A stretch of DNA of 64,000 nt, taken from a virus. This document shows, piece by piece, positions 1 through 64,000 of this stretch (within the stretch, counting starts at the first letter, position 1; every line of letters begins with the position of its first letter). The position numbers were made by a program, and so were the translations under genes. The notes beneath the pieces were generated by a model. It saw only the letters and a program-made list of their open reading frames with translations, was not told the DNA's origin and did not search any database. The stretch covers positions 11,167-75,166 of IMG/VR virus record IMGVR_UViG_3300033143_002274, one strand, 5' to 3'.

Positions 1-229
1 CTTCTTTCAGTTCAGCAATTTCTTGAGTTACTGCTTCATTGATAAGGTCAGTCATTTTAGCTAAAATGTCTTTCTTTTCAGTTAACATTTTCTTAGCATA
101 TTCAACTTCAAGTTGACCCTTTGCTTCTGTAATTGATTCTTCTTTGAAAGAGTTGATTGCTTCTTCCAATGCCACTTTTGTGTCATCGTTTAGTAATTCA
201 CTTTCAAGTAATTTTTTAAATGCGCTCAT
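1..229 (-). CDS. gp22: Prohead core scaffold protein (T4 gp22-like), 5' part only; runs off window
   Basis: Manual translation MSAFKKLLESELLNDDTKVALEEAINSFKEESITEAKGQLEVEY...; acidic coiled coil with LxE sites, GGAG RBS, TATAAATA promoter, downstream of gp21. Confidence 0.75.
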   Translation of the reverse strand, partial: MSAFKKLLESELLNDDTKVALEEAINSFKEESITEAKGQLEVEYAKKMLTEKKDILAKMTDLINEAVTQEIAELKE

Positions 230-263
230 TTGTAATTCTCCAAAATATATTTTGTTATGTTAT

Positions 264-271
264 TATTTATA
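264..271 (-). promoter_or_regulatory. T4-type late promoter TATAAATA
   Basis: Exact consensus upstream of the gp22-like gene. Confidence 0.85.
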
Positions 272-342
272 TTACTTTAGGTTTTTGGGAGCAATGTTGT
301 ACTTAAATGACAACAAGTCACCACTTTCACCCTTACCAGCTT

Positions 343-741
343 TTATGTGAAATCCAGAATCTTTTCTAACTCAGTTGATTTAGATTTGATGTCTGCTGAC
401 AACTTGCTGATTGATTTGATTTGTTTTTCGGATGCTTCTTTTGAACTTTTGATTGTTGACATTAACTGGTCACGCTTCTTAACAAGTTTCAATATTGAAT
501 CATAAAGTGTACGCTGCTTACCTTTTGCGAATATGGTAGCTACTCCACCCATGTACACTCCGTAAAGCGCACCTGATATGATTGCCAGAGGTAATGCTCC
601 TGCTCCACCTATTGCAGTTAATGCAGCGTAAGATGTTATGGTTGCACCAATCCCCAATATAGAACCTACTATTTTGAATACTTTGGATCTGGATGCTTCA
701 TCAAGTTGTTCTTCATATTCGTTAAGTTGTTGTAACTTCAT
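343..741 (-). CDS. Putative internal head protein with Gly/Ala-rich hydrophobic hairpin
   Basis: MKLQQLNE..LDEA leader, glycine-zipper helices, basic coiled-coil tail. Confidence 0.6.
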   Translation of the reverse strand: MKLQQLNEYEEQLDEASRSKVFKIVGSILGIGATITSYAALTAIGGAGALPLAIISGALYGVYMGGVATIFAKGKQRTLYDSILKLVKKRDQLMSTIKSSKEASEKQIKSISKLSADIKSKSTELEKILDFT

Positions 742-1038
742 TTAGAATGCACCATGAAATGCTTTGAATTTGACACCCATACGTTTCTTGGCAAGATTCA
801 TCATCTTTTTCATGATGGCAGAACGACCACCCATTAATTCCGGTGGCATATGACCTAACTTGTTGTGCTTGCTTATGATAACTTCCATTCTGTTAATCAG
901 ATCTTTTACCTGACTGTCATTACCTAACATCTTAAGACCAGCAAGTATTGAACCATTATGGTCATTGTTATCAGTTAACTGAGCAATCGCCTTAATGTTC
1001 TTGTCTATGCTACCTGCTTCTATCTGACTGAGTTTCAT
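742..1038 (-). CDS. Hypothetical, putative internal head protein
   Basis: MKLSQIEA leader; ATGA-coupled to gp21. Confidence 0.6.
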   Translation of the reverse strand: MKLSQIEAGSIDKNIKAIAQLTDNNDHNGSILAGLKMLGNDSQVKDLINRMEVIISKHNKLGHMPPELMGGRSAIMKKMMNLAKKRMGVKFKAFHGAF

Positions 1039-1649
1039 TTGAATGATTTTCCGATGAACTTAATCAGTTCTTTCTCGAAAAACTTCTGTGCAGATTTGTC
1101 ATGTAGTACAGCATCAGATAAATCTTCAATGATGTATCCGCGTTTGTACATGTCGAGTGCTTCAGTGATACTTTGTGGGTATGCATTAATTGCGCTTGGA
1201 TTGGCAACGATGTCTACTGTGATGAAGTTAAACCCTTCAACGATTCCAGTGTCTTCATTAACCTGACCTGATCCACGACTTGATACTCCAAGTTGTACAC
1301 CTTCTTTGACTAAACCTTTTGCGATTTGACCTTTGGGAGTACTTTCCATGATTTGTGCTTTACCAATGGCATTGTTACCACTCATTTGCATTTCAAGGAT
1401 TTTATGAGATACTTCAGACAGACTTACAACTAAGTCTTGAGGATGGTCTAATTGACCAAGTATATGCCGCCCAGCAGTAGCAGCTTCGTTAACTTGTTTA
1501 ACTGCTTTTTCTATTTCAGGTTTGGCGTACACTCTGCCATTACGGTTTTTTTGTTCTGATTCCATAAAGATACCACTGAGGTACATCTTCTTAGATTCAG
1601 TGTTTGCTTCACAGATTATTCCGTTAAAATTTTCTTCTATTAAGATCAT
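1035..1649 (-). CDS. gp21: Prohead core protease
   Basis: GIFMESEQKNRNGRVY, GQLDHP, VSH, GVSSRGSG, VDIVANPSA motifs. Confidence 0.95.
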   Translation of the reverse strand: MILIEENFNGIICEANTESKKMYLSGIFMESEQKNRNGRVYAKPEIEKAVKQVNEAATAGRHILGQLDHPQDLVVSLSEVSHKILEMQMSGNNAIGKAQIMESTPKGQIAKGLVKEGVQLGVSSRGSGQVNEDTGIVEGFNFITVDIVANPSAINAYPQSITEALDMYKRGYIIEDLSDAVLHDKSAQKFFEKELIKFIGKSFK

Positions 1650-1654
1650 GTTAA

Positions 1655-1696
1655 ATTCCTATAAGTCTTCATTGTATTTATAAGACTTACAGGAAT
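1655..1696 (-). promoter_or_regulatory. Late promoter TATAAATA (1675-1682) inside a 15-bp stem-loop that covers the gp21 RBS
   Basis: Minus strand ATTCCTGTAAGTCTT-ataaatacaatg-AAGACTTATAGGAAT. Confidence 0.75.
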
Positions 1697-1706
1697 ATTA
1701 GAAGGA

Positions 1707-1976
1707 TTAGTCTTCTGGTGGGACTACATCATCATCTGGTGCAGGTGTTTCTGGCGTACCATTAACCACATCAGATACTGTTTTGATTACTTGATCTTGA
1801 ATGGATTGCTTAACTGCATCCATATCACCAGCTACAAATTGATCAACAATTGATAATTCTGGTTCTGGATCTGGTTCAGGGGGTAGATCGTCATCTGGTG
1901 CAGGGGTTATATCATCAAGATTATCTAAATCACCTAACAGATCGTCTTTTTTCTTATCATCTTTCTTTGGTGGCAT
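1707..1976 (-). CDS. Small acidic Pro/Asp-rich protein, probable prohead core (gp67-like position)
   Basis: AAGGAG RBS; lies between portal and protease. Confidence 0.55.
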   Translation of the reverse strand: MPPKKDDKKKDDLLGDLDNLDDITPAPDDDLPPEPDPEPELSIVDQFVAGDMDAVKQSIQDQVIKTVSDVVNGTPETPAPDDDVVPPED

Positions 1977-1988
1977 TGCGTTTCTCCT

Positions 1989-2255
1989 TTATTTTTTAAA
2001 AACTAATATGCTCCAATCCCAATAATCATTTGCTATCAGGATGCTATCTGCGTTATCAACAGATTTAATCTTATTTATAATCTTTCTTAGCACACCCACC
2101 CCACGATTTCTCCAAGGGATGATTTGCATGATGTCTCCTGTTGTTGACATAACATAGAATGATAATGAACTGTTGACTGCACCTTTGAATTTCATTTCTT
2201 TGGTTGCACCCTCATTAAGTTCTTGTCTGAGAACATTTACTTTAATGGTGAACAT
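1989..2255 (-). CDS. Hypothetical head-module protein
   Basis: Coupled ORF with ELNEG site. Confidence 0.55.
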   Translation of the reverse strand: MFTIKVNVLRQELNEGATKEMKFKGAVNSSLSFYVMSTTGDIMQIIPWRNRGVGVLRKIINKIKSVDNADSILIANDYWDWSILVFKK

Positions 2256-2743
2256 TATTTTTTAACTTTCTTTTGTAATTCAGCTATTTTCTTATCGCGT
2301 TTGGTTTTTTCTTTCTTGTAAAAATCTTCTGCTTTCTTTATCTTATCTTTAATTTTAGATTTGGCGTTATTGTCACTGGCCTTTGTTAGTTTGTTTTTTA
2401 GTTTGGTCAGTGTTTTTTTAAGCACTTCTTCTTCTGACTTATTAGTTGCTTCCAGTTTTTTAAGTTGTGCTGGATCACTCTTACCTGCACCAACCTTCCC
2501 ACCAATTACAGCACCAGCAACCCCAGTAGGACTTGCAACTGCACTAATAGCACCAGCAACCCCACCAATACCAGTACCAATACCAGTAGCAGCACCCATA
2601 GCAGCACCAATCGCACCACCAGCAGTAGCAACAGTTAGTACACCTAAACCAACACCTAATGCTATACCTGCTGCTTTAGATAATTCATCTAACTTTTCAT
2701 ATTCTTCTGTTAGCAGTTCTTCAAAGTTTTTGTTATTTTTCAT
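2255..2743 (-). CDS. Putative internal head protein with long glycine zipper and Lys-rich tail (start at MKNNKNFEELLTE)
   Basis: ATG 2743 overlaps the portal end; LTE/LDE sites; GxxxG repeats. Confidence 0.65.
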   Translation of the reverse strand: MKNNKNFEELLTEEYEKLDELSKAAGIALGVGLGVLTVATAGGAIGAAMGAATGIGTGIGGVAGAISAVASPTGVAGAVIGGKVGAGKSDPAQLKKLEATNKSEEEVLKKTLTKLKNKLTKASDNNAKSKIKDKIKKAEDFYKKEKTKRDKKIAELQKKVKK

Positions 2744-4355
2744 TAGCCGGTACACTCCCTGTACTACTAGTTTCAGCAGGTGCAGATTCTTCAGCACCAT
2801 CTTCTTCAGCCGCGCCAGCTTGTAGCGCAGTTGGAACAACATCACCAGTTTTGGTTAATTCTACTTCAATCCAATTACGTGCAGCTTCACCATCACCATA
2901 TAAAAGATTCATTCGCATTTCTTCTGGCATACCGTTTACATCTTTTTCACTTAATCCCATTTCCATCAGTTTAGAACCTTCGTTCTCAACAATTTCATCT
3001 TCTTCCATCTGTAAATATTTCTTCATTGCTTCACGTTTAGATATAGATTCCATACCTTCAGCAGATGAATATGCATTCAACAGAATGGTGTGTAATTCGT
3101 TTTGCTTATAGATAGCAAATGATTGTGGTGGTGCAATACTAAATTCTAAATCATCAGGTAATTCTGTTCCAAATTTCTTAGAGAACTTACGGAAGTTTGT
3201 AAAGATTTCTTTAGATATAAATTTCTGTAGACGTTTGACATACCCTGCATAACGTAGTTCAGCAATGTATGCTGTTCCTAATCTGCCATCATTGTTTTGT
3301 GCGCCTGATTCATTATCAGCAAAACTATCAAGGTATGATGGTGGTATACGCATTGCCAATGCAAGTTTCTTATTGAAGAATTGCATGTCTTCTATTCGTC
3401 CCAGATTATCACCGCCCGGCAATGTCTCAACACGTGATCCACGACCTTCACCAGACTGAGCAAGGAAATAATCTTCTTGTGTTGATGCAGGATTGTAATC
3501 AGATTCAACCTGACCATTAGTAACAACCTGACGTTGACGCATTTTGTTCTTAACTTTTTCAATGTATGTTTCGGCTTTGTGTGCTGGCATCTTACCAATG
3601 TCAATGTAGAATACTCTACGTTCAGGAGCACGAACAATCCTGTAGATAACAACAGCATCTTCAAGTAATTGTAATTGTTTCCATACACGATATACTTTCT
3701 CAAGTATTGATTCACCCATAGGAGCATCACATGTTTTAAGTATCATTAATTTCTTGGCAGGAATCTTTTCTAATTCTGTTGCGGCATTTGTTCTTGTTTG
3801 AGTTTTTGGTTTGAAAATTTCAGTGCCATTATCTGTCTTGTATGCACCTTCTCTGTCATATAAATAGAATTCAACTTTTTCATCGTCTTTCTTATCTAAC
3901 ATGTACCCTTTGATTCTGTCAGTCTTAAGTTTAGCTAAAGACCCATCAGCTTTTGATTCAAACAACACAATGCCATACTTCAACATTTCTCTGGCGTAAT
4001 TATAGAATTTGTAATCAAGTTGAGTTTTCTTTTCCCAGATGTCTAACGTCTTATTGATAGTTTTCAATTGAGTTTCTTTGACATCATCTTCAAATCCAAG
4101 TTCGAATAACGAATCATCATCAGCATTCTCAGATGAAATATCTTCTGCAATGATGTCAAGGGCGCGTGTGATATCGGTTGTCATGTCCATGTTACGGTAT
4201 TTGTTGATACGTTCATCCCATTGACCACCAAACTCAACTAAGTTGTTATACCAAGAGTTGTTTCCTGTGGCAGATGACGCAGCAGGACTGTATGAACCTG
4301 AAGTTTTTACACCACCAGATACCGGACGCCATGTTCTTTCGAAATATGTAGACAT
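2733..4355 (-). CDS. gp20: Portal vertex protein
   Basis: LLEDAVVIYRIVRAPERRVFYIDIG, EDYFL, GRGSRVETLPGG motifs. Confidence 0.97.
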   Translation of the reverse strand: MSTYFERTWRPVSGGVKTSGSYSPAASSATGNNSWYNNLVEFGGQWDERINKYRNMDMTTDITRALDIIAEDISSENADDDSLFELGFEDDVKETQLKTINKTLDIWEKKTQLDYKFYNYAREMLKYGIVLFESKADGSLAKLKTDRIKGYMLDKKDDEKVEFYLYDREGAYKTDNGTEIFKPKTQTRTNAATELEKIPAKKLMILKTCDAPMGESILEKVYRVWKQLQLLEDAVVIYRIVRAPERRVFYIDIGKMPAHKAETYIEKVKNKMRQRQVVTNGQVESDYNPASTQEDYFLAQSGEGRGSRVETLPGGDNLGRIEDMQFFNKKLALAMRIPPSYLDSFADNESGAQNNDGRLGTAYIAELRYAGYVKRLQKFISKEIFTNFRKFSKKFGTELPDDLEFSIAPPQSFAIYKQNELHTILLNAYSSAEGMESISKREAMKKYLQMEEDEIVENEGSKLMEMGLSEKDVNGMPEEMRMNLLYGDGEAARNWIEVELTKTGDVVPTALQAGAAEEDGAEESAPAETSSTGSVPANEK

Positions 4356-4378
4356 TAATAATTCCTATTGTTATAACT

Positions 4379-4386
4379 TATTTATC
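4379..4386 (-). promoter_or_regulatory. Late promoter GATAAATA
   Basis: TAAATA core upstream of portal. Confidence 0.7.
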
Positions 4387-5200
4387 TACGATTACTTTCG
4401 ATAGATTTGATCAAGTCATGACTGATTGCTTTGTTTGACATTGATGGATAACTGTTGACCTCAAGTACAATCAAATGGTTATCTTTAATTAGTTCATCAT
4501 GGTTCTTAATTCGTCCAATGAGTTTGGTTGCTTTACTGGCAGTGAATCCCATGATACTTTCACCCATAACCATATCGTCAATTTGACCAGCAGATACTAC
4601 TGCCACATCAACACCACTCAACCCATACCCAAGAATTTCAGTTGCCTTAATTGCAATCTCAGCAACTGCTGATCCAACTGCTGAACTTTGGGATATCTGA
4701 CTGATAGAAACATTCGCACCTGATTTCTTATAGATACCAGATACATGGTACTGACCATTCATATAATAGACGATGACCCTAAATTCAGCTTCGATGTCAA
4801 CCAAATGTTGAAAGATGTAATCTTCTGGGTTATCAGGAAGTTTGTTAATGAGTTGCCCTTGTTGTCTCATTCCGGTCTTACGTTTGGCAATCATTCTGTT
4901 GATGTCAACTTTGATGGCATCAGTGTACGTCTTAAGGGTATTCACTTTCTTTTTGAGTTTGTTGTATTGTTGTGCTTTATCAAAGTATCTGTTACCAACA
5001 AACACAACGTTGTTTGCTGGTGGTATTGTGTTCCTGCCAAATTCAATGAATACAGTATCAGGTGAATAGAATTCTTCTGGATCAAATATTTCAACTGAAC
5101 TTGATCTCTTGACCAACTTGGGTACGGTAGTCTTGAATGCACCAGTTGCTCTGTCTAATCCTTTGACGATGATTGCTTCGAATAAGTTAGTTAGTTTCAT
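4382..5200 (-). CDS. RimK-like ATP-grasp ligase with capsid-targeting-like leader
   Basis: YIFQHLV..EFRVIV, LGYGLSGVDV, LIVLEVNSYPS motifs; N-terminus MKLTNLFEA. Confidence 0.75.
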   Translation of the reverse strand: MKLTNLFEAIIVKGLDRATGAFKTTVPKLVKRSSSVEIFDPEEFYSPDTVFIEFGRNTIPPANNVVFVGNRYFDKAQQYNKLKKKVNTLKTYTDAIKVDINRMIAKRKTGMRQQGQLINKLPDNPEDYIFQHLVDIEAEFRVIVYYMNGQYHVSGIYKKSGANVSISQISQSSAVGSAVAEIAIKATEILGYGLSGVDVAVVSAGQIDDMVMGESIMGFTASKATKLIGRIKNHDELIKDNHLIVLEVNSYPSMSNKAISHDLIKSIESNRR

Positions 5201-5724
5201 TTTGGAATGATGCCATATAGTGAATGACGTTTTGCGTAATAAGTTAATTGTTTACTGGTGGGTGAATCATGTTTAGAACTTTCACTAAAATCACTGACAC
5301 CATACCATTCACTGACACCCATCTTCTTCCAGAAGGACAGTGCAGAAGGTTTAATATCAAATATCTTCAGATCACCCTTGACGGTTTTCATCAATGATTT
5401 GATAATCATCTTTCCATAACCACCCTTACGAAATTTAGGTTTCAACATGATGTTTACCAGACCATCAATCTCACCATTACTGTCTTTGACAAACACTTCA
5501 ATGAATCCACGTTCATGTTCGTTTTGTTTTTCCTGAAATTCTTCTTTGGATAATCCCTTTATGTCATATACTATATATTTCAATCTGGTATGGTCTGCAT
5601 CACTATTACCTGAACGTGTGCCACCTGCTAACAAGATGTCATCATTCTGATATGAGGTCATACCCATACCATGTTCTGCTTTTTCTAATTTGGCAATTGC
5701 CTCAAACAGTTGAACGAGAATCAT
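5197..5724 (-). CDS. GNAT N-acetyltransferase with capsid-targeting-like leader
   Basis: IMLKPKFRKGGYGKMII (acetyl-CoA motif A) and SALSFWKKMG; N-terminus MILVQLFEA. Confidence 0.8.
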   Translation of the reverse strand: MILVQLFEAIAKLEKAEHGMGMTSYQNDDILLAGGTRSGNSDADHTRLKYIVYDIKGLSKEEFQEKQNEHERGFIEVFVKDSNGEIDGLVNIMLKPKFRKGGYGKMIIKSLMKTVKGDLKIFDIKPSALSFWKKMGVSEWYGVSDFSESSKHDSPTSKQLTYYAKRHSLYGIIPK

Positions 5725-6284
5725 TAGAATTCCTTAATGACGTATTCATCAAAATATAAACTGATAATTTCTTTTGCTTCTTCACTCTTTCCAATCATCC
5801 ATACATATAATTTGTTGTTGGTGAATGGTGATTTGATATGCAGGAACAAAGTTGACTTGGAATCTCTGTCAAGTAACTTGTTAATTTTCTTGTTCTTAAC
5901 GTCTGTGGTCATGAATACTGCATCAAATGTCTTAACACGTTTCAATGCTGCTTTATATAATTTAAGGACGTTAGGTAAGCTGCTGTGTTCTTTGGCAAGC
6001 ATAAGATATCCCATTTCAGCAAGACTCGAACCTTCTTCATCTTTCAGCACCTTAAGACCAATACTTCCAACCATCTGATCAGAACCTTTGATGAACAATC
6101 CCCATAACCGTCCTCTGCTTCCCAATCTTTTGATCAGACGTGCTGGTGTTAATTTCCACATCAATGTACCTGCTTCATTATAGAAATCAGAGAACATTTG
6201 TAATCCTGCTTTGTCTGAAATCTTAATGGGACGGACTTCATATTGTTCTGATGCTTCTGTTACTATTGTTTGTTCAAATTTCAT
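5724..6284 (-). CDS. Divergent GNAT-fold protein
   Basis: QMVGSIGL..AEMGYLMLAKEH..TTDVKNKKINKLL pattern; N-terminus MKFEQTIVTEAS. Confidence 0.6.
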   Translation of the reverse strand: MKFEQTIVTEASEQYEVRPIKISDKAGLQMFSDFYNEAGTLMWKLTPARLIKRLGSRGRLWGLFIKGSDQMVGSIGLKVLKDEEGSSLAEMGYLMLAKEHSSLPNVLKLYKAALKRVKTFDAVFMTTDVKNKKINKLLDRDSKSTLFLHIKSPFTNNKLYVWMIGKSEEAKEIISLYFDEYVIKEF

Positions 6285-6589
6285 TAGTGACTGTTCCTTA
6301 TTGCGACTAATTGTGCTTTGTATCTGTCAAGCATTGCACGTTCTAATGGTGATGCTTTGCCACTGTTCACTTTAAATTGTAGTGAAAATATCTTGTTCTC
6401 AAGTTTGGTGATGCTTTTGTTTTTCTCAATTGCTTTGTAATCAGCAACATGCATGTACCTTGAATCTATTGTAATTGCTGCTTCAGCTATACCCCAGATG
6501 CCACCACTGATTGCGGTAAATGCACCTATAACCAACATAATCTTTTTCAGATTGATGTTCATTGTAAATTGTACGTTATTATCTGGCAT
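6284..6589 (-). CDS. Single-TM membrane protein with coiled coil
   Basis: IMLVIGAFTAISGGIWGIA hydrophobic segment; AAGGA RBS. Confidence 0.6.
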   Translation of the reverse strand: MPDNNVQFTMNINLKKIMLVIGAFTAISGGIWGIAEAAITIDSRYMHVADYKAIEKNKSITKLENKIFSLQFKVNSGKASPLERAMLDRYKAQLVAIRNSH

Positions 6590-6599
6590 ATCCTTATCC

Positions 6600-7379
6600 T
6601 TAATGTCTGACGTAAGCTACTAATTCTTTGCCGTTCCAACAAGTACGACATTTCTTACAGTTACCAACCGCTTTAATGGATGGTTGATTTTTTGTCTTAC
6701 TCTGTGGTACTTCTCCATCTACACTTAATGACGATGGACATATCACTACACCTTTCGGTACACCAAATTTAACCCATTGTCTAGCAGTCTTAATATCAAC
6801 AACGGTACTGCCATCACCTTTGACAAATGTGCCATCTACCTGACCAGAACTACGTCTGACCTTCACATTCTTTAATTTGTCCATCTTGTCAATGACAACT
6901 GCCAGTTTGGGTATGTCATGCGACATAGTGGGAAACCAATGAGTTACATGTTTAGTTTTCTTCATTACTTCTAATATCTTTTCAGCTAACTTAGGATGAT
7001 AAACATCACCACTGTCAAACCAACGCATCTTTCTGACTTCTTCTAACACTTCAACCATGTCATCCACCCATCCACTACGTTTCCAATCTTTTTGATTGTG
7101 TGTACGAGGATCTTTTACGTTTGGTCTTATGAAATTTCCCTTCTTTGCATAACATGATATGCATGATGGTTTTAGTTCACCTGTTGTTGGACACTTACTG
7201 CCGGGACAGGTAATCCCAGCATTCAGACTCCAAGATGGTACATTTTTTGGCATCTTAGCACCCTGTGACATTTTGATATCTTCAGATGCTTCAGTAATAA
7301 AGTCACTGTCATTCCATGATACTGGAATGTTAGTGAGTGCTTCTTGTATTTCATGTTCAATTAAATGGTCAAGTTTCAT
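6600..7379 (-). CDS. GP88-family Cys-cluster (radical-SAM-like) protein
   Basis: SWSL..GITCPG..SCISCYA, RWFDSGD, HWFPT, C-terminal CP..CKKCRTCW. Confidence 0.7.
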   Translation of the reverse strand: MKLDHLIEHEIQEALTNIPVSWNDSDFITEASEDIKMSQGAKMPKNVPSWSLNAGITCPGSKCPTTGELKPSCISCYAKKGNFIRPNVKDPRTHNQKDWKRSGWVDDMVEVLEEVRKMRWFDSGDVYHPKLAEKILEVMKKTKHVTHWFPTMSHDIPKLAVVIDKMDKLKNVKVRRSSGQVDGTFVKGDGSTVVDIKTARQWVKFGVPKGVVICPSSLSVDGEVPQSKTKNQPSIKAVGNCKKCRTCWNGKELVAYVRH

Positions 7380-7384
7380 TTAAG

Positions 7385-7399
7385 TATTTATGATAAATA
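7385..7399. promoter_or_regulatory. Back-to-back divergent late promoters (CATAAATA on -, GATAAATA on +)
   Basis: TATTTATGATAAATA, each followed by N5-ATG. Confidence 0.8.
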
Positions 7400-7404
7400 C
7401 CAAT

Positions 7405-7965
7405 ATGGCAGTAACCAGCGCACAAAGAAAGGATTGGGAACAATTATATGATGGATTCGACACAAAAGATGTGGGTGCGGGTACGATAGACCCCAACATA
7501 TATGCAACCGATTCCTATCGTAAAAAGAAAGTTAAGAAGATTATGATTGGGGGTCTGAACCGTATCGTTTATGGTGGTGCAGAACATGACAACAATCCAT
7601 TGGCACTAACTATCTTTTACAATCCTAAGTATGGTGCTGTTCTTTCCTATAATCTTGATTATGCTCCTAAGAAAGTCCGTAAGGCAATGATTGATTTTGT
7701 GATTAAGTCTAATATCAAACGAATCAAGAAAGGCCAGCCGATGATCATAGATTATTACACCCTGAAGAAAGCAATCCCTGTATCAACAAAGATTGTAAGA
7801 TTGTACAAAATACAATTGATTAGGGTAGTTGAAACATTCCCATTGAACAGTTGGGGTACTGCTATTGGTCAAAAATCATCTTGGCAGAATCACTATAAGA
7901 AGTCTTCTGGCAACGATTCTTCAATCAAGAAATTTATAAAATCAGTGAAGGGATTCTTCAGTTAA
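7405..7965 (+). CDS. gp2: DNA end protector protein (gp2-like)
   Basis: DNNPLAL..YNLDYAP..R..RLY..W..AI pattern of gp2 family; start refined to 7405. Confidence 0.6.
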   Translation: MAVTSAQRKDWEQLYDGFDTKDVGAGTIDPNIYATDSYRKKKVKKIMIGGLNRIVYGGAEHDNNPLALTIFYNPKYGAVLSYNLDYAPKKVRKAMIDFVIKSNIKRIKKGQPMIIDYYTLKKAIPVSTKIVRLYKIQLIRVVETFPLNSWGTAIGQKSSWQNHYKKSSGNDSSIKKFIKSVKGFFS

Positions 7966-8297
7966 TAAGAATCACGTTTCTCAAAATCATTCTCTTTAAG
8001 AAGTGTAGTCAAATCTTGTCCGTCTGTTAGTTCAACAGAGGCAATGTAACGTCCGTACTTACCTGTTTTAGATGTTCTGATGATAATGTAAGTATCTAAC
8101 ATCAATGCTGTCACAAACGCTTTAGCGGCGTTACCATGAGTACGTTCAGCTTCATTTGTTGGTCTGTATGATTCAGGTGTGTCTATATCAGCTAATCTTA
8201 GCTTGGTTGTGATAGTCATTTGAAAACCAACATCAATTTCACATTCAAACGTATCACCATCTAAAATTCTTATAACTTTCGCTTTGTATGTATACAT
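7962..8297 (-). CDS. Thermonuclease (SNase-like) family protein
   Basis: RILDGDT, LRLADIDTPE, GKYGRYIA. Confidence 0.9.
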   Translation of the reverse strand: MYTYKAKVIRILDGDTFECEIDVGFQMTITTKLRLADIDTPESYRPTNEAERTHGNAAKAFVTALMLDTYIIIRTSKTGKYGRYIASVELTDGQDLTTLLKENDFEKRDSY

Positions 8298-8305
8298 GGT
8301 TGTAT

Positions 8306-8818
8306 TTATATGAAATCAAACGTAACGTTATCCTTACCTAACAACCCAATATTGTTATACTCGTAATCGTACCCTTCTTTTGTTAAGTACCGTGACAAGT
8401 TACCTGAATCAGTCTCCGCAGCCCTTACGTCTATACCTTCATCACTAAATGGTCGGTACTTCTTACCACCAATCCCAGTATGCCAAACTTTAGCAAAAGC
8501 CTTATGAGTAATAGCATTTATGACTTCATCCGTTCTTTTAAGGTTAGTATCGTTTACAACCAAAATATGAAAATGTGGCGCACCTGATTTATGTCTTTCT
8601 AATACAACAACACCTTTCATATAATTAATCTTATGTTTGGTGAAGCTATTACGATATAACATTCTATTACAATTGTATAACGCATGATTTAACTTATCCA
8701 AACATACCTTATCACTAAACTTATACTTAAATGTAACTGTGATCATTCTAACTACATCTAAATTATTCATAAACTCTATATAACTATTCTTTAACTTTAA
8801 CTTATCTTCTTTAAACAT
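8306..8818 (-). CDS. HUH endonuclease / rolling-circle Rep-like protein
   Basis: Motif I ITVTF, motif II ERHKSGAPHFHIL, motif III YLTK. Confidence 0.8.
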   Translation of the reverse strand: MFKEDKLKLKNSYIEFMNNLDVVRMITVTFKYKFSDKVCLDKLNHALYNCNRMLYRNSFTKHKINYMKGVVVLERHKSGAPHFHILVVNDTNLKRTDEVINAITHKAFAKVWHTGIGGKKYRPFSDEGIDVRAAETDSGNLSRYLTKEGYDYEYNNIGLLGKDNVTFDFI

Positions 8819-9515
8819 TGTATAACCTTATTATAATTATTAGGTACTACTATGAAACCAAGACACCTAAATGTAATGATTTCATAACGCCTATAACTTA
8901 GTCCCAACACATTATGTTAAAGACCTTAATAAATTACAGACGTAATTCTACCCCGTATAACTCCGATAAGGATAAACTTAATCGTAAATTATAATTAGAT
9001 TTGAATAATATTTGAACAATAATATGAACTAACACAGGTAAAATTAATCTTATGTTAGATTTTTGGCGCAAGCACCAAAAAAAAATGTTCAATCAAATCT
9101 AAGTAACTGTGAGTATTGCAAGCGTTCGTATCGTGAACCATTCGCTCCGACCTCACTTTATCAAAAAATCTGAATGGTAGAGAACACCAGACTTACATAA
9201 ATCTTAAACTTATGTAAATCACATCGTCTGTTTTAAACATCCTTGTGCTTGTTTGTGATCGCTCTTGTTACTAGAGTTGGATCGGGGTAGGGTGTTAGAC
9301 ATTCATCCTGAAATGTCCCATAGTTTTTAGCCCCCTCACAGTATCCAAAGTTTTAAGTCTATGATTTTAATTTAGACTTTTGTTCTTATCATCTTCTTGT
9401 TTTTATTCGCGTGTAGTGGCAGCAATCAGAATCTCACAAATCCACTGTGCAGTAATCTTAAGTAATCTTGGTTATCTTATTTAGTAATCTTATTATTATC
9501 TTAATTATTATCAAT
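8819..9515. other. ~700-bp non-coding region with multiple stem-loops (candidate origin or structured RNA)
   Basis: No ORF of 60 aa or more; at least 7 inverted repeats. Confidence 0.6.
9451..9512 (+). repeat. Degenerate tandem repeats of AGTAATCTT/TTATCTT (about 5 copies)
   Basis: agtaatctta agtaatcttg gttatcttat ttagtaatctta ttattatctta. Confidence 0.65.
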
Positions 9516-9821
9516 CTATAACAACCTGAAATGAATCAGATCTATATTATCTTGTATGTATTTGTAGAAGAAGTCAAGTTCTATTCCAAATTTATCATTG
9601 TAAGAAGTACTTATGGGTTCATATAAAGGATCATCTATACCCAGAACAGATATATAATCATCGTACTCCAAATCATTTATTATTACCACACACAATAAAT
9701 GTATATCAAATACCAGATGACCCTCGCCAAATCTGTTATACAACTTATACTTACTCAGATAAGATGTATGTATCTCAGGAAAATTTTCTATTACTTGTTG
9801 GGTGAAGTATTCAGGGGTCAT
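9516..9821 (-). CDS. Small protein, paralog family A
   Basis: N-term F..VIENFPE; C-term YKYIQDNIDLIHFRLL. Confidence 0.75.
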   Translation of the reverse strand: MTPEYFTQQVIENFPEIHTSYLSKYKLYNRFGEGHLVFDIHLLCVVIINDLEYDDYISVLGIDDPLYEPISTSYNDKFGIELDFFYKYIQDNIDLIHFRLL

Positions 9822-10138
9822 AACATTTTGAATGCCATCAACTCATTTATGTTTGGTTCTTGGGCAACCCATTGGTATATTCGTTTGTTAAGTAATAACC
9901 AGTTACCATATTCCACTTTCATAGCATCGAAAGAATCAACAATGTTATTTTGGTTCATCAACTTGTAAACGATACACCGTAATACAACTGTACTACAACT
10001 TGGCAAAACGTGTAAGGTTTCCCCAACATCAGCATCAAGACCTTTGTTTATAGTATGCATGGCATATGCAACTACCGCAGGGAATTCCTGTTGTATTCTC
10101 TTAACCACCACTCTGGCATTCCATCTACTCTGGCTCAT
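9818..10138 (-). CDS. Small protein, paralog family A
   Basis: IQQEFPA; C-term IYQWVAQEPNINELMAFKML. Confidence 0.75.
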   Translation of the reverse strand: MSQSRWNARVVVKRIQQEFPAVVAYAMHTINKGLDADVGETLHVLPSCSTVVLRCIVYKLMNQNNIVDSFDAMKVEYGNWLLLNKRIYQWVAQEPNINELMAFKML

Positions 10139-10512
10139 ACCTTGTACCCATTTTTTTTAAAATAGGCAATCGTCTTATTATCACAAGTAAATATGGCATC
10201 TTCTATTGCATACCCAACTTCTTTAGGGGTTCTGGTTTTACGTTTAGCCACATTGATCCATTTTACCCTTTGATCTTCACGTAAATCGTTTAGCATACGA
10301 AGAATCATAGCATGAGCATACGACAACACACCTTTATCAGATTCACATCTGGTGATCCAACCTCGACCTACGTTTAATACTTTTGCTAATCCCTCTTGGG
10401 TCAGCCTCAGATTTTCTCTGATGTTTTTCAATTCATCTGATGTCATTGTTACAGTGTTATCCACGTAATCAATGAGTTCCAATGCAATACGATCTGAATG
10501 TGTAAGTATCAT
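10135..10512 (-). CDS. XRE-family HTH DNA-binding protein
   Basis: ELKNIRENLRLTQEGLAKVLNVGRGWITRCES. Confidence 0.8.
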   Translation of the reverse strand: MILTHSDRIALELIDYVDNTVTMTSDELKNIRENLRLTQEGLAKVLNVGRGWITRCESDKGVLSYAHAMILRMLNDLREDQRVKWINVAKRKTRTPKEVGYAIEDAIFTCDNKTIAYFKKNGYKV

Positions 10513-10808
10513 AACATCCTCATTTGAATAAGTTCTTGATGGGTATTAATCCAATTGTAAATTCTACGATAGAGTATTGAGTACTTGCCGCGTTTGACAC
10601 CCATGTATTCAAATACTTTGTTAGTACCTTTATATTCAACCACAACCAATCTATCAACTATACGAAAAATCATTTTTGGATTATCAGCAGCATAATGAAA
10701 AAACATTAAATCATTCGTATTCATCCAACTGATGATGTATGGATACTCAGATTCAATCTTATCCATCAACTTAGTTGCAGTCATTCTTTTTTGGCGTTCT
10801 GAAATCAT
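10509..10808 (-). CDS. Small protein, paralog family A (start refined to ATGA overlap at 10808)
   Basis: IESEYPY; C-term IYNWINTHQELIQMRML. Confidence 0.7.
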   Translation of the reverse strand: MISERQKRMTATKLMDKIESEYPYIISWMNTNDLMFFHYAADNPKMIFRIVDRLVVVEYKGTNKVFEYMGVKRGKYSILYRRIYNWINTHQELIQMRML

Positions 10809-11110
10809 TTGAAATGATATTCTGATATTAGCTGACACCCAGACTTCTTAACGTACTGTTTACGTTTGTCTATTGGCATTGATGCAACCTTACGTAAAAG
10901 TTTTGCATGTTTCTTATCAACTGTTAACGTTGGGTTAGTGGAAGTTTCGTATACACGAACAGCAGTTTTGTCACTCTTAAGGAAACATACCATACCTTCT
11001 CTGGTAAGATCCAAAGCTATTCTGATCTTCTTGAATTCGAATTGTGTCATGCCAGCACCATCATCACGCCCGATACCGGCATGTATTCTTTCACACTGTG
11101 TTATCTTCAT
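10805..11110 (-). CDS. XRE-like HTH protein
   Basis: EFKKIRIALDLTREGMVCFL...VRVYE resembles the neighbouring HTH. Confidence 0.6.
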   Translation of the reverse strand: MKITQCERIHAGIGRDDGAGMTQFEFKKIRIALDLTREGMVCFLKSDKTAVRVYETSTNPTLTVDKKHAKLLRKVASMPIDKRKQYVKKSGCQLISEYHFK

Positions 11111-11319
11111 TTGTTCTTACCTTTCTGGAAGTAGTAATCAATTTTGTTTAAGAAACGTTCATCACAACTATGCATTGCAGCTTCCTTAGTGATGAATCCA
11201 CCAATGGGATGCACATCACCATCATAACTTCTCACGTAGTAATACCATTTGTTATCGGCAAAGAAGAATCTGTCTGATGAAAAATGTACATCATCATATT
11301 TGTCGGTCTGTCGCTTCAT
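11107..11319 (-). CDS. Small conserved protein (DUF6316-like)
   Basis: SDRFFFADNKWYYYVR..G..GGF.TKEAA pattern. Confidence 0.55.
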   Translation of the reverse strand: MKRQTDKYDDVHFSSDRFFFADNKWYYYVRSYDGDVHPIGGFITKEAAMHSCDERFLNKIDYYFQKGKNK

Positions 11320-11666
11320 ACTTTAAATTCCCACGATTTAAGTTTGGCCTTTAGCCTGTCTGCTGGATACGTCTGGATCACTCTGTCTAAATCATCAAAT
11401 GATAATTCTTCATCGACATCCAATCTGAGAATACGAGGGTACATGGCCTGATCCATTCGTATTCTTAATTCTGTATATTTTACGTAGTTGTTGATAAGTG
11501 AACGTTTACGTTCAACTTCTTCAGGGACATGTGATAGTTCTTTGGCAGCATCATAAGTTTGTGTGTCCATCATAACCAACACATCACTGTCATCAATAAC
11601 ATACAATGAATCTACTGATGGGGGTTCGAACATTTCTGCCCTGATTGAAAATAAATGTATGAACAT
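11316..11666 (-). CDS. Hypothetical protein
   Basis: Coupled ORF in early operon. Confidence 0.65.
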   Translation of the reverse strand: MFIHLFSIRAEMFEPPSVDSLYVIDDSDVLVMMDTQTYDAAKELSHVPEEVERKRSLINNYVKYTELRIRMDQAMYPRILRLDVDEELSFDDLDRVIQTYPADRLKAKLKSWEFKV

Positions 11667-11923
11667 TATAACTCCCTCATTACTACCATTTCTTGAACGA
11701 TATCTAATCCAGCATCAGTAAGATACCACCAGTAATACTTTTGTTTAATTCTGTCACCTTTGTGACTTGTAAGTATGATACCCTTACGTTCCAGTTCCTG
11801 AAATTTGTTTGGTCTTCCCATACACGAAAACTTATCATTACGATTACTCAGTCTTTTGTGTATTATGAATCTGTTAACCACATCATTTAACACAGTAATA
11901 TCATCGTCAGTGAAGTCTATCAT
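11666..11923 (-). CDS. Small winged-helix-like protein, paralog family B
   Basis: ELERKGII..YLTDAG; C-term VVMREL. Confidence 0.65.
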   Translation of the reverse strand: MIDFTDDDITVLNDVVNRFIIHKRLSNRNDKFSCMGRPNKFQELERKGIILTSHKGDRIKQKYYWWYLTDAGLDIVQEMVVMREL

Positions 11924-12117
11924 AGCAGAAAAAACTCAATTTTAGTAATGTTATTTCTGATGAATTCCAGATATGTTATCCGAAAATAATTAACTGGTTT
12001 ATTTCTGGTATTAGTAGGAGGTATAAATCCTGCTTTACGCGCAGCCCTATAACGGTCATTACCATTTTTTATAGGCATCAATCTGTTAAGTACTCGTATG
12101 TATTTTTCATCTGTCAT
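11920..12117 (-). CDS. Small protein, paralog family A
   Basis: MTDEKYIRVLNRLMP...YLEFIRNNITKIEFFLL. Confidence 0.75.
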   Translation of the reverse strand: MTDEKYIRVLNRLMPIKNGNDRYRAARKAGFIPPTNTRNKPVNYFRITYLEFIRNNITKIEFFLL

Positions 12118-12323
12118 AATATTTCAAACTCAATTCTGGCAACGTTGTATCTGATGAATTCCAGATATGCCACATGAAACTCGTGAGTAGCTGAATACTC
12201 AGTAACATACTTGTGTTGTGGGGGTACAAACCCAGCAGCCCTTACAATATCAAATCGTTCATTACCTCTTTCAAAATTCGGCAATAATTTCTTGATTGCT
12301 CGTTGATATTTTTCAAGTGTCAT
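12114..12323 (-). CDS. Small protein, paralog family A
   Basis: MTLEKYQRAIKKLLP...YLEFIRYNVARIEFEIL. Confidence 0.75.
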   Translation of the reverse strand: MTLEKYQRAIKKLLPNFERGNERFDIVRAAGFVPPQHKYVTEYSATHEFHVAYLEFIRYNVARIEFEIL

Positions 12324-12532
12324 AATAAATGGAACGCCACTAACTCTTTGTTGTATCTGAGGAATTCAATTGCAATAATTCTGGCATAATTTGACCTTGC
12401 TTTGCCACAACTTCTATCTGGAATGGATGAATCATTCATCCCCAATGTCTGAAGAAATTGATACATTTCCGTAAATTTTTGAGGCATTGGGTAATGTCTG
12501 TTAACCAACCGTTTGTATCTTGTAAGTGTCAT
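12320..12532 (-). CDS. Small protein, paralog family A
   Basis: MTLTRYKRLVNRHYP...IEFLRYNKELVAFHLL. Confidence 0.75.
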   Translation of the reverse strand: MTLTRYKRLVNRHYPMPQKFTEMYQFLQTLGMNDSSIPDRSCGKARSNYARIIAIEFLRYNKELVAFHLL

Positions 12533-12561
12533 AATCTACATTCCCAATTTCAATACGGGGA

Positions 12562-12590
12562 ATTATAGATTGAAAACAAAATTAAGTCAA
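12562..12590 (-). promoter_or_regulatory. sigma70-type early promoter
   Basis: TTGACT-17 bp-TATAAT heading the small-ORF operon. Confidence 0.85.
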
Positions 12591-12596
12591 GCGGTA

Positions 12597-12875
12597 TTAG
12601 CCTAGATATTCTCTGGTTGTTTCCCAGACTGCTTTAGATTTGAGTGATGCCTTGAGTGTTCCATGAACGTCCTTACCCAGATGGCGTATGATACCATTAA
12701 TCTGATCTTCCAGACGTTGTTTAGCCCAAGTTTTTTCTTCTGGTGTGCCGTACATCTGGTCAATACTCCAATACTGGTTAATCAATCTGATAACCTTCTG
12801 TAATGGGTTAGATCGTTCTTGTCTGTATGTTTTGCGCTCTTTCGAGTTAGCAGTGTTGAGTGTATGAGTTGTCAT
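12597..12875 (-). CDS. Hypothetical late protein
   Basis: ORF preceded by GATAAATA (12904-12911). Confidence 0.6.
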   Translation of the reverse strand: MTTHTLNTANSKERKTYRQERSNPLQKVIRLINQYWSIDQMYGTPEEKTWAKQRLEDQINGIIRHLGKDVHGTLKASLKSKAVWETTREYLG

Positions 12876-12928
12876 AATTATCTTCTTTTACTTTTGATAC
12901 TGGTATTTATCATGGCATAAATACGAGT

Positions 12929-13384
12929 ATGGAATTAGATATTGGACATTGGGAAACCGAGTTAAACGAATTTGACCCAGAAGATTTTTATGGGTTTGTG
13001 TACAGGATTATTAATGTTGTTACAAATCAAGAGTACATCGGAAAAAAACAATTGAAATCAAGGAACAGAGTCAAGGTTGCTGGACGCAAAAATCGTAAGA
13101 TTGTTTTCAGGAATACCAATTGGAAGAAGTACACATCAAGCAGTAAACGAATCAATGAAGAAATAGAAGAACATGGTAAGGAACGATTCAGATTTATTAT
13201 CATATCCTTACACGTCAGTAAGGGATCACTTGTCTACAAAGAAATCTTTCTTCAGATAACAGAGAATGTGATGCGTGAGAAGTTACCTGATGGTACACGT
13301 AAGTACTACAATGGAAACATTGGCAGCGTTAAATTTTTACCACCTGATGAAACATTACTCGAATCACAATTCAAAGTTTGTTAA
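12929..13384 (+). CDS. GIY-YIG family endonuclease
   Basis: YGFVYRIIN..YIGKK, WKKYTSSS, ERFRFIII. Confidence 0.8.
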   Translation: MELDIGHWETELNEFDPEDFYGFVYRIINVVTNQEYIGKKQLKSRNRVKVAGRKNRKIVFRNTNWKKYTSSSKRINEEIEEHGKERFRFIIISLHVSKGSLVYKEIFLQITENVMREKLPDGTRKYYNGNIGSVKFLPPDETLLESQFKVC

Positions 13385-13737
13385 AGTTTATCCATAAGTT
13401 GTTTCTGTTTATCAAAATTACGATATTTTATAAAAAAATATAGGGAAAACGCGCATAATATCAGTTGAACAATTGATGATATTGTATTACGTCCATCAAA
13501 AAACCATACAAAAGATATAAAAAACACATTGTACAGATTCAATATCCACATACTAAGATGAAATTTATTCGCAATGATGCTGCTGCCCCACTTGAATGAT
13601 CTTCTGGCACGTTTCATATGGAACTTATAATCATCAATATTATTAGGTTGCCATTCCGCATTCCTAATAGCATACTTAATGGGACTGTGCTTATCATACA
13701 GACGTTTGGCAAAGTTAAATGATATGAGTGAACCCAT
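13381..13737 (-). CDS. Membrane protein, 2 TM (start uncertain)
   Basis: Two hydrophobic segments; follows gp46. Confidence 0.5.
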   Translation of the reverse strand: MGSLISFNFAKRLYDKHSPIKYAIRNAEWQPNNIDDYKFHMKRARRSFKWGSSIIANKFHLSMWILNLYNVFFISFVWFFDGRNTISSIVQLILCAFSLYFFIKYRNFDKQKQLMDKL

Positions 13738-15973
13738 TTTCTTTTACGACCTTCATGATGTTGTCAACTTCTGTTACAAGATCATCCCTGTGTGATATCA
13801 GGAATACGTTTTCATTTTTGTGTTCTTTAAGTAATTTGAAGATTGCATGGAAACCACTTGCGTCAATTCCGTTATCAAGCAATTCATCAATACCCAAGAA
13901 GTTAAACTTAAACCCAGACACACTCATTAAGTCCCTGAATGCCATACTCACTGAGAAGTCTAACCGGCCTCGTTCGCCATTAGAAAGATTACCGTAGCTC
14001 ACTGAGTTCTGCATGTAATCTATATCAACTGTCAGATCATTATTGATAGTAACAATATGAGGCAATTCCAACTTCATTGTGTACTCGGCAATCTTCTGAT
14101 TGATATAAGGGATGTATTGGTCTAACAAATTCTTTCTGATGAATGATTTGTTATCAGTCAACATCTTAATCAATAATTTGTAATGTGATTCCTTTTCTTT
14201 CAAATTGAAAAGCACAGATTCATCATACTCAACCAACTCAGCTTTAGATCGTATCAACTGGTCAACATATGGGTTAGTTTCTTCATTGACTTTTATCAAT
14301 TGTTTACGAAGATTCTTCAGTGTGGAAATAATTTCAATACACTCAGCATCAGTATAAACTTCTTTGGGGAGTGAGGTTGACAAATTGCCAACTTCAACTT
14401 CATAAGATATTTTGCTTTCGTTTGCGTCTACTCCAATACTGGTAACGGAAGCATCATATTCTTCATTAAGACTTTCTTTTTCTTTGTTGGTATCAGCAGT
14501 TATTTTGAGAAGTTCATCTTCTAACTTACCTTCTAGTTCCCGTTGCTTATCGCCCTGTTCCCGTTGAGAGACAACCAATAACTTATTCAATTCAGAATGA
14601 ATGTTGTCTGTCAATTTAGTAAGTTCGGTAAGTTCATCTTCTGCTGTTGAAATTTCAGCTTTGAGATCGTGAACGCCAGCACCAACACTCTCGTTGTTTT
14701 TGCCTACTTCAATAGCATCTTCGTCAATGTGTTGTAGCTCACTATTTATTAAATCAATCTTATCATTATCAACATGCGTTTGTTTACAGTAAGGACATAT
14801 GCCATCCATAAGATTCTTAAGTTCACCACGTAATTTTTCTTCACTGTCAACCATAACTCTGAGTTGTTTGGCGTTATCAGTCAGGTAAGCAAGTGATTCT
14901 TTCAGGAGTGCTTTCTTTTCAATCAGACTTTTTTCAAGATTGCTTTTCTTGGTAATCAGATCTATTGATTTATCACTTGAATCAGATTCAAATTGACTAC
15001 GTTCTTTTTGATATGATAAGGTTAGGTTAGATGATTCTTCTTTATGGGCAGATTCAAATTCTGCAAAGATTTTAGCACCATCATTAGTAATCTTTTCCAA
15101 TAACTGTACATGGATAGATGTAGCTTTAGCCATATCTTGATCCTTAGTTTTATCTATGTCATCTATTGAAAGTTTGATTTTGGTGATAGCTTCTATCTGG
15201 TCACGGATTATCTGATTAGTCTTTTGTGTTGCCTCAACATCAATGAGTGACAACCCTTCAATCTCAGTCTCAGTATCCTTAACTTCATCCATATGACTTT
15301 GATTCCAGCTTTTAGACTGAGCATCCAATGATTCAATACGTGCAGTCACCTTATCAAAGTTACTGATGATATGACTTTTGTTCTGTTCTTCAAGTTTGAT
15401 TTCAACAATCACATCTTTGTTTTTTGATTTGAGTGTGTTGGCACGTTCTGAGAGTACATCTAACCCCACCATTTTTTCCATGAAGTCACGTTGTGGTGAT
15501 GGTTTCATCCCCATGAACGGAATTGTGGTGGTGTTTAACATAATGGTATTACAGAATGTATCAAAATTAATACCAATCAATTTCTCAATAGTTTCATCGA
15601 CTGTCGCAGCAGAATGCATGGTGTAAGGTTCACCATCTTTCAATACTTCACACACAGCAGGTTTACGCCCACGTCTGATGACGAATTCAATATCGTCCAC
15701 AACCATTTCAATTTCAACAACCATTTTCTTTTTGTTGATGACATTGACAAATGCATCTTGTCTGATGTTACTGATACCTTCATTGAACAGTACCCATGAT
15801 ATTGCTTGGAATATGGTAGACTTACCAACACCATTTCTGCTGTACCCTTCAGTACCCACATCTTTGTTGACACCAAGTATTAAGGTGGTGTCATGTTCAT
15901 TCAATTGAATGGTAATGGGTTTATGACCGAACGACAGAAAATTTTGAATGGTTATTTTTTTGAACTCAATCAT
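13715..15973 (-). CDS. gp46: Recombination endonuclease ATPase subunit (Rad50/SbcC-like)
   Basis: NFLSFG, NGVGKST Walker A, CPYC zinc hook, LSNGE signature, IDELLD, ISH. Confidence 0.95.
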   Translation of the reverse strand: MIEFKKITIQNFLSFGHKPITIQLNEHDTTLILGVNKDVGTEGYSRNGVGKSTIFQAISWVLFNEGISNIRQDAFVNVINKKKMVVEIEMVVDDIEFVIRRGRKPAVCEVLKDGEPYTMHSAATVDETIEKLIGINFDTFCNTIMLNTTTIPFMGMKPSPQRDFMEKMVGLDVLSERANTLKSKNKDVIVEIKLEEQNKSHIISNFDKVTARIESLDAQSKSWNQSHMDEVKDTETEIEGLSLIDVEATQKTNQIIRDQIEAITKIKLSIDDIDKTKDQDMAKATSIHVQLLEKITNDGAKIFAEFESAHKEESSNLTLSYQKERSQFESDSSDKSIDLITKKSNLEKSLIEKKALLKESLAYLTDNAKQLRVMVDSEEKLRGELKNLMDGICPYCKQTHVDNDKIDLINSELQHIDEDAIEVGKNNESVGAGVHDLKAEISTAEDELTELTKLTDNIHSELNKLLVVSQREQGDKQRELEGKLEDELLKITADTNKEKESLNEEYDASVTSIGVDANESKISYEVEVGNLSTSLPKEVYTDAECIEIISTLKNLRKQLIKVNEETNPYVDQLIRSKAELVEYDESVLFNLKEKESHYKLLIKMLTDNKSFIRKNLLDQYIPYINQKIAEYTMKLELPHIVTINNDLTVDIDYMQNSVSYGNLSNGERGRLDFSVSMAFRDLMSVSGFKFNFLGIDELLDNGIDASGFHAIFKLLKEHKNENVFLISHRDDLVTEVDNIMKVVKENGFTHII

Positions 15974-16133
15974 TGGTGAAATCTCTCCATATATCTTTGT
16001 ATGCTGGAATCACATGGTCAACAATATAATCTTTCAAGGAACAAGGGATAGCACATACCATTTCAACTACACCAAATATGATAGAAACCACAGTTGCCAC
16101 GATTAATCTGTATATCAATGTTATAAATTTCAT
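15966..16133 (-). CDS. Small membrane protein (55 aa), not in ORF track
   Basis: Manual translation MKFITLIYRLIVATVVSIIFGVVEMVCAIP...; fills the gp47-gp46 gap with overlaps at both ends. Confidence 0.6.
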   Translation of the reverse strand: MKFITLIYRLIVATVVSIIFGVVEMVCAIPCSLKDYIVDHVIPAYKDIWRDFTND

Positions 16134-17149
16134 TATAGTATCTCCTGATAAAGTTCTTCTAATAGATCTTTGTTAATAGATTCATTGTCGGTCATTCCCT
16201 TAATATGAGTGACCACTGCTTCATCAATAGACATAAGATGATTGATGTCTGTGACTTCAGCAATTACCTTATTGTCAGTTTTTGGTTTGTAAACCAATTT
16301 GTTGGTTCTGAAATCGTTGTCTTCCAGTATAGCAGATATCGTATCCAAAGTTTCACGTGATACGTCATCTTCCACTACGACTCTGACAGTGACATCATTC
16401 AAGTCGAATTGTGACCAATCTGTTTCAAGTATTTCTGCTGGGGTTAATGTCAGCACATGAACCTTTTCATAATTGACGAATTCATACTTACCAGTGTCTG
16501 TATCAAATACACAGAACCCTTTGTTGGGGTCGTTATCATCATTGAAGTCGAACGGCAGTGGATTACCAATGTACACAACATTATCAGTGAATTGTCTTCC
16601 ATGATAGTGACCAGAAAAAACAACATCTAAATGTTTGAGTTCCCTGTGAGACTGACCACTTTCCATAATGTAATGATCATTCAATTGAAAATTAGAGAAT
16701 TCAAAATGACCCATCATGTACTTAACTTTCTTTTCTTTGGATATTTTGATAATGTCATCGTATTCTTCTGGGGTGCATAACCATGACACCAGCATCACAT
16801 CACCAATAATTTTATAATAATCAACAACTTCTGTGACATATGGTTTGAACATATGTGTGGAGCAGACATCACGATTGTCTCTGAAATAGATATCATGATT
16901 ACCCTTCAACATATAAGTTGATTCGAAGGTGTTGGTAATCCTTGAAACAGTTTCATTTGCATATTCGATGGTATTAAGATCGAGTTTCGCCCTGTTGTGA
17001 AAGAAATCACCCAGATGAACGAATGTCGATATTTCATTTTCTTCAGCGTAATTACACATCCAATCAGTGAAATCCACTAAGTCTTGGTTGTGTATAACTG
17101 AATCACCAGCATTACCATGATGCCAATCAGTTGATAGGATCATCTTCAT
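16133..17149 (-). CDS. gp47: Recombination endonuclease nuclease subunit (Mre11/SbcD-like)
   Basis: TDWH, LGDFF, GNHD, GH, SGHYH metallophosphoesterase motifs. Confidence 0.95.
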   Translation of the reverse strand: MKMILSTDWHHGNAGDSVIHNQDLVDFTDWMCNYAEENEISTFVHLGDFFHNRAKLDLNTIEYANETVSRITNTFESTYMLKGNHDIYFRDNRDVCSTHMFKPYVTEVVDYYKIIGDVMLVSWLCTPEEYDDIIKISKEKKVKYMMGHFEFSNFQLNDHYIMESGQSHRELKHLDVVFSGHYHGRQFTDNVVYIGNPLPFDFNDDNDPNKGFCVFDTDTGKYEFVNYEKVHVLTLTPAEILETDWSQFDLNDVTVRVVVEDDVSRETLDTISAILEDNDFRTNKLVYKPKTDNKVIAEVTDINHLMSIDEAVVTHIKGMTDNESINKDLLEELYQEIL

Positions 17150-17192
17150 ATGTCATTCCTCTTAAATTTAACTTGTTACTATATCACATGTT

Positions 17193-17618
17193 TCAATCTA
17201 AATCATCATTATTGCTGTGTTTGTCTGTGAAAGTGTACGATGGATTGTACAAATTATCAATCAATAATCTGTCACGTATTTCTTGTTGACGTTTTTCTTT
17301 GTTCAAGATTTGGATGAATGAATTGTGAATGACTGAGGTATAGTAAGCAAATGGATTCTCACTTTTGGCAGAATCGAATTTATGTAATGCGCCAACACAG
17401 GCAACGATGCCACTGTTGATCATTTCACTCTTGTAACTATACCCAGAGAAATTAGGTTTGGATGCGTATCGTGTGGCAAGTATCATGAACATTCGTCCCA
17501 GTTTGTCTGATACTCTATTTTTTTTCTGGCAGTATATCAGTTCTGCAAACATTTCCTTGTTGCTCAAATATCCTTCTTCTTTCGTTTTTTTTGTTCTTCT
17601 TGTTTTCTTATCTGTCAT
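17193..17618 (-). CDS. gp55: Late transcription sigma factor
   Basis: YLSNKE, KPNFSGYSYK.EM, FD..KS.NPFAYYT, F...LNKEK. Confidence 0.9.
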   Translation of the reverse strand: MTDKKTRRTKKTKEEGYLSNKEMFAELIYCQKKNRVSDKLGRMFMILATRYASKPNFSGYSYKSEMINSGIVACVGALHKFDSAKSENPFAYYTSVIHNSFIQILNKEKRQQEIRDRLLIDNLYNPSYTFTDKHSNNDDLD

Positions 17619-17694
17619 TTTTACCCCTTGTGACCTATGTAGAGATCATCTTAGCACACTGAGATAAATAAGTATACATAAACAGGAAATAATT

Positions 17695-17919
17695 ATGAAA
17701 AAATATACAAATATCACAAATGCAATGGTATGTGTTGAATTCGAAGGAGTTGCACAATTTTTACGCAGGGGTCAATCGGTTACTAATGATTTGAAAGTAA
17801 TCAAACTACCAAAGAGTGTTCTGGTAGAAGATTTAACCCCAACTAAGGTCATTAAAACTAAGACTGCGGTTAAGAAAACCACTGAAACCAAACCAAAAAG
17901 CATCAAAAAAGCAAAGTAG
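17695..17919 (+). CDS. Small basic late protein
   Basis: GATAAATA promoter 17663-17670, AGGA RBS. Confidence 0.65.
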   Translation: MKKYTNITNAMVCVEFEGVAQFLRRGQSVTNDLKVIKLPKSVLVEDLTPTKVIKTKTAVKKTTETKPKSIKKAK

Positions 17920-17986
17920 CATAATATTTTAGGAAATTTCCTAAATAAGATTATAAGAGAATAATATTATTTAGGAGATATTAATA

Positions 17987-19459
17987 ATGACATACCCTAT
18001 ATCGGCAGGGGTTTACCCACGTGAAGTTGATCAGAGTTTTATAGTACCAGCAGTAGCAAATAGCATTGGTGGTATAGTGATTTCGTCTGACAAAGGTAAT
18101 ACGGGCGAACTTAACCTTGTAACAAGTAACAAAGAATTTTTGGACACTTATGGTGATCCAGTTCCAGACAATCCATCAATGTATGCTGCTTTAGCATTCT
18201 TAGAGAAAGGCAATCGTTTATTAGTTGCACGTGCAATCAATGATGCGATAGTTGCTACCTCACCAGTATTAGACACTGATGGTACACCAACACTTGCATT
18301 CACAGTAAACGCGAAGAACGAAGGACTTTGGGGTAACAGTTTAACTGTTACAACTTCTGCTTCTGTCAACGACATTTTTACTCTGACTATTTTATTAGAC
18401 GCAGTTATAGTTGAAACTTTTGAAGTGACTCGTAATCCATTAGCAAAAAATGGTTTCGGACAAAGTATCTTCATCGAAGACGTAATTGACAAAAACTCAA
18501 TATATGTTTCTGTTGTTGATAATGCTGCTAACCCATACACTGTTGCCGATGTTGCTACAGTAACCGCACAAGCATTTACTGCTGGTGCTGATGATACTCT
18601 TGCACCAGATGATACAGATATCAATGCTGAGTGGGATCGCTTCGCAGTCAAAGAAGACGTTGAAGTAAGTCTGTTAATTAATGGTGGTTGGGCAACAATT
18701 GCTGTCCATGCAAAAATGATTGCAATAGCAGAAGCACGTAAAGATTGTTTTGCAATTCTTGATTTTCTTGAAGCTGACGATACCGTTGCTGAAATGGTTA
18801 CTTATACTGGTACTACTTTAAATGCGAACACTTCATACGCTGCAATCTATGCAGGTTGGGTTTACATTTATGACCAATACAATGACAAATATTTATATGT
18901 TCCACCTTCAGGTTATGTCGCAGGTGTATACGCTAATACTGCAAACGTAAGCGAAGTATGGTATGCACCAGCAGGTGTAAGACGTGGCGTGATGAATGTA
19001 CTGGGGGTTCAAACAGTATGGTCAGAAGGTGACAGAGACACTTTATACACTGCCAAAATTAACCCAATCCAGAATTTCACCGGAGAAGGTATTCAAGTAT
19101 ATGGTCAGAAGACACTTCAGACTGCTGCATCTGCATTAGATCGTGTAAACGTTCGTATGCTTATGATAACAATTGAAAAAGCACTTGAAAAAGCATTACG
19201 TCCATTTGTGTTCGAATTTAACGATACGTTCACCAGAGACAATATTGCTTCTATCATCAATTCTTATATGGAAGACATCAAAGTAAGACGTGGTGTTTAT
19301 GATTACTTGGCAGTTGTGGATGAAACCAATAACACTGCAATAGTCATTGACCAAAATAAATTGATTGTTGATTTGTATGTTAAGCCAACACGAGTAGCGG
19401 AATTCATTCAGATGAATGCTGTTATTACTGCAACTGGCGCAAGTTTTACAACGTCATAA
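17987..19459 (+). CDS. gp18: Tail sheath protein
   Basis: SAGVYPREVD, PPSG, WYAPAG.RRG, INPI, GQKT, DRVNVR, FEFND. Confidence 0.97.
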   Translation: MTYPISAGVYPREVDQSFIVPAVANSIGGIVISSDKGNTGELNLVTSNKEFLDTYGDPVPDNPSMYAALAFLEKGNRLLVARAINDAIVATSPVLDTDGTPTLAFTVNAKNEGLWGNSLTVTTSASVNDIFTLTILLDAVIVETFEVTRNPLAKNGFGQSIFIEDVIDKNSIYVSVVDNAANPYTVADVATVTAQAFTAGADDTLAPDDTDINAEWDRFAVKEDVEVSLLINGGWATIAVHAKMIAIAEARKDCFAILDFLEADDTVAEMVTYTGTTLNANTSYAAIYAGWVYIYDQYNDKYLYVPPSGYVAGVYANTANVSEVWYAPAGVRRGVMNVLGVQTVWSEGDRDTLYTAKINPIQNFTGEGIQVYGQKTLQTAASALDRVNVRMLMITIEKALEKALRPFVFEFNDTFTRDNIASIINSYMEDIKVRRGVYDYLAVVDETNNTAIVIDQNKLIVDLYVKPTRVAEFIQMNAVITATGASFTTS

Positions 19460-19477
19460 GATTAGGAGAAATATAAA

Positions 19478-19978
19478 ATGGCAAATATACAAGATATCCG
19501 CGCAATCAATACTCCACAAAAATCATATTTGTGGGAAGTTGATGTACAGGGTTTATCTACGGGTGGTGTTCAAAATATGTCTTTCTTTGCAAAGACTATT
19601 TCTATACCTCAAATTGCGGTAGAGCAAATCATAATCAACTACAAAGGGTTAAAGACTCACCACGCTGGTCGTGATGCATCTGGTCATACTGTGACTATCT
19701 CTTTCTGGGATGATGAAGCACAGACCATTCATAAGTTTTTTGATGATTGGTTTAACCTAGTTCTTAATCAAGAAAATGGTGCAAGTGCTGGACGTGATAT
19801 ATACTCTGCTGATTTGGTAATCCGGTTGATGGATTCTGCTGATGAAAATATTACAAGTACTATCAAGTTAACAAAAGTATTTCCAACCGATATGGCTGAA
19901 ATTGCTTTAAGTTATGATAGTTCAGAACCAGTTGAACACAGTATCACATTATCATTTGATGCTAAAATAATCGAGTAA
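19478..19978 (+). CDS. gp19: Tail tube protein
   Basis: Follows sheath; AGR, TISFWDD, FP..I.LSYD motifs. Confidence 0.85.
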   Translation: MANIQDIRAINTPQKSYLWEVDVQGLSTGGVQNMSFFAKTISIPQIAVEQIIINYKGLKTHHAGRDASGHTVTISFWDDEAQTIHKFFDDWFNLVLNQENGASAGRDIYSADLVIRLMDSADENITSTIKLTKVFPTDMAEIALSYDSSEPVEHSITLSFDAKIIE

Positions 19979-20006
19979 CAACATCCTTACAATGTAGGAT
20001 ATATTT

Positions 20007-20033
20007 GGGGAACAGCAATGTTCCCCTTTTTTT
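20007..20033 (+). terminator. Intrinsic terminator
   Basis: GGGGAACA-GCAA-TGTTCCCC-T7. Confidence 0.9.
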
Positions 20034-20049
20034 ATGGATAAATATAGTT

Positions 20050-20616
20050 ATGGGTTTCGACATACAAAATATCAGAGAAAAAGCACACAAGTTACGTGGA
20101 CTGAGGGATGCAGTTGGAAGCGCATTGTCTGGTGCAGTCAGTGACTTCTTACCAAAAAATCCACAGAAAAGTTATCTGTGGGATATTTCTATAGTGGGTA
20201 ATCAAACTGACATACAAACATTTGCCAAATCAGTTTCTATACCACAATCTTCAATTGATCCTATTTTAATGAGTTACATGGGTGAGAAAGTTTTTTACGC
20301 AGGGAAGGAATCATCACCAAAAACAATCACCATTACATTCTGGGATGATGAACGTACAACCATATTGAACTATCTTGATAATTGGTTCACAGAAGTTCAT
20401 GAAAATAAAACAGGTCATATGTTGTCTGAGAGTGGATATAGAAGAACCATAAGGTTAAATTTAACAGACAGTACCGATTTATCAAACACATCCATAACAA
20501 CGTTGTCTGGGGCATTCATTATAGACATAGCAGAAACACCATTATCTTATGAGAATTCTGATGCGGTTGAAGTGACTGCAACGTTCCAATACGAATTAAA
20601 GGAAATAGATGTATGA
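20050..20616 (+). CDS. Tail tube paralog (tube initiator, gp54/gp48-like); start refined to 20050
   Basis: PQKSYLW, FAKSVSIPQ, TFWDDE shared with gp19. Confidence 0.75.
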   Translation: MGFDIQNIREKAHKLRGLRDAVGSALSGAVSDFLPKNPQKSYLWDISIVGNQTDIQTFAKSVSIPQSSIDPILMSYMGEKVFYAGKESSPKTITITFWDDERTTILNYLDNWFTEVHENKTGHMLSESGYRRTIRLNLTDSTDLSNTSITTLSGAFIIDIAETPLSYENSDAVEVTATFQYELKEIDV

Positions 20617-21308
20617 CATATAATATAGCAGATGTCATAACACAAAAACAATCTGAATCACCAATGCGTAGTTACTTGTGGCGAGTGCTATTACCCGATC
20701 TTACTGTTGGGTTACAAAACTCAGGTGCGGTATATGGTGATGGTGTTCGTGATGCCGAGATATTATTTGCTACTACCTCTAATATTAATCAAGATTTGAG
20801 TACACGTGTAACAAACATAACAATACCATTCAGCAATATTGAAACTGACAAGGCCATAAAAGGAAACTCCTTTTGGTATTATGCCAAACAGAATGATATC
20901 GGTAATATCAGTTTTGAAATACACGAACATGAAGATGGCAAAACATTACAGTACTTTGAAGCATGGCAAAACTTAATGGGGAATACTGATGGTACATATA
21001 ACGCGCCTGTCATATACAAACAGAATGTTAAATTCTATCGTCTGAGTTCCAACAAGCAAGACATTGTTGTACATACTTATGCTGGGTATTTCGTAAGTGG
21101 TATTGCTGATCTAAGTAATGATTATGAATCTAATGATATTGTAAAATATGCTATAAACCTAACAGGTGATTCAGTAAAACATGAGACATTTAGTGTTGCA
21201 GGACTCAAAACCGTCACAACCAAAGAGAACACACTTTTAGATTTGGGTACTATATTGGATGCAGGGAACATTGCACTTGGAACAGGGGAACTAAATTTAC
21301 CCTTCTAA
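20613..21308 (+). CDS. Tail tube paralog
   Basis: PMRSYLW..ITIP..YFEAWQ tube-fold pattern. Confidence 0.65.
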   Translation: MTYNIADVITQKQSESPMRSYLWRVLLPDLTVGLQNSGAVYGDGVRDAEILFATTSNINQDLSTRVTNITIPFSNIETDKAIKGNSFWYYAKQNDIGNISFEIHEHEDGKTLQYFEAWQNLMGNTDGTYNAPVIYKQNVKFYRLSSNKQDIVVHTYAGYFVSGIADLSNDYESNDIVKYAINLTGDSVKHETFSVAGLKTVTTKENTLLDLGTILDAGNIALGTGELNLPF

Positions 21309-21341
21309 ATAACAACATAAATAAGAATAAAGGGGAATCAA

Positions 21342-22175
21342 ATGTTTGAAGAAGAAAACCAAGACGAAGTTACCAAAAAAGAAAAACCAAAAAAGAAAGC
21401 ATCAAAACCAAAAGAAGATCTGAGTGTGAAGTATTACTCTGTGGATCTTCCATCTAAAGGTATGCTTGATTATCCAGAAGAAGTTGAATACAGGGACATC
21501 CTTGTACGTGATGAAAAAATCTTATCTGCTGCCACTTCAGTAAATTTTCAATCTATAATTAACAAAGTACTGAAATCATTATTAAAAGACGATGAAGTGT
21601 TTGACCAACTTACGATCTATGATCGTGATTACCTTATGTTGTGGGTATGGGCAAACAACTATACAACCACCAAAGATTTCGATGTAACATGTGATTACTG
21701 TACGAATGTAGATCATATTACAGTTGATGTTACCAAAACTGATATTACAGAATTATCTGACGAATATGAAAATCCATTTGAATATACATTAAGTAATGGT
21801 TCGGCAGTGAACCTAAGACTGCTCACTGTTAAAGATGAAGAAATTGCAGAAAATTTTACTAAAAAGAATAAAAAAGATTCAGTGGAATCCGTCTTATTCG
21901 CCATGAGTATTGACATAGGCAAAGTAATGATGCTCCCCCAAAAGTTGAAATGGATCGAAGATAACATCAACGGACATGACATGGGGATGATCAGGGGATT
22001 CCAAGAGTATTTCAAATATGGTATTGATGATAAAGTTGAACATACCTGTACATCGTGCGGTGAGGTCACGACTCACACTATACCCTTTTCTCTCGAATTC
22101 TTTATGCCAACCTTACGAAACGATTTTGCGAAAATGCTTCGAACTAACAAGCGGTCTAAGCATAAGTCCACTTGA
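21342..22175 (+). CDS. gp26: Baseplate hub assembly chaperone
   Basis: LPSKG, DE.IL, DRDYLM, CDYC and CTSC pairs, LEFF. Confidence 0.85.
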   Translation: MFEEENQDEVTKKEKPKKKASKPKEDLSVKYYSVDLPSKGMLDYPEEVEYRDILVRDEKILSAATSVNFQSIINKVLKSLLKDDEVFDQLTIYDRDYLMLWVWANNYTTTKDFDVTCDYCTNVDHITVDVTKTDITELSDEYENPFEYTLSNGSAVNLRLLTVKDEEIAENFTKKNKKDSVESVLFAMSIDIGKVMMLPQKLKWIEDNINGHDMGMIRGFQEYFKYGIDDKVEHTCTSCGEVTTHTIPFSLEFFMPTLRNDFAKMLRTNKRSKHKST

Positions 22176-22269
22176 TGTAGACTTGATGACAGTCACAGAG
22201 GTAAGATATTACCTTAAGTGGTTGAATGAAAAAATAAAACGTGAGAACGATGCTATTCGTAATTCGTAA
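22084..22269 (+). CDS. gp51: gp51-like assembly chaperone, no convincing start; probably reached by +1 frameshift from gp26
   Basis: YETILRKCFEL..ISPLDVDLMTVTEVRYYLKWLNEKIKREN. Confidence 0.6.
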   Translation, partial: PFLSNSLCQPYETILRKCFELTSGLSISPLDVDLMTVTEVRYYLKWLNEKIKRENDAIRNS

Positions 22270-22311
22270 TTGTATAAATACCATATATAAATTACAAATT
22301 AAGGATAGCAT

Positions 22312-23256
22312 ATGTTTGATCACCAAGCAGTAGTAGAAGAAGCATACAACTTACTGACAAATAACAGTATTTTAACTGAAGCACAAGATATTTTTAAAGG
22401 ATACGTCTACAAGGACAAATCACGTTTAGCTGGTGGTCGTTTAAAAAGAAACATTTTTGATTTCAGGAAACATCTTACGAGTACGATTGACAAGTTACAA
22501 CCACTCTTTATTGTGGGGTACAACCTTGAAGACAGTCACTTATTCTATGAAATTTGGTATCTTCCATTTGACGGTGAATACATTATCGTAGACAAATTTG
22601 GCAAGCGTACTACCAAGTTTAAAAAACATTCAACTATAACCAAAGCAGTAGATGAACTTGTGGATATGATTAGTACAATCGACCCAGAAGATCTGTACGA
22701 CCTTGATGAATTAGAACTTGACGTTGATGATTTGGAAGACGAATTGGATGACGCGAAAAAACGTGTGGAATTCAAAAAACTTGAGAAAGAATTTGGTAAA
22801 GCATCACGTGGTGCTATCAAGCAGTTCGAATGCAAATCTTATGAAGAAATCGAAACACTACTTGAACAAAATATAACCTCACGTGGGTTACTTGCAGATT
22901 TGATTAATGCCAGTGTTGTTGAATACAAAGAAACCAGAATGAATCGTAATAAGATTAATTCTGCATGGAAGTTCTTATTGGGGCGAGACATTACATACCC
23001 AACCAAATATCTTGGTGGTGGAATCAAAAACGCAGTACTCAAATTGATAGGCAAAGATCGTGAAGCATCATTTGTTGTAGGATACTCATTAGCTGATAAA
23101 CTCAACTTCGAAATCTGGTTTGTCAAATCAATTAATTCTGGTAAAGGTAGCTTCTATGTATTTGATATCACATCAGCTAAAGTTTTAGCCAAAAATCTAC
23201 CCAATATGCGTCAGGCATATGCACACATTGCAAAGAAAATTACAACTAAGGTCTAA
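22312..23256 (+). CDS. Late protein with two similar domains, putative internal head protein
   Basis: TATAAATA 22273-22280; ILTEA site; repeated F(I/V)VGY.L.D....EIW(Y/F). Confidence 0.6.
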   Translation: MFDHQAVVEEAYNLLTNNSILTEAQDIFKGYVYKDKSRLAGGRLKRNIFDFRKHLTSTIDKLQPLFIVGYNLEDSHLFYEIWYLPFDGEYIIVDKFGKRTTKFKKHSTITKAVDELVDMISTIDPEDLYDLDELELDVDDLEDELDDAKKRVEFKKLEKEFGKASRGAIKQFECKSYEEIETLLEQNITSRGLLADLINASVVEYKETRMNRNKINSAWKFLLGRDITYPTKYLGGGIKNAVLKLIGKDREASFVVGYSLADKLNFEIWFVKSINSGKGSFYVFDITSAKVLAKNLPNMRQAYAHIAKKITTKV

Positions 23257-23260
23257 GTAA

Positions 23261-25474
23261 ATGCCTATTGATGAAGATATAAATAAGCAACATCTTAAGG
23301 ACTTTGTTGGTGAAATTGAGAAGATAAGATTTGATATACGTAAGAGTGCGATACTTAACAAAGGTAGCGACAAATACATACGTAACCTTGAAAGGCTAAT
23401 CAAGACCTCAAAAGAAATCATTGGTGGCACTGCTTCCAAAAACGCCGATAAAAAGTTTGAAAAATTAGTTCGTGATACCGATCTGTCTTTACGTATGCTT
23501 CGTAAAAAGAATCGTAAGGATGAAGAATTCCAAGAAGAATTTACTAATGTATTTGGTGACATAAAAGAATCACAAGACGCATCTGTTGGTGTGTTCAAGA
23601 AGATTAATTCATCACTGAAGAACATGACAAGCAATATTGCTCTTATGTCAGAGGCTTCAGCTAAGGACGTTGAAGACACCGGATTAAGTTTCCTTACTGG
23701 CGCATTTGGCGCAATAGCAAAAGAAACTGCTGGCATAGATAAAGTATCTGATATAGGTGGTAAAATCACTGGTATGTTTGGCAGTGATATTAAAGGTCAG
23801 GCACATGATGGCATGACTTCTATACCAAGTGAAGGTACGTATAACCTTGATGGTGGTGAGCGCGTTCTTGCCCCTGAACAAAATAAAGATTTAAGTTCAT
23901 TCCTTCAGAACGATGGGGGTGGGGGTGTATCATCTACCTTCCTTAAAAACATTGAAGAAAATACTGAAATATTATCAAATGGTAAACCAATAGACGTATT
24001 CAACAAAGATCATAATCCAGCATATTTTAATTCTATTATTGATAATGATGACAGACTCAGTATTGAAAATGAAACTATTGAAAAGAAACGTCATAAAGAA
24101 GTTAAGACTAAGTTTGAAATTTTGGGTGATATCCTCACACGTGTGGGGGATTCATGGTTAACTGATTTTGTTATCGGCATACAGATATGGAGTAAACGGT
24201 TTGCGCGTCACCCAATACTATCAACAATGGGATTGTTGTTAAAAACATTCACTAAGTTCAGTGGTATAGGATTTCTATTAAAGAAACTTGGTGGGTTCTT
24301 TTTTGGTAAAAAAGCTAAAACTGATACTGACAGAATCGTTCATGCAAATGAAGATATCATAAGTGCTATTAAAGGTGAGGCAGCAGAAGACCGTAGAGGT
24401 ATTTTTGGGAAAGCGTTTGATGCCATAACGGGAATTATTGGAAGAAAAAAAGATCAAGTTAAAGAGAAAGCAATAACTCTTGGTAAATCTGCACTAAAAG
24501 ATATGGGTGGTATGTTCAGTAAGGGATTGAAGTCTTCCAAATTTGGTAAAATGTTCAGTGGTATTGGTAAGAAGTTTGATAAGGGTTTCAAAAATCTTAA
24601 CAAACAGTTACCAAGAAAACGTGATGCCAAAGGACGATTTGCTAAACGTGACAAGACTGAAATCTTAATTGAAACAATGAAACGTATGTCTCAAGGCGTA
24701 TGGGGTATTCTTAAGGTCAATGAAGATGCTGCTGATGAAGCTAAGAAAGGCAAAGGTGGTGGTGGTATATTTGGTAAGCTATTAGGTGGTGCAAAAGGTT
24801 TTGCTAAATTTGGTAAAAGAATAGTGATGATGATTGGACTTGGTTTGATGACCGGACTAAAAGTTTTTGGGGCAAAAATGTTTGCAGTTGTTGGAACAAA
24901 AATGTTTGGAATGTTGGGACTTGCATTAGCTGGTGGTGGTCTGATTGGAACATACTTAATTAACCCATTACTCAACTGGATTGATAGTACTTTCGGCACA
25001 AGTATCGTCAGTATGATTGGTGGGTTGATGACTAAAATTATAGCAGGTCTTGAAAACTTACCTGTGATTGGTGGTCTGATATCAAGTATTACGGGTGGTG
25101 CAGCAACCCAAGCATTAGCAGTTAATAAATCTAATGCACCATCAGAAAACCAAGTTAGTGGTATGCAAAATGTTGCAGCACGTGTTAAGTCAGGTGAACT
25201 CGAAAAAGGGTCTGCTGAAGTACTTGCCTTTTTTGACCAAATCAAAAAAGGTGATTATCAAATTGTACCTGTTACACAACAAGGTGAAAGCATAATCGAC
25301 AAAACACAAATTGTAACTCAAAAAATAGAAAAGAAAATGTCAGAAGCTGCAATGTTCATGAAGCAACAAGCTGCTGCCGTTACAAACAATGTGGTAAATA
25401 ATACACAACAGGTAATGAAAACATTACCGGCAGTAAGAGATTTAGATACAGTAGCAGCATCATTCAGAGGATAA
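23261..25474 (+). CDS. Tail tape measure protein
   Basis: 737 aa helical Gly/Lys-rich with hydrophobic stretches; between gp26 and baseplate genes. Confidence 0.75.
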   Translation: MPIDEDINKQHLKDFVGEIEKIRFDIRKSAILNKGSDKYIRNLERLIKTSKEIIGGTASKNADKKFEKLVRDTDLSLRMLRKKNRKDEEFQEEFTNVFGDIKESQDASVGVFKKINSSLKNMTSNIALMSEASAKDVEDTGLSFLTGAFGAIAKETAGIDKVSDIGGKITGMFGSDIKGQAHDGMTSIPSEGTYNLDGGERVLAPEQNKDLSSFLQNDGGGGVSSTFLKNIEENTEILSNGKPIDVFNKDHNPAYFNSIIDNDDRLSIENETIEKKRHKEVKTKFEILGDILTRVGDSWLTDFVIGIQIWSKRFARHPILSTMGLLLKTFTKFSGIGFLLKKLGGFFFGKKAKTDTDRIVHANEDIISAIKGEAAEDRRGIFGKAFDAITGIIGRKKDQVKEKAITLGKSALKDMGGMFSKGLKSSKFGKMFSGIGKKFDKGFKNLNKQLPRKRDAKGRFAKRDKTEILIETMKRMSQGVWGILKVNEDAADEAKKGKGGGGIFGKLLGGAKGFAKFGKRIVMMIGLGLMTGLKVFGAKMFAVVGTKMFGMLGLALAGGGLIGTYLINPLLNWIDSTFGTSIVSMIGGLMTKIIAGLENLPVIGGLISSITGGAATQALAVNKSNAPSENQVSGMQNVAARVKSGELEKGSAEVLAFFDQIKKGDYQIVPVTQQGESIIDKTQIVTQKIEKKMSEAAMFMKQQAAAVTNNVVNNTQQVMKTLPAVRDLDTVAASFRG

Positions 25475-25475
25475 G

Positions 25476-26177
25476 ATGGCAAAACATTTACATATAAACG
25501 AAAACGACCCCAGACAACTTATTCATTTCATAGATAATATTCATGGTCTGACTGTTCGGGCAAATATGCCTGAAACAATGACTGTGGGTGTTGCAAGTGA
25601 TATCGGTTCACCTTTTGCTGGATATGCCAGTGAAGGTACTGCTGCCAAAGTGTTAGCGTTAACAACGGGCGCATCAAGTAAAATTGGTATCGTAACCAAA
25701 AAACTATTCATGGGGGTAGATCAACCTGATATAAGTGTAGATATAAAATTTGAGGCATATTATTCTGCACTTGATGAAGTAGTAATACCTGCGATAAAAC
25801 TTATGATGATCGGTACAGCCGAAGAAAAAAGTCTTGAAGGTGCGGTAAAAGATTTCGCAAAACTAATGGAAGCAGGTGAAACAGCTTTTGCTGATGTATC
25901 AGCAAGGATAGTAAGGGCAAAAAGAGTTGATACTGATAAACTGATTAACTACCTGAAAACACCAGCAGTAATCAAAGTAAAATTTGGTGATATTTTTACA
26001 GTACGTAATGCGTTCTTGTCAAGTGTATCTGTTTCGTTCAGTAATGTACTTGACAGTGACTTTCTTCCTATGGAAGCAACTGTGTCAGTGACAATAACAC
26101 CACAAGATCCATTTACTAAAAATGAAGTTATCACGATGTTCGCCAATCGTATTCAGAAGAAAAAGGCCAAAAAATAA
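25476..26177 (+). CDS. Baseplate/tail tube cap-like protein
   Basis: Position after TMP; VKFG..FLSSVSVSF..PMEATVSVTI. Confidence 0.55.
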   Translation: MAKHLHINENDPRQLIHFIDNIHGLTVRANMPETMTVGVASDIGSPFAGYASEGTAAKVLALTTGASSKIGIVTKKLFMGVDQPDISVDIKFEAYYSALDEVVIPAIKLMMIGTAEEKSLEGAVKDFAKLMEAGETAFADVSARIVRAKRVDTDKLINYLKTPAVIKVKFGDIFTVRNAFLSSVSVSFSNVLDSDFLPMEATVSVTITPQDPFTKNEVITMFANRIQKKKAKK

Positions 26178-26524
26178 TGCTTACTGAAAGAAAAGATTTG
26201 TATAGTAAAGTTATGGTTGATGACAACAAAGAATTGGATTTACTTGATTCAAAGATACCTAATTTTGAATTTAACAGTTACACAACATTTACTGTGCCAC
26301 AATTTGCCGAAGGAAGAATCGACATAATATCTTTTATAAAATACGATAATGTTAATCTGTGGTGGATGATAGCTCAAGCAAATGAAATCATAGACCCATT
26401 AACAGAATTATATATGGGGAGAGTGTTACTTATACCAGATTTGTCAGAGTACTACACATTTTATAATGCTAATTCTTCGTTAGATGAAATAGAAGAAGTG
26501 TTCGACAAAAGAATCATAACTTAA
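26177..26524 (+). CDS. gp53: Baseplate wedge LysM-like protein
   Basis: GRIDIIS..Y..LWWMIAQAN.I.DP..G..L.IP. Confidence 0.85.
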   Translation: MLTERKDLYSKVMVDDNKELDLLDSKIPNFEFNSYTTFTVPQFAEGRIDIISFIKYDNVNLWWMIAQANEIIDPLTELYMGRVLLIPDLSEYYTFYNANSSLDEIEEVFDKRIIT

Positions 26525-27738
26525 TGGCTGAAACTAAAAATATAGTTTTATTTGAAGAAAATTGGGTAGATAATTTTTACATAAAGTTAGAATCAACCCA
26601 TGATACTGCCGCGTCTGGATTACAGATAAGCAGTATTGGAGTCACCGAAACCCTGTCATCAGGATCACCCTTCTTGGTTATGTATATACAAGACGCATTT
26701 GGTGATTTGATTAACCATACTTATATTTCTCCTGATGCGGTTTATGATTTATACATAGGGAAAGACAAAGATGATAATACAAAAAGTTCATTTTCTATGT
26801 CAGTTAATAATATGGAGAATGTCCATGTTGGTAAGACTGAAACGATTGCATTAGATTTAACATTCATGAGTGACAAGTGGAATAAATTTATAAGAGAAGC
26901 ACATTCGCGCTCATGGAAAGACACATCATATAGTGATGTTGTAAAAGACATAATTACTGAAAATGAATTTAGTGATGTGGACGTGGAAACTACCCAAGGT
27001 AGGTATGATGTAATTCAGCCTAATTGGAGTAACATGAAATTTGTAAAATGGTTATCACAGCAAGCGGTTAACACTGAGGGTAACACCGGATATGATTTCG
27101 GAGTTACATTGGACAACAGAATGATTTTTAAATCACTGGATACTCTATACAAAAGTAAACCGAAAAGATCAGTGATACTTGCTGCTCCTAACAATGAATT
27201 TGAATTTTCATTTCATAATTTTTCAATCAAACAAAATTATGCTCCTATGATAATTCAGGGTGCAGGTGGATTGACCTATACGTATTTTGATTATGATACT
27301 AAAACATATATCACTGACACAAAAACCGTTGAAGATTCTGGCACAAGACAATTATCCGATTGGGCATTCATAGCAGAAAGTCACAATACTGCAACAAAAA
27401 TACATGATGGGGGGCGTGATATTGATACCCCGACAGTAGCAGAATCAAAGATAACATCTGTTGCTAACTCTATACAGAAGGTATCTATCAATATGGTAGG
27501 TGATTTTGACCTGCATATAGGGGATGTCATCAATATTTTAATTCCGTCATCTGAATTTTCAACAACATTATTGAATGAAAAGTATTCTGGGTACTGGTTG
27601 ATTGGTGAGATATTACAAGATGTTGATTTTGTTAACAAAACATTTCAATCTAATATTACTCTTATTCGTGCTGGGATAAACGGAACAGAACTAAAAGGAT
27701 TAGTTAAGACTACTAAAGGAAAACAGTTAGGTAAATAA
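26524..27738 (+). CDS. Baseplate hub protein (gp27/VgrG-N-like)
   Basis: SW...YSDVV, IQPNWS, GD..L.IGD.I, YSG.WLI pattern; position. Confidence 0.7.
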   Translation: MAETKNIVLFEENWVDNFYIKLESTHDTAASGLQISSIGVTETLSSGSPFLVMYIQDAFGDLINHTYISPDAVYDLYIGKDKDDNTKSSFSMSVNNMENVHVGKTETIALDLTFMSDKWNKFIREAHSRSWKDTSYSDVVKDIITENEFSDVDVETTQGRYDVIQPNWSNMKFVKWLSQQAVNTEGNTGYDFGVTLDNRMIFKSLDTLYKSKPKRSVILAAPNNEFEFSFHNFSIKQNYAPMIIQGAGGLTYTYFDYDTKTYITDTKTVEDSGTRQLSDWAFIAESHNTATKIHDGGRDIDTPTVAESKITSVANSIQKVSINMVGDFDLHIGDVINILIPSSEFSTTLLNEKYSGYWLIGEILQDVDFVNKTFQSNITLIRAGINGTELKGLVKTTKGKQLGK

Positions 27739-27742
27739 GGAT

Positions 27743-28468
27743 ATGAAACTAGATGTATTAATGGAACGTATCAGCCTCAGTGGAGCAAATGATGATATTG
27801 ATGAAATGGATGATGCCTATGATGAATTGGCATTGCTTAATCTTGCGTTCAAAAAAAATGATTTGGGCATTTTGATAAACAAACAGGGTGACAACCTTGA
27901 TATGAATGATGTCCGTGAAATCAAACGAAAACTTGCAGGTATAATACGTAGCAATCCAATCATTGATGGGTCAGATGTTAAACGTGGTCGTGATGGATAT
28001 GAAAAATTAAGATTGATTGGTCGTGGGGTTGGTCATGGATTAGAACTTACGGCAACAGCAGCATTGACCGGAGCATTAGGAGCACTAACCGTTACGTCTG
28101 TGGGTGTACCCATTGTATCAATATTAAGCGGTACAGCAGCAGTAGGCGCAGCAGCATTAGCAAAACACCAGTTCGGCATTCTTGGTAGCTTAAAAGCAAC
28201 GTCACGTCTTATAGATGCTCTGGATGCGTATGAAGACTTGAACCCCAAAGCACGAAAGCGGTCTTTCTTGAAACGGTTGGTTGATAAACTTACATTCAAA
28301 TCTAAAGATGAAATCAAAAAAGACACACTTAAACAAATAAAGAATGCAAGCAAAAAAGCACAACGTAAATTTGAAAAAAGTATGAAGGGATTCCCGCGAT
28401 ACATTGAATACCACGAAGGTGGCGAAGTTAAGAAGATAGCAGTTGCAACCTTATTTAAAGATTTATAA
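27743..28468 (+). CDS. Putative internal head protein with hydrophobic Gly/Ala hairpin
   Basis: MKLDVLME leader, two hydrophobic helices, basic tail. Confidence 0.55.
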   Translation: MKLDVLMERISLSGANDDIDEMDDAYDELALLNLAFKKNDLGILINKQGDNLDMNDVREIKRKLAGIIRSNPIIDGSDVKRGRDGYEKLRLIGRGVGHGLELTATAALTGALGALTVTSVGVPIVSILSGTAAVGAAALAKHQFGILGSLKATSRLIDALDAYEDLNPKARKRSFLKRLVDKLTFKSKDEIKKDTLKQIKNASKKAQRKFEKSMKGFPRYIEYHEGGEVKKIAVATLFKDL

Positions 28469-29241
28469 TGTACAACCAATTAGTTGACAGAGAATTAACA
28501 TCTGATAAGTTTGATGGTTTTTACAGGGGAATTGTAAAAGATGTCAGTGATCCTAAAGAAAGTGGTCGGATTCGCATTCAGGTTTTTCCTATGTTTGCTG
28601 GTGTTACTGATGATGTTCTCCCTTGGGCTATCCCTGCTGATTCAACATTTGGTGGATCGGCAAATGTAGGCAGCATTAATGTCCCTATTGTTGGGAGTCA
28701 TGTATTCTGCTTCTTTGAGAATGGTGATTTCCGTTTCCCTGTCTATTTTGCGTCTGCTCCCGCCATACAAAACGATGTCCCAGATGTTCCTACATTATCA
28801 CGTGAAGACGATGGTACTGTTGCGGCAATCAACACAACACGTTCTCAGGGAGTTTCAACTGCATTTGGTGGAACATGGGATGAACCAGCAAGCGCATATG
28901 CTGCGGTATATCCACAAAATAAAGTATTCAGATCTGAAAAAGGTATTGTGATTGAGATTGATGACACCACTGATAATGTCAGATTTCATGTGTATCATCC
29001 AAGCGGAACACGCATAGAAACAGATGATGACGGGAATGTGACAGAACATGTTTCCGCTATCAAAACCACTGTCGTAATCAACGACAACAACATTGAAGTA
29101 AAGGGAAACCAGAATACCACTACAGGTGGGAGTCATGGTGTCAAGATTGGTACTAACGGCAAAATTACTGTTGGTGGGAATTATGATATCGTTGTCAGTG
29201 GTGTTTGTAATGTTACTGCTACCACAATCAATCTAAATTAA
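28468..29241 (+). CDS. gp5: Baseplate central spike (OB fold + beta helix, no lysozyme domain)
   Basis: YRGIV..DP..GRIRI, LPWA.P, P.VGS.V..FF.NGD, YP.N.V, IEIDDT, HPSGT. Confidence 0.9.
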   Translation: MYNQLVDRELTSDKFDGFYRGIVKDVSDPKESGRIRIQVFPMFAGVTDDVLPWAIPADSTFGGSANVGSINVPIVGSHVFCFFENGDFRFPVYFASAPAIQNDVPDVPTLSREDDGTVAAINTTRSQGVSTAFGGTWDEPASAYAAVYPQNKVFRSEKGIVIEIDDTTDNVRFHVYHPSGTRIETDDDGNVTEHVSAIKTTVVINDNNIEVKGNQNTTTGGSHGVKIGTNGKITVGGNYDIVVSGVCNVTATTINLN

Positions 29242-29259
29242 AATAGATAAATACTGTTT

Positions 29260-29679
29260 ATGGCGATTGATCCTAACAGTAAACTAAATCTTTATAAAAA
29301 TGAAATCAGTGAATTATACAGTGATCTTGATTTTAGTTTGTCAAGAAACACAGCAGGTAATGTTGTTATTGTAAAAAATATTGATTGTATTTCTCAATCT
29401 ATTAAAACAATTTTATCAACCACGCCGGGCGAACGCTTAATGCTCCCTGAATTTGGCAGCAATCTTAAAGAGTATGTGTTTGAACAGTTGGACAGTGGCA
29501 CAACAGAATTAATTATATCCGAAGTAGAAACAGCACTAGAACGTTGGGAAGACAGAATTGCGGTTATAGATGTGGCAGTGGAAGAAGATCCAGATGGTAA
29601 TACTATTATACTTACCGTTGAATATTCTATAAACGCCACAGGTGAAGTGGATAACTTCATCGGGAAAATAAAAACATAA
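29260..29679 (+). CDS. gp25: Baseplate wedge subunit
   Basis: YSDLD, IL.T.PGERLM.PEFG, WE.RI. Confidence 0.92.
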   Translation: MAIDPNSKLNLYKNEISELYSDLDFSLSRNTAGNVVIVKNIDCISQSIKTILSTTPGERLMLPEFGSNLKEYVFEQLDSGTTELIISEVETALERWEDRIAVIDVAVEEDPDGNTIILTVEYSINATGEVDNFIGKIKT

Positions 29680-29691
29680 TGGAAAAAAGTA

Positions 29692-32600
29692 ATGCCTTTT
29701 GATTATACAGATTATTCATATGATGAATTAGTACAAGAAGTAACACGTCTTGTGTCGGATAAAGATGAATGGAAGGATGCTTACCAATCATCTACTGGTC
29801 AAGTATTGATTCAGGTTGTTGCGGCAATAACAGATCAACTACATTATATGTTAGAACGTAGGTCACAAGAGAATTTCTTACCGACTGCCAGATTACAAAC
29901 CTCTGTTAATGCCATTGTTAACATGATGGGCTACAGACCCCAACGTAAGATATCTTCATCTGGAACATTAACATTGACGTTGGTTGATGGTAATGGAGTC
30001 CCTGTTCAGAACACCGACACAATTGTTATTCCGAAGTATTCTAAACTGACATTTGATGATGATGTTTTTGTTAATGTTGAAGATATCACATTACTCCCAA
30101 CACAAACATACCCGTACACTTTCTCTATTAAAGAAGGTACTGCCATAGCAACAACATTTGATCCATCAGATATTACTGGTACGTTATACCTAAGTAATTA
30201 TGTTGAGATTGATGATTATCTTAGTATTGAAAATACCAGTTTTTATATTTTCACAGCAACACAAACATTCATTGATGTGATTGAACGGGTGGGTACAGAT
30301 GCACCCATTGATTCTTTGAGTTTCGCAAATGCAACAGACAAAGTATATGATGTTAATAACACCAACAGTGGATTAAGATTATTGTTTGGTGATGGTTCTT
30401 CAGGAGAAAAACCAACAGGAACTCTAAATGTGAAATACATAGAATCTACTGGTGATGCGGTTGCGGTTGTTACCACAGGTAATGATTTTTTGTTTGATGA
30501 TTTCCCAACTGAGTTAGTAGATGACTCAGCAGCAACATACAAATACACATTGTCAAATACCACTAATATAGATGGTGGCTCAAACGAAGAAACAATCGAA
30601 AGTGTTAAACTGAATGCACCTGCCTACGTTAGAACTGCCAACAGAGCAGCATCGAAAGATGATTATGTTTTTTGGGTTAACCAATCAAACATAGGAAGTA
30701 TTGTTGGTGCTAATGCCTATGGCGAAGAAGAAATTGGTATATCAGTAATTAATGCCAACAACGTATACATAGTTTATCTGACTACTAATGGACTTCCAAT
30801 GAATTCTACTGACTTGGCGTTATTAGATAGTTATATGGATAATTATAAAATCATAACGGCACAGACTATATATGAAGCCGCAACCGTAATACCATTACAA
30901 ATCAAATTTAAAGTTAAACGTGACTTAACATTATCTGCATCAAACGCTGAAATTTATGATGTTATATCCAATGAGCTAATTAACTATTTTGCTTTTTGTG
31001 ATCAATCATTAGATAAGGATGTTAATCATTCTGAACTGATTGATCATTTCCATGATTTTACCATTGTCAAGAGTGGTGTAAACAAACTAATAGCAGATTA
31101 TATCAACATAGATATCAAAGCACTTTATGCTTTTTCTGTGGCATGGGAATCAGTTAATGATATTGATGTTACCTTTACATATGGTGTTGATACTGATGTG
31201 TACACAATACTTATAAATGACATTCCTTATTCTTATACTGCACAAGGTGGTGATACAGTAACTGAAGTTGTTGGGAAGATGCATCAACTCCTTTCATTAG
31301 ATTTGAACGTTGATTCTTCAGTTGCATCTAATGTTATTACTTTGTCGCGTAACACGTCAACTACCGAAAACTTATTAATCTATAGTGAAGATTTAACAAA
31401 TGCTGCATGGGTAACAACCGGAACAATCACTGTTACTGATGATGCTGTGGAAGCACCTAATGGTCTTACCGCAGCAACAACTTTAAATGATACTGATGCT
31501 GGGGTAGCATCTTTCATAAAACAAACTGCTTCGATGGCACAAGACAGTGATATCAAATCAGTTTCAGTATATGCTAAGAAAGATGCAGACACCAGTAGAT
31601 TCCCTGCAATATACTTTGCACACAGTGGTGGAACACCTGTCAGTAGTTTTGTTTCTGTTAATACTCAGACAGGAGCAACATCGGTAATTTCTGGTGCTAC
31701 CCCTACTATCGTCACTGAAAGTTTTGAAGACTATTGGAGAATAAGTCTGTCATTACAGAACAACTCAACAAATGACACCATTGAACTTGGTCTTTATCCT
31801 GCATACTCAACCACATTAGGTGGTGCAGTAGATGTGACACTAACTGGATCTGTTGATATGTTTGGAACACAAGCAGAAAACAAAGCAACAGTTGGTAAGT
31901 ACATAAGAACAACAACAAAACCAATTACACTTGCTTATGCTGAGAATGCTATAGAAAATAGATTGATATTCAATGAAGAATTGGATAACAGTGCATGGGT
32001 TAAAACTGGTACAACCATCACAAGTAATTCTCTTAATGATAGTGATGGTTATGCAACGGTAGATACTGTTACGTTTGCCGGTTCAGCTTCTGCTGAGACT
32101 GTTTCACAGACTGTGGCGAACGTTCACTCAGGTGAAACCTATACGTTTAAATGGAGAGCACAGCAAGGTACATTAAGCACAGCAGCATTTGGTGTGTATG
32201 ATGTGACTAACAGTGCATGGATTGTTGACCCTGCAACCAACACAAAAACATTAACTGCCACTTTAGATTCTTTTGAGACTTCATTCATTGTTCCAGACAC
32301 ATGTACTTCAGTCAGAGTACATCCTGTTCAAAATGATAATACAGCAGGAACAGTATATGTTGGGCAATCACATTTATTCCTGATTGGTAATTCAATGGAT
32401 TACATAATGAGTCATGAGAAGCAAGCATTCTATTTTGATGATAGCTTCTTCGTCACCAACACAGGAACAACAACCGTTGCCAATGCGTTGATTAACATTC
32501 CAATTCAATTACCACTACCAGTACTTGATAATTCAGAAAACGATCAGTTGTTCTACCCAACCAGTATTGAAATTATCGAAAGTGATGGAACTATAATTGC

Positions 32601-32823
32601 AACTGATAATGGTTCTGGTGTTATATATGGTGGCACAGTTGATTATGCATCAGGAGTCATAGACATACCTATCTTACCAGACAAAGATTATTACATAAGA
32701 TATATGCAAAACGTTGACCAGAATTTTAACGCCAACGAGAAACAAGCGTTTACTTACTCATTACCAAAGACAAGTTATACAACAGTAACTGAATTATTAT
32801 CTACCATTGAGATTATAAGTTAA
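29692..32823 (+). CDS. gp6: Baseplate wedge subunit with inserted beta-rich domains
   Basis: ENFL.TA, GY.P, FGDG..G.KP, GG...E, RA...DY. Confidence 0.9.
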   Translation: MPFDYTDYSYDELVQEVTRLVSDKDEWKDAYQSSTGQVLIQVVAAITDQLHYMLERRSQENFLPTARLQTSVNAIVNMMGYRPQRKISSSGTLTLTLVDGNGVPVQNTDTIVIPKYSKLTFDDDVFVNVEDITLLPTQTYPYTFSIKEGTAIATTFDPSDITGTLYLSNYVEIDDYLSIENTSFYIFTATQTFIDVIERVGTDAPIDSLSFANATDKVYDVNNTNSGLRLLFGDGSSGEKPTGTLNVKYIESTGDAVAVVTTGNDFLFDDFPTELVDDSAATYKYTLSNTTNIDGGSNEETIESVKLNAPAYVRTANRAASKDDYVFWVNQSNIGSIVGANAYGEEEIGISVINANNVYIVYLTTNGLPMNSTDLALLDSYMDNYKIITAQTIYEAATVIPLQIKFKVKRDLTLSASNAEIYDVISNELINYFAFCDQSLDKDVNHSELIDHFHDFTIVKSGVNKLIADYINIDIKALYAFSVAWESVNDIDVTFTYGVDTDVYTILINDIPYSYTAQGGDTVTEVVGKMHQLLSLDLNVDSSVASNVITLSRNTSTTENLLIYSEDLTNAAWVTTGTITVTDDAVEAPNGLTAATTLNDTDAGVASFIKQTASMAQDSDIKSVSVYAKKDADTSRFPAIYFAHSGGTPVSSFVSVNTQTGATSVISGATPTIVTESFEDYWRISLSLQNNSTNDTIELGLYPAYSTTLGGAVDVTLTGSVDMFGTQAENKATVGKYIRTTTKPITLAYAENAIENRLIFNEELDNSAWVKTGTTITSNSLNDSDGYATVDTVTFAGSASAETVSQTVANVHSGETYTFKWRAQQGTLSTAAFGVYDVTNSAWIVDPATNTKTLTATLDSFETSFIVPDTCTSVRVHPVQNDNTAGTVYVGQSHLFLIGNSMDYIMSHEKQAFYFDDSFFVTNTGTTTVANALINIPIQLPLPVLDNSENDQLFYPTSIEIIESDGTIIATDNGSGVIYGGTVDYASGVIDIPILPDKDYYIRYMQNVDQNFNANEKQAFTYSLPKTSYTTVTELLSTIEIIS

Positions 32824-34328
32824 TGGCACTGAAGGATGATCTTAAGAAGTATCTCCCACAATCACAACAAGGTAAATTAAGTCTTGATGAATTTATGGAT
32901 GCTGTCGGTGAGTTACTTGATAACTTCAAAGACTCTATTGATGATTTTCAGACGTATAATGATTTTGAAAAAGTAAAAGAATCACAACTTGATAATCTGG
33001 CACAACAATTTGACATAGTTTATCCACGTAATATGTCTGATGAACGCAAACGTAATTACTTACGTGATGTTGTAACCCTTTACAGATCTAAAGGTACTAC
33101 CAAGTCAGTAGAACGTGTGTTCAAATTGATTGGTTGGCAAGTTTTAATTAAAGAATACTGGATTGTTAATCCTGATTGGTACACAAACCCAACTGACATA
33201 TACACTATCACAAATGAAAGTGGGGCAACTTTCGACTTGGGGTTATACGATACAATCAATGGTGATGATGAATTTTATCGAAATGATAAAATCTATATTG
33301 ACTTGGTTGATGTATCAGGAAACGTTTATCCAAAGAGACAAATATATGGTGAACCATATCAGGCAACAGCCGATGTTAATTTCATCAAAGTACCCTACAT
33401 CAAAATTATTGTTACGTCTGAAGATTTTGATTTGTTTACACAACCTTATACAGAAAATGGAAACACATATACTTACGACACCACAGAAGAATTCGAGATT
33501 CTTACTTATATTCGTAATTACTTCTTGGATGTTATTCGTCCTGCTAATGTGGCAATACTTGAAATTTCAACTCCATTCCAGTTATCTGATACCTTTGTGT
33601 TTTTTGTTCATAGTGATACAGGTGGTGCAAGTATAAGTGGTACACCAAATATATCTTTTAACAATGCTGACCCATATACAATAACTCGTGATGTCGGTGA
33701 TTTTGTTGCTGATGGATTCTTAATTGAATCTTACATTAATGTCACCGGATCAACTAACAACAATAACAGATTCAAGATAAGATTGGTTACTGCTACCCAA
33801 TTGACTTTGTACTATGAAACTCCATTAGTGACAGAATTGACAGTAAGTGGTGTGTCTATAATAGATGAAGGTCAAACTTTATCAACTATTAACAATGGGG
33901 CTACATATGATGGTACATCAATGTATGGTGCATACAATATAGATCGATACATTATGGGTGAGACAATGGGTAATTTCCAATATGGTACTTCCCAAATAGA
34001 TTATTATGGGGTGAAAGAAGACGCACCTGATCAAAATATTGCGACTAATTACGCCATTGGTACAGTTGGAAATCAAAAAAGAATATTGTTACGCAAGAAC
34101 TCTGATATTGTGGTTACAGTACCTGCTGATGCATCTATCACAATTTATGCAACAAGAGACTCACACGACACTGTGATAAACGGTTCTCCTGTATGGGCAG
34201 TAATTGCCATTGGAGTCACTAATGTCACTGCTCAAACTCATGTGATAACAGGGTACTTCTCGTTATTTGTTAAAATTGACACAGCATCTTCCACCGGAAC
34301 AATCGACACCACCGTTAATTTGTATTGA
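32823..34328 (+). CDS. Baseplate wedge protein (gp7/P2 gpI-like)
   Basis: LD.LA, LYRSKGT, IRPA motifs; follows gp6. Confidence 0.75.
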   Translation: MALKDDLKKYLPQSQQGKLSLDEFMDAVGELLDNFKDSIDDFQTYNDFEKVKESQLDNLAQQFDIVYPRNMSDERKRNYLRDVVTLYRSKGTTKSVERVFKLIGWQVLIKEYWIVNPDWYTNPTDIYTITNESGATFDLGLYDTINGDDEFYRNDKIYIDLVDVSGNVYPKRQIYGEPYQATADVNFIKVPYIKIIVTSEDFDLFTQPYTENGNTYTYDTTEEFEILTYIRNYFLDVIRPANVAILEISTPFQLSDTFVFFVHSDTGGASISGTPNISFNNADPYTITRDVGDFVADGFLIESYINVTGSTNNNNRFKIRLVTATQLTLYYETPLVTELTVSGVSIIDEGQTLSTINNGATYDGTSMYGAYNIDRYIMGETMGNFQYGTSQIDYYGVKEDAPDQNIATNYAIGTVGNQKRILLRKNSDIVVTVPADASITIYATRDSHDTVINGSPVWAVIAIGVTNVTAQTHVITGYFSLFVKIDTASSTGTIDTTVNLY

Positions 34329-34339
34329 TAAATACAACC

Positions 34340-35098
34340 ATGATTAATAAATTTATAGATAATATTCCAACCAATATACATGGTGAGTTCGAACTAAAAA
34401 TAATTGAAAAATCGACAGGTAATGTTATTGATTCATATGAAGACAAAAATATCATTGTACTTGATTCAAAATCAGCAATTATAAGTGCAATATCAACCAC
34501 TAACAACAATGGGGTTATTGAGGTATTGAAAGTGGGGAGTGATGTGGGTGATCCAGTATCAATGACCGGAACACCAAATCTTAATTTTGTTGATTCAAAT
34601 CCAGATACAATAGTTCGTACCACTGGTAGTTGGGTGACTGATGGTTTCATAGATGAAATGGTAATAACCATAACAAGTTCAACCAGTAATAATACAACGT
34701 ATACTATTGATTCTGTTACTGCAACCACACTCACCTTAATTAGTGGTGACACAATTGTAGTTGAAACTGGTAGTTCTGGTGTATCAGTTTCTGGCGCACC
34801 TTCCTTAGATAATCCAATACCACCATCAGACACATATAACGCAAGTACAATGTCTATTATATATACTGATCCCGACCCATTCACTGTTGGGTATTCTAAT
34901 TCTACATCAGTTACATTCAGTTCAACTATATCGGGTGTAGACGTAATGACTTATTACCCACTTGATATAACTAAAATAATCACAAGTGCTGCATTACATA
35001 CTGGTAATACTAATGTGTTTGCCTATAAACGATTCCCCCAAAAATCAATATCCAAATTAGTTGATATATTGGTTAACTGGACGATAAAATTTGATTGA
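34340..35098 (+). CDS. Baseplate/tail-fibre attachment protein; start refined to 34340
   Basis: HGEF.L, KNIIV, FAYKRFP...W.I.F. Confidence 0.6.
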   Translation: MINKFIDNIPTNIHGEFELKIIEKSTGNVIDSYEDKNIIVLDSKSAIISAISTTNNNGVIEVLKVGSDVGDPVSMTGTPNLNFVDSNPDTIVRTTGSWVTDGFIDEMVITITSSTSNNTTYTIDSVTATTLTLISGDTIVVETGSSGVSVSGAPSLDNPIPPSDTYNASTMSIIYTDPDPFTVGYSNSTSVTFSSTISGVDVMTYYPLDITKIITSAALHTGNTNVFAYKRFPQKSISKLVDILVNWTIKFD

Positions 35099-35123
35099 TA
35101 AATAAATTAAAAGGGGACATAGG

Positions 35124-35486
35124 ATGATTAAAGTAACGATAGATACTATTTTGAAAAGTGTGGGCGCATTAAAAGATTTGTCTGACAAAGATATAAGTAT
35201 CAATATCAGTATAAAATTAGTTAAGGCGTTAAAAGAACTTAATACAGTAATAGAAGTTTTTGAACAAAGTCGTAATGGGCTTTTTAAAAAGTATGGTGGT
35301 GAAGAAAATGATGATGGCACTATTACCATATTAGAAGAACACAGTAAAACCTTTAATCAGGAATACAATAATTTAACCAAAGAAATAGTAGAAGTAGATT
35401 TTGATAAGTTTGATATTGAAGTGTTTGGTGAGGTCAATATCAAAACATCTACATTACTGTTGTTAGATTGGTTAATCGAAATTTAA
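35124..35486 (+). CDS. Hypothetical conserved phage protein
   Basis: ORF with RBS and GATAAATA upstream. Confidence 0.65.
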   Translation: MIKVTIDTILKSVGALKDLSDKDISINISIKLVKALKELNTVIEVFEQSRNGLFKKYGGEENDDGTITILEEHSKTFNQEYNNLTKEIVEVDFDKFDIEVFGEVNIKTSTLLLLDWLIEI

Positions 35487-35499
35487 CAGGAATAAGCAA

Positions 35500-36549
35500 A
35501 TGGCATTACTAATAAAAACCGCAATAACACCTATCATATCAGGAGACATAGTTGAACCTACTGTTGCTAATGAACCTCATGATGATTTGGAAACAAACAT
35601 TGATACGTTGATTGATTATATAAAAAACACACCAAGTGGTTGGTTTGAATATGATGATGTCAACAGTACCGGATTAACATTTAATTATGATGGTGGTGTG
35701 TATAATAACCAAAATGTCCCATATGATATTTCTGCGGGGACTCGTTCTTTGGGTGCATCAGTAACAAGTTATGTTGAGATAGATTCTTCTACGAATACAA
35801 TATCACATAACACATCAAGTTTTAGTGCGGCTAACATTCCTTTATGGGAAGTAGTCACAGACGGAAGCAGTATCACAGGAACTACTGACAGACGTTCTCC
35901 TTTCTTTTTGAGAACTACGCGGGGGGTTACTGATACAGCAACAACAGTACAGGTGGCAATTACTGATACCAATGTAACATTCAGTAATGATATTGTGTAC
36001 ACTAACGCATCTATATCTGGTGCAGTAACTTATGCTATCCGTCCTGCGTTTGATGGGGGTACATCAGGATCAACATCACCATTCACTGTAGACAGTACAC
36101 AAGTCGTAACTAACTTAAATGCAGATTTACTTGATGGTTTAGATCAAGGTGATTTTATTCGAAGTAATTTAGCAGATACTATAAGTGGTGTACTTACTTT
36201 TAATGCAATACCACTTTTCAATGGTGGTACATCAGGAGCATCATCACCGTTCACTGTAGACAGTACACAAGTCGTAACTAACTTAAATGCAGATTTACTT
36301 GATGACATTCAAGGAGCATCATATGCACGAAGTGATGCTGCTGATACTATATCTGCGATACATACACACACAGCAAGACCAGCATTCAATGGTGGTACAT
36401 CAGGATCAACATCACCATTCACTGTAGACAGTACACAAGTCGTAACTAACTTAAATGCAGATAGATGGGATGGTGGACATAAAACTGTATCTACCGCAGC
36501 ACCCACAGGCGGCACAGACCTTGATGTATGGTTTGAGTACACTGTCTAA
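35500..36549 (+). CDS. Tail fibre, proximal segment
   Basis: VTNLNADLLDG repeats, Thr/Ser-rich. Confidence 0.8.
   Translation: MALLIKTAITPIISGDIVEPTVANEPHDDLETNIDTLIDYIKNTPSGWFEYDDVNSTGLTFNYDGGVYNNQNVPYDISAGTRSLGASVTSYVEIDSSTNTISHNTSSFSAANIPLWEVVTDGSSITGTTDRRSPFFLRTTRGVTDTATTVQVAITDTNVTFSNDIVYTNASISGAVTYAIRPAFDGGTSGSTSPFTVDSTQVVTNLNADLLDGLDQGDFIRSNLADTISGVLTFNAIPLFNGGTSGASSPFTVDSTQVVTNLNADLLDDIQGASYARSDAADTISAIHTHTARPAFNGGTSGSTSPFTVDSTQVVTNLNADRWDGGHKTVSTAAPTGGTDLDVWFEYTV
36058..36462 (+). repeat. Three intragenic direct repeats, 168-nt period, with identical 45-nt core
   Basis: TTCACTGTAGACAGTACACAAGTCGTAACTAACTTAAATGCAGAT at 36082, 36250, 36418. Confidence 0.9.
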
Positions 36550-37778
36550 TGGCAATTAAAACTTATTTGAAGGTTTCTGCCATATGGAAAGAAGCTAAAA
36601 AAATATATGTTAATGTTTCTGGTTCATGGAAAAGTGTCAGAAAAATTTGGGCAAATGTATCAGGTACATGGGAACAAGTATTTGGTAGTCCTGATATACC
36701 TGCTGGTGCTATAGTGTTATTCACTGGCGGCACAACACCTACAGGTTGGACAGACATCAGTTCTGCAACTGGTACAAGATTTATTATGGGATCAGGAACA
36801 ACTTATCTTTGGCCGGTAGTAGGTGGAAGTGACACAGTAGCTTTGTCCGGTACTACTACTAATATTGGTAGTCATGGTGCTACTAATCCAGAAGAAGGAC
36901 GAGCATGGGCATTTGGAATTAATGCAGGTTCATGTTATCCAACAAAACGTGGGACGGAGTTTCTTAGTTGTGGTGGACACGAACACACTCATTCAAAAAC
37001 TGTCACACTTACCCCCCAATATCAAAATTATAAATTAATACAAAATGATGCTGTTACTGCTCATTTACCAATAGGTGCTATATTATTATCTGAAGCTACA
37101 TTAGATGGATCATGGGGATTATCACAGATAACAGCACCAGAAAGACTTGTAAGAGTGAATACTGCTTCTGGTGGTACTGGTGGTGTGGTGGAAACTTCAG
37201 CGACTGCTGATACAGTTGTCACATCGTCTAATGGTTCTCATGGACATCATGCCGGGCCACTAATAATAACAGTACCAGATACCGAGAATTATTGTTATGA
37301 AGCTAATGTTAGTGCTCCCTTAGCACAGTATGCAGGTTCACACAGCCATACACTAAGTTATATTTATACCAGAGACTTAGCAAAGTATAAATTATGTGGA
37401 TGGGACTCAACAACTATTGCTGGTGTAGTTCCTAATTCTATAATAATGTATGACTCTGGTACTGCTCCAACAGGATGGGCAATGTGTGATGGCACAAATG
37501 GCACACCTGATATGAGAGACAAGATGCTTTATTTATCTAGTTTAGCTAATGCAGGATCATCTGGTACTGATTCTTTAACAGTAACTTATAGTACTGACAG
37601 TCAAGGGGCACATCAACATGAGGGTGCAGATGAAACGGGTGGGGATATATATGGTATCAACAATGATTTATGGCATAAAACGGTTAAAAACGCTCACACC
37701 CACACTGGGAGTGTCAGTTCTACTTTTACTCAACCAGAATTTAAAGCAATATATTTTATAATGTATGTAGGAGCTTAA
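36549..37778 (+). CDS. Tail fibre distal/receptor-binding protein with collar domains and HxH motifs
   Basis: PAGAIV..PTGW, PTGWAMCDGTNGTPDMRD; HEHTH, HSH, HQH, HTH. Confidence 0.85.
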   Translation: MAIKTYLKVSAIWKEAKKIYVNVSGSWKSVRKIWANVSGTWEQVFGSPDIPAGAIVLFTGGTTPTGWTDISSATGTRFIMGSGTTYLWPVVGGSDTVALSGTTTNIGSHGATNPEEGRAWAFGINAGSCYPTKRGTEFLSCGGHEHTHSKTVTLTPQYQNYKLIQNDAVTAHLPIGAILLSEATLDGSWGLSQITAPERLVRVNTASGGTGGVVETSATADTVVTSSNGSHGHHAGPLIITVPDTENYCYEANVSAPLAQYAGSHSHTLSYIYTRDLAKYKLCGWDSTTIAGVVPNSIIMYDSGTAPTGWAMCDGTNGTPDMRDKMLYLSSLANAGSSGTDSLTVTYSTDSQGAHQHEGADETGGDIYGINNDLWHKTVKNAHTHTGSVSSTFTQPEFKAIYFIMYVGA

Positions 37779-37780
37779 TA

Positions 37781-38122
37781 ATGATAATTAATATATCTAA
37801 GATGGATGGCGTATTACAAGTTGCTTGTATTGATTACACAGTGGATATTGGAAACACGTACCATTTGGAAATGGTTTGGACTGTACCAGATTTTTTAGAA
37901 ATTTTTCCAGATTTACCATTAACGCCAGATATTGAATCTGTATCTTATGAAACACACAGTAGCATATACCATGTGTGTACTGTCGATGGAGGGGTAAAAG
38001 CATTCCCTACACCCGTAGGACATGTGTTGTTGGAATGGATACATACCCATTCTGAACAAATCATACAAGATGGTACGGTAAGAGCAGCATTGGGAGCAGG
38101 AGAACCAGATGATAACTTATAA
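37781..38122 (+). CDS. Hypothetical, possible fibre accessory protein
   Basis: Directly follows the fibre gene. Confidence 0.55.
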   Translation: MIINISKMDGVLQVACIDYTVDIGNTYHLEMVWTVPDFLEIFPDLPLTPDIESVSYETHSSIYHVCTVDGGVKAFPTPVGHVLLEWIHTHSEQIIQDGTVRAALGAGEPDDNL

Positions 38123-38984
38123 CAACAACACAGGAATTATTCACAAAAATGGCAGAATAGTTCTTTTGACACGAAAACCACTTAATTTGGACATAGTTTA
38201 TGATTCTTTATACTATGAACCAGAAACGAATAACAAGGTTAAAGTAATTGGTAACGTAACTACACCTTTAACAGAAAAGGAATGTGCCAAAATTGCCAAA
38301 TTTATAAAAAATTATGAACTACCAAAAGAAACCCATCTTGTCACACCTGAAGGTGTGTATGCGGGGTTTGGTATAAATGAAGATTTTACGAAGATAGATA
38401 GTGCTCCACCTTCAGGTGGTAATTATTATCTGGTAGATGGTGTATGGACTTGGGTGTTAGCAGTTGATAGTGGTGGTAGATTCTTAGGTAATATACCCAT
38501 TGATACAACTGGGGTTACAGCAGTAGATTCCACACCTGAAAACGAATTCCAGTTATGGGATTTTAGTAATAACAAATGGAAAGATATCAGATCAATAGAA
38601 CAATATTTGGTAGCAGCTTATATCGACATTAACAAAGCAGTAAGTGACGCACGTATCAGATATACAACAGATATTGTCGGTCAGGAAAATATCTATAAGT
38701 TAAAATTACAAGAAGTTGACAAGTATATAACTGCGTCAGGCAAAAAAAGTAAAAAAATTAAGGAAACTGATTTTCCTTTGACCAATGCTTATGCTTTGGC
38801 TAATGGTATTGATTTAGATTCAGCTATATCTTTGACTAACAAAAAATCAGTAGAATGGTTAAGCAAGGAACAAGAGATTGAAATTTTACGGATTAATGTC
38901 AAAGCCAAACTTACTAACACCGAAACTATAACAGAAGCAAAAATCATAGTCACAAAGGTTATTGCTGAGTTAAGCGTATTGTAA
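38109..38984 (+). CDS. Tail fibre assembly chaperone-like protein
   Basis: WDF..NKW.D, I....AR.RY....GQ..IY..K..E pattern. Confidence 0.65.
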   Translation: MITYNNNTGIIHKNGRIVLLTRKPLNLDIVYDSLYYEPETNNKVKVIGNVTTPLTEKECAKIAKFIKNYELPKETHLVTPEGVYAGFGINEDFTKIDSAPPSGGNYYLVDGVWTWVLAVDSGGRFLGNIPIDTTGVTAVDSTPENEFQLWDFSNNKWKDIRSIEQYLVAAYIDINKAVSDARIRYTTDIVGQENIYKLKLQEVDKYITASGKKSKKIKETDFPLTNAYALANGIDLDSAISLTNKKSVEWLSKEQEIEILRINVKAKLTNTETITEAKIIVTKVIAELSVL

Positions 38985-39496
38985 TGAACACTAATCAAAA
39001 ATTATGGTTAGCTGATTTCATATTATCTAACACTTTTGAAAACGTGTTACCAATCATTAAAGCAGTCAAAGATAATGTTGAATTTGAAGTATTAACTAAA
39101 ATTGCTGAGTTTGGTATAGCTGAAGGTTACAGAAAAGAAGAAGGTGTGGTTGATACTCCCAAATTTAAAACGGAAGATATCGGTGTTGTTGGTAATGTCT
39201 GGGTCAGAGTACAATACTATCCTACGATTAATGATAAGCATGATGGACATAAACACCATCACGATCATTTATCACTGCTTGCCAAAGGGTCATTACGAGT
39301 AAAAGTAGAAGGATGTAAGCCTGTTATTTACAATGCACCTTGCTTCTTCAGTGTAAAAGCAGAACACCATCATGAATTAATCCCTCTTGAAGATGACACA
39401 ATTGCCTATTGTATATTTGCCTTACGTAATGATAAAGGTGAAGTTGTTGATGATTTTGATGGTAACACTTCACATTATGAAATGATTAAAGACTAA
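38984..39496 (+). CDS. Cupin-domain protein
   Basis: GHKHHHDHLSLLAKGSLRV..AP....V.AEHHH.L..LEDDT..YC. Confidence 0.8.
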   Translation: MNTNQKLWLADFILSNTFENVLPIIKAVKDNVEFEVLTKIAEFGIAEGYRKEEGVVDTPKFKTEDIGVVGNVWVRVQYYPTINDKHDGHKHHHDHLSLLAKGSLRVKVEGCKPVIYNAPCFFSVKAEHHHELIPLEDDTIAYCIFALRNDKGEVVDDFDGNTSHYEMIKD

Positions 39497-40041
39497 TGGA
39501 TTTTGACAGTAACTATAAATTTTTAGGTGAAGTTGATGTCACATCATTAATTGAAACTATTTCATCACTGTCTGATGAATGGTTAGAAGATACTGAGGTT
39601 TCTGATAGATACCGAACTCATAGAGAGACTGAAATAATCAGACTTAAATGGCCTACCGACTTAGGTGTATTTGAGTCTGCCACGAAAACTGCTAACTGGG
39701 ATAAGTTTGGATATTTAGTTGAACCAGTAATAGATATTATATCCGAAATTTATGGTGAGGGGTATCCAACCAGAGTAATGTTCAATAATCTAAATCCTGA
39801 TGCTACAATTTCCAGACATACTGATAATGGTTCACTTTTAACACAGATACACAGAATACATTTACCTATCTTGACGAATGATGATGTTCACTTTGTTATT
39901 AATGATGAACGCATCATAATGCCTGTTGGAAAGTTATGCGAGATTAACAATCAACGATATCATTCTGTGGTAAATAAGGGAACAACTGGCAGGGTTCATT
40001 TACTAATAGATTACTATGCACCAAAAACAAATATTCTATAA
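39496..40041 (+). CDS. Aspartyl/asparaginyl beta-hydroxylase-like 2OG-Fe(II) oxygenase
   Basis: ISRHTD, RIHLPI.TN, EINNQRYHSVVN.G...RVHL.ID. Confidence 0.85.
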   Translation: MDFDSNYKFLGEVDVTSLIETISSLSDEWLEDTEVSDRYRTHRETEIIRLKWPTDLGVFESATKTANWDKFGYLVEPVIDIISEIYGEGYPTRVMFNNLNPDATISRHTDNGSLLTQIHRIHLPILTNDDVHFVINDERIIMPVGKLCEINNQRYHSVVNKGTTGRVHLLIDYYAPKTNIL

Positions 40042-40615
40042 AAATCTTATTGACCGCGATACATGTAACGAAATTTGCCTGTGGGCGAAAGAGTTACGTT
40101 CTAAAAATATCCTTAAACTAAGAAGTAAAAAAGATCATAACCAAGTAGAACACGAAGGACAGTTTGCTGGTATGAGATACGGAACAAAAATTAAGGATTT
40201 GGGGGTAGAACCTCATTCAGCTTATCTAAGATTATTCAATACCGTTGCAAACGAAGTGCGAGATATCATTGGTGATGAACCTGAAGAATCAACATCTGTA
40301 GGACATTCCATAATGTACCATGAATATGGTGTCACCATATTAAACCATTATGACAATGGCACTAAATATGGAGATACCGTGTACAGATGTAATGTGATGA
40401 TAAATAAGTCTATGGAAGGTGGTGAACCCACCTTTGAAAACGTTAAGTACTCTGTTGATGTAGGTGACATGTGGACGAACTGGGGAGATCAGTTTATACA
40501 TGGTACTGAAATGACATCAGGTGATGAACCAAGAATACTAATATCTTTGGCATTCAAAGTTAAAAGAAACAAAGAAAACACTTTTAAGGAACAAGATAAA
40601 ACATTATGGAACTAA
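40016..40615 (+). CDS. 2OG-Fe(II) oxygenase
   Basis: HYD, GGEP, GDM, HGT, R...S. Confidence 0.8.
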   Translation: MHQKQIFYKNLIDRDTCNEICLWAKELRSKNILKLRSKKDHNQVEHEGQFAGMRYGTKIKDLGVEPHSAYLRLFNTVANEVRDIIGDEPEESTSVGHSIMYHEYGVTILNHYDNGTKYGDTVYRCNVMINKSMEGGEPTFENVKYSVDVGDMWTNWGDQFIHGTEMTSGDEPRILISLAFKVKRNKENTFKEQDKTLWN

Positions 40616-40986
40616 CACTAGAATACTTTTTATACTTTAACATATCATTCTTTGTAAGAATGGTATTAATTTTCACCTTGATGATGAAGTTTTACAATCA
40701 GGTAGATAAAGAAGGTGACATATGGTTGATAGTCGAATGGCCTTGGAAAGCAGTAGCAGTCGTATTCTTTGTCGTTGATATCATATATAACTGGTACTCA
40801 ACCTTAACTTTCTGGGATAAACCAGCATCATATGACGAAACGTTCTCATGGAGAATGGACAGGTACATCACAGCATACAAAGGCAAAGATAATCTGACCT
40901 TACTGGAAAAATGGCGTTACTATTTCGCAATCGGAACATGTAAAGTTCTGAGTTGGAGTGATCCAAAGCACTGCGGTGGCATCTAA
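40606..40986 (+). CDS. Membrane protein
   Basis: Two hydrophobic helices; ET.S.R and D..HC motifs. Confidence 0.65.
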   Translation: MELTLEYFLYFNISFFVRMVLIFTLMMKFYNQVDKEGDIWLIVEWPWKAVAVVFFVVDIIYNWYSTLTFWDKPASYDETFSWRMDRYITAYKGKDNLTLLEKWRYYFAIGTCKVLSWSDPKHCGGI

Positions 40987-41023
40987 ATCATAAATACTCT
41001 TATATACATATAGGAGTTTTAGG

Positions 41024-41377
41024 ATGTTCAAATATTTAGTTTTACTGGTAATCCCATTTAGTGTTATGGCAAGTGATCCACATCACGATCATGATCATGA
41101 CGGTGGTGGTACTACAACCAACACAACACAAATCACAAACATATACAATACCACAAGTGTTGCTATTGCAGGTGCAGTTGCACATGCAGCAAAATGTGAT
41201 TCAACTACATTTTCACTACAGGGTTCTGTTGGACTCAGTAATTATAAAGGTACTAATGCCGCAGCATTTGGTTTATGTCAACGGTATGATGATTTGACTG
41301 CCGGTCTATCTATTGCCCACCAAGAAGGTGATAAAGATCCGATGGTAAGTGTTGGTATTCATTGGAGATTCCCATAA
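41024..41377 (+). CDS. Minimal trimeric-autotransporter (YadA anchor-like) protein with His-rich N-terminus
   Basis: Signal peptide, HHDHDHD, AIAGAVA, SVGLSNYKGTNAAAFG, VSVGIHWRF; CATAAATA and GGAG upstream. Confidence 0.65.
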   Translation: MFKYLVLLVIPFSVMASDPHHDHDHDGGGTTTNTTQITNIYNTTSVAIAGAVAHAAKCDSTTFSLQGSVGLSNYKGTNAAAFGLCQRYDDLTAGLSIAHQEGDKDPMVSVGIHWRFP

Positions 41378-41628
41378 TGGCAAAGGATATTTACGACAAG
41401 ATACAAATAATGTCTGGTGTGTGTAAGGACAACTGGAAACTGTTAGTGATAATTTTCGCAAGTTTGACAGGTAATATATTACAGGCAACGTGGACTGACA
41501 ACATCAAGAAAGTTACTGAGTCTAAACCTGCACAGACAATCACCATCAAAGAAAAATGTAAACCACAAGTATGTGTATGCAAGTGTGAAATACCAATAGG
41601 CAAACATGTACGCAAGTATCACGAGTAA
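41377..41628 (+). CDS. Single-TM protein with Cys-rich C-terminus
   Basis: WKLLVIIFASLTGNIL; start refined to TAATG overlap. Confidence 0.55.
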   Translation: MAKDIYDKIQIMSGVCKDNWKLLVIIFASLTGNILQATWTDNIKKVTESKPAQTITIKEKCKPQVCVCKCEIPIGKHVRKYHE

Positions 41629-41938
41629 ATTACTCGTACTGTTACTTTTGTTTGGTCTTGTTGGGTGTGATTCTAATCCGAAGATTAAGATGACTCATTT
41701 TGATACAGCACCTGAAATCTTTATTGTATTCACAGAAGATTTTACTGATATCAGAAACAAATATGACAACCAATTAATAGTTGGATTGACTGAGTGGAAA
41801 GACGGTGTGTGTTATATATACGTCCCCCCATTAAAAGATGTGTATGACAGTATCAGTATGTGTGTTATCGGTCATGAAATTATGCATTGTGTTCTGGGAT
41901 ACTTCCATAATGAAGATGAAGGTAATAGTTGTTATTGA
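41606..41938 (+). CDS. Lipoprotein with HExxH zinc-peptidase motif
   Basis: Lipobox LVGC; GHEIMHCVLGYFH. Confidence 0.7.
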   Translation: MYASITSKLLVLLLLFGLVGCDSNPKIKMTHFDTAPEIFIVFTEDFTDIRNKYDNQLIVGLTEWKDGVCYIYVPPLKDVYDSISMCVIGHEIMHCVLGYFHNEDEGNSCY

Positions 41939-41963
41939 CAATTTTCATTTGATAATATAGTAT
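41935..41963 (+). promoter_or_regulatory. sigma70-type promoter
   Basis: TTGACA-17 bp-TAGTAT. Confidence 0.65.
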
Positions 41964-41982
41964 CTGCTCAGGGGTACTAATT

Positions 41983-42249
41983 ATGTATGATAAATTGTTC
42001 GATGTATTACAGGCTAACTACAATCTTCCGGTTACACCAAAGATGATGGAAGATATGGGTATGAAGTTGGTGGAAGGTGCGTTAAATATACCAAACGTTT
42101 GGTGGACTAATTCATATCAATCCGGTTATATAGTAATAAACCTCAGTGGTAATGAATCAATCTTTGATGTGGTTAAATCAATCATTAATGAAGATGCTGC
42201 TGCTTACGAAACCGAAGTTGCAGAAGAACGTGCTGGTATAGATATTTAG
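41983..42249 (+). CDS. Hypothetical early protein
   Basis: Own promoter and AGGGG RBS. Confidence 0.65.
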   Translation: MYDKLFDVLQANYNLPVTPKMMEDMGMKLVEGALNIPNVWWTNSYQSGYIVINLSGNESIFDVVKSIINEDAAAYETEVAEERAGIDI

Positions 42250-43745
42250 AATATTACTGGCAAGGGATCAAACTCACTGTCATCAAGTTCCCCTATTAAC
42301 TCAACACTGTTCAATGTGTCGTAAACATCTGCTTCCCATTGAGCAAGTTCCTCAATCATATTACAAAACAGTACAACACCCATTACCAAGTCATCTGTCT
42401 TACCAGTTTCAGCAGCGAACGATGCACCTTTCTTAATAAAGAATTTCAATTCACTTATCAGAAACTTACTGTTAATTTTCATACGATCAGATTCAATTAA
42501 GTCCTTCATACGAGTACATCCCTTCATCTTGGTTTTGTTGGTTGTAAGGATACCATCATGCTTCCCTATGCTGACCATTTCAGCCTTATCCAGAATCTTA
42601 TCAGTTGTATTACGAAGTAATTGTGTTACCCCCATACCGATACTGTTTGCTTCCACGGTGTAATAGATTTGACCTGCACCCTTATCATATAAATTTTTGA
42701 GTATCTTCAGAAAGACTTTGGTGAAATCTGTGATGTTCAATAAGTTGTTTCTGAACTCAGCAAGTTGTTCAAATGTTTCTAAATCGAATACTTGTACGGT
42801 GGTATAATCTTGTCCTGTACCTGTACCAACATCAACACTTACGCCTAAGTTTCTTTTGGATACTGATTTGAAATATCTTAAATCACCAAACGTAGTCATG
42901 ACATCTTTAGGTACTAATGCTTCGAGTATAGGCGAATAAATTAATGTTCCTGATGATGACAAGAATGCATTCTCATACTCTTGTGCATACTCAGTTGCTG
43001 ACATATCCTTCAGCATCATTTCTTTAAAATTTTCGTCCCTATCAGGTACTTGACTGTTGACTACTTCAATCGGGTTATAATCGTTTGTTCCTTGTAATGC
43101 TCTGAACCATAACTCAGCAAACTTTCCTTCTGAACCATTAGGTGTGCTGGTTGCAATCATTCTGCTGTTGGGTGCTGACAATGATGGCAGAATTGCTTTC
43201 CACCATTCTTCCATGATGTTAGGTTTGATGAACGCCATTTCATCCACATAGAGTATTGATAATGACATACCACGATATGTACTTTCTGTGGTTGTCTGTG
43301 ACATAATTTTAGAGTTATTACTGAATACAATATCGAATACGTTATAACTTGTTACGGCAGGTTTGATCCATGTAGGTAAATTTTCATATGCATATCTGAA
43401 TCTGGATATAATTTCTTTTGCACCACTACCTTTGTGGGCTGTTACCCCAATGATAACATCAGGAAAGAAAATTGCCTGATGTAAAAGGTATGCAACGATT
43501 GTTGTGGTCTTACCGGATTGTCTTACCTGACATAAGATAGTCTTATTGTATTCTTGTAAATCTTCAATAACTTGTAATTGGTAATCATATAGATCGAAAA
43601 GAACTGCACCACGTGTGGGATGCTGTATGTACACATAATTTCTGATGAAGTATTCAATGTCACCAATACATTTTGCCATTTCAATTGCTTGTTTTTTGGT
43701 TATGTTATTATCATCTGTTAATAACTTGACCCCAAGTTTAGGCAT
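42246..43745 (-). CDS. gp17: Terminase large subunit
   Basis: LYDYQ, RQSGKT, YVDEMAF, TSTPNG, QEY, D...G.G.DY, DDLVM. Confidence 0.96.
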   Translation of the reverse strand: MPKLGVKLLTDDNNITKKQAIEMAKCIGDIEYFIRNYVYIQHPTRGAVLFDLYDYQLQVIEDLQEYNKTILCQVRQSGKTTTIVAYLLHQAIFFPDVIIGVTAHKGSGAKEIISRFRYAYENLPTWIKPAVTSYNVFDIVFSNNSKIMSQTTTESTYRGMSLSILYVDEMAFIKPNIMEEWWKAILPSLSAPNSRMIATSTPNGSEGKFAELWFRALQGTNDYNPIEVVNSQVPDRDENFKEMMLKDMSATEYAQEYENAFLSSSGTLIYSPILEALVPKDVMTTFGDLRYFKSVSKRNLGVSVDVGTGTGQDYTTVQVFDLETFEQLAEFRNNLLNITDFTKVFLKILKNLYDKGAGQIYYTVEANSIGMGVTQLLRNTTDKILDKAEMVSIGKHDGILTTNKTKMKGCTRMKDLIESDRMKINSKFLISELKFFIKKGASFAAETGKTDDLVMGVVLFCNMIEELAQWEADVYDTLNSVELIGELDDSEFDPLPVIF

Positions 43746-44392
43746 TACTCATACCCTTCTCTAATTTCATCTGCGAATCCATACTTGACTGCTTCTTCTG
43801 CGGTCAAATAGAATTCTTCTTTTTCACTCATGTTCTTCACTAACCATTTGGTTATGTGTTTGATTGTTTTACCTTTCCAGAAACTTTGTTTACGTAGATG
43901 ACTGACGTACACAGCAATCATTTGCTCAGATGCTTTTTCGTTTTGCTCATATTCAGTTCTGAATTGTTTGATTGTTCCACCTGTATGAATACTCCCTTCA
44001 TGAATCATATAGGTACTGTGAGGCATCATGATGCGTTTGTCTGCGGCAAGGTATATCAAAGATGACATACTTCGCGCATGGGTGTAGTTTATGATGGTTA
44101 CGGTGTTGTTACATGCTTTGATTGCATCATAGATTGCCATACCTTCAGTCCATTCACCACCACATGTTTTCATATGAATAGTAATGGGTTCATCAGAATT
44201 ATTAGACAGGATGTTCAGGTTTTTGATGAATCTGTTTGCCATAAGAAATTCGACACCGGGTTCACCAGTTTCCTCGACACCAATACCAGAAACATAAGTT
44301 TCTTCGCCTATCAGATAAATTTCATTATTGACAACATCTATTCCACTGATGTGGATGTCGTGGATTACATCATTACTTACTATTTTTGTCAT
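43745..44392 (-). CDS. clpP: ClpP-like serine protease
   Basis: GG....AIYD, ARSMSSLI, YMIHE, YLTAEEAVKYGFADEI. Confidence 0.85.
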   Translation of the reverse strand: MTKIVSNDVIHDIHISGIDVVNNEIYLIGEETYVSGIGVEETGEPGVEFLMANRFIKNLNILSNNSDEPITIHMKTCGGEWTEGMAIYDAIKACNNTVTIINYTHARSMSSLIYLAADKRIMMPHSTYMIHEGSIHTGGTIKQFRTEYEQNEKASEQMIAVYVSHLRKQSFWKGKTIKHITKWLVKNMSEKEEFYLTAEEAVKYGFADEIREGYE

Positions 44393-44693
44393 TCTTGTTC
44401 ACACAATCTTTGTAGTAACGAATAATTGCATTTTTCTTTTTGATGTGTTCCAAAATCTCAGCAGTGTTAATTGACATCTTCTCATAACCAGTTGGTGTCA
44501 CCGATACCCATAACACTCCATTCACATCTTTGACAACATAGAACGTTGGAGTACGCATTACAATCTGCCCAGCTTTAGGTGGTGTCAGACACGTGTTCAC
44601 ATGTTCAGTAGACACATTGACCACGTTAGGTTTTACCCCGCTACATGCGCTCATAAGCAGTCCCATGAGTAGTAATACTATTAGTTTATTCAT
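44373..44693 (-). CDS. o-spanin (lipoprotein)
   Basis: MNKLIVLLLMGLLMSAC lipobox; follows i-spanin. Confidence 0.75.
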   Translation of the reverse strand: MNKLIVLLLMGLLMSACSGVKPNVVNVSTEHVNTCLTPPKAGQIVMRTPTFYVVKDVNGVLWVSVTPTGYEKMSINTAEILEHIKKKNAIIRYYKDCVNKNDKNSK

Positions 44694-45060
44694 TGCGACT
44701 TGCTTCCTCGATTTCTTTAAAAATCTTCTTTGTGGCAGCATTCATCTTCTTTGTGATCCATGCAGGTTTAGCATTATAAAGTTTGGTGAAATTGTGATCA
44801 GCGAATAATTTGATGACTGCATTTTTTGATTCAACTGCTTTAAAGAATTTGACGTTTAGCTCACCATTGAGCACTTGAGTTCGGGCAAGGTCTTCTTTAA
44901 ATTGTGATTTTTCAGCAGAAAGGACATCGTTAGCAAGCTGAAGTTTGCCTACATTAGCAGTAAGTGTTGCATTATCTTGTTGAAGATTGGTTACGTATGT
45001 GTAACCTAAGTAGATTATCAGTAGTACCGCAGCACCACCAATCATTTTTGCATATAACAT
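44686..45060 (-). CDS. i-spanin
   Basis: N-terminal TM plus coiled coil, in lysis cluster. Confidence 0.75.
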   Translation of the reverse strand: MLYAKMIGGAAVLLIIYLGYTYVTNLQQDNATLTANVGKLQLANDVLSAEKSQFKEDLARTQVLNGELNVKFFKAVESKNAVIKLFADHNFTKLYNAKPAWITKKMNAATKKIFKEIEEASRNE

Positions 45061-45096
45061 ATATCCCCCTATATGAGTCTATATGTATTTAGGGAG

Positions 45097-45372
45097 TTAA
45101 ATTTGTCTGGTGAAAATAGAATCAGCAGTATATCCAGCAAGCAGTGCTGCAATATATGAGATTTCGCCAGTTGATATCATCAAGAAGAATCCAGCAATAC
45201 CACCCAACACAGATAATGTCGTTTGATAAGGGAATTTCATGAAGTAATCTTTCGGTGAAATTAGTGTGCCTTGCTTGTTTAGTTCAGCAAGTTTTTTAAC
45301 CATATGAGCAATAACGCCCATTGCCATTGCACCAAAGTAAAGTCCGTATTGTAAGTAGTTAATATCTTCCAT
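45097..45372 (-). CDS. Putative holin
   Basis: 91 aa, three hydrophobic segments, next to endolysin. Confidence 0.65.
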   Translation of the reverse strand: MEDINYLQYGLYFGAMAMGVIAHMVKKLAELNKQGTLISPKDYFMKFPYQTTLSVLGGIAGFFLMISTGEISYIAALLAGYTADSIFTRQI

Positions 45373-45380
45373 AGTAGTAT

Positions 45381-45833
45381 TTATAATTTTAGTTCAATAT
45401 GTGGGAGGTCATGAAACTTTTGGTCAAGTAAGTTCTTATCAGAATCCCAATCTGCACCCATACGAATAGGTATATCCAATTCTTCTGCAATACGTTTTAC
45501 ATACCCAAGAAACATATAGAATGCACCGATAGTTCTAAGATATTCTTCTGAGGTTTGTGTGTCAGGATTAGGCCAGATTTGACCACCCATTTCGGGTATA
45601 TATGGAACAATATCTACCGCAGTAGAAAGTGCTGGGGGAATTGCGTTATGCTTTGAGTTAGGCCATTTAACCGTAGTTACCTTACGTTCAAAATATTCAT
45701 CTTGTATATATCTGGGTCTGCGTCCTTCTATAATAGAACAATCAAACCCCTTCACAACTTCTTCCATAAGACGTTGTAAACTTGGATGACAAGTTTCCAA
45801 TCTGGATCTTGATTTGCTGCCGAAGCTAGGCAT
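45381..45833 (-). CDS. Endolysin, peptidase M15 (L-Ala-D-Glu peptidase) family
   Basis: S..RL..CHP.L, EG.R, SKH, AVDI, GADW, DLPHIEL. Confidence 0.9.
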   Translation of the reverse strand: MPSFGSKSRSRLETCHPSLQRLMEEVVKGFDCSIIEGRRPRYIQDEYFERKVTTVKWPNSKHNAIPPALSTAVDIVPYIPEMGGQIWPNPDTQTSEEYLRTIGAFYMFLGYVKRIAEELDIPIRMGADWDSDKNLLDQKFHDLPHIELKL

Positions 45834-46093
45834 TATGGTTTTTTGTCTGACTTTCTGTCTAACTTTTCATCAATACGATCTAACTTAGTGAAAAGGTTAT
45901 CAATTATGTATTGGAAATCTGTCTTCCCTACATAACGGTTACTTAAGTTCGATATCAAATCGTAATGATTATCTTTTAGTTTTTCGTGCTTGTCGCTCAT
46001 TTCTTTAATTCTCCCAAGAATTATTCTTATGAATGCTGACAGGATAATACCTGATAGACCTAACGCCCAATTTAATAGTTCTGCTGTTGACAT
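45833..46093 (-). CDS. Single-TM coiled-coil lysis-associated protein
   Basis: N-terminal TM, YV.K.DF...KLDRIDEKLD; coupled to endolysin. Confidence 0.65.
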   Translation of the reverse strand: MSTAELLNWALGLSGIILSAFIRIILGRIKEMSDKHEKLKDNHYDLISNLSNRYVGKTDFQYIIDNLFTKLDRIDEKLDRKSDKKP

Positions 46094-46109
46094 GTTTTAC
46101 CCTAATTTT

Positions 46110-46184
46110 CATAAATACTTACTAGACTGAGTTGTAGAAGTTTCGTTTTTCCTCCTTTTAACGTTGCTTCTCGCTCAGTTTTTT
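46110..46184 (+). ncRNA. Candidate late small RNA: CATAAATA promoter, long hairpin with CCUCCUU loop, U6 tail
   Basis: AGACTGAG/CTCAGTTT, AGAAGT/GCTTCT, CGTT/AACG stems; G-U pairs form only on + strand. Confidence 0.5.
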
Positions 46185-46521
46185 AATTTCTTAATGGAAC
46201 AATCCCATCATTTGTTATACCCCATTGCTTCAACAGGGAACTTATATTCTGTGATACCGTTTTCTTTCCGCTTACTGGTGATTTGATGTTAGCAAGATGA
46301 CCAAAATGTTCATTGCCTAATCCTTTCCAATCAGATGTTGTGACAAAACGCCACCCATCACTATTCTTACGTTTAATTTTTGCAACACATTTGGCACAAC
46401 CAAGTGAATCTCTTTTGTATAATTCTACGCGGTCAGGCCAAGCAGCAAATTCAACTTTACCAATGGAAGCAACTGAGGTCATACCTGTTGCTGCGGTTTC
46501 AAATATATCGTTTATTTTCAT
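46183..46521 (-). CDS. Putative internal head protein
   Basis: MKINDIFETAATG leader. Confidence 0.6.
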   Translation of the reverse strand: MKINDIFETAATGMTSVASIGKVEFAAWPDRVELYKRDSLGCAKCVAKIKRKNSDGWRFVTTSDWKGLGNEHFGHLANIKSPVSGKKTVSQNISSLLKQWGITNDGIVPLRN

Positions 46522-46889
46522 GATTTGTTCTTCTTAACTAATTCAACTAAAAATTCATCACGGTCAAATGGTTTGTCTTCAGTTTTCTTACCAGTATCTT
46601 CTGGGGTTTTTGATTGGTTTTGTTTTTCTTCTTTAAGACGTAAATCTTCATCTTTGGCAAGAGCGTCTTTTGCAAGAACAAGGAATGTTTGAGCAACTTC
46701 AATATTACGTGCTCTGTATTTTGCATCAAAGTTGGCAATGTCAAGCATCTGTTCTTTGTATGCTTTAAGTGCAAGTTGTGCAACTTCATTCAGATTGGGA
46801 TTATCTGAAAAATTATAACGTTCTTCCAATTCTTTTAACATAGGATCATCAGATGCTGGAAGTCCGAAAGTGTCTTCTAACTTAGACAT
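46518..46889 (-). CDS. Putative terminase small subunit
   Basis: KLEDTFGL..A..A..Y..R.R.IEVA..L..A..DR pattern; upstream of gp17 on same strand. Confidence 0.5.
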   Translation of the reverse strand: MSKLEDTFGLPASDDPMLKELEERYNFSDNPNLNEVAQLALKAYKEQMLDIANFDAKYRARNIEVAQTFLVLAKDALAKDEDLRLKEEKQNQSKTPEDTGKKTEDKPFDRDEFLVELVKKNKS

Positions 46890-47413
46890 TAGCTTTGTGT
46901 CCAGATGTCCACAGTACCAGAGCCAGTTTTAACGAATTGTAGACCAGTACCAGAACCTTCAACGAAAGTAAATTTAGATAGACCTGCGCCAATAACTTCA
47001 TATGATACGAAATTACCTACGTCAATTGCACCATCAATTGTGACAGTATCATCTGTGATAACTTCAGCAGTTACAGTAGCAGTGGCAAATGTTAATGCTA
47101 ATGCGGTAACACCAGTTATGACATATGCAGAACCATCATTGCTTGCAGTGTTAGCAATAGTCAGTGTCATACCAACACCAAAACCATCATCAATCCAACT
47201 GCCTCGGTTACGAGTAAGTGAATCATCACCACCTGCACCATCAACGAATTCCAACGAAACATTATCACCAACATATGCTCCGATAACTTGTTCCTTTAGT
47301 GTTATCCTTACGTCAACTGTTGCTGTGCCACCACATTTTATGATGTATGAAACATCTTGTGGTGTCTTTATAACGATAGTGCCTGTGTTAAGATATTCTC
47401 TGATCGCGCTCAT
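46889..47413 (-). CDS. Virion decoration-like beta protein
   Basis: Late promoter, GGAG RBS, contains GSWIDDGF module. Confidence 0.6.
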   Translation of the reverse strand: MSAIREYLNTGTIVIKTPQDVSYIIKCGGTATVDVRITLKEQVIGAYVGDNVSLEFVDGAGGDDSLTRNRGSWIDDGFGVGMTLTIANTASNDGSAYVITGVTALALTFATATVTAEVITDDTVTIDGAIDVGNFVSYEVIGAGLSKFTFVEGSGTGLQFVKTGSGTVDIWTQS

Positions 47414-47446
47414 TTGTATAAATCTCCAATAATATCTTAGTATTTA

Positions 47447-47914
47447 TCAATTTACGTAAACATCTACATAAGTTTGACCAAAATCGTCAATTGTTATGTC
47501 ATTATTTTCGTTGTAATGGTTTTTGTAAAATCTGGCGAGTACAACTAAGTCATCATCAATCACATCTTCACCACGACTATCGTAATATGCATACAACATA
47601 GCAACCATGAATGCGATATTATGATCAAGTTCATCTTTGATTGTATTGAATGTTTCAATTGAAACATCTATACCTGATGCAGCATGTACAGCTTCTTTAA
47701 GATTGGATTTGAATCTGATGTATTCTTTGGCAGTGTAGTCGATGCGTTCTTCGTCCATCATCATAAACCCATGTTTACTGCCATCAAACAAATCGGTGTT
47801 GTATGATTCGACTGCAAACGTTGCCTTGATTAACTTAACCATTGCAGGTTCATTTACGTCCATCACGGACAAAGTTCGTTTTACTATCTCAGAAAGGTTT
47901 TCTGGATTAATCAT
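47447..47914 (-). CDS. Lysozyme-fold-like protein (degenerate)
   Basis: T.AVES, HG..MM, L..N.....AM, A.FYK.HYN. Confidence 0.4.
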   Translation of the reverse strand: MINPENLSEIVKRTLSVMDVNEPAMVKLIKATFAVESYNTDLFDGSKHGFMMMDEERIDYTAKEYIRFKSNLKEAVHAASGIDVSIETFNTIKDELDHNIAFMVAMLYAYYDSRGEDVIDDDLVVLARFYKNHYNENNDITIDDFGQTYVDVYVN

Positions 47915-48025
47915 TTTGGTTCTCCTTCTATTTAGTGTTATTTATCGTTTTTAAATGCAGATGATTTCGTTTAATTTTGGATGATGTTGTGTAAATAATT
48001 ATATGAATAACCAGAAGGAAACACA

Positions 48026-48778
48026 ATGTCTAAGAAAAACAAACGTAACAAATTAACTGTAATATCGAACGACCAACAAGCATCTTCACACGGTGCTGAC
48101 CACAAAAAATCATTTCATAAGAAGGATGTCAAATTCATAACCCCAATCACAGACACACAGAAGACCGCTATGGACTGCTACCGTGATGGTGATAACATGT
48201 TTATGTATGGGTCAGCAGGGTGTGGTAAGACGTTCTTGGGAATGTACATGGCACTCAATGATGTTCTTGATGAACGTACTGAATACCACAAACTTATCAT
48301 TGTCAGAAGTGCTGTTGCTACCCGCGACATTGGGTTTTTGCCGGGCACTGAGGAAGAAAAACTGGCGATCTTTGAACAACCATATACATCAATCTGTAAT
48401 GAGTTATTCAAGTTTGGGAAGTCATATGAGAATCTGAAGAAGTTAAATTATGTTGATTTTGTAAGCAGTTCATTCCTACGTGGATTGACCTTCGACCACT
48501 CAATTATACTGGTAGATGAAGTACAAAACTTTAATGCAGATGAACTCAATACTGTGATGACCCGCATAGGTTATCAATCTAAAATTATCTTCAGTGGTGA
48601 CTTAGCACAATCAGATTTGATGAAGACAAACAGGGACAAATCTGGTATGGGTGATTTCCTCAACATCATCAGGACTCTGGATGAATTCGCAATGATCAAG
48701 TTCACAACTGATGATATCGTCCGGTCTGACCTTGTAAAACGCTATATTATCGCAAAAGAAAAATACGAAAAGTTGTAA
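48026..48778 (+). CDS. phoH: PhoH-family ATPase
   Basis: GSAGCGKT, IGFLPG, FLRGLT, DEVQN, TRIG, GD..QSD, DIVRS. Confidence 0.95.
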   Translation: MSKKNKRNKLTVISNDQQASSHGADHKKSFHKKDVKFITPITDTQKTAMDCYRDGDNMFMYGSAGCGKTFLGMYMALNDVLDERTEYHKLIIVRSAVATRDIGFLPGTEEEKLAIFEQPYTSICNELFKFGKSYENLKKLNYVDFVSSSFLRGLTFDHSIILVDEVQNFNADELNTVMTRIGYQSKIIFSGDLAQSDLMKTNRDKSGMGDFLNIIRTLDEFAMIKFTTDDIVRSDLVKRYIIAKEKYEKL

Positions 48779-48805
48779 GTTGTTGTTTTAAAAGGAGATA
48801 TAAAT

Positions 48806-48834
48806 TTGACAGCAGGAAGTTTTCAATCTATAAT
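48806..48834 (+). promoter_or_regulatory. Perfect sigma70 early promoter
   Basis: TTGACA-17 bp-TATAAT. Confidence 0.9.
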
Positions 48835-48859
48835 AGTTCCATCAACTGAGGGAAAGATT

Positions 48860-49222
48860 ATGAAAACTCGTACAGCACATGATACAGCTTGGGATACACT
48901 GTCTGACTTACACAAAGATGTTTATGGATTCCGTCCACGTGGTGTATACGATTTCGACTCAATGTCTACTGATGATATTGAAGACGAGATTGAACGTCTT
49001 ATTCCTGCTTTGAATGAAGTTGTCGCAGCAGAACAAGCACGTGAACGAGCAGCGATTGTAGCATTCGAACAGGTTATCACTGAAACCATTGCTAATGGTG
49101 CAGGTACTCGTGCCAATGCAATCAACTGGTTGCGTGATGCAGAAGAAGACGATTTTATGACTGATGGTTACTTCGGTTTTCTTTACGGTCTTCCTCACAA
49201 CTACTTTGAGAAAGCAGCATAA
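48860..49222 (+). CDS. Conserved early phage protein; start refined to 48860
   Basis: SDLHKDVYGFRPRG motif; GAGGG RBS. Confidence 0.75.
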   Translation: MKTRTAHDTAWDTLSDLHKDVYGFRPRGVYDFDSMSTDDIEDEIERLIPALNEVVAAEQARERAAIVAFEQVITETIANGAGTRANAINWLRDAEEDDFMTDGYFGFLYGLPHNYFEKAA

Positions 49223-49587
49223 TGGAGAAGGTAACTAATTACGGATACTCTAAGAGGGCGGGTAAACCCCCTAAGATGTATAAGATCATTATAAACAATA
49301 GTGCCAATAGGATTGATGGGTTTGATATGGTTCGTACAAAAACTGGAAAAATTGTACGTCTGGGTAATAACATGGAGGTAAGTTTGCTTAATGAATACAG
49401 CTTCTATTATGCTGCAACACATGGTGAGAATGGATCGCCTATATTTATTGTTAATGATGGCAGTCTATATCTGAGTTGTTATTGGGGTGACATAATGGAA
49501 CACAAAGAATTATTTGCAGATCTTAGCAAGAAAGTTTACAGAAAAGAGTTAACAGCATTTGACTTACTAGGATTCTTAGTGTTATAG
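49222..49587 (+). CDS. Hypothetical protein
   Basis: Coupled ORF; ends GFLVL. Confidence 0.6.
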   Translation: MEKVTNYGYSKRAGKPPKMYKIIINNSANRIDGFDMVRTKTGKIVRLGNNMEVSLLNEYSFYYAATHGENGSPIFIVNDGSLYLSCYWGDIMEHKELFADLSKKVYRKELTAFDLLGFLVL

Positions 49588-49721
49588 TGTATTCCTCCCA
49601 AGTCGTGAACCCTTTAGTTCACGCAACATTTAGCCCATTTGGGCAGAAGGTAACATACTTGTTGTGTTACCTTTTTTTTTGTTTTATACTCCACGAAAAT
49701 AAGAAGAAGGAGAAAAAAATA

Positions 49722-50750
49722 ATGAGTGCAAATTTAGACACAACTAAGGTTATGAAAAACCTCAAGAAAGCCAAAATATCGTTGGGTATATCTGACCCCG
49801 ATAAATGGTTGACCAGTGGTAATTATGGGTTAAATTTTAAGTTAACAGGAGACTTCAACAGAGCATACCCCAATAAACGTTCTGTTATGTTTTGGGGGGA
49901 GTCTGGTACTGGTAAGACATTTCTTGCATGTTTGGCAGCAGTAGAAGCACAAAAAAATGGATACCATGTTGTGTACATTGATACTGAGAATGGTATTGAT
50001 ACTGGTTACTTGAGTAAGATTGGTATGGATATGTCAACAGGTGCGTTCAGTGTGATACGAATTAACACATTAAAAGAATGTATGGCAACTATGTTTGAAT
50101 GGTTTGATGGATATGATCCTGATGTTAAATTATGTTTTGTAATTGATTCATTGACAAATATGAAAACAGAATCAGCGAATGAAAATGCTACTAAGGGTAA
50201 ACTGTCAAATGATTTTGGTTTATTTGCTAAGAAGGTAAAAGAACTTGTAAGTCATCTTACTACCAAAATTGGAGACAGAGATAATTTCTTGTTTATGGTA
50301 AGTCACGCATATGCCAACCAAGATGTATTAAACGGAAAAGGTACACACTTACCGAGTGGTGGCGGTGGAATGATTTATGCTCCGTCAATGAGTATTTTTG
50401 TGTCTAAACTTAAATTAAAGGACACAACAACTAAACAAGTGGTCGGTGTCAAGATAACGGCTGAAGCAAGTAAGACACGCTTTACTCAACTTGGTGGCAG
50501 AATCAGACTTGAAGTCCCATACTCAACTGGGCTTGATCCTATTGATGGCCTATTGGATTTAGCAGTTGAAGCTGATCTTGTTGATAACACAACTAAAGGT
50601 TGGTATAGCTTTGGTGATCCTGAAACGGGTGAACTCATAAAATTCCGTAAGAAAGATTTTGGCGATCATTATAAGAAACTTTTTGATTTCGATGAAGCTA
50701 CTGAAATCAAAGAAGGTGCTGATTACGAAGATAAGGATGGAGCATCATAA
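49722..50750 (+). CDS. uvsX: RecA-like recombinase; start refined to 49722
   Basis: GESGTGKT, YIDTE, VIDSL, SGG, KTRF; AAGGAG RBS. Confidence 0.93.
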   Translation: MSANLDTTKVMKNLKKAKISLGISDPDKWLTSGNYGLNFKLTGDFNRAYPNKRSVMFWGESGTGKTFLACLAAVEAQKNGYHVVYIDTENGIDTGYLSKIGMDMSTGAFSVIRINTLKECMATMFEWFDGYDPDVKLCFVIDSLTNMKTESANENATKGKLSNDFGLFAKKVKELVSHLTTKIGDRDNFLFMVSHAYANQDVLNGKGTHLPSGGGGMIYAPSMSIFVSKLKLKDTTTKQVVGVKITAEASKTRFTQLGGRIRLEVPYSTGLDPIDGLLDLAVEADLVDNTTKGWYSFGDPETGELIKFRKKDFGDHYKKLFDFDEATEIKEGADYEDKDGAS

Positions 50751-50751
50751 T

Positions 50752-50781
50752 AAAAAAGGGATACCGAAGTATCCCTTTTTT
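50752..50781. terminator. Bidirectional intrinsic terminator (cUUCGg loop on minus strand)
   Basis: AAAAAAGGGATAC-CGAA-GTATCCCTTTTTT between convergent genes. Confidence 0.92.
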
Positions 50782-50802
50782 CATTTCATAAACTAAGTAA
50801 GA

Positions 50803-51453
50803 TTACTTAGCGTTTAAGCGAGTATTAGTGTCATTAACTGCTGCAATGATTTCAGCTTCAAGATCTAAATCACCAGTAGTGTAATCTACTTTTGCAAGAG
50901 CAGCAGAATCATATGATTCTTCAGCAGGTTCATATGCAGATAAAGCATTTGCGCCATTGTCTAAAGTACGTACTGCAAGTTGTCCAAAAAGACCACCATC
51001 AACAGGTGAAAGTAAACCAGCATAACCAGACATACCCACGAACAGATCAACATCAGTGATTACAACGTAAGAAGCAAGACCAGTTGTAGGACTTGTTACT
51101 ACTAAGTTACCACCTGCAATTGCAAGTTCAGTGCCGGGCAAATCAGCATTGATAAGACCAAGAACAGTAGTGAAAGTATCAGCAGTAGTTACGTCAACTG
51201 AGATAGGGTAAGCAGTGCCATCAAGATTAATTGAAGCAGTATAAGTAGCAGTTACTAAACCAGCATCATTACCACCAACAGCAGACGCATCAAAGTCTAC
51301 AGTTTGAACACCAGCAGCAGAACCACCAGCAGTTTCGTCTGTGTCCATACCTGCTACATCAGCAGTATTTACGACAGCAACACGAATGAAAGATTGTACC
51401 GTACCACGAGTTTTAGTAGCGTAAACTGTTTCGCCATTTATAGTTGTAGACAT
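50803..51453 (-). CDS. Virion structural/decoration protein
   Basis: TATAAATA 51494-51501, AGGAG RBS, Ala/Thr/Gly-rich, own terminator. Confidence 0.65.
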   Translation of the reverse strand: MSTTINGETVYATKTRGTVQSFIRVAVVNTADVAGMDTDETAGGSAAGVQTVDFDASAVGGNDAGLVTATYTASINLDGTAYPISVDVTTADTFTTVLGLINADLPGTELAIAGGNLVVTSPTTGLASYVVITDVDLFVGMSGYAGLLSPVDGGLFGQLAVRTLDNGANALSAYEPAEESYDSAALAKVDYTTGDLDLEAEIIAAVNDTNTRLNAK

Positions 51454-51514
51454 TATTATTTCTCCTATGTTTGAATAATTTTGTTTGTAAAAGTATTTAT
51501 ATAAATAGTTATTT

Positions 51515-51739
51515 ATGATAGAAGATAAAATGACACCCTTAAACTTTCAACCACATAGCAGACCTGTGGTGAAAATGAGTATTACCGGAAGGTATCTTGG
51601 GGTGTATGACTCAGTGTCAGAAGCTGCCAGAGAGTCTAATCTGTCAAGGACAGCAATCACTAATGCTTTGAATAAGAAAGCAGGGGTGCAGCGTTCAGGA
51701 GGTTACGTTTGGAAGTATGTATCGGACTTAGCTAGATAA
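51515..51739 (+). CDS. NUMOD1-type HTH DNA-binding protein
   Basis: RPVV....G.....YDSVSEAAR......I..A......SGGYVWKY. Confidence 0.8.
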   Translation: MIEDKMTPLNFQPHSRPVVKMSITGRYLGVYDSVSEAARESNLSRTAITNALNKKAGVQRSGGYVWKYVSDLAR

Positions 51740-52003
51740 AGATACGGTATAGAGTACAGCACCACGATGTGATATATCGAATTTTCCGGTCAGACTACTG
51801 TAGTTGTCATTGATCCATGCAACGATAGAATCCCATCTGCCACTTTTGATGACTTGTGCATTTTGGATAACGTCTACCATAGTGTCATCTGAAATGTTAA
51901 CTCCCACAGGGTTAAATCGCATTTCATCAAATGCTTCAAAATCTGCATTGACGAAATCAAAATCTTCTTCATCTACTGCGGTAAATATATCTTTACTTAT
52001 CAT
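51728..52003 (-). CDS. Hypothetical acidic late protein
   Basis: CATAAATA and GGAG upstream. Confidence 0.6.
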   Translation of the reverse strand: MISKDIFTAVDEEDFDFVNADFEAFDEMRFNPVGVNISDDTMVDVIQNAQVIKSGRWDSIVAWINDNYSSLTGKFDISHRGAVLYTVSLSS

Positions 52004-52048
52004 TTATAAAACTCCATACTATCAATGTATTTATGAAGGATAACCAAA

Positions 52049-52495
52049 ATGACAGACATACAAGCAGAACTAGATAAATTTCAAATAAGATTCGATGAAC
52101 TTGAGAAAACTGCTGAAGCAGACTTAGCACTTCAGGGTAAGAGATTGGAACAGGCACAGACACCACACCCAACATTACAACACAATTGGGGTAAGTTGGG
52201 AGCAGGATTATCTTGGTTATATGAAGAAGCAAAGAATGATGCAGACACTGCATTTGGGCAAGCATACACCAATGCCCAGAATGACAGTTACAAAACACGT
52301 TCTTCAACTGATGCTAAATGGATAGCAGAAAAGGATGACAGGTATAACAAAGCAGTCAGAATCAAGAACAAGGTTTATAGATTGAAAAAAGAAGTGGATA
52401 ATGTCACTGATGTTATTGAAAGTCGTAAGTACATCTTGAAGGACTTGACTAACAGCATAATCCACTCAGTGAATAATTCTAAACTATACATATGA
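52049..52495 (+). CDS. uvsY: Recombination mediator
   Basis: Helical ~150 aa, SSTDAKW.AE.D pattern; between uvsX and uvsW. Confidence 0.7.
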   Translation: MTDIQAELDKFQIRFDELEKTAEADLALQGKRLEQAQTPHPTLQHNWGKLGAGLSWLYEEAKNDADTAFGQAYTNAQNDSYKTRSSTDAKWIAEKDDRYNKAVRIKNKVYRLKKEVDNVTDVIESRKYILKDLTNSIIHSVNNSKLYI

Positions 52496-52722
52496 TGCCG
52501 TTGAAACACATGCGTAACCGTGAAGATTTCTTCAAGGCGTTATTGCACTATACTGTGGTCGAATATGACAATACTTCTGATGTTGATAATTACATCCTTT
52601 GGGGGATTGGTTCAGAATTAATCAACGTAACAAATGATAAGCACACATCAGATTACCACCATCATGCTAATCTTGAGTTGACTGACAGTGGCAAAGCATA
52701 CGTGGCTTTTTTAACATTATGA
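52492..52722 (+). CDS. Small protein, paralog family B
   Basis: LELTDSGKAYVAFLTL. Confidence 0.7.
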   Translation: MMPLKHMRNREDFFKALLHYTVVEYDNTSDVDNYILWGIGSELINVTNDKHTSDYHHHANLELTDSGKAYVAFLTL

Positions 52723-52976
52723 AACTGTTTCCTCATAGACATATGAAACTGTTCCCTCATATTGATGGCAGGGTGATTGAACGTTGGAAGGTCATATACC
52801 AACACCAAAGTGACCCACATGAAATTTTACATATTGATGATTCTTACTTTTTCCTGTACTCAAATGCGATAACGTATGGATTTTTAAAATTAGATTGCAC
52901 ACATAACAATCAAGAAGATTATCAGTTTTCGTTAACTGAAGATGGGGAAGCGTACATTACCTTTATGTTATTATGA
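52719..52976 (+). CDS. Small protein, paralog family B
   Basis: AITYGFL..SLTEDGEAYITFMLL. Confidence 0.7.
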   Translation: MKLFPHRHMKLFPHIDGRVIERWKVIYQHQSDPHEILHIDDSYFFLYSNAITYGFLKLDCTHNNQEDYQFSLTEDGEAYITFMLL

Positions 52977-53269
52977 TTACATTTATAGAAAATCCGATGT
53001 TTCGCCGGTATGCTGTCCATACAGATGTCCCCTTTCATACTAGGATATGGAACGAATATGTGATATTGGGGATACCCCAAATTAGAATTTTATGTACTGA
53101 TAAATCAAAGTATAAAGACGCTATTGATGAAAGTATCAAACGTGGTGAAGTGATTATAACACATAAACGCCCATTGTATCCAAGTGTCAACAGTGACTCA
53201 CATACCTTCATATATGATTTGATTGTATCCGATATGATGATAAACAAAATAGTATTTGATAGGTTATGA
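52973..53269 (+). CDS. Small protein, paralog family B
   Basis: QIRILC.D..IDESIKRG..TFIYDL..IVFDRL. Confidence 0.7.
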   Translation: MITFIENPMFRRYAVHTDVPFHTRIWNEYVILGIPQIRILCTDKSKYKDAIDESIKRGEVIITHKRPLYPSVNSDSHTFIYDLIVSDMMINKIVFDRL

Positions 53270-53541
53270 AAGATTTTAGTAAAGGTGAGTTTGTTTCCTA
53301 CCAACTTAAAGACGAGTTTAAAAGGCAGCTAAGAAAACATAATGGTTATCAGATACGTGAACTGTGTGTTGATATCTCACCGAAGAAAGAGACTATAGAT
53401 AACGCAGTTGCCTGTGGATTTCTTACTATTACCAATGTTACAATAGCACAAGTACAACTTACAGATCATAACAATACATTTTTGTATGATTTGATGTTGA
53501 CAGAAGAAGGGAAAACTTACATAGAGTTTATGTTATTATGA
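53266..53541 (+). CDS. Small protein, paralog family B
   Basis: QIRELC.D..AVACGFL..YDLMLTEEGKTYIEFMLL. Confidence 0.7.
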   Translation: MKDFSKGEFVSYQLKDEFKRQLRKHNGYQIRELCVDISPKKETIDNAVACGFLTITNVTIAQVQLTDHNNTFLYDLMLTEEGKTYIEFMLL

Positions 53542-53786
53542 CACCAATGGATTACCCAACCACATCAACTACATACATGAAACATTTGTTTGGGGAAAAA
53601 TCAACACGTGAACTTGATTGTGATGACAATTCGCCATATGCGAGATTTATACAACAGGCGAATGCTGATGGATATCTCACATACAAAATTTTAGAATCTT
53701 TACCACAGAGCAAGACAACCAGACGAGCATATGAATTACAATTAACGACATTAGGAGAAATGTACGTTAAATACCTATTACTATAA
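53538..53786 (+). CDS. Small protein, paralog family B
   Basis: RELDCD..ANADGYL..YELQLTTLGEMYVKYLLL. Confidence 0.7.
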   Translation: MTPMDYPTTSTTYMKHLFGEKSTRELDCDDNSPYARFIQQANADGYLTYKILESLPQSKTTRRAYELQLTTLGEMYVKYLLL

Positions 53787-53797
53787 TAAAAATAAAA

Positions 53798-55252
53798 ATG
53801 AAAACAACACTACATATATTTGACGAAGTAAACATAGCATTTGAAGGATTAAACAAACACCACATTAACAAGATTATAAAAGCAACAAAGTTAATGGTTA
53901 AGGGTGCATTCCACACTGCTGAGTATAAGATGAAGTTAACCGATGGGATGGAATCACAATTCTTTTCTTCAGGTCGAACTTACTTCTATATGCTTGATAA
54001 AGTTTTGCCGATGATTGAATCATTTGGGTATGAAATAGAGATAGAAGATTACAGAACTTCTATAACAAAACCTAAACATATTGATAAAGATTTCATTGCA
54101 TATGCAGATACTGATATTGATGAATTGTATTGGTATCAGGTTGAAGCAATCAACAAACTCATTGATGCAGAACGTGGTATTTTCGAATTGCCTACTAGTG
54201 CTGGTAAAGGTTTACTTGCTGCCATCACCACTAAAGTTTATGAAGACCAATTGGACTTCATCATCATCGTACCCACTGAGAAATTAGTTAAGCAGGTTTA
54301 TGCTGACTGCGACATGATAGGTTTGGATATGGGTCATATCATCAAGAAGATGTCAAAGAAAAATCGAGAAGTTGAATGGTCTAAGAAACACATGGTATGT
54401 ACATGGCAGTTACTTAAGAACAACAAACATCGTCTTGAGCGTTACAGAGGACTTATCTATGATGAAGCACATGTTATGGGTGATGTCATGTTTAACGTAC
54501 TCGAAAATGAATTACGTGATGCTGTTATTCGTTTGGGTATGACAGGTACTGTACCCAAAGATAAAAACAAACGTGAAAAGATTATGTGTCATATTGGTGG
54601 TGATGTGATCATTCATATTGCACCCAAGCAATTACAAGACGAAGGTTACATATCAACATGTGACATTGAAATGTATTCTGTTGAACACAGGTTTCAAGAT
54701 TTAGATATTGTTGATTGGGAATGGTTTCAGGAAGACAGCTACCTGTTGACCAATAACAAACGTGCAGACGAAATTGCTGACATGATTAACAATCTGCCAA
54801 ACGAAACAACACTGATCCTTTGCTTCAAAGAATTTGCAAACAAGTTGAAAGGGTTAACCGAGTATGATGTCATCACAGGTGACACACCTGAAGCAGAGCG
54901 TGAGATATACTATCACAAACTTGAGACTGAAAAAGATTACCATCTTATAGCAACATATGACACTGTTGGAACAGGTACAAGTATTGATGAAATAACGTTA
55001 CTTGTTACCATCGACTTAGGTAAAAACGAAACAAGAATTGTACAAAGCATAGGACGTGGATTACGCAAAGATGGTAAGGCAAATCATCTTAAAGTTATTG
55101 ATATCTACTCTAAAATGTGTAAGTATAGTATTCAATCAAACAAGTGGATAGATTTTAGCTACTCAGGAACGAAGCATGTAAAAGAACGTATTAAACAATA
55201 CAAGAAATTACATTATCCATATAAGGAAGTAAGTAATACCATAATAAAATAA
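53798..55252 (+). CDS. uvsW: SF2 DNA helicase
   Basis: YQ, PTSAGKG, DEAH, GMTGT, QSIGRGLR. Confidence 0.93.
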   Translation: MKTTLHIFDEVNIAFEGLNKHHINKIIKATKLMVKGAFHTAEYKMKLTDGMESQFFSSGRTYFYMLDKVLPMIESFGYEIEIEDYRTSITKPKHIDKDFIAYADTDIDELYWYQVEAINKLIDAERGIFELPTSAGKGLLAAITTKVYEDQLDFIIIVPTEKLVKQVYADCDMIGLDMGHIIKKMSKKNREVEWSKKHMVCTWQLLKNNKHRLERYRGLIYDEAHVMGDVMFNVLENELRDAVIRLGMTGTVPKDKNKREKIMCHIGGDVIIHIAPKQLQDEGYISTCDIEMYSVEHRFQDLDIVDWEWFQEDSYLLTNNKRADEIADMINNLPNETTLILCFKEFANKLKGLTEYDVITGDTPEAEREIYYHKLETEKDYHLIATYDTVGTGTSIDEITLLVTIDLGKNETRIVQSIGRGLRKDGKANHLKVIDIYSKMCKYSIQSNKWIDFSYSGTKHVKERIKQYKKLHYPYKEVSNTIIK

Positions 55253-55261
55253 GAAGAAGCA

Positions 55262-55732
55262 ATGCATTTACTTGACGAGAACTATGAACGAATTGAAACA
55301 TTTGACAATAACAAAGCTAAACTATTCTGGACATTTGATATAGACTCTTGTGACTTCTTTTTGAAGTCATGTTTGTTATGGCAAAGTATAACATCTGATG
55401 CCTATGTATTAAGTGTTGGTAACGGTTCTGTTATGATACCCTATAATTACTACATTGTAATTGGTGATTATGATTCTGGATTCGATTGTATAACCCCAGA
55501 AGAAATTATGGGTAGGGAGTTTGATGCCTATACTTTCTCTAATGATTTGAACGAAGGTTCACATATGTTAGAACCTATCAATGTAACGGATTATGTAGAA
55601 GATGCAGTATTCGTCTTACCATTCGTCAAGAGTGTATTCCCGACTACAATTTCAGACAAGCGTTCGATGTTCATCATCAACAAAGATTCATACAACAAAT
55701 TTAAGAACTTATCCATATCAGAAATACTATGA
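55262..55732 (+). CDS. Conserved hypothetical protein following uvsW
   Basis: ORF in operon. Confidence 0.65.
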   Translation: MHLLDENYERIETFDNNKAKLFWTFDIDSCDFFLKSCLLWQSITSDAYVLSVGNGSVMIPYNYYIVIGDYDSGFDCITPEEIMGREFDAYTFSNDLNEGSHMLEPINVTDYVEDAVFVLPFVKSVFPTTISDKRSMFIINKDSYNKFKNLSISEIL

Positions 55733-56106
55733 GTACATTCACGAAAAAGAAAAAAATAGATTTTCCTGATAGCATAACATCAGAACAATTTCTTGATAAA
55801 GTCAAATACTTTTTCCCTGCGCTGTATGCCATAGCAAGAGAACAAGCACTCAATAAAGTCAAGATTAATATTATGGAACTGAGGTATGATTATGGTGTTA
55901 ATGGTTTTGCCAAAAGTAAAACGTACCAAGAAGAATTTGTGGAGATAGGTGATAATCACCACAATCAGCTTATAATAAATGTAATTATTACTTCTTCTGC
56001 GTTCATGGAGAATATACGTGGTGGGCACACATACGACCAATATCTTTATAAACTCTACGTATATGTCACCAACAACAAACATAAACATGAGTTCTGGTTC
56101 TTATAA
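55729..56106 (+). CDS. Small protein, paralog family A
   Basis: QFLDKVKYFFPAL...LYVYVTNNKHKHEFWFL. Confidence 0.7.
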   Translation: MSTFTKKKKIDFPDSITSEQFLDKVKYFFPALYAIAREQALNKVKINIMELRYDYGVNGFAKSKTYQEEFVEIGDNHHNQLIINVIITSSAFMENIRGGHTYDQYLYKLYVYVTNNKHKHEFWFL

Positions 56107-56627
56107 TGTTAGATTTAGATAACAGAATATTACTTAATGATGGTATCAGTATTGTCGATGATAGCAAGGCTGCACAGTACCTGTTAGACACAGGTGAATT
56201 ACCAGATCACATCAGGGTTTTAGAATCAGATGACGCTGAAAAGTACAGGTCTAAATACCGGAAAGACATCACACATAAGTTGGAAGATGTGATGATAGAA
56301 CCAGACATAACTTATAATGAGGACGAATATGAATCAATTATTTGGGAGTTACATAATACTCGCCGTGATGGATACATTGAAGAATCACATGATGAACGCT
56401 TTGCTGTTGAGATTGACTATTTTACACGAAACAAACATCAACACCTTATTGTTAAGTTACATCACCTTATACAACGTTTCAGAGAAGATGGTGTAGTCTG
56501 GGGAGTAGGTCGAGGTAGTGCATGTGCATCCTACATCTTTTATTTGATGGGTGTGCATGATGTGGATTCCATTTCGTATGATTTGGATTTCAAGGAATTT
56601 AGTAAAGAGGATTTAGACAATGAGTGA
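56106..56627 (+). CDS. DNA polymerase III alpha (DnaE)-like fragment
   Basis: GVVWGVGRGSACASYIFYLMGVHDVD...YDL.F.EF. Confidence 0.8.
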   Translation: MLDLDNRILLNDGISIVDDSKAAQYLLDTGELPDHIRVLESDDAEKYRSKYRKDITHKLEDVMIEPDITYNEDEYESIIWELHNTRRDGYIEESHDERFAVEIDYFTRNKHQHLIVKLHHLIQRFREDGVVWGVGRGSACASYIFYLMGVHDVDSISYDLDFKEFSKEDLDNE

Positions 56628-56850
56628 TATGACACCAGAACAATTTTGCTATTGGTTGAATGGACATTTTGATCTTAGTGATTTTGATGCACTGACACCA
56701 AAGCAAGTGAAAGTTATACGGGAACATCTTGATATGGTGTTCGACAAGAAAGTTGAAGGTATAAATTTATTTGAGTTTAAAGACGTAAGACCAACAATAA
56801 AAACGTACCCATCTTATTTTCCAGATGGAATACCTAAACCAGTTTGCTAA
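56620..56850 (+). CDS. Conserved hypothetical protein
   Basis: MTPEQFCYWLNG.F..Q...I.EHL..VF. Confidence 0.7.
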   Translation: MSDMTPEQFCYWLNGHFDLSDFDALTPKQVKVIREHLDMVFDKKVEGINLFEFKDVRPTIKTYPSYFPDGIPKPVC

Positions 56851-56859
56851 GGGGGCATA

Positions 56860-57138
56860 ATGACAACGAACATACGATTACTTAAGAAAGACATTCTGAT
56901 ACGACCAATGGATATAAATGAATACTCAGAGTCAGTTATTCATATAGCGAAAGAAGATCAACATCAGGATGCTGTGAATTACTTTGAAGTGTTACAGATT
57001 TCAGATAAGGTAACATTGATGGACGCAGGTGATACCATTTTATTGGATCATCTACACCACACACCACCATTTGAATTGAATGGTGTGATGGTTGCAGTAA
57101 CAAGTGAAGACGATGTTGCAGCAGTACTACCAAAATAA
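56860..57138 (+). CDS. GroES-like co-chaperonin
   Basis: IRLLKKDILI, EVLQI, AGDTIL, EDDVAAV; 92 aa. Confidence 0.65.
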   Translation: MTTNIRLLKKDILIRPMDINEYSESVIHIAKEDQHQDAVNYFEVLQISDKVTLMDAGDTILLDHLHHTPPFELNGVMVAVTSEDDVAAVLPK

Positions 57139-57151
57139 TAAGGTTCATTGT

Positions 57152-57856
57152 ATGTCAACAAAAAATAGACGCAAGATTGATAATAATGGAGAGGCTATAC
57201 CATTTCATATTACTGAATATGTTAACTCAAAAACATATAACATTTATCTCAATGAAGAAATTATTGAAGCAGAACATTACTCGGCATTGTTTCATTTGCT
57301 TCGTAGTGTTGGTGAATATGATATTGTTAAGTTTTATATCAATTCGCCCGGCGGTAATCTGTTCACCGGAGTACAGTTAATAAGTTGTATGAAGCAAAGT
57401 ATGGCACACATAGTAACCATACTAGATGGACAGGCAATGAGTCTTGCCCCACTAATTTTGTTTGCAGGGGATGACATACAGATTAGTGAGAATTCATTAA
57501 TCATGTTCCATCATTACAGTTCGTGGGGTGGTGGTAAAGGTAATGAACAATTATCTAATGCTAAAGCAATGAATGAATTCTATAAGAACACACTGATAAA
57601 ATACGGTAAACCTTTTCTTAATGATAATGAGATTGAACAAATTATTGACGGGAAGGATTTGTACTTTGGTGATGATATCATTAATGAACGTATTGATTCC
57701 ATCACTGAATCATATGAAGACGATGAAGCTGAAGATTGTAAACAAGAAGAAGCACCAGAATGTCCTTCGAGTGGTCAGATAAATTTAGACTTTGGTAGTG
57801 ATGATATCGTTACTAACACTGATGCTGATTCTGGCGAATACACCCTTACTAAATAA
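57152..57856 (+). CDS. clpP: Second ClpP-like serine protease; start refined to 57152
   Basis: INSPGG, AMSLA, MFH, GKDLYF. Confidence 0.85.
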   Translation: MSTKNRRKIDNNGEAIPFHITEYVNSKTYNIYLNEEIIEAEHYSALFHLLRSVGEYDIVKFYINSPGGNLFTGVQLISCMKQSMAHIVTILDGQAMSLAPLILFAGDDIQISENSLIMFHHYSSWGGGKGNEQLSNAKAMNEFYKNTLIKYGKPFLNDNEIEQIIDGKDLYFGDDIINERIDSITESYEDDEAEDCKQEEAPECPSSGQINLDFGSDDIVTNTDADSGEYTLTK

Positions 57857-57860
57857 TGAT

Positions 57861-58160
57861 ATGAGTGCAGTAAGTAAAGTTGGGGATATGGGAATTGGAA
57901 CTTGCCCATGTCATAAAAGTCCGGTAGGATACACCACAGTTTTTGTTTCAGGTGCTGGTAGTGTTAACACTAATGGTGCTGCCACCTGTAACTACACAAC
58001 AATTGGGATTGCAAGTTGTGGTCATCCAACGGTTGTGTTGACGGTGAGTGGCACAGTAAATGCTGAAGGATCAGGAGTACATCGTATAGGAGATTTGGGT
58101 GAAAACTGTGGTGGGTATGTTACCACTACAGGTTCAGGTAATGTTAATGCAGGAGGTTAG
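57861..58160 (+). CDS. PAAR-like spike tip protein; start refined to 57861
   Basis: SKVGD...CPCH, SCGH, HRIGD, GSGNVNAGG. Confidence 0.85.
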   Translation: MSAVSKVGDMGIGTCPCHKSPVGYTTVFVSGAGSVNTNGAATCNYTTIGIASCGHPTVVLTVSGTVNAEGSGVHRIGDLGENCGGYVTTTGSGNVNAGG

Positions 58161-58161
58161 T

Positions 58162-58467
58162 ATGGTTTACGAAGGTTATAAATCGACACAATCCACAATC
58201 AGATTATTGGAAAAACATTATCCTAACTTCACATACAAGTGCAGACAAGAATATATTGATGACGAACTGTATATAGGAACTGATTTAAAAACGTTACGGG
58301 TGTTTGCCAAGAAAGTATTCTATCCTATAAACTTGAAAAACCTGATGGCACAAACTAGTGGCAAAGATTGGATACCAGCAGTAAGAGACAAAGAACTAAA
58401 CGATTTTCTGAACTTCATAGAAAATGCGGAAGACATACAACAAATATTATTAATGAGTGAGTTATAA
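58162..58467 (+). CDS. Small protein, paralog family A; start refined to 58162
   Basis: LLEKHYPNF...FLNFIENAEDIQQILLMSEL; AGGAGG RBS. Confidence 0.65.
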   Translation: MVYEGYKSTQSTIRLLEKHYPNFTYKCRQEYIDDELYIGTDLKTLRVFAKKVFYPINLKNLMAQTSGKDWIPAVRDKELNDFLNFIENAEDIQQILLMSEL

Positions 58468-59847
58468 ATGCCAGTACATGCATCATCTGTTATATCAACA
58501 ACAATCAACACGTTCGACTCTGAACTTTATGTCACACTTACTGACATGGAAAACAATCAGTACACTGCTGGTACTAATGGTCAGTTAACTGAATACCAGC
58601 CACTATTCCAAGATCTAAGTGACAGCATTATTGCATGGATGAATATTGACCGTTCAGATAAGATTACTGACTTGATTCAGGGTCTATATGGTTACAAAAC
58701 TTTCATTGACAATTATGGTACTGATGATACATTGATTGCAACCAGTGATGCTAATGTGTTGATGGGTATGGATGGCTTCAGGGACGATATGAAGGATGTT
58801 AATTTATTCAATCGTAGTGAAGAATTCGATGATATTGCGTGGGGTAAGGGTGGAAATATAACAGTAACACCAAATGATACAACATCACCTTTTGGTGATG
58901 TTACTGCCGATAAATTTTCCTTATCTGCTGGCCTTGGTTATGGTTACATTCGCAAAGGTGCAACTGTAACCATAAATGATCAGTATACAGTAAGTGGGTA
59001 TGTAAAAAAAGATACACATAAATATATTGGTATAAGAATTTATGGTAGTGGGACACATGCCACTTTTGATTTAGATACGTTAACATGGACTAACACTTCA
59101 AACTTTGACAGTTTTTCTTATGAAGATGCTGGTAATGGTTGGTATCGTATTATTGTTACTGGGACAGTTCCTGCTACTGGATTTAATTATGCTGGATTTT
59201 GTGTAGTTGATAGTGCTGGTGCTGAATATTGGACTCCTTCTGGTGGAGAATCTTTATTTTTATGGGGGGGTCAAATGGTCAAAAGTGATGTACCCAGAGC
59301 ATATTATAAAACTGAAGCTACTGCTGCTGATAACTATGTAACGCAGTATGATGATTACCCCACACTAACTTTTGCTGGAAGCACCATCACTCGTAGTACA
59401 GGTAGTTGGATTGATGATGGCTTCATTGATGCTCTGAGTGTTACTGTAACAGGTTCAACCAGTAATAATACAACACTGACCGTAAGCACAAGTGGTGTAA
59501 CCGCATTAGTATTAACCGTTGATGAAACCTTGTCTGCTGAATCAAATAGTGCTAATGTTATCGTATCAGGTACAGGCGCACGTATGAGTGATTCTGCTAT
59601 GTCCACAGATAAAGGGTTGATTGATAATGCATTCACATCACAAGAAGATCCTAATACAGATTCTTTGATAACTGGATATACCGCACCAATCAAAGGTCAA
59701 ATTTTCATTATGCTGTTTGCTGATGTTACCCCCATAGGATCATCAACTAAAGATCAACTGAATACTTATATATTTGACACGTTGCATTACCGTACCGTAT
59801 TTGATAATATGAACACTGGTAGTTATGTAGCACCAACCGCACCATAA
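58468..59847 (+). CDS. Virion-associated protein with two shuffled beta domains
   Basis: NLFNRSEEF..W domain shared with gp6; GSWIDDGF module. Confidence 0.65.
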   Translation: MPVHASSVISTTINTFDSELYVTLTDMENNQYTAGTNGQLTEYQPLFQDLSDSIIAWMNIDRSDKITDLIQGLYGYKTFIDNYGTDDTLIATSDANVLMGMDGFRDDMKDVNLFNRSEEFDDIAWGKGGNITVTPNDTTSPFGDVTADKFSLSAGLGYGYIRKGATVTINDQYTVSGYVKKDTHKYIGIRIYGSGTHATFDLDTLTWTNTSNFDSFSYEDAGNGWYRIIVTGTVPATGFNYAGFCVVDSAGAEYWTPSGGESLFLWGGQMVKSDVPRAYYKTEATAADNYVTQYDDYPTLTFAGSTITRSTGSWIDDGFIDALSVTVTGSTSNNTTLTVSTSGVTALVLTVDETLSAESNSANVIVSGTGARMSDSAMSTDKGLIDNAFTSQEDPNTDSLITGYTAPIKGQIFIMLFADVTPIGSSTKDQLNTYIFDTLHYRTVFDNMNTGSYVAPTAP

Positions 59848-59860
59848 AAGGAAAATCAAA

Positions 59861-60151
59861 ATGGGTAAACGTAAAGGTTCAAGTAAGCAAGGCAAACTTA
59901 ATTACAATCTGTATGCATCTGATATGAGATCTCATACCAATCGTACTGCTCGTCTTGAGAAGCATTGTAAAAACTTCCCTGAAGATAAACAGGCAAAATC
60001 ATCACTTAAAAAAGGTCTTGCTGATTACAGACGGTATGCTCCACGAAATAAGATATGGACTGCAACCAATCGGTACTTTGCTCAACTTTTCGTCAAAGCA
60101 GGAATGAACGGTAATGACGCACTCCCAAAGAAAGAGTTCAGTAAAACTTAA
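59861..60151 (+). CDS. Small basic hypothetical protein
   Basis: AAGGA RBS; NR.ARLEKH...P.D.QA. Confidence 0.65.
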   Translation: MGKRKGSSKQGKLNYNLYASDMRSHTNRTARLEKHCKNFPEDKQAKSSLKKGLADYRRYAPRNKIWTATNRYFAQLFVKAGMNGNDALPKKEFSKT

Positions 60152-60371
60152 AAGTCATGATCACTTCAGGGAAGTTATATTAAGTAATTTCCCTGAATTG
60201 CAACATAAGATATTCATAATTGATCATGTTACAGTTGGTGATATTAAATATCTTATGAATTTATGTAATTTTGACGGTGATCCCAGATCTTCTGGTGCTA
60301 TTATTAAATTAGAACCATTGACTAATTATATGATTGACAATAAGCATATGTATGAGTGGTGGCAATTGTGA
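60114..60371 (+). CDS. Small protein, paralog family A
   Basis: HFREVILSNFPEL...NYMIDNKHMYEWWQL. Confidence 0.7.
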   Translation: MTHSQRKSSVKLKSHDHFREVILSNFPELQHKIFIIDHVTVGDIKYLMNLCNFDGDPRSSGAIIKLEPLTNYMIDNKHMYEWWQL

Positions 60372-60583
60372 ACGTTACTGACTTCAGGTATAATGTTTAT
60401 AATTTATTCCCAGATATCATGACACATAAACACCTACTTACTGATGGCAACATTAACACAATGAAATTGGTAAAAGCTACTAATTACGATGTAAATTTCG
60501 ATTACGAAAATAGAACTACATATGATAGTTTCTATGAGTACCTTGAAGAAAATCAACACATGTATGAATGGTGGATGTTATGA
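60368..60583 (+). CDS. Small protein, paralog family A (GTG start)
   Basis: DFRYNVYNLFPDI...FYEYLEENQHMYEWWML. Confidence 0.7.
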   Translation: MNVTDFRYNVYNLFPDIMTHKHLLTDGNINTMKLVKATNYDVNFDYENRTTYDSFYEYLEENQHMYEWWML

Positions 60584-60972
60584 ATGACCCAAGAATAATT
60601 CAGAATATGATACGTACTCCCGATGGCAGAATTCTTGTCAGTGGTAGTGTGCATGATTACAGAGCGTACACTGATGCCAATGGATTTCAATACATGGTTG
60701 ATGGTGGCAGAAGTTATCTGAGGCGTAATCTTGTTAGGGAAGCACCCTATGAAGAACTATCTTTATTTGAGGGTGATCCACATGACAAGGTTCGTGTTAA
60801 TTTTACATGGGGTAGCAGGGGGGTTAATGGTGATCAACCATTAGTTTTCAATCTATTAAAAGACTTGGATGTTGACCACGTAAAAGCTATAATCGAAACC
60901 CAGAAACATCTACCTGATTACATGGTGGATGTGTTCAAAGCAGAATTGGAATACAGAAATGAAAAAAAGTAA
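60580..60972 (+). CDS. Conserved hypothetical phage protein
   Basis: IRTPDG..L.S..VHDY, MVDGG.SYLRR, WG.RG..GDQP. Confidence 0.7.
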   Translation: MNDPRIIQNMIRTPDGRILVSGSVHDYRAYTDANGFQYMVDGGRSYLRRNLVREAPYEELSLFEGDPHDKVRVNFTWGSRGVNGDQPLVFNLLKDLDVDHVKAIIETQKHLPDYMVDVFKAELEYRNEKK

Positions 60973-61879
60973 CATATGGTATGAGAAGTACCAACCAAAA
61001 GATTTAGAGGAATTCATTTTTGCTAATGAGTCTGATGAAAAGTTGTTTAACTCTTTTGCTGACAATAAGGATATTCCTAACTTACTGATCTCTGGGATAC
61101 AGGGTACTGGCAAGTCATCAATGGTTGCCATCCTTATCAATGAATTGGGTATCAACAAATTTGACACAAAGATTATCAACGGTTCATCTAAGACAGGTGT
61201 TGATAACATCCGTAATAGTGTTGAAGGTTTTGCAAAAACATTAGGCACTGGTAAATTTAAAGTTGTTGTGTTTGAAGAAGCAGAAGAACTTTCGTTACAG
61301 GCACAAAAAGCATTACGTATGATCATAGATAATGCACCAGAAACAGTTAAATGGATCTTCACCAGTAATTATCCTGATAAGATTATTCCTGCACTTCACA
61401 GCAGATTACAACATGTACACATCACCCAATTAGATTATGAGTCTATCGTGGAACGTGTCCTTGAAATTATGGTGAGTGAGTCTGTTGAATTCACCAAAGA
61501 AGAAGACATTTATACACATATTGATGCGTACACTCCCGACTTACGTAAGATTATTACAAGCATCCAACAACATTCTATGTCAGGTACATTGCAACCATTA
61601 ACTGAACGTAGTGCTGGTAGTAACGGGTTTGATGAATGGGAACAGTTATGGAAAGATGTTCCTGATAAAGATGATGTTATGCATCTTATCCCCCAGTTAG
61701 ATTTGTCCAGTGTCGATAAGTATTACAGGGTGATGTATGAAAGTATCACTGGTGTAAGTAAAGAACTTAATGAAGATGCAATTGTTACCATTGCAGATCA
61801 TTTGTATAAGTCAAACTTTGTTGCCGATCAAGAAATCAATCTTATGGCATGTATCATACTGATGTACAGCAGTGACTAA
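60959..61879 (+). CDS. gp44: Sliding clamp loader large subunit; start refined to 60959
   Basis: WYEKYQP, IPNLL..G.QGTGKS, INGS, EEAE.L, ALR, LHSR, DLRK. Confidence 0.93.
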   Translation: MKKSNIWYEKYQPKDLEEFIFANESDEKLFNSFADNKDIPNLLISGIQGTGKSSMVAILINELGINKFDTKIINGSSKTGVDNIRNSVEGFAKTLGTGKFKVVVFEEAEELSLQAQKALRMIIDNAPETVKWIFTSNYPDKIIPALHSRLQHVHITQLDYESIVERVLEIMVSESVEFTKEEDIYTHIDAYTPDLRKIITSIQQHSMSGTLQPLTERSAGSNGFDEWEQLWKDVPDKDDVMHLIPQLDLSSVDKYYRVMYESITGVSKELNEDAIVTIADHLYKSNFVADQEINLMACIILMYSSD

Positions 61880-62178
61880 TGGAAAATCTTGAATTCGAAA
61901 GAGCATTCAAAAAAGAATTTCCTGAATTCGATTATCTGTTTGACCAATTTAAAAATTTCACTAATGAGTTTAACAATGGCGGCACACCATTCGTACAATA
62001 TGTCGTTGAATATGTTTTTGAATTGGTAGATACTGATAACGAATATCGTGGGTTCAGTGGTGACAAATATTCCGAAGAAACATACATTAAGGGTGAAACC
62101 CAATACAGTAGGGCGAATCAATACACCTTTAATTTCTTGAAAGAGAAAAAGCACATGCTTGTATTTTGGTTGTTATAG
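61879..62178 (+). CDS. Small protein, paralog family A
   Basis: EFERAFKKEFPEF...FNFLKEKKHMLVFWLL. Confidence 0.7.
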   Translation: MENLEFERAFKKEFPEFDYLFDQFKNFTNEFNNGGTPFVQYVVEYVFELVDTDNEYRGFSGDKYSEETYIKGETQYSRANQYTFNFLKEKKHMLVFWLL

Positions 62179-62493
62179 ATTGATAAGTATTTTTGGGTTC
62201 TTCGGTTTACGTTTCTTTGGTATAACTTTAAATTTGTTCATGCACCGTTGTCTTTGTATACCCATAATTTTATACAAAACGTCTTGTGAATAATTTTCAG
62301 GGAGTTCAATGGATGCAGTGCACTTATGTTCTTTGACAAAAGTTATTACTACGTGATTGGGTCTTATAAATTCTTGGTCTTCATCGAAGGTGCGTTCGGT
62401 CACAATGTTAATCTTGTTTTTATCAATAGTGTCTGCTGCTAATGTATAACCATTAGATGACAGTAATGCTGCTATTAATAATAGAATATCCAT
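62173..62493 (-). CDS. Hypothetical exported protein
   Basis: Signal-peptide-like N-terminus. Confidence 0.55.
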   Translation of the reverse strand: MDILLLIAALLSSNGYTLAADTIDKNKINIVTERTFDEDQEFIRPNHVVITFVKEHKCTASIELPENYSQDVLYKIMGIQRQRCMNKFKVIPKKRKPKNPKILINL

Positions 62494-62494
62494 A

Positions 62495-63217
62495 TTAACC
62501 TATAAGAAATACGCTTCCTGCAATATCACCATCAACATAATCGCCTATTGCTTCGATTAATAGTAGTTGTTCTTCTTTACCTTCAGCTATCATAGCATCA
62601 CCAGCCAGACCAGTTTCCCCAGACGGACTTGTTAATGATTGGAACTTACGGTAAGCATTACCCAATAATATTTTAGCTTCTGCCATTGTAAAATTTCTTA
62701 CCCAGATAACATCTTCATATTCTTCATCAGTAAGGTCAGCATAAACTTCTAACATCCATGTTTCGTCTATTGGTGGGTTATCTAAAAGTGTCAGGGTGTT
62801 AGTACGCTTCTTCCATATGAACTGTGTATCGTTAAGCAGATATATGTTTATGTTATCAAGTTTTTGCATACCCAATTCATAAGTTACCATACTTGCACCA
62901 CCACCAAACATACCACTCATCATTTCATTGAAGTAAGAAACATGATGTGGGTTAGCAGGACTGAATGAACTACGTGGTTTAATTATTTTTACTATTGTGT
63001 CAATGTTATCAGAAGCTGGTAGTATGTAATCAAACGTATCTGTTAATACTGCCAGTGAAGTAATTTTTCTGTCGTAGTTGTTATTACCACGTTGTTGAAA
63101 TATACGTTTTGCTTTATCAAATGAATAATCATAATCTGCCTGAGTCAGTTCAACGTCAATGAGGTTTCCACCTAATGACGTTTCAATATCAGCCTTGAAC
63201 GTATCTGTAATTGACAT
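62495..63217 (-). CDS. gp13: Neck protein
   Basis: LGG.LIDVELT, WV......AK..LG....KF, P.G...L.G......EG..E, F.IG. Confidence 0.85.
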   Translation of the reverse strand: MSITDTFKADIETSLGGNLIDVELTQADYDYSFDKAKRIFQQRGNNNYDRKITSLAVLTDTFDYILPASDNIDTIVKIIKPRSSFSPANPHHVSYFNEMMSGMFGGGASMVTYELGMQKLDNINIYLLNDTQFIWKKRTNTLTLLDNPPIDETWMLEVYADLTDEEYEDVIWVRNFTMAEAKILLGNAYRKFQSLTSPSGETGLAGDAMIAEGKEEQLLLIEAIGDYVDGDIAGSVFLIG

Positions 63218-63810
63218 TACGTGATATCCGCAATGTATTCTTTAAATGTCTTGTTGTATTTGTCTGAGCAAAATGAATCTATAAAGTCAATTGCATCTTT
63301 CGGATCAGTGATTGCATTTTCGTTTAGCAATACGTCTTTGTTATAGATTGAAATTAATGAACCTATATTTTTTGCTTCTGCCAAAGATTTGATGGTGTCA
63401 TCAAGACGTTCCATAATTGGTTTTGTCTTGGTTACTTTAACTGAACTGATTGATATACCAGCAACAACATCTTCCTTAACAACCTTCTCAGTCTTAACAG
63501 CAGACTTCACCGAAGTTGTTATTGATATTGGTTGTATAAATTCTACATTAGTTTTTAAAGGTTCAAAGTACTTAGTATTCTCGATTACAAATGCCATTTT
63601 TGCAGCATAGGTTTTCGCCTTGAGCACATTAGACAGGATTGGTATTTGTATTTCAACAACACCCTCCACCAATGTCCCTCTTAAGGATATATCCATCCCT
63701 TCATTTTCTATAACGAAGTTTACATCTACCTTTTCGTTGGTGATACCAGTGATATCAACCTCGAAAGATAAGGTGTTCTGTTCATTCAATATTAGTTCTA
63801 GCGTTTCCAT
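63217..63810 (-). CDS. Hypothetical virion protein
   Basis: Coupled to gp13; beta-rich N-terminus, LxE sites in C-terminus. Confidence 0.6.
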   Translation of the reverse strand: METLELILNEQNTLSFEVDITGITNEKVDVNFVIENEGMDISLRGTLVEGVVEIQIPILSNVLKAKTYAAKMAFVIENTKYFEPLKTNVEFIQPISITTSVKSAVKTEKVVKEDVVAGISISSVKVTKTKPIMERLDDTIKSLAEAKNIGSLISIYNKDVLLNENAITDPKDAIDFIDSFCSDKYNKTFKEYIADIT

Positions 63811-64000
63811 AGCGAAATTTCGATTTCTCCAAGTTTTTTCTTTATACCTTTTACGACAATTTTCACATTGTCCATTACTTTATTTATCACTTTTGTGATC
63901 CTTATTAGTATTAATCCCTTAGATTCGTCAACTATGTATTCCTTCTGCCACGTATGACGCTTATGACGTATCGTAAATGTTATCTTATGTCTTTGTGGCA
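63798..64000 (-). CDS. 3' end of hypothetical basic protein entering from outside window
   Basis: Manual translation ...PQRHKITFTIRHKRHTWQKEYIVDE...EISLWKR*. Confidence 0.55.
   Translation of the reverse strand, partial: PQRHKITFTIRHKRHTWQKEYIVDESKGLILIRITKVINKVMDNVKIVVKGIKKKLGEIEISLWKR

What the first reader, a model, noticed from the sequence alone, without database searches (positions are those of the whole stretch)
9516..62178. Dispersed 11-member small-protein family with conserved ends and a hypervariable middle (family A)
Seen: ORFs at 9516, 9818, 10509, 11920, 12114, 12320, 55729, 58162, 60114, 60368 and 61879 (65-125 aa) begin with a helix ending in an aromatic/hydrophobic residue then Pro (IENFPE, QEFPA, SEYPY, YFFPA, KHYPN, SNFPE, NLFPD, KEFPE). 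They end with approximately (Y/F)x(Y/F/W)(I/L)xxNxxxxx(F/W/M)xxL-stop, and the middles are unalignable by eye. Six lie in the operon behind the strong early promoter at 12590; the rest are slotted among replication and virion genes. Inference: a constant scaffold displaying diversified surfaces, i.e. a library of binders or adaptors (anti-defence or host takeover).
Basis: partly seen in the sequence, partly recalled or inferred. Interest (0 to 1): 0.8.

Follow-up and report, generated by a model that had tools for sequence, protein, structure and literature searches.

The report
New small phage protein family, conserved ends
Seven of the eleven flagged small genes form a real, undescribed phage protein family with tightly conserved ends and a fast-evolving middle; three more share only the end pattern, one does not belong, and the final "Leu-stop" is a habit of the whole genome.

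Summary
All 11 ORFs and the quoted motifs exist. The record is a 75-kb fragment, about 32% complete, of an uncultured T4-like phage.

Profile tests split the set:
- Core family, 7 genes (9516, 9818, 10509, 55729, 60114, 60368, 61879). They are linked by BLAST, iterative HMM and near-full-length profile-profile alignments (E 2e-4 to 2e-5; reversed controls at best 0.013).
- A clear paralog trio (11920, 12114, 12320). Its link to the core is a 14-17-column C-terminal match that cannot be separated from background.
- 58162 is unsupported.

An exhaustive search found 14 full-length relatives, all unnamed metagenome proteins. No Pfam, PHROG, NCBIfam, PADLOC or PDB match was found.

Within the 9516-like group, mean identity is 61% (N-terminus), 18% (middle) and 86% (C-terminus). 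"Conserved ends, variable middle" therefore holds. The middle is still alignable, and no diversity-generating machinery was seen.

The terminal Leu is not a family trait: 40 of 131 ORFs end in Leu, mostly TTA overlapping the next ATG. A hydrophobic C-terminal tail occurs in 19 of 131 genes, including the unrelated winged-helix-like family B; a related phage has none.

Function is inferred only: early/middle accessory binding proteins. This is a new family of a familiar kind, of moderate interest.

The parts
9516..9821 (-). A1, core family member (101 aa, acidic). Last gene of the early operon.
   Evidence: HMM of the 55729/60114/60368/61879 group finds it as the top non-self hit of 506 ORFs, E 0.014. 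Five full-length metagenome relatives. hhalign to 61879-like: prob 71%, E 3.6e-5, 90 columns.
9818..10138 (-). A2, core family member (106 aa). Paralog of A3; follows an XRE-type HTH gene.
   Evidence: BLASTP to A3 E 1.4e-6 over 104 aa. The A2/A3 profile aligns to the A1-like profile at prob 48%, E 1.9e-4, 89 columns.
10509..10808 (-). A3, core family member (99 aa from the ATG at 10808, which overlaps the upstream stop as ATGA; the listed GTG at 10838 is less likely).
   Evidence: Second-round HMM hit E 0.028, top non-member of 506 ORFs. Ortholog P0025 is 75% identical and starts at the equivalent place.
11920..12117 (-). A4, member of a separate paralog trio (65 aa, basic). Same end architecture; homology to the core unproven.
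   Evidence: BLASTP to A5 E 8e-18. Against the core only E 0.15-0.29. hhalign 7%, 14-17 columns.
12114..12323 (-). A5, trio member (69 aa).
   Evidence: AF2 model is all-helical, pLDDT 69. No relative outside this genome in the word-indexed search.
12320..12532 (-). A6, trio member (70 aa). First gene behind the early promoter.
   Evidence: BLASTP to A4 E 1.4e-6 and to A5 E 1.7e-5.
55729..56106 (+). A7, core family member (125 aa) with a 16-residue basic N-terminal extension and the longest middle.
   Evidence: BLASTP to A10 E 1.6e-4 and to A9 E 6e-3. Core HMM E 2e-14, though it was part of that model.
58162..58467 (+). A8, not supported as a member (101 aa). Sits between a PAAR-like gene and a 459-aa gene.
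   Evidence: Never recovered by any HMM. hhalign to core groups prob at most 0.4%. Not in the top 22 of the N+C PSSM test.
60114..60371 (+). A9, core family member (85 aa) with a basic N-terminal extension.
   Evidence: BLASTP to A10 E 1e-7. Relative P0016 has the same extension.
60368..60583 (+). A10, core family member (71 aa from the GTG at 60368, overlapping the A9 stop). The minimal form of the family.
   Evidence: Ortholog P0002 is 69% identical, 71 aa, with Pro also at residue 15. AF2 gives helix-helix-3 strands-helix-helix, pLDDT 64.5.
61879..62178 (+). A11, core family member (99 aa, acidic). Follows the clamp loader and overlaps a convergent gene by 6 nt.
   Evidence: Syntenic ortholog in L001:375-644, 40% identical, while the neighbouring clamp loader is 69%. 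Six further relatives.
12562..12590 (-). Sigma-70-type early promoter TTGACT-17-TATAAT that drives A6 through A1.
   Evidence: 11 of 12 consensus matches. The same extended -10 word recurs at two other canonical promoters.
10135..10512 (-). XRE-type HTH gene directly upstream of A2. Half of a duplicated two-gene module.
   Evidence: Pfam HTH_31 E 1.4e-6, 28.9 bits, above the 27-bit cut-off. Paralog of 10805-11110, E 2e-6.
10805..11110 (-). XRE-type HTH paralog directly upstream of A3.
   Evidence: BLASTP to 10135-10512: E 2e-6, 27% identity.
9508..9526 (-). 19-nt word GGTTGTTATAGATTGATAA covering the last codons and stop of A1 plus 8 nt beyond.
   Evidence: Exact copy at the A11 end; 0.01 expected by chance. 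It contains an 11-mer found 7 times in the window, 0.11 expected.
62168..62186 (+). Second exact copy of the 19-nt word, at the 3' end of A11.

Best explanation
Shown: seven genes (9516, 9818, 10509, 55729, 60114, 60368, 61879) are paralogs of one previously undescribed family, found only in phage-like metagenome sequence. The proteins are soluble and 70-125 aa long. Each has:
- an N-terminal amphipathic helix with hydrophobic residues at i, i+4 and i+8, ending in aromatic-Pro (Pro at residue 15 in the minimal forms);
- a fast-evolving middle, predicted with low confidence to be three strands;
- a C-terminal aromatic helix (aromatic-x-x-aromatic-aliphatic-x-x-Asn) followed by a short hydrophobic tail.
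The ends are held by purifying selection on the protein, not on the DNA. The middle drifts about three to five times faster.

The family has expanded by tandem and dispersed duplication. One duplication copied a two-gene unit, an XRE-type HTH gene plus a family member.

Four core members (with the trio, six of the eleven flagged genes) are transcribed from a strong sigma-70-type early promoter; the other three core members lie in the replication gene block.

Inferred: the two terminal helices pack into the constant part of the domain, as core and/or docking face for a conserved partner. The variable middle gives each paralog its own specificity. On this reading they are early/middle accessory binding proteins (host takeover, anti-defence or regulator-modulating), not enzymes.

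The trio 11920/12114/12320 is either a very divergent branch or an unrelated small helical protein that carries the same terminal signals. 58162 is not a member.

My odds: a real family of at least 7, about 0.9. Ends constrained at the protein level, about 0.8. Binding or adaptor function, about 0.35.
For: Family:
- BLASTP links.
- Unbiased iterative HMM against all 506 ORFs recovers candidates in order: A1 at E 0.014, then A3 at E 0.028.
- With metagenome relatives added, hhalign gives A1-like/A11-like prob 71% (E 3.6e-5, 90 columns), A1-like/A9-A10-like 66%, A1-like/A2-A3 48% (89 columns), and A9-A10-like/P0011 78%. Reversed-sequence controls reach at best E 0.013.
- An exhaustive profile search of 1.84 billion representatives gives 14 real full-length hits of 87-102 aa, with E down to 2e-14 among hits outside this genome.

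Constrained ends:
- Region identities are 61/18/86% and 47/28/57%.
- A11 against its ortholog: C-terminal pN 0.21 with pS 0.92.
- Hydrophobic tail positions use varied codons (TTT, TTC, TGG, ATG, TAC), and A9/A10 differ at synonymous sites in the conserved end.

Architecture and context:
- Both AF2 models place helices at residues 3-13 and at the C-terminus, with the best pLDDT there.
- Early promoter and operon packing.
- Duplicated HTH + A module: HTH pair E 2e-6, A2/A3 pair E 1e-6.
- Soluble, with charge from -11 to +7.5.
- No hit in Pfam, PHROGs, NCBIfam or PADLOC.
Against: - No functional evidence of any kind.
- AF2 confidence is low, and no coordinates were available to check that the N- and C-helices touch.
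- Profile-profile probabilities are moderate (48-78%), not decisive.
- The link to the trio is not separable from background.
- Part of the C-terminal signal is shared with unrelated proteins of the same genome and with gene-boundary DNA words, which inflates apparent similarity.
- The near-invariance of the last 22 residues of A1-like proteins, polar positions included, is more than a fold core usually needs.
Confidence: 0.5

Rival explanations
1. Shared C-terminal short linear motif. The tail (hydrophobic-x-[F/W/Y/M]-x-x-Leu-COOH) would be a signal used throughout the phage and carried by unrelated small proteins. It could dock them on a hub, as the C-terminal tails of T4 gp43, gp33 and gp55 dock on the sliding clamp (recalled from the literature, not tested). 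Alternatively it could be a C-terminal degradation or stability tag that times early proteins. On this view the resemblance of the trio, of 58162 and of family B to the core is convergent, and family A is simply the largest fold that carries the tag.
For: - 19 of 131 genes carry the tail, against 0.35 expected from internal frequency, or 1.4 expected given a terminal Leu.
- Carriers include 10 of 11 family A genes, six winged-helix-like family B genes, and three singletons (49222, and two upstream of the window).
- hhalign finds no similarity between family B and family A.
- The hydrophobic positions use varied codons, so selection acts on the protein.
- The tail also occurs where no gene follows (A1, A11) and in all metagenome relatives.
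- The nearest cultured relative has 0 tails in 69 ORFs and only 8 of 69 ending in Leu.
Against: - No partner is identified.
- No sliding-clamp gene is found in this 32% fragment, so docking cannot be tested.
- The regex was written after seeing the sequences.
- Terminal Leu codons are enriched for A-ending TTA/CTA, 75% against 43% internally. That points to a start/stop-overlap contribution.
- It does not explain the conserved N-terminal helix or the near-full-length profile alignments within the core.
Confidence: 0.3
2. Gene-boundary artefact. The 'conserved ends' would be by-products of compact gene packing. ATGA start/stop overlaps force NNA last codons (TTA = Leu) and A-starting second codons (ACN = Thr, giving 'MT...'). 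Ribosome-binding sequences of the next gene and an over-represented DNA word at operon ends would shape the last codons. Only the obvious paralog pairs and the trio would then be real.
For: - 40 of 131 ORFs end in Leu. 15 of 23 ATGA overlaps end in Leu, 13 of them TTA.
- AGG or GAG often sits 2-4 codons before the stop.
- A1 and A11 share 19 identical nt that run past the stop and contain an 11-mer present 7 times in the window.
- Many members start with MT.
Against: - Boundary effects reach about 5 codons, whereas conservation spans 17-22 residues at each end.
- Profile alignments within the core span 65-90 columns.
- Relatives from other samples keep the ends while synonymous sites are saturated.
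- A phage of similar GC content with 10 ATGA overlaps shows no Leu excess.
- The start-anchored N motif occurs in 5 of 506 ORFs, all of them candidates, against 0.21 expected (the regex is post hoc).
Confidence: 0.08
3. Regulator-partner modules. At least A2 and A3 would work as pairs with the XRE-type HTH protein encoded just upstream. Either the HTH is an autoregulator of a strongly expressed small effector (like anti-CRISPR plus Aca operons, with the gene order reversed), or the pair is toxin-antitoxin-like. Family A would then be the effector half.
For: - The two-gene unit HTH + A was duplicated as a block, with matching divergence: HTH pair 27% identity, E 2e-6; A pair 24-27%, E 1e-6.
- The genes overlap by ATGA.
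- The HTH proteins resemble MqsA/HipB-type antitoxin HTH domains, but below the curated cut-offs: TIGR03830 at E 1.2e-8, 34.8 bits against a cut-off of 61.8.
- They lie in a strong early operon that holds a third DNA-binding-like gene (11666).
Against: - Only 2 of the 7 core members have an HTH neighbour.
- XRE HTH genes are common in phage early regions.
- No family member matches any toxin or defence model.
Confidence: 0.2
4. Degenerate nuclease fold. The core family would be a minimal, probably inactive PD-(D/E)xK (restriction-endonuclease-like) domain.
For: - Language-model look-alikes of A11 include clusters partly annotated Endonuc-PvuII (22% of members), RE_Bsp6I (57%), ThaI (91%) and RE_NgoBV (12%), at scores 0.83-0.86.
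- The predicted order for A10, helix then three strands then helix, is compatible with that core.
Against: - All scores are below the tool's 0.9 lead threshold, with few shared features (120-138 of 256).
- No Pfam hit at E up to 1.
- PF09225 and PF09504 find nothing in the genome at E up to 10, though the PF09225 control matched nothing in any genome, so that search is uninformative.
- No conserved D...(D/E)xK. The only such string (D-x6-EYK in A3) is lost in its ortholog and its paralog.
- Fold searches give no nuclease match.
Confidence: 0.06

Closest known systems
Arrays of small early 'host-takeover' ORFans in large lytic phages (T4 early genes; Bacillus phage SPO1 host-takeover module). 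From general knowledge.
   Same: Short soluble proteins packed with overlapping stops and starts behind strong sigma-70-type early promoters. Lineage-restricted, fast-evolving, and without database families.
   Different: Those arrays are mostly unrelated singletons. Here at least seven genes are paralogs of one family with a fixed end architecture, and copies are also scattered through the replication block. No target is known for any member.
C-terminal sliding-clamp-binding tails of T4/RB69 gp43, gp33 and gp55. From the literature as I recall it; not tested here.
   Same: A short hydrophobic/aromatic peptide at the extreme C-terminus, carried by otherwise unrelated proteins of one T4-like phage. 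This phage has a gp55-like late sigma factor and a gp44-like clamp loader.
   Different: The motif differs in sequence (hydrophobic-x-aromatic-x-x-Leu, not the Leu/Phe-rich acidic T4/RB69 tail). 19 carriers is far more than in T4. The gp55-like protein here does not end in the tail. No clamp gene is on this fragment.
Anti-CRISPR / Aca (HTH) operons and XRE-antitoxin pairs. From general knowledge.
   Same: A small, fast-evolving protein without a family, encoded next to a small HTH protein under a strong early promoter. The module was duplicated as a unit.
   Different: The gene order is HTH first. Only two members are paired. There is no match to known Acr, Aca, toxin or defence models.
Family B of the same genome (winged-helix-like small proteins at 52492-53786 and 11666)
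   Same: Same size class, same tandem packing, same hydrophobic tail ending in Leu.
   Different: No profile similarity to family A: hhalign prob at most 2%, E at best 0.02. It has a different conserved core (Y-x-L-x-L-T-x-x-G wing motif) and lacks the N-terminal aromatic-Pro helix.

Membership tests
Family A core (as defined here) | Near-full-length profile-profile similarity between subgroups that exceeds reversed-sequence controls | tested here: met
   Met for A1, A2, A3, A9, A10 and A11: prob 48-78%, E 2e-4 to 2e-5, mostly 65-90 columns, with controls at E 0.013 or worse. A7 is linked by BLASTP E 1.6e-4 to A10; its hhalign prob is only 5-13%.
Family A core | Same criterion applied to the trio 11920/12114/12320 | tested here: inconclusive
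   Only 14-17 C-terminal columns align: prob 7%, score 19.4 against a control maximum of 18.2. HMM E 0.15-0.6, though these are the top-ranked non-members. Ranks 14-19 of 342 in the core-only N+C PSSM test. They share the start-anchored motif with Pro at residue 15 (regex is post hoc). The AF2 middle is helical rather than stranded, at low confidence.
Family A core | Same criterion applied to 58162 | tested here: not met
   No HMM hit better than E 1.2. hhalign to every core group gives prob at most 0.4%. Its only resemblance is a 12-column match to the trio (E 3.6e-3).
Family A core | Ends conserved and middle divergent among orthologs and relatives | tested here: met
   Identity at N-terminus / middle / C-terminus: 61/18/86% (A1-like, 6 sequences), 47/28/57% (A11-like, 8 sequences), 27/31/62% (A9/A10-like). 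pN 0.21 at the C-terminus against 0.41 in the middle.
Diversity-generating (programmed hypervariable) target | Template/variable repeat pair differing at adenines, plus a reverse transcriptase | tested here: not met
   No repeat of 24 nt or more links any member's middle to another site. The only repeats involving members are the paralogous ends (D5, D7, I2). Caveat: the record is about 32% complete.
Type II toxin-antitoxin pair or Acr-Aca operon (A2/A3 with the XRE HTH) | The adjacent HTH protein belongs to an antitoxin or Aca family | tested here: inconclusive
   Generic HTH_31 is above its cut-off (28.9 against 27 bits). MqsA/HipB-type models are well below theirs (34.8 against 61.8; 26.9 against 71.65).
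Type II toxin-antitoxin pair or Acr-Aca operon | The small partner belongs to a known toxin, Acr or defence family | tested here: not met
   No hit in Pfam, PHROGs, PADLOC or NCBIfam.
PD-(D/E)xK restriction-endonuclease-like fold | Conserved catalytic D...(D/E)xK and a family profile match | tested here: not met
   No conserved acidic/Lys triad in the alignments. No Pfam match. Fold membership itself is inconclusive, because the models are of low confidence.
T4-type clamp-tail proteins (gp33/gp55/gp43-like docking) | Extreme C-terminal hydrophobic peptide | tested here: met
   Tail present in 10 of 11 family A genes and 19 of 131 genes overall. The motif differs in sequence from the T4/RB69 tail as I recall it.
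T4-type clamp-tail proteins | A sliding clamp encoded by the phage, and binding of the tail to it | not testable with these tools
   PF09116 and PF02916 find nothing on this fragment, which CheckV rates about 32% complete. The clamp may lie on the missing two thirds.

The most novel reading that the evidence does not exclude
The hydrophobic C-terminal tail (hydrophobic-x-aromatic-x-x-Leu-COOH), carried by at least three unrelated small-protein groups (family A core, the trio, winged-helix-like family B and singletons; 19 of 131 genes), is a docking or timing code used across the whole phage. It would plug many early/middle proteins into one hub (sliding clamp, RNA polymerase or a protease). 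Family A would then be a radiating set of tail-docked adaptors whose variable middles bring different cargo or targets to that hub.
Probability: 0.15. Interest if true: 0.8.

Novelty: new variant of a known kind. Interest (0 to 1): 0.45.

Why it matters
Large lytic phages carry many small early genes of unknown role. Such genes are the main source of newly found inhibitors of host defence, transcription and replication.

This case offers a multi-copy family with a fixed pair of terminal helices and a fast-changing centre, plus relatives from several samples. That is a natural comparative series: the constant ends show where to look for a common partner, and the variable centres show where specificity lies.

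Separately, the C-terminal tail and the terminal Leu are strongly over-represented across unrelated proteins of this phage and absent from its nearest cultured relative. If this is a real signal, it would be a simple, testable example of a proteome-wide C-terminal code in a virus.

If neither holds, this is one more ORFan family in an uncultured phage that is probably from a hydrothermal vent.

Tried and rejected
- Family libraries: Pfam, PHROGs, PADLOC and NCBIfam scans of the members gave nothing at E of 0.01 or better.
- PDB sequence search with the A1-like and A11-like profiles gave nothing credible.
- ESM Atlas: A3 gave nothing above 0.79. A11 gave the weak nuclease lead only.
- Complex prediction of the 10805-11110 HTH protein with A3 returned no verdict (score 0.00, partner fold uncertain). 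It counts neither for nor against binding.
- Phage collection: blastn of both gene blocks found no match. The nearest cultured phage by terminase and UvsW is only 33-38% identical.
- Related loci: IMG/VR and GTDB-genome scans with the clamp loader and with the A1-like and A11-like alignments found none. The metagenome scan gave one 1.1-kb contig.
The 14.9-134-kb contigs that encode the metagenome relatives therefore could not be fetched. Synteny, codon-level tests and DNA-level conservation of the ends could not be done beyond one ortholog pair.
- Sequencing runs: no RNA holder is listed. One DNA run (hydrothermal vent metagenome) holds an identical 224-nt contig, 11953-12176. This is no evidence on expression.
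- The word-indexed search for the trio found only this genome's own three proteins. That search is limited by sensitivity.
- Single-genome profiles: hhalign between subgroups gave prob below 10% and could not be told from the best non-members. Only after adding metagenome relatives did the core links become clear.
- A literature search for comparable families found nothing relevant.

Full report
**What the window is.** It is 64 kb of a single 75,166-bp virus record. The record is linear and CheckV rates it about 32% complete.
- It encodes T4-type functions: UvsW, UvsX, SbcCD-like nuclease, a gp55-like late sigma factor, PhoH, a clamp loader, a GroES-like protein and a ClpP-like protease.
- Its nearest cultured relatives, the Alishewanella phages Slicko01/Slickus01, are only 33-38% identical in UvsW and terminase. 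There is no DNA-level match in the phage collection.
- A hydrothermal-vent metagenome run holds an identical 224-nt piece.
- Any count of family members is a lower bound.

**Observation.** All eleven ORFs exist with the quoted N-terminal strings and aromatic C-termini.
- The six left-hand genes lie head to tail on the minus strand, mostly with ATGA overlaps, behind TTGACT-17-TATAAT at 12590-12562.
- Two starts need adjusting. A3 most likely begins at the ATG at 10808, which overlaps the upstream stop. A10 begins at the GTG at 60368. Both match their orthologs.

**One family or several?**
- BLASTP gives three solid groups: 11920/12114/12320; 9818/10509; and 60114/60368 linked to 55729 and 61879.
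- An HMM of the last group, searched against all 506 ORFs of the genome, finds A1 as its best non-member (E 0.014). With A1 added, A3 comes next (E 0.028), then A4 and A5 at non-significant E values.
- With profiles from this genome alone, hhalign could not separate cross-group matches from the best non-members.
- The exhaustive profile search changed this. It returned 14 real, full-length, unnamed metagenome proteins: five A1-like, six A11-like, one A9-like and one divergent. Word-indexed searches added orthologs of A10 (69% identity) and A3 (75%), and a syntenic A11 ortholog lies next to the clamp loader.
- With these added, A1-like, A11-like, A9/A10-like and A2/A3 profiles align to one another, mostly over 65-90 columns, at probabilities 48-78% and E 2e-4 to 2e-5. 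Reversed-sequence controls reach at best E 0.013.
- I therefore accept a core of seven: A1, A2, A3, A7, A9, A10 and A11.

**The trio and A8.**
- The trio matches the core only over the last 14-17 columns (probability 7%).
- It has no relative outside this genome in the word-indexed search.
- It ranks 14-19 of 342 in an N+C PSSM test built from core sequences only.
- It does share the start-anchored pattern (aromatic at residue 6, hydrophobic at 10 and 14, Pro at 15). Only A1, A4, A5, A6 and A11 of 506 ORFs satisfy this pattern, against 0.21 expected, but I wrote that regex after seeing the sequences.
- Its status is open.
- A8 (58162) is never recovered and is not a member.

**Are the ends really conserved and the middle variable?** Yes.
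- Mean pairwise identity is 61% (first 17 residues), 18% (middle) and 86% (last 22 residues) among six A1-like proteins. It is 47, 28 and 57% among eight A11-like proteins.
- Three A1-like relatives share all of A1's last 21 or 22 residues, while their middles are barely alignable.
- For A11 against its ortholog, synonymous sites are saturated throughout. Non-synonymous divergence is 0.21 in the C-terminal 21 codons, 0.41 in the middle and 0.40 at the N-terminus. The adjacent clamp loader shows 0.20.
- So the C-terminal module evolves as slowly as a core replication protein, and the rest about twice as fast.
- 'Hypervariable' overstates it. The middles align within subgroups and even between them. 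No template/variable repeat pair of the kind a diversity-generating retroelement needs is present; a reverse transcriptase was not searched for.

**What is not family-specific.**
- 40 of 131 ORFs end in Leu (Leu frequency 7.9%; p = 4e-14). Outside families A and B it is still 23 of 114 (p = 3e-5).
- Terminal Leu codons are 75% TTA/CTA, against 43% internally. 15 of 23 ATGA overlaps end in Leu. Start/stop overlap therefore contributes.
- It is not the whole story. The tail (hydrophobic-x-[FWYM]-x-x-Leu-COOH) occurs in 19 of 131 genes against 0.35 expected. It uses varied codons, occurs where no gene follows (A1, A11), and is kept in all relatives.
- It is absent from 69 ORFs of the nearest cultured phage, which has similar GC content and 10 ATGA overlaps.
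- The tail is also carried by the winged-helix-like family B, which has no profile similarity to family A.
- So the last five or six residues cannot be used as evidence of common descent. They may be a signal in their own right. An earlier scan note made the same suggestion for family B (e1-6079410); I tested only the count.

**DNA words at the ends.**
- A1 and A11 share an exact 19-nt word that runs 8 nt past the stop.
- Its core 11-mer occurs 7 times in the window (0.11 expected) and 8 times in the genome.
- In the opposite orientation it reads TCAATCTATAA. That is the extended -10 of three canonical TTGAC(T/A)-17-TATAAT promoters, including the one that drives A6 to A1.
- At the A1 and A11 ends it lies antisense and has no -35 element.
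- This adds a possible DNA-level constraint on the last three or four codons of those two genes.

**Structure.**
- AF2 on A10 (7-row alignment) gives pLDDT 64.5 with the order helix 3-13, helix 15-19, three strands, helix 53-61, helix 66-70.
- AF2 on A5 (3 rows) gives pLDDT 69 and four helices.
- Confidence is highest in the terminal helices.
- No PDB fold match was found by either aligner.
It is not met for the core of seven, is met for A8, and is undecided for the trio.

**Context clues to function.**
- The proteins are soluble, aromatic-rich (up to 23%), and range in net charge from -11 to +7.5.
- A2 and A3 each follow an XRE-type HTH gene, and the two-gene unit was duplicated as a block.
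- The early operon also contains a family B gene.
- No enzyme motif is conserved.
- A weak language-model lead to small restriction-endonuclease families found no support.

**Conclusion.** This is a real, new, lineage-restricted family of at least seven small early/middle phage proteins. It has protein-level constraint on both termini and a rapidly diverging centre. It most plausibly consists of small binding or adaptor proteins, which is an inference (about 0.35). The claimed family of eleven is inflated by genome-wide gene-end features. The more unusual item is the phage-wide C-terminal tail. The scan had noted the tail before on this same genome, not on other DNA.

Noticed in passing
window 9511-9521, 12563-12573, 21548-21558, 48823-48833, 52375-52385, 62173-62183, 63341-63351; one more copy about 6.1 kb upstream of the window: The 11-mer TTATAGATTGA (reverse complement TCAATCTATAA) occurs 7 times in the window against 0.11 expected. 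In three copies it is the extended -10 of canonical TTGAC(T/A)-17-TATAAT promoters (12590, 48806, and one upstream of the window). Two copies lie antisense across the stop codons of A1 and A11 without a -35 element. They may be weak antisense promoters or another signal.
   Followed up: partly
whole genome (131 ORFs of 50 aa or more): 30% of ORFs end in Leu (40 of 131, p = 4e-14), mostly TTA or CTA. The phage carries its own tRNA-Leu(TAA). The nearest cultured phage shows no such excess (8 of 69).
   Followed up: partly
window 52492-53786, 11666-11923, 49222-49587; two genes upstream of the window: The hydrophobic C-terminal tail (hydrophobic-x-[FWYM]-x-x-Leu) is also carried by five tandem winged-helix-like genes, by a sixth in the early operon, and by three unrelated singletons.
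   Followed up: partly
window 9818-11110: Tandem duplication of a two-gene unit, an XRE-type HTH followed by a family A gene: 10805-11110 + 10509-10808, and 10135-10512 + 9818-10138.
   Followed up: partly
window 9451-9510: Just downstream of A1 there are short direct repeats (AGTAATCTTA twice, TTATCTTA-type 15-mers twice) at 22-32-nt spacing. They could be iterons or operators.
   Followed up: no
window 48806-48870: The listed ORF start at 48806 overlaps a canonical promoter (TTGACA-17-TATAAT). The real start is probably the internal ATG near 48860, which follows GAGGGAAAG.
   Followed up: no
window 12929-13381: An ORF matching homing-endonuclease families and a family labelled NAD synthetase (phrog_447, phrog_7363) sits divergently next to the early promoter.
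   Followed up: no
window 35992-36462; 34615-34698, 59391-59474 and 47167-47215: Three tandem 168-nt-spaced copies of a 135-nt unit lie inside a large + strand gene. A module of about 50-84 nt is shared at 76% by the 459-aa gene next to A8, a gene at 34.6 kb, and (inverted) a gene at 47.2 kb. This may be exchange of a tail-fibre-like module.
   Followed up: no
window 59861-60151; two ORFs upstream of the window (about 7.0 and 2.2 kb before it): Isolated look-alikes of single family A motifs: KNFPED in the 96-aa basic protein before A9; LEDNYPEV at the start of a 53-aa ORF; DNKNMYEAL at the end of a 109-aa ORF. None reaches significance.
   Followed up: partly

Follow-up and report, generated by a model that had tools for sequence, protein, structure and literature searches.

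Docking by the extreme C-terminus is known from protease rings: the C-terminal tail of HslU docks on HslV, and HbYX and GQYL motifs dock on 20S proteasomes, with hydrophobic residues and the free carboxylate forming the plug. ClpP partners dock by internal IGF loops rather than by their C-termini. Non-polar C-terminal residues also destabilise proteins, as in the ssrA tag, and degrons of the ssrA type lack structure and finish with small residues (L-A-A). Small winged-helix/HTH proteins often dimerise by a C-terminal helix, so that similar endings may arise without a shared partner, a point against docking. In phage T4, the sliding-clamp-binding motif of gp33, gp43 and gp55 is (S/T)LDFL(L/F/Y) (PMC2988020, PMC7892883), and it is attached via a flexible, divergent linker (PMC7892883; PMC2988020).

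Here we describe a C-terminal tail on small proteins of an uncultured T4-like phage. The sequence studied is a 75-kb contig on which 131 ORFs were counted; the window, the whole stretch of DNA analysed, comprises 64,000 nucleotides of it.

A shared C-terminal module

An earlier note on this DNA had proposed that two sets of small proteins, families A and B, end in the same hydrophobic tail. The genes that it listed were present and their endings were as given. Family B is a tandem array of five genes:

52492..52722, + strand: family B member 1, 76 aa, ends GKAYVAFLTL; HMM E 1e-21
52719..52976, + strand: family B member 2, 85 aa, ends GEAYITFMLL
52973..53269, + strand: family B member 3, 98 aa, degenerate tail INKIVFDRL, without G at -10
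53266..53541, + strand: family B member 4, 91 aa, ends GKTYIEFMLL; AlphaFold target, tail = helix 80-90
53538..53786, + strand: family B member 5, 82 aa, ends GEMYVKYLLL

The G(F/Y)L...LTxxG pattern ascribed to this array was recovered, the T and G being at least 90% conserved in 30 sequences. Family B had no Pfam or PHROG match above threshold, and a profile search of the PDB with it returned nothing meaningful. While the five-gene array held together as family B, a sixth protein placed there in the note was missed by the 30-sequence family-B HMM and is listed apart:

11666..11923, - strand: 85-aa protein, small and winged-helix-looking, of a separate family, ends VVMREL

The terminal helix of this protein is longer and ends M-x-x-L. 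The remaining tail-bearing genes, and the promoter found beside them, are as follows:

9516..9821, - strand: family A core member, 101 aa, ends N-IDLIHFRLL
9818..10138, - strand: tail-bearing protein, 106 aa, paralogue of 10509, ends NELMAFKML
10509..10838, - strand: tail-bearing protein, about 99-109 aa, ends QELIQMRML
11920..12117, - strand: short tail-bearing protein, 65 aa, ends N-ITKIEFFLL; AlphaFold target, tail = helix 57-64
12114..12323, - strand: paralogue of 11920, 69 aa, ends N-VARIEFEIL
12320..12532, - strand: paralogue of 11920, 70 aa, ends N-KELVAFHLL; promoter-proximal gene of the early array
12562..12590, - strand: sigma-70-type promoter, TTGACT-17-TATAAT, 11/12, before the 12532-to-9516 array
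49222..49587, + strand: unrelated 121-aa protein, ends DLLGFLVL; upstream of a UvsX-like gene
55729..56106, + strand: family A core member, 125 aa, ends N-KHKHEFWFL; tail-trimmed E 0.001
58099..58467, + strand: probable tail-bearing protein, ends IQQILLMSEL; start codon uncertain, family link weak
60114..60371, + strand: family A core member, 85 aa, ends N-KHMYEWWQL
60356..60583, + strand: family A core member, 75 aa, ends N-QHMYEWWML
61879..62178, + strand: family A core member, 99 aa, ends KHMLVFWLL; directly behind a gp44-like clamp loader

The position of the sigma-70-type promoter in front of the 12532-to-9516 array identifies these genes as being of early type. Between the tail-bearing genes of the array lie bona fide HTH regulators.

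In families A and B alike the tail fell into a single register of ten residues, [G/N]-x-x-Φ-Φ-x-[F/Y/W/M]-x-Φ-L-COOH, in which -10 is G or N, -7, -6 and -2 are Φ, and -4 is aromatic. Leucine occupied -1 in 100% of the aligned sequences of either family, and an acidic residue was found at -5 in 17 of 30 family-B and 5 of 15 family-A sequences. The proposal of a tail shared across families thus stood, its length being ten residues in one register and not five.

The [FWYM]xxL-COOH ending was strongly enriched, as the note had expected: it was found in 25 of the 131 ORFs, where internal 4-mers predict 1.43 (binomial 1.5e-23), and in only 5 of 216 ORFs of identically called controls (50 kb of T4 plus 84 kb of Alishewanella phage Slickus01; Fisher 1.2e-7). 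With each paralogue group counted once, 14 of 120 carried the motif (p = 7.6e-11). Terminal leucine in any context was present in 40 of 131 ORFs; removal of the roughly 22 family members left about 16%, which is the control level (12-17%).

Judged from pairwise identities, the tail is the best-conserved part of its bearers, about twofold relative to the remainder (47% vs 20% in family B, 33% vs 18% in family A). With a PSSM built only from family-B tails from outside the contig, five C-termini not belonging to family B scored higher than 99.9% of internal windows, where 0.13 were expected, and family-A C-termini were picked out. Among 1.84e9 proteins, searched without a length limit, 26 family-B representatives were found, all of 76-98 aa and all ending exactly on the motif; the same search yielded no longer forms and no homologues with an extra C-terminal residue. 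We conclude that the module is maintained by protein-level selection on about 18-20 small early-type proteins.

The tail might instead have been inherited within one fast-evolving superfamily, or spread by recombination between adjacent genes. The tandem arrangement of tail genes would suit such a history, and the core A groups remain weakly linked without their tails. In the tail-trimmed comparison mutual matches were confined to these core groups (9818 had no link to them), so the tail is what joins several of the groups, and "family A" is only partly linked once it is removed. The orthologues of 9516 have identical ends with an unrelated middle between them; conserved ends around a replaced middle suggest mosaicism, and 9516 shares an identical 19-nt 3' end with 61879. 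Against this, A and B have different predicted folds with no hhalign match between them, and inheritance alone leaves the top conservation of the tail unexplained. Since the tail codons are mostly different among members, recent gene conversion can also be discounted. We regard such inheritance or spread of the tail as improbable.

Gene overlap and nucleotide-level constraint

A tail at the 3' end of closely packed genes could be a by-product of the DNA, whether of the ATGA overlap, of a Shine-Dalgarno sequence embedded for the next gene, or of a promoter-like motif. Fifteen of the 23 ATGA-overlap genes do end in leucine, TTA makes up 24 of the 40 terminal leucine codons compared to 35% of internal ones, GGAG- or GGTGG-like strings lie inside some tails, and the 3' ends of 9516 and 61879 fall in a DNA motif present 13 times in the window. 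As the note had argued, however, coupling does not force leucine: among the other ATGA-overlap genes the last residue is K (3), V (3), S or I. The tail is also kept where there is no overlap, as in 53538 (CTA TAA, with the next ATG 12 nt downstream), L001 4332 and 5885, and L006 375. The last of these, the 61879 orthologue, keeps LAFWLL with other codons; the 49222 orthologue in L001 ends AIAFLDL. The pair that the note had offered as uncoupled controls, 9516 and 61879, proved imperfect, as their identical 19-nt 3' end belongs to the recurrent DNA motif.

The note had named ribosome-binding-site constraint, with conserved synonymous sites, as what would overturn its claim. This was not what was found, as the F, L and Φ codons of the tail vary synonymously between paralogues and orthologues, in addition to the retention of the tail in uncoupled genes. 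A constraint close to the stop codon is, moreover, unable to fix positions -4, -6, -7 and -10. A nucleotide-level origin is therefore already largely refuted, and we consider it highly improbable.

Predicted folds and the tail helix

AlphaFold models were obtained for one protein of each kind. The family-B protein (53266) was modelled as a1-b1-a2-b2-b3-a3 (pLDDT 89.5) and the short family-A protein (11920) as four helices (pLDDT 84.4), of which helices 1, 3 and 4 are the conserved parts. In both models the tail is a two-turn helix (block-mean pLDDT about 82-93) that begins 1-2 residues past the last strand or helix with no linker. The topologies differ and hhalign found no homology between A and B, in agreement with the claim of two folds with one tail. 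The bearers as a whole comprise at least two unrelated predicted folds plus several groups alignable to neither.

For the description of family B as winged-helix-like, the structural matches were only middling. VIA scores to MarR, SarA and RosR were Z 6.3-6.6 and that to Alba was Z 6.7, while the best Foldseek match was Alba (E 0.01, TM 0.52). Compared with the winged-helix topology a1-b1-a2-a3-b2-b3, the family-B model has a single helix before the hairpin. On the model, family B is probably an α/β fold, loosely winged-helix- or Alba-like. VIA alignments to small winged-helix proteins spanned residues 1-91 of the model, including the tail helix (Z 5.5-6.6).

The hydrophobic moment of the tail was at its minimum at 100 degrees and peaked at 140-150 degrees, in families A and B alike. 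Taken as a helix, the tail is hydrophobic on all sides.

These models bear on the reading that is nearly as likely as shared docking, namely that the tail is a dimerisation or purely structural helix. Each small DNA-binding-type domain might close its core and homodimerise by its tail without any shared partner, the likeness of A and B arising from common packing rules or old module shuffling; taken by itself we hold this to be possible but doubtful. It gains from the tail being an integral, high-confidence helix without a linker, from the family-B VIA matches, which include the helix past the wing in MarR, SarA, RosR and STIV F93, from the conservation of helices 1, 3 and 4 in the short family-A model, and from the bona fide HTH regulators within the same array. 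It leaves unexplained why unrelated folds should have the same ten-residue register, 100% terminal leucine and the aromatic residue at -4, and why no homologue has even one added C-terminal residue; hydrophobic side chains all round would also exceed the burial capacity of one small domain.

A possible docking plug

We tentatively favour the reading that the tail is a shared protein-contact helix, which would most likely plug different proteins into one shared hydrophobic cleft. The module would be a capped two-turn helix, predicted to be seated directly on each domain. Because the helix is hydrophobic all round, one face must stay exposed in the monomer, presumably together with the free carboxylate, and this face may be the common protein-protein contact. 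The variable bodies could then carry different activities, possibly DNA binding, to a hub. By motif likeness the leading candidate hub would be a sliding-clamp-type cleft, with a host hub or the phage's pair of ClpP-like proteins as alternatives.

The likeness to T4 clamp tails that the note had drawn proved measurable. When T4 C-termini were ranked with the family-B tail PSSM, gp43 (KASLDFLFG) came 1st of 91 and gp33 (TLDFLL-COOH) 2nd of 176. The likeness is weak evidence, the motif being low in information. The comparison is weakened in that the phage tail is predicted to have no linker and that the phage's own gp55 homologue (17193-17618) ends NPSYTFTDKHSNNDDLD, a T4-like epitope different from the tail; the gp55 orthologue in L007 ends NPSLNFQEKHSSGQNYDDLD. 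The 75-kb contig has no genes for gp33, the polymerase or the clamp. It does encode a gp44-like clamp loader, which implies that the phage should have a clamp.

The phage also encodes two ClpP-like proteins (43745-44392 and 57104-57856), and the tail might be a built-in degradation tag that times the removal of early proteins by these or by host ClpXP/ClpAP. The tail is limited to small proteins of early-type arrays and has a free, strongly hydrophobic C-terminus, as such a tag would. Degrons are, however, normally exposed and unstructured, whereas the tail is predicted to be a packed helix; it ends with large residues (F/W, L-L; [FYW]-x-[LM]-L) where ssrA ends with the small A-A, and no ATPase partner was found on the contig. 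We judge a degradation tag quite improbable.

Returning to shared docking, a broader and rather unlikely form of it is a virus-encoded network of short motifs in this phage clade, in which some 20 early proteins of several unrelated small folds, with bodies that change quickly, would use one plug for a single hub. That hub would be a phage ClpP ring, a host hub or the sliding clamp acting as a tool-belt, and the whole would be a modular adaptor system without a described counterpart in phages. Should the tail prove to be a shared docking plug, some twenty functionally uncharacterised proteins of one phage clade would become testable together, and phages would, as eukaryotic cells do, wire many fast-evolving proteins to a hub by a short terminal motif. 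If it is only a dimerisation helix, the work still defines two new small-protein families and carries a warning that a shared terminal pattern can stem from packing rules alone.

Comparison with known systems

Small winged-helix proteins (STIV F93 2co5, helix 5 of MarR, RosR) have a helix straight after the wing hairpin, as does the family-B model. Their dimerisation helices are longer than the tail, stop short of the C-terminus and have no sequence motif in common with unrelated folds of the same genome. The ssrA tag and ClpXP C-motif-1 resemble the tail in that a hydrophobic, free C-terminus can be added to proteins that are not related. The plug of the HslU, HbYX and GQYL type can be likened to the tail in a phage with two ClpP-like proteins, although the penultimate Tyr of HbYX is missing. 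As in T4 gp33, gp43 and gp55, the phage tail is a short hydrophobic or acidic ending at or near the C-terminus of otherwise unrelated proteins, and the registers match (phage V/I-E-F-L/M-L, T4 L-D-F-L-L). T4 gp33 ends TLDFLL-COOH and gp43 ends SLDFLFG; the phage tail has one more terminal leucine than the T4 motif and, unlike it, an acidic residue at -5 in about half of the sequences. The T4 motif sits on a variable linker, whereas the phage tail is joined to the fold as a predicted helix, and the carriers are three proteins of known function in T4 and about 20 ORFans in this phage.

Enrichment of a hydrophobic C-terminus

The C-terminal endings listed in the earlier note were present when plausible genes were translated. 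A single simple ORF caller was run over the entire contig, and T4 (50 kb) and Alishewanella phage Slickus01 (84 kb) were treated identically as controls. An [FWYM]xxL C-terminus was found in 25 of 131 contig ORFs, where the frequency of the pattern inside proteins predicts 1.43 (binomial 1.5e-23). The controls had 5 in 216 (Fisher 1.2e-7), which bears out the proposed enrichment over other phage ORFs. The related contig L001 showed the same excess (7 of 26). As paralogues are not independent, each phmmer-linked group was also counted once, which gave 14 of 120 (p = 7.6e-11). Leu of any kind ends 40 of the 131 ORFs, and the rate outside the families (~16%) is that of the controls (12-17%), so the excess is confined to the families and is not a genome-wide habit.

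Register and conservation of the tail

Aligned from the C-terminus, family B (the tandem array 52492-53786 and its outside relatives) and family A (a looser group of small proteins) fall into one ten-residue register, the tail. The 30 family-B sequences have G at -10 (29), Y (25) or F (3) at -7, I/V/L/M at -6, a variable -5 that is E or D in 17, F (23) or Y (7) at -4, a variable -3, L (18) or M (6) at -2 and L in all 30 at -1. The 15 family-A sequences have N at -10 (11), L (8) or M (3) at -7, I (7), L (3) or Y (2) at -6, F (10), M (3) or W (2) at -4, L (7) or M (4) at -2 and L in all 15 at -1. The nine C-terminal residues of 22 family-B proteins of other samples, with the window's own proteins left out, were made into a PSSM. 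Scored with it, five non-B C-termini of the contig exceeded the 99.9th percentile of 21,958 internal windows, where 0.13 were expected: 11920, 12320, 9818 and 12114 (genes are named by start coordinate) and an upstream ORF ending KYEFNML.

Conservation in the tail is roughly double that in the remainder of the protein, with pairwise identities of 47% versus 20% in family B and 33% versus 18% in family A. A family-B HMM run against 1.84 billion representative proteins of any length found only 26, all of 76-98 aa, and every one terminates exactly on the motif. Orthologues of 9516 from other samples share identical N- and C-terminal segments of ~20 residues each around an unrelated middle. Inheritance or recombination alone might produce a shared ending of this kind, but we consider it improbable as the whole account of the tail.

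Two observations concern the arrays themselves. Within the family-B array of L001, a 62-aa ORF (9420-9608(+)) ends GDIIIEYIE, which looks like a family-B ending that has lost its terminal Leu residues. SegE-like and other GIY-YIG-type homing-endonuclease-like ORFs lie at 12929-13384(+), at 6292-7356 and 1244-1945 of the related contig L007, and at 894-1544 of L001; because their positions differ between related contigs, they point to mobile insertions adjoining the arrays.

Test of a nucleotide-level explanation

The terminal Leu codon is TTA in 24 of 40 cases, compared to 35% internally, as might be seen if the tail were an artefact of constraint on the DNA; the bias is explained in part by ATGA overlaps, which require a codon ending in A. 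However, 15 of 23 ATGA-overlap genes end in Leu and the others in K, V, S or I, so that overlap does not force Leu, in agreement with the earlier note. The tail is also kept without overlap at 53538, at L001 4332 and 5885 and in the orthologue of 61879 on the short contig L006, and the codons of the F, the hydrophobic positions and the penultimate Leu vary between paralogues and orthologues. We regard a nucleotide-level artefact as very improbable.

Two uncoupled genes offered as further controls, 9516 and 61879, do keep the tail but are not clean controls, because their identical 19-nt 3' end (GGTTGTTATAGATTGATAA, window 9503-9521 and 62168-62186) is part of a recurrent, promoter-related motif. 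This motif, TTATAGATTGA[AT]AA, has 13 copies in the window with <=2 mismatches (among them 12563-12576 and 48820-48833) compared to 2.2 expected, and 13 was reached in 0 of 100 shuffles. Clear sigma-70-type promoters at 12562-12590(-) and ~48805-48835(+) have its reverse complement, TT[TA]TCAATCTATAA(T), as their spacer and -10. The L006 orthologue of 61879 retains LAFWLL without the DNA motif.

Downstream of 9516, ~420 bp (window 9093-9515) hold several AAGATTACT copies and no listed ORF of >=40 aa; GC content in the window is lowest here (0.32 over 8001-10000). Six bases (62173-62178), TTATAG on one strand and CTATAA on the other, are shared by the convergent genes 61879-62178(+) and 62173-62493(-), and both genes close with Leu-stop on these same bases.

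Families and other carriers

To examine family A apart from its tail, the last ten residues were cut off and leave-one-group-out HMMs were built. Four genes, 9516, 61879, 60114 and 55729, came first among the non-training matches, with weak E-values (0.001 to 0.6); the 9818/10509 pair, the 11920/12114/12320 trio and 58099 were missed. Family A is thus only partly one family, and the tail with the short helix preceding it is the main feature uniting several groups. A 53-aa ORF upstream of the window (contig bases 4210-4371(-)) has a family-A-like N-terminal pattern (...LEDNYP) without a tail; it recurs among the non-significant matches of the trimmed HMMs (E 0.17-1.1) and may be a truncated member.

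The assignment of 11666 to family B did not hold, as the family-B HMM fails to recover it. It belongs to a separate, well-conserved family, winged-helix-looking by sequence, with a 13-residue terminal helix ending M-x-x-L. A further unrelated carrier is 49222 with its L001 orthologue, for which a word-indexed search gave no outside homologues. Independent carriers may number more than two. Pfam and PHROGs held no family for any tail-bearing protein, profile searches of the PDB returned nothing and nothing usable came from the ESM Atlas. One family-B member searched by tblastn against 50,697 phage records had no relative.

Predicted folds and character of the tail

A model of family B (target 53266-53541, 30-sequence alignment) had mean pLDDT 89.5, pTM 0.75 and topology a1-b1-a2-b2-b3-a3, with the tail as helix 80-90 (block pLDDT about 88-93). 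The best Foldseek match was Alba (E 0.01, TM 0.52). VIA gave Z 6.3-6.8, middling by its own calibration, to mixed winged-helix proteins (MarR, SarA, RosR, ORC WH, F93), Alba and a small NMR structure. The earlier description of family B as winged-helix-like is plausible, although not established. The model of 11920-12117 has four helices (pLDDT 84.4, pTM 0.69) with the tail as helix 57-64, and Foldseek and VIA found no significant match in the PDB (best Z 4.7). The predicted folds differ and hhalign detected no homology between A and B, which supports the claim of one tail on two folds.

In both models the tail begins 1-2 residues past the preceding element, with no linker. Such a tail might be a helix that serves structure or dimerisation and has no common partner, a possibility that we rate only a little below the shared contact preferred here. 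Over the final seven to nine residues, the hydrophobic moment in both families is at its minimum (0.19-0.24) at 100 degrees and peaks (0.44-0.46) at 140-150 degrees, so that as an alpha helix the tail would be hydrophobic all round. Since a domain of 65-90 residues is unable to bury every hydrophobic side chain, part of this surface should be exposed. An intermolecular contact is favoured by this exposure, by the position of the tail flush with the C-terminus and by its occurrence on different folds. Our tentative preference is that the tail is a contact shared by otherwise different small proteins, most likely for docking on a common hub; a clamp-type cleft would be the leading, unproven candidate. 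A narrow literature search found no publication on a network of such C-terminal tails in phages.

A strong sigma-70-type promoter (12562-12590(-)) lies ahead of the 12532-to-9516 array, which fits early expression. Because HTH regulators are interleaved in this array and several HTH domains are among the low-Z matches of the four-helix model, the tail-bearing bodies may be small DNA-binding domains.

Genomic setting

The contig of origin is a fragment of a viral genome, 75,166 bases long, of which the window spans 11167-75166. The phage is a distant T4-type myovirus, with a T4-like portal, gp21-type prohead protease, gp46/gp47 (SbcCD), UvsX, gp44 clamp loader, gp55 late sigma factor, large terminase, PhoH and UvsW-like helicase annotated. 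Genes for the clamp, gp33 and polymerase are absent from the 75-kb contig. With its counterpart in Slickus01, the nearest cultured phage, the tail sheath shares only 37% identity, and Megablast of the region against phages gave no match. Close relatives in IMG/VR are L001 and L002 (helicase 83% identity); a search for further loci by way of the clamp loader, SbcC and P0013 added just L006 (1.1 kb) and L007 (7.5 kb, ending before the arrays). Candidate proteolysis and folding proteins are encoded as follows.

43745-44392(-), ClpP-like protein
57104-57856(+), second ClpP-like protein
56860-57138(+), GroES-like co-chaperonin

The ClpP assignments come from Pfam CLP_protease (1e-28) and phrog_1827 (5e-46), and the nearest cultured relatives are only ~28-32% identical. 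The 75-kb contig has no Clp ATPase. That the tail is a degron seems to us a poor prospect.

Three other ORFs stood out. A 173-aa ORF (56106-56627(+)) matches PF07733, the NTPase domain of DNA polymerase III alpha, only over domain positions 7-95 (2.5e-13) and may be a fragment or split polymerase gene. Amid the replication genes, a 459-aa protein (58468-59847(+)) is a paralogue of the tail-fibre-region proteins 32823-34328 and 34325-35098 (E 1e-12 to 1e-14). A 170-aa protein (8306-8818(-)) has weak HUH-type Rep matches (PF23343 6.5e-7; also Phage_GPA and Rep_1), unusual for a T4-like genome.

Comparison with known C-terminal motifs

By eye only, the bacterial beta-clamp pentapeptide QL[SD]LF, PDZ class II ligands and the HbYX motif fit the tail worse than the T4 motif. 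T4 gp43 ends SLDFLFG and gp33 ends TLDFLL-COOH, in register with the phage tail V/I-E-F-L/M-L-L. A nine-column family-B PSSM ranked gp43 first of 91 T4 early-region C-termini, and a six-column version ranked gp33 second of 176, behind Ac, a T4 protein carrying the annotation "predicted membrane protein". Family A and gp33 showed no homology by hhalign. The phage has its own gp55.

17193-17618(-), gp55 homologue (counterpart at 2278-2712 of L007)

Its T4-like epitope differs from the tail and consists of NPS(Y/L)xF and then an acidic end (...DDLD). Retention of this epitope suggests that the clade uses clamp-activated late transcription. The analogy with T4 clamp binding proposed in the earlier note could be tested in part: the ranks of gp43 and gp33 favour it, while the differing gp55 epitope, the absence of the clamp, gp33 and polymerase from the contig and the geometry speak against it, for the T4 motifs are attached through linkers (PMC7892883; PMC2988020) whereas the phage tail has no linker in either model. 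The likeness to the T4 clamp-binding tails finds modest support in a pre-stated comparison (roughly p 0.01-0.03).

Follow-up and report, generated by a model that had tools for sequence, protein, structure and literature searches.

The small antisense RNAs OOP, Sar and c4 are classic regulators of temperate phages. To our knowledge, antisense RNAs are barely documented in the T4-type lytic phages, and we know of none that is placed before a lysis cassette or driven by a gp55-type promoter. In the IstR-1/tisB pair, the standby site from which ribosomes reach a membrane-toxin gene is blocked by an antisense RNA, and the duplex is cleaved by RNase III. Small RNAs with C/U-rich loops, such as RNAIII and RsaE of S. 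aureus and LhrC of Listeria, bind Shine-Dalgarno (SD) regions. OOP of phage lambda and Sar of P22 are promoter-to-terminator units of ~60–80 nt that lie opposite a phage operon with full complementarity to its mRNA; they belong to temperate phages, face the lysogeny genes cII and ant, and are transcribed from sigma-70 promoters, and OOP acts together with RNase III (PMC12197685). The T4-like cyanophage S-PM2, whose late promoters have the form NATAAATA, encodes the antisense RNA CfrI, which is ~225 nt long and extends over psbA and a homing endonuclease gene; it does not consist of one hairpin, lacks an anti-SD loop and lies away from lysis genes (PMC2984593). The T4 endonuclease RegB prefers unpaired GGA within the consensus GG*AGRAYARAA, and T4 late transcripts are resistant to it (PMC3014915).

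The element analyzed here carries the signals of the OOP/Sar type, namely a promoter motif and a terminator on the strand opposite an operon, and they are conserved at the sequence level. It differs from OOP and Sar in its late-type promoter, in its position at a lysis cassette, in belonging to a T4-like lytic jumbo phage and in its invariant anti-SD loop, and no sequence or Rfam similarity to either RNA was found. Like CfrI, it would be an antisense RNA of a T4-type phage that uses NATAAATA late promoters. As in IstR-1/tisB, pairing would take place well upstream of the true ribosome-binding site (RBS) of a small membrane protein, at a possible 30S loading site. However, the tisB RBS is structured and needs a standby site, whereas the RBS of the 86-aa gene found here is predicted to be open, and IstR-1, unlike this element, is not perfectly complementary in cis over the whole hairpin. 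An unpaired, SD-complementary pyrimidine motif in a hairpin loop is shared with RNAIII, RsaE and LhrC, but those RNAs come from bacteria, mostly contain more than one loop or UCCC motif and control defined regulons, whereas the present element is phage-encoded, has just one loop, a copy of CCUCCUUU, and lies antisense to its best target. Read on the gene strand, this loop resembles T4 RegB sites (PMC3014915) in presenting an intergenic, unpaired GGAG with an A-rich 3' side, although the structure of the element is biased toward the other strand. The comparison of lineages points to a minimal RNA gene with a loop fixed as an anti-SD sequence. If expressed, it would provide a testable handle on how lysis-gene dosage is tuned within the late transcription of large lytic phages, and on SD/anti-SD mimicry that biases translation.

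The hairpin and its genomic setting

The window analyzed here is a stretch of 64,000 nt (positions 11,167 to 75,166) of the IMG/VR virus record IMGVR_UViG_3300033143_002274. The record as a whole is 75 kb long and ~32% complete, which implies a myovirus with a full genome of ~230 kb. Its large terminase (TerL) is of the T4 type and only 37% identical to the closest TerL in the database, and its G+C content is 36%. The phage is an uncultured, T4-like lytic jumbo phage. The region 45300–47000 had no nucleotide match in the phage DNA collection. A look-up of sequencing runs that contain this DNA returned no RNA run, and one DNA run (labelled hydrothermal vent), with a small share of it, yielded only two 151-nt contigs, identical to 45691–45965, neither of them over the hairpin.

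The element sits in an 89-nt gap separating two minus-strand genes, one for a 112-aa protein and the other the first gene of the lysis cassette (Table 1), and a preliminary description of this DNA was thus right to place it beside the lysis genes. The 112-aa protein has 20 metagenome homologues (E 2e-23 or better) and matched no Pfam or PHROG family. The first cassette gene, which encodes the 86-aa protein, has the weak SD AGGG, and the spanin genes are followed by genes for the prohead protease and then TerL. Neither a late motif nor a terminator was found on the minus strand between the promoters at 47441–47946 and position 46093. Transcripts started at 47441–47448 and 47939–47946 must cross the hairpin region to reach the two leading genes of the cassette, which lack late promoters and would depend on this read-through.

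Two further features of the neighborhood were noted. The segment 46889–47432 holds two fully overlapping ORFs on opposite strands (174 aa on the minus strand and 175 aa on the plus strand); the minus-strand ORF has a late promoter and a GGAG SD, and the plus-strand ORF is probably a shadow frame. After a PhoH-like gene, a perfect sigma-70 consensus promoter (TTGACA, 17 nt, TATAAT) lies on the + strand at 48806–48834, which suggests that early genes use a host sigma-70 of canonical specificity.

Table 1. Features of the element and of the surrounding late region (window coordinates).
Feature	Position	Strand	Remarks
Late-promoter motif CATAAATA	46110–46117 (46110–46118 with the following C)	+	T4-type NATAAATAC; points away from the lysis genes
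Predicted transcription start	46123–46124	+	Sixth to seventh base past the motif; inferred from promoter geometry
Interrupted hairpin, 58 nt	46124–46181	+	Three helices; UU/UU and UGU/C internal loops
Apical loop UUUCCUCCUUUU, 12 nt	46148–46159	+	Anti-SD; resembles the 16S 3' tail
T6 run	46179–46184 (U-rich tail to 46189)	+	Overlaps the stop codon of the 112-aa gene
Gene for 112-aa protein	46183–46521	-	Conserved; upstream neighbor of the hairpin on the mRNA strand
Two late promoters GATAAATA	47441–47448 and 47939–47946	-	Upstream of the hairpin region on the mRNA strand
Gene for 86-aa protein	45833–46093	-	N-terminal transmembrane (TM) segment and coiled coil; phrog_462, E 1e-10
Endolysin gene	45381–45833	-	phrog_465, E 4e-27
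Gene for 91-aa multi-TM protein, holin candidate	45097–45385	-	Own leaderless-type late promoter TATAAATA-N5-ATG
Two Rz-like spanin genes	44373–45060	-	phrog_739, phrog_812

The motif, hairpin, loop and T run that the preliminary description had claimed are all present (Table 1). The transcription start was predicted from the NATAAATA-N5-ATG layout at no fewer than nine genes of the phage together with the geometry of T4 late promoters, in which the motif stands at -13 to -6, and it coincides with the first paired base of the hairpin. Within the + strand fold, A46124 pairs with U46181 and the helices comprise 9, 6 and 4 bp. Its minimum free energy is -21.0 kcal/mol (z -6.18), a value equaled by none of 200 shuffles, versus -12.8 kcal/mol (z -2.52) for the minus strand. 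The + strand fold is the stronger of the two because its three G.U pairs (46125.46180, 46132.46173 and 46141.46166) are replaced by C.A mismatches in the gene-strand fold, which is free of G.U pairs, so that the earlier claim of G-U pairing confined to the + strand is borne out. The gene strand also has no U-tract after the hairpin. Among all hairpins of the 75-kb record that are associated with T runs, this one is the second most stable. Read on the mRNA (minus) strand, its loop becomes AAAAGGAGGAAA, a perfect SD.

No plausible gene follows the motif on the + strand, again as had been stated: the only frames there are TTG-initiated ones of 40 and 74 aa, both antisense to the 112-aa gene. A leaderless peptide on the + strand was rejected because TAG occupies the place where its ATG would be expected, a small ORF behind the orphan SD because no ATG, GTG or TTG lies at 4–12 nt in any lineage, and a 35-aa frame from 46112(-) because it has no SD and is conserved less than the overlapping main frame. 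Rfam covariance models gave no match at the gathering score in the whole window, and matches in 46050–46250 with E up to 10 were at chance level only (E above 2). The predicted RNA does not have the layout of an Hfq-dependent sRNA: a U6 run is present, but the whole RNA is hairpin from +1, leaving the apical loop as the sole single strand.

Placement of the late-promoter motif

The ATAAATA core was found at 35 sites versus 30 expected, that is, with no overall enrichment. In the 75-kb record, however, ~25 of its 38 sites are intergenic, though non-coding DNA makes up only ~7%. The site at 46111(+) is the sole intergenic ATAAATA without a co-oriented gene behind it. The remaining intergenic sites all precede a co-oriented ATG, either at 5–7 nt (for example 63887(-), where direct reading places the ATG at 5 nt) or at 18–56 nt, and most of the 18–56-nt leaders contain an SD. 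This highly non-random placement across the record, intergenic and co-oriented with genes, is that of a promoter in use. The first base of the motif varies between T, G and C, much as it does in the NATAAATA late promoters of T4-like cyanophages (PMC2984593), and the CATAAATA variant itself stands 5 nt or 18–27 nt before genes at 7391-, 12917+, 21317+, 40990+ and 52034-. The flank score at 46110 was 3.7, a value that ranks among the top third of gene-associated copies (range -7.8 to 8.5) and exceeds 8 of the 11 intragenic copies (median ~ -8). Positions 46110–46117 have the form of a T4-type late promoter, an 8-bp TATAAATA or NATAAATA near -10 with no -35 element. Late promoters of the T4 type are gp55-dependent.

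The same survey revealed an arrangement of late genes that is of interest in its own right. At least nine genes have NATAAATA exactly 5–7 nt before their ATG, and sites of this leaderless type lie at 7385–7407, 8296–8310, 12916–12931, 20037–20052, 29246–29262, 34327–34342, 45370–45385 and 51500–51517. With the ATG only 5–7 nt past the late motif, the late mRNAs of these genes should be leaderless or nearly so, an unusual layout in a T4-type phage, given that SD leaders precede its other late genes. The phage is an example of many late genes set out for leaderless mRNAs, with the T4-type late promoter immediately before them. SD leaders (GGAG, AGGA or AGGAG) are present at about half of the late-promoter genes, genes of the same operon among them. 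Back-to-back divergent late promoters, forming near-palindromes of GTATTTAT..ATAAATAC, were also observed between divergent genes at 7385–7399, 12904–12923 and 51494–51516.

The element in related phages

Covariation in relatives, a check proposed in the preliminary description, could be assessed in three lineages with DNA: the window itself, a group of three near-identical IMG/VR contigs (L002–L004) whose 112-aa protein is 75% identical to that of the window, and a 1.2-kb metagenome contig (L014) in which it is 59% identical. Scans of IMG/VR with the 112-aa protein and with its alignment (A2) recovered only the L002–L004 group, and a metagenome scan with A2 recovered only L014. In all three lineages the hairpin lies directly past the stop codon of the 112-aa gene and ahead of genes for a one-TM protein and an endolysin; in L014, the one-TM protein has 127 aa. 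RNAalifold on a MAFFT alignment was unusable because the arms are too diverged to be aligned by sequence and were misaligned, and covariation was read from loop-anchored folds instead.

The loop is identical at 12/12 positions in the window, L003/L004 and L014, with one change in L002 (GGAGC on the gene strand). The arms, by contrast, are identical at only 6–12 of 30 loop-anchored positions (20–40%) between lineages, yet each lineage forms 19–22 pairs. For example, the outer helix changes from ACUGAG/CUCAGU in the window to GGGUAAGU/ACUUACCC in L004 and CCCGAG/CUCGGG in L014. The covariation check thus turned out in favor of the element, with the loop kept and the arms diverged but, through compensatory changes, still pairing in three lineages. 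Because a hairpin with the same loop occurs at the same position in two other lineages although the arms have diverged, the hairpin is, on this comparison, more than a product of chance.

The strand bias is seen in the relatives as well. In L004 the + strand fold has -23.9 kcal/mol versus -16.8 for the minus strand (z -7.2 vs -3.2), and in L014 the values are -24.5 versus -21.3 kcal/mol (z -5.2 vs -3.3). The + strand folds contain three G.U pairs in the window and two each in L004 and L014, and the minus-strand folds none in the window and L004 and two in L014, where they are alternative outer pairs. In L004 and L014 the + strand hairpin is again followed by a U-rich tail (7/9), which the gene strand lacks. 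Conservation of the promoter motif together with the next five bases is 100% in L002–L004, although the adjacent stem has changed. In L014, an imperfect motif, cTAAATA, stands at the equivalent place and is the only TAAATA on either strand of the contig. In each of the three lineages, L014 with its longer hairpin included, the base of the hairpin coincides with the predicted start.

Searches for further copies were negative within their scope. An 18-mer from the conserved spacer gave only chance matches elsewhere. Patterns combining the late motif with the loop in IMG/VR (65 and 69 loci) found, beyond the known relatives, the antisense of ordinary SD-plus-ATG regions; folding of the 69-locus set revealed no hairpin that presents the loop, and the 65-locus set was judged by eye. 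None of 128 loci with related endolysins had the 112-aa gene or a convincing loop-bearing hairpin. In one of the contigs inspected, a 363-kb jumbo-phage contig (L144; IMGVR_UViG_3300021514_000002, positions 2100–2230), the endolysin and its L014 counterpart share 77% identity; neither the 112-aa gene nor the hairpin is present, the gene context is different, and the spacer upstream contains divergent ATAAATA-like motifs.

A possible cis-antisense RNA and its competitors

Given its conservation in relatives, the element is probably a small regulatory RNA. The reading that we tentatively favor, at somewhat short of an even chance, is a late cis-antisense RNA of ~60 nt opposite the lysis operon. 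In this minimal sRNA gene, the T4-type late promoter CATAAATAC would start transcription near 46123/46124 and yield a three-helix hairpin RNA of ~60 nt. Its end would be set by an intrinsic terminator, the U-run of which reaches into the stop codon of the 112-aa gene. Such an RNA would match, with full complementarity, the spacer of a polycistronic late mRNA in which the genes for the 86-aa membrane protein and the endolysin follow. On the mRNA side, a weaker hairpin would display the only perfect SD found in the record (AAAAGGAGGAAA), with no start codon behind it. The complementary loops would kiss and the arms would zip into a duplex of ~58 bp, which would mask the orphan ribosome-docking site and make a substrate for a double-strand RNase, and the head-on late promoter would also hinder read-through from the upstream late promoters. 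The net effect would be that expression of the lysis cassette is damped or timed relative to the other late genes. Promoter firing, termination, pairing and the regulatory outcome are all steps that we infer from sequence features.

AAGGAGG occurs only once in the 75 kb, inside the gene-strand loop, and the next-best matches to the loop 12-mer in the record have two mismatches; the only extended complement of the RNA in the record is thus the lysis-operon mRNA. Several findings count against the cis-antisense model. The RNA would end ~30 nt upstream of the SD and AUG of the downstream gene, with no overlap with either, and the RBS there is predicted to be open, which leaves no obvious need for a standby site. 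The element is known from three lineages only, one of which (L014) lacks a perfect promoter motif. Moreover, a pure cis-antisense pair needs no constant loop, and its invariance here implies that some further partner exists. The anti-SD/SD pair formed by the invariant loops suggests a role for ribosome docking, which could take place at the mRNA loop, where it would be masked by the RNA, or at other SDs if the RNA acts in trans. The cis-antisense model explains this further partner only partly, by a ribosome on the mRNA side or by SDs or a protein on the sRNA side.

The main rival reading, though rather an unlikely one, is that the selected function resides on the mRNA strand, in an intercistronic hairpin that shows an orphan perfect SD, with the + strand signals being incidental. 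The mRNA certainly holds the sequence, between two co-oriented genes, and the loop is the only AAGGAGG of the 75-kb record, with no start codon behind it in any lineage. Yet every one of the three lineages has its weaker fold on the minus strand, where C.A mismatches take the place of G.U pairs, and the conserved orphan late promoter, the start at the hairpin base and the U-tails of the + strand would go unexplained. The hairpin could be a docking, standby or mRNA-stabilizing site for ribosomes, and the downstream gene of L014 indeed has no SD of its own; however, the RBS of the 86-aa gene is predicted to be unstructured and needs no standby site, which makes a site that opens a closed RBS unlikely. 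It could also be the target of a RegB-type endonuclease acting at GGAG, whose cleavage would separate the lysis mRNA from the upstream genes. The gene-strand loop fits 9/11 positions of the RegB consensus (PMC3014915), although a search of the 75-kb fragment with the RegB family (PF10715) gave no match, a result that is uninformative since the fragment is 32% of the genome and control genomes were silent too. A CsrA/RsmA-like site, the alternative offered in the preliminary description, now looks weak: the loop contains GGAGGA, but the second GGA required for bridging is not conserved: at the downstream gene, the window has the SD AGGG and L004 has AGGA, whereas L014 has none. A plain intrinsic terminator or insulator on the + strand, which would halt antisense transcription, whether due to read-through or to a chance resemblance to a late promoter, before the upstream late genes are reached and whose RNA product would be functionless, strikes us as improbable. 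A stable hairpin (about -19 to -21 kcal/mol) followed by T6 on the + strand only is what such a terminator looks like, and the promoter immediately upstream would yield only a very short product. The architecture, however, is not the typical short, uninterrupted G+C-rich stem with a 3–8-nt loop, but 56–58 nt with two internal loops and a 12-nt loop, and a consensus terminator scan missed the hairpin; the credible terminators of this phage have perfect stems, 4–5-nt loops and 6–9 U. In addition, the nearest upstream + strand operon ends ~4–5 kb away, and the promoter motif and its flanks are conserved, though losing them would be a simpler escape from antisense transcription. The invariance of the 12-nt loop over diverged arms would likewise be left without explanation; it argues for a sequence-specific partner and indicates that the element is more than a terminator.

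The preliminary description had proposed a late sRNA acting in trans on SD-led mRNAs, with a cis-antisense timer of lysis as an addition or alternative. The transcription-unit anatomy of that proposal stands (promoter motif, start at the hairpin base, fold bias and U-rich tail), and its trans version has been weakened. In that version, an abundant late RNA would mimic the 16S 3' tail, and its CCUCCUUU loop would pair with A-rich strong SDs of host or phage early/middle mRNAs and block 30S binding, so that leaderless and weak-SD late mRNAs stay translated. An invariant loop on drifting arms calls for a conserved trans partner, the + strand anatomy fits, and at least nine late genes have the leaderless-type NATAAATA-N5-ATG layout. 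The SDs of the phage itself are mostly short (GGAG, AGGA, AGGAG), and only ~2–3 of the 13 GGAGG copies on both strands of the 75-kb record together are SDs. GGAGG is also scarce in the coding sense, with 5 copies observed versus ~29 in codon shuffles, but CCTCC is depleted as well (3 vs 11), so the depletion is not specific and says little. With SD leaders on about half of the late-promoter genes, some of them in the same operon, the sparing of leaderless mRNAs would cover only ~9–12 genes. A single loop of 12 nt would need to titrate a very large number of sites, and its sole extended complement within the record is the cis partner. We therefore regard a trans-acting anti-SD RNA as distinctly unlikely, and the cis-antisense RNA fits better. 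More doubtful still is an extended form of the idea, in which a bulk late mimic of the 16S tail would outcompete ribosomes at strong SDs and shift translation to leaderless and weak-SD late mRNAs, with the copy in the lysis mRNA as a sponge or timer that couples this switch to lysis.

A minor observation concerns the other terminators of the phage. The same 22-nt bidirectional terminator, AAGGGATAC-UUCG-GTATCCCTT with A/T-run flanks, was found at two distant sites of the record, one at 50757–50776 of the window and the other at record positions ~9329–9348 (window -1837 to -1818, and hence outside the window).
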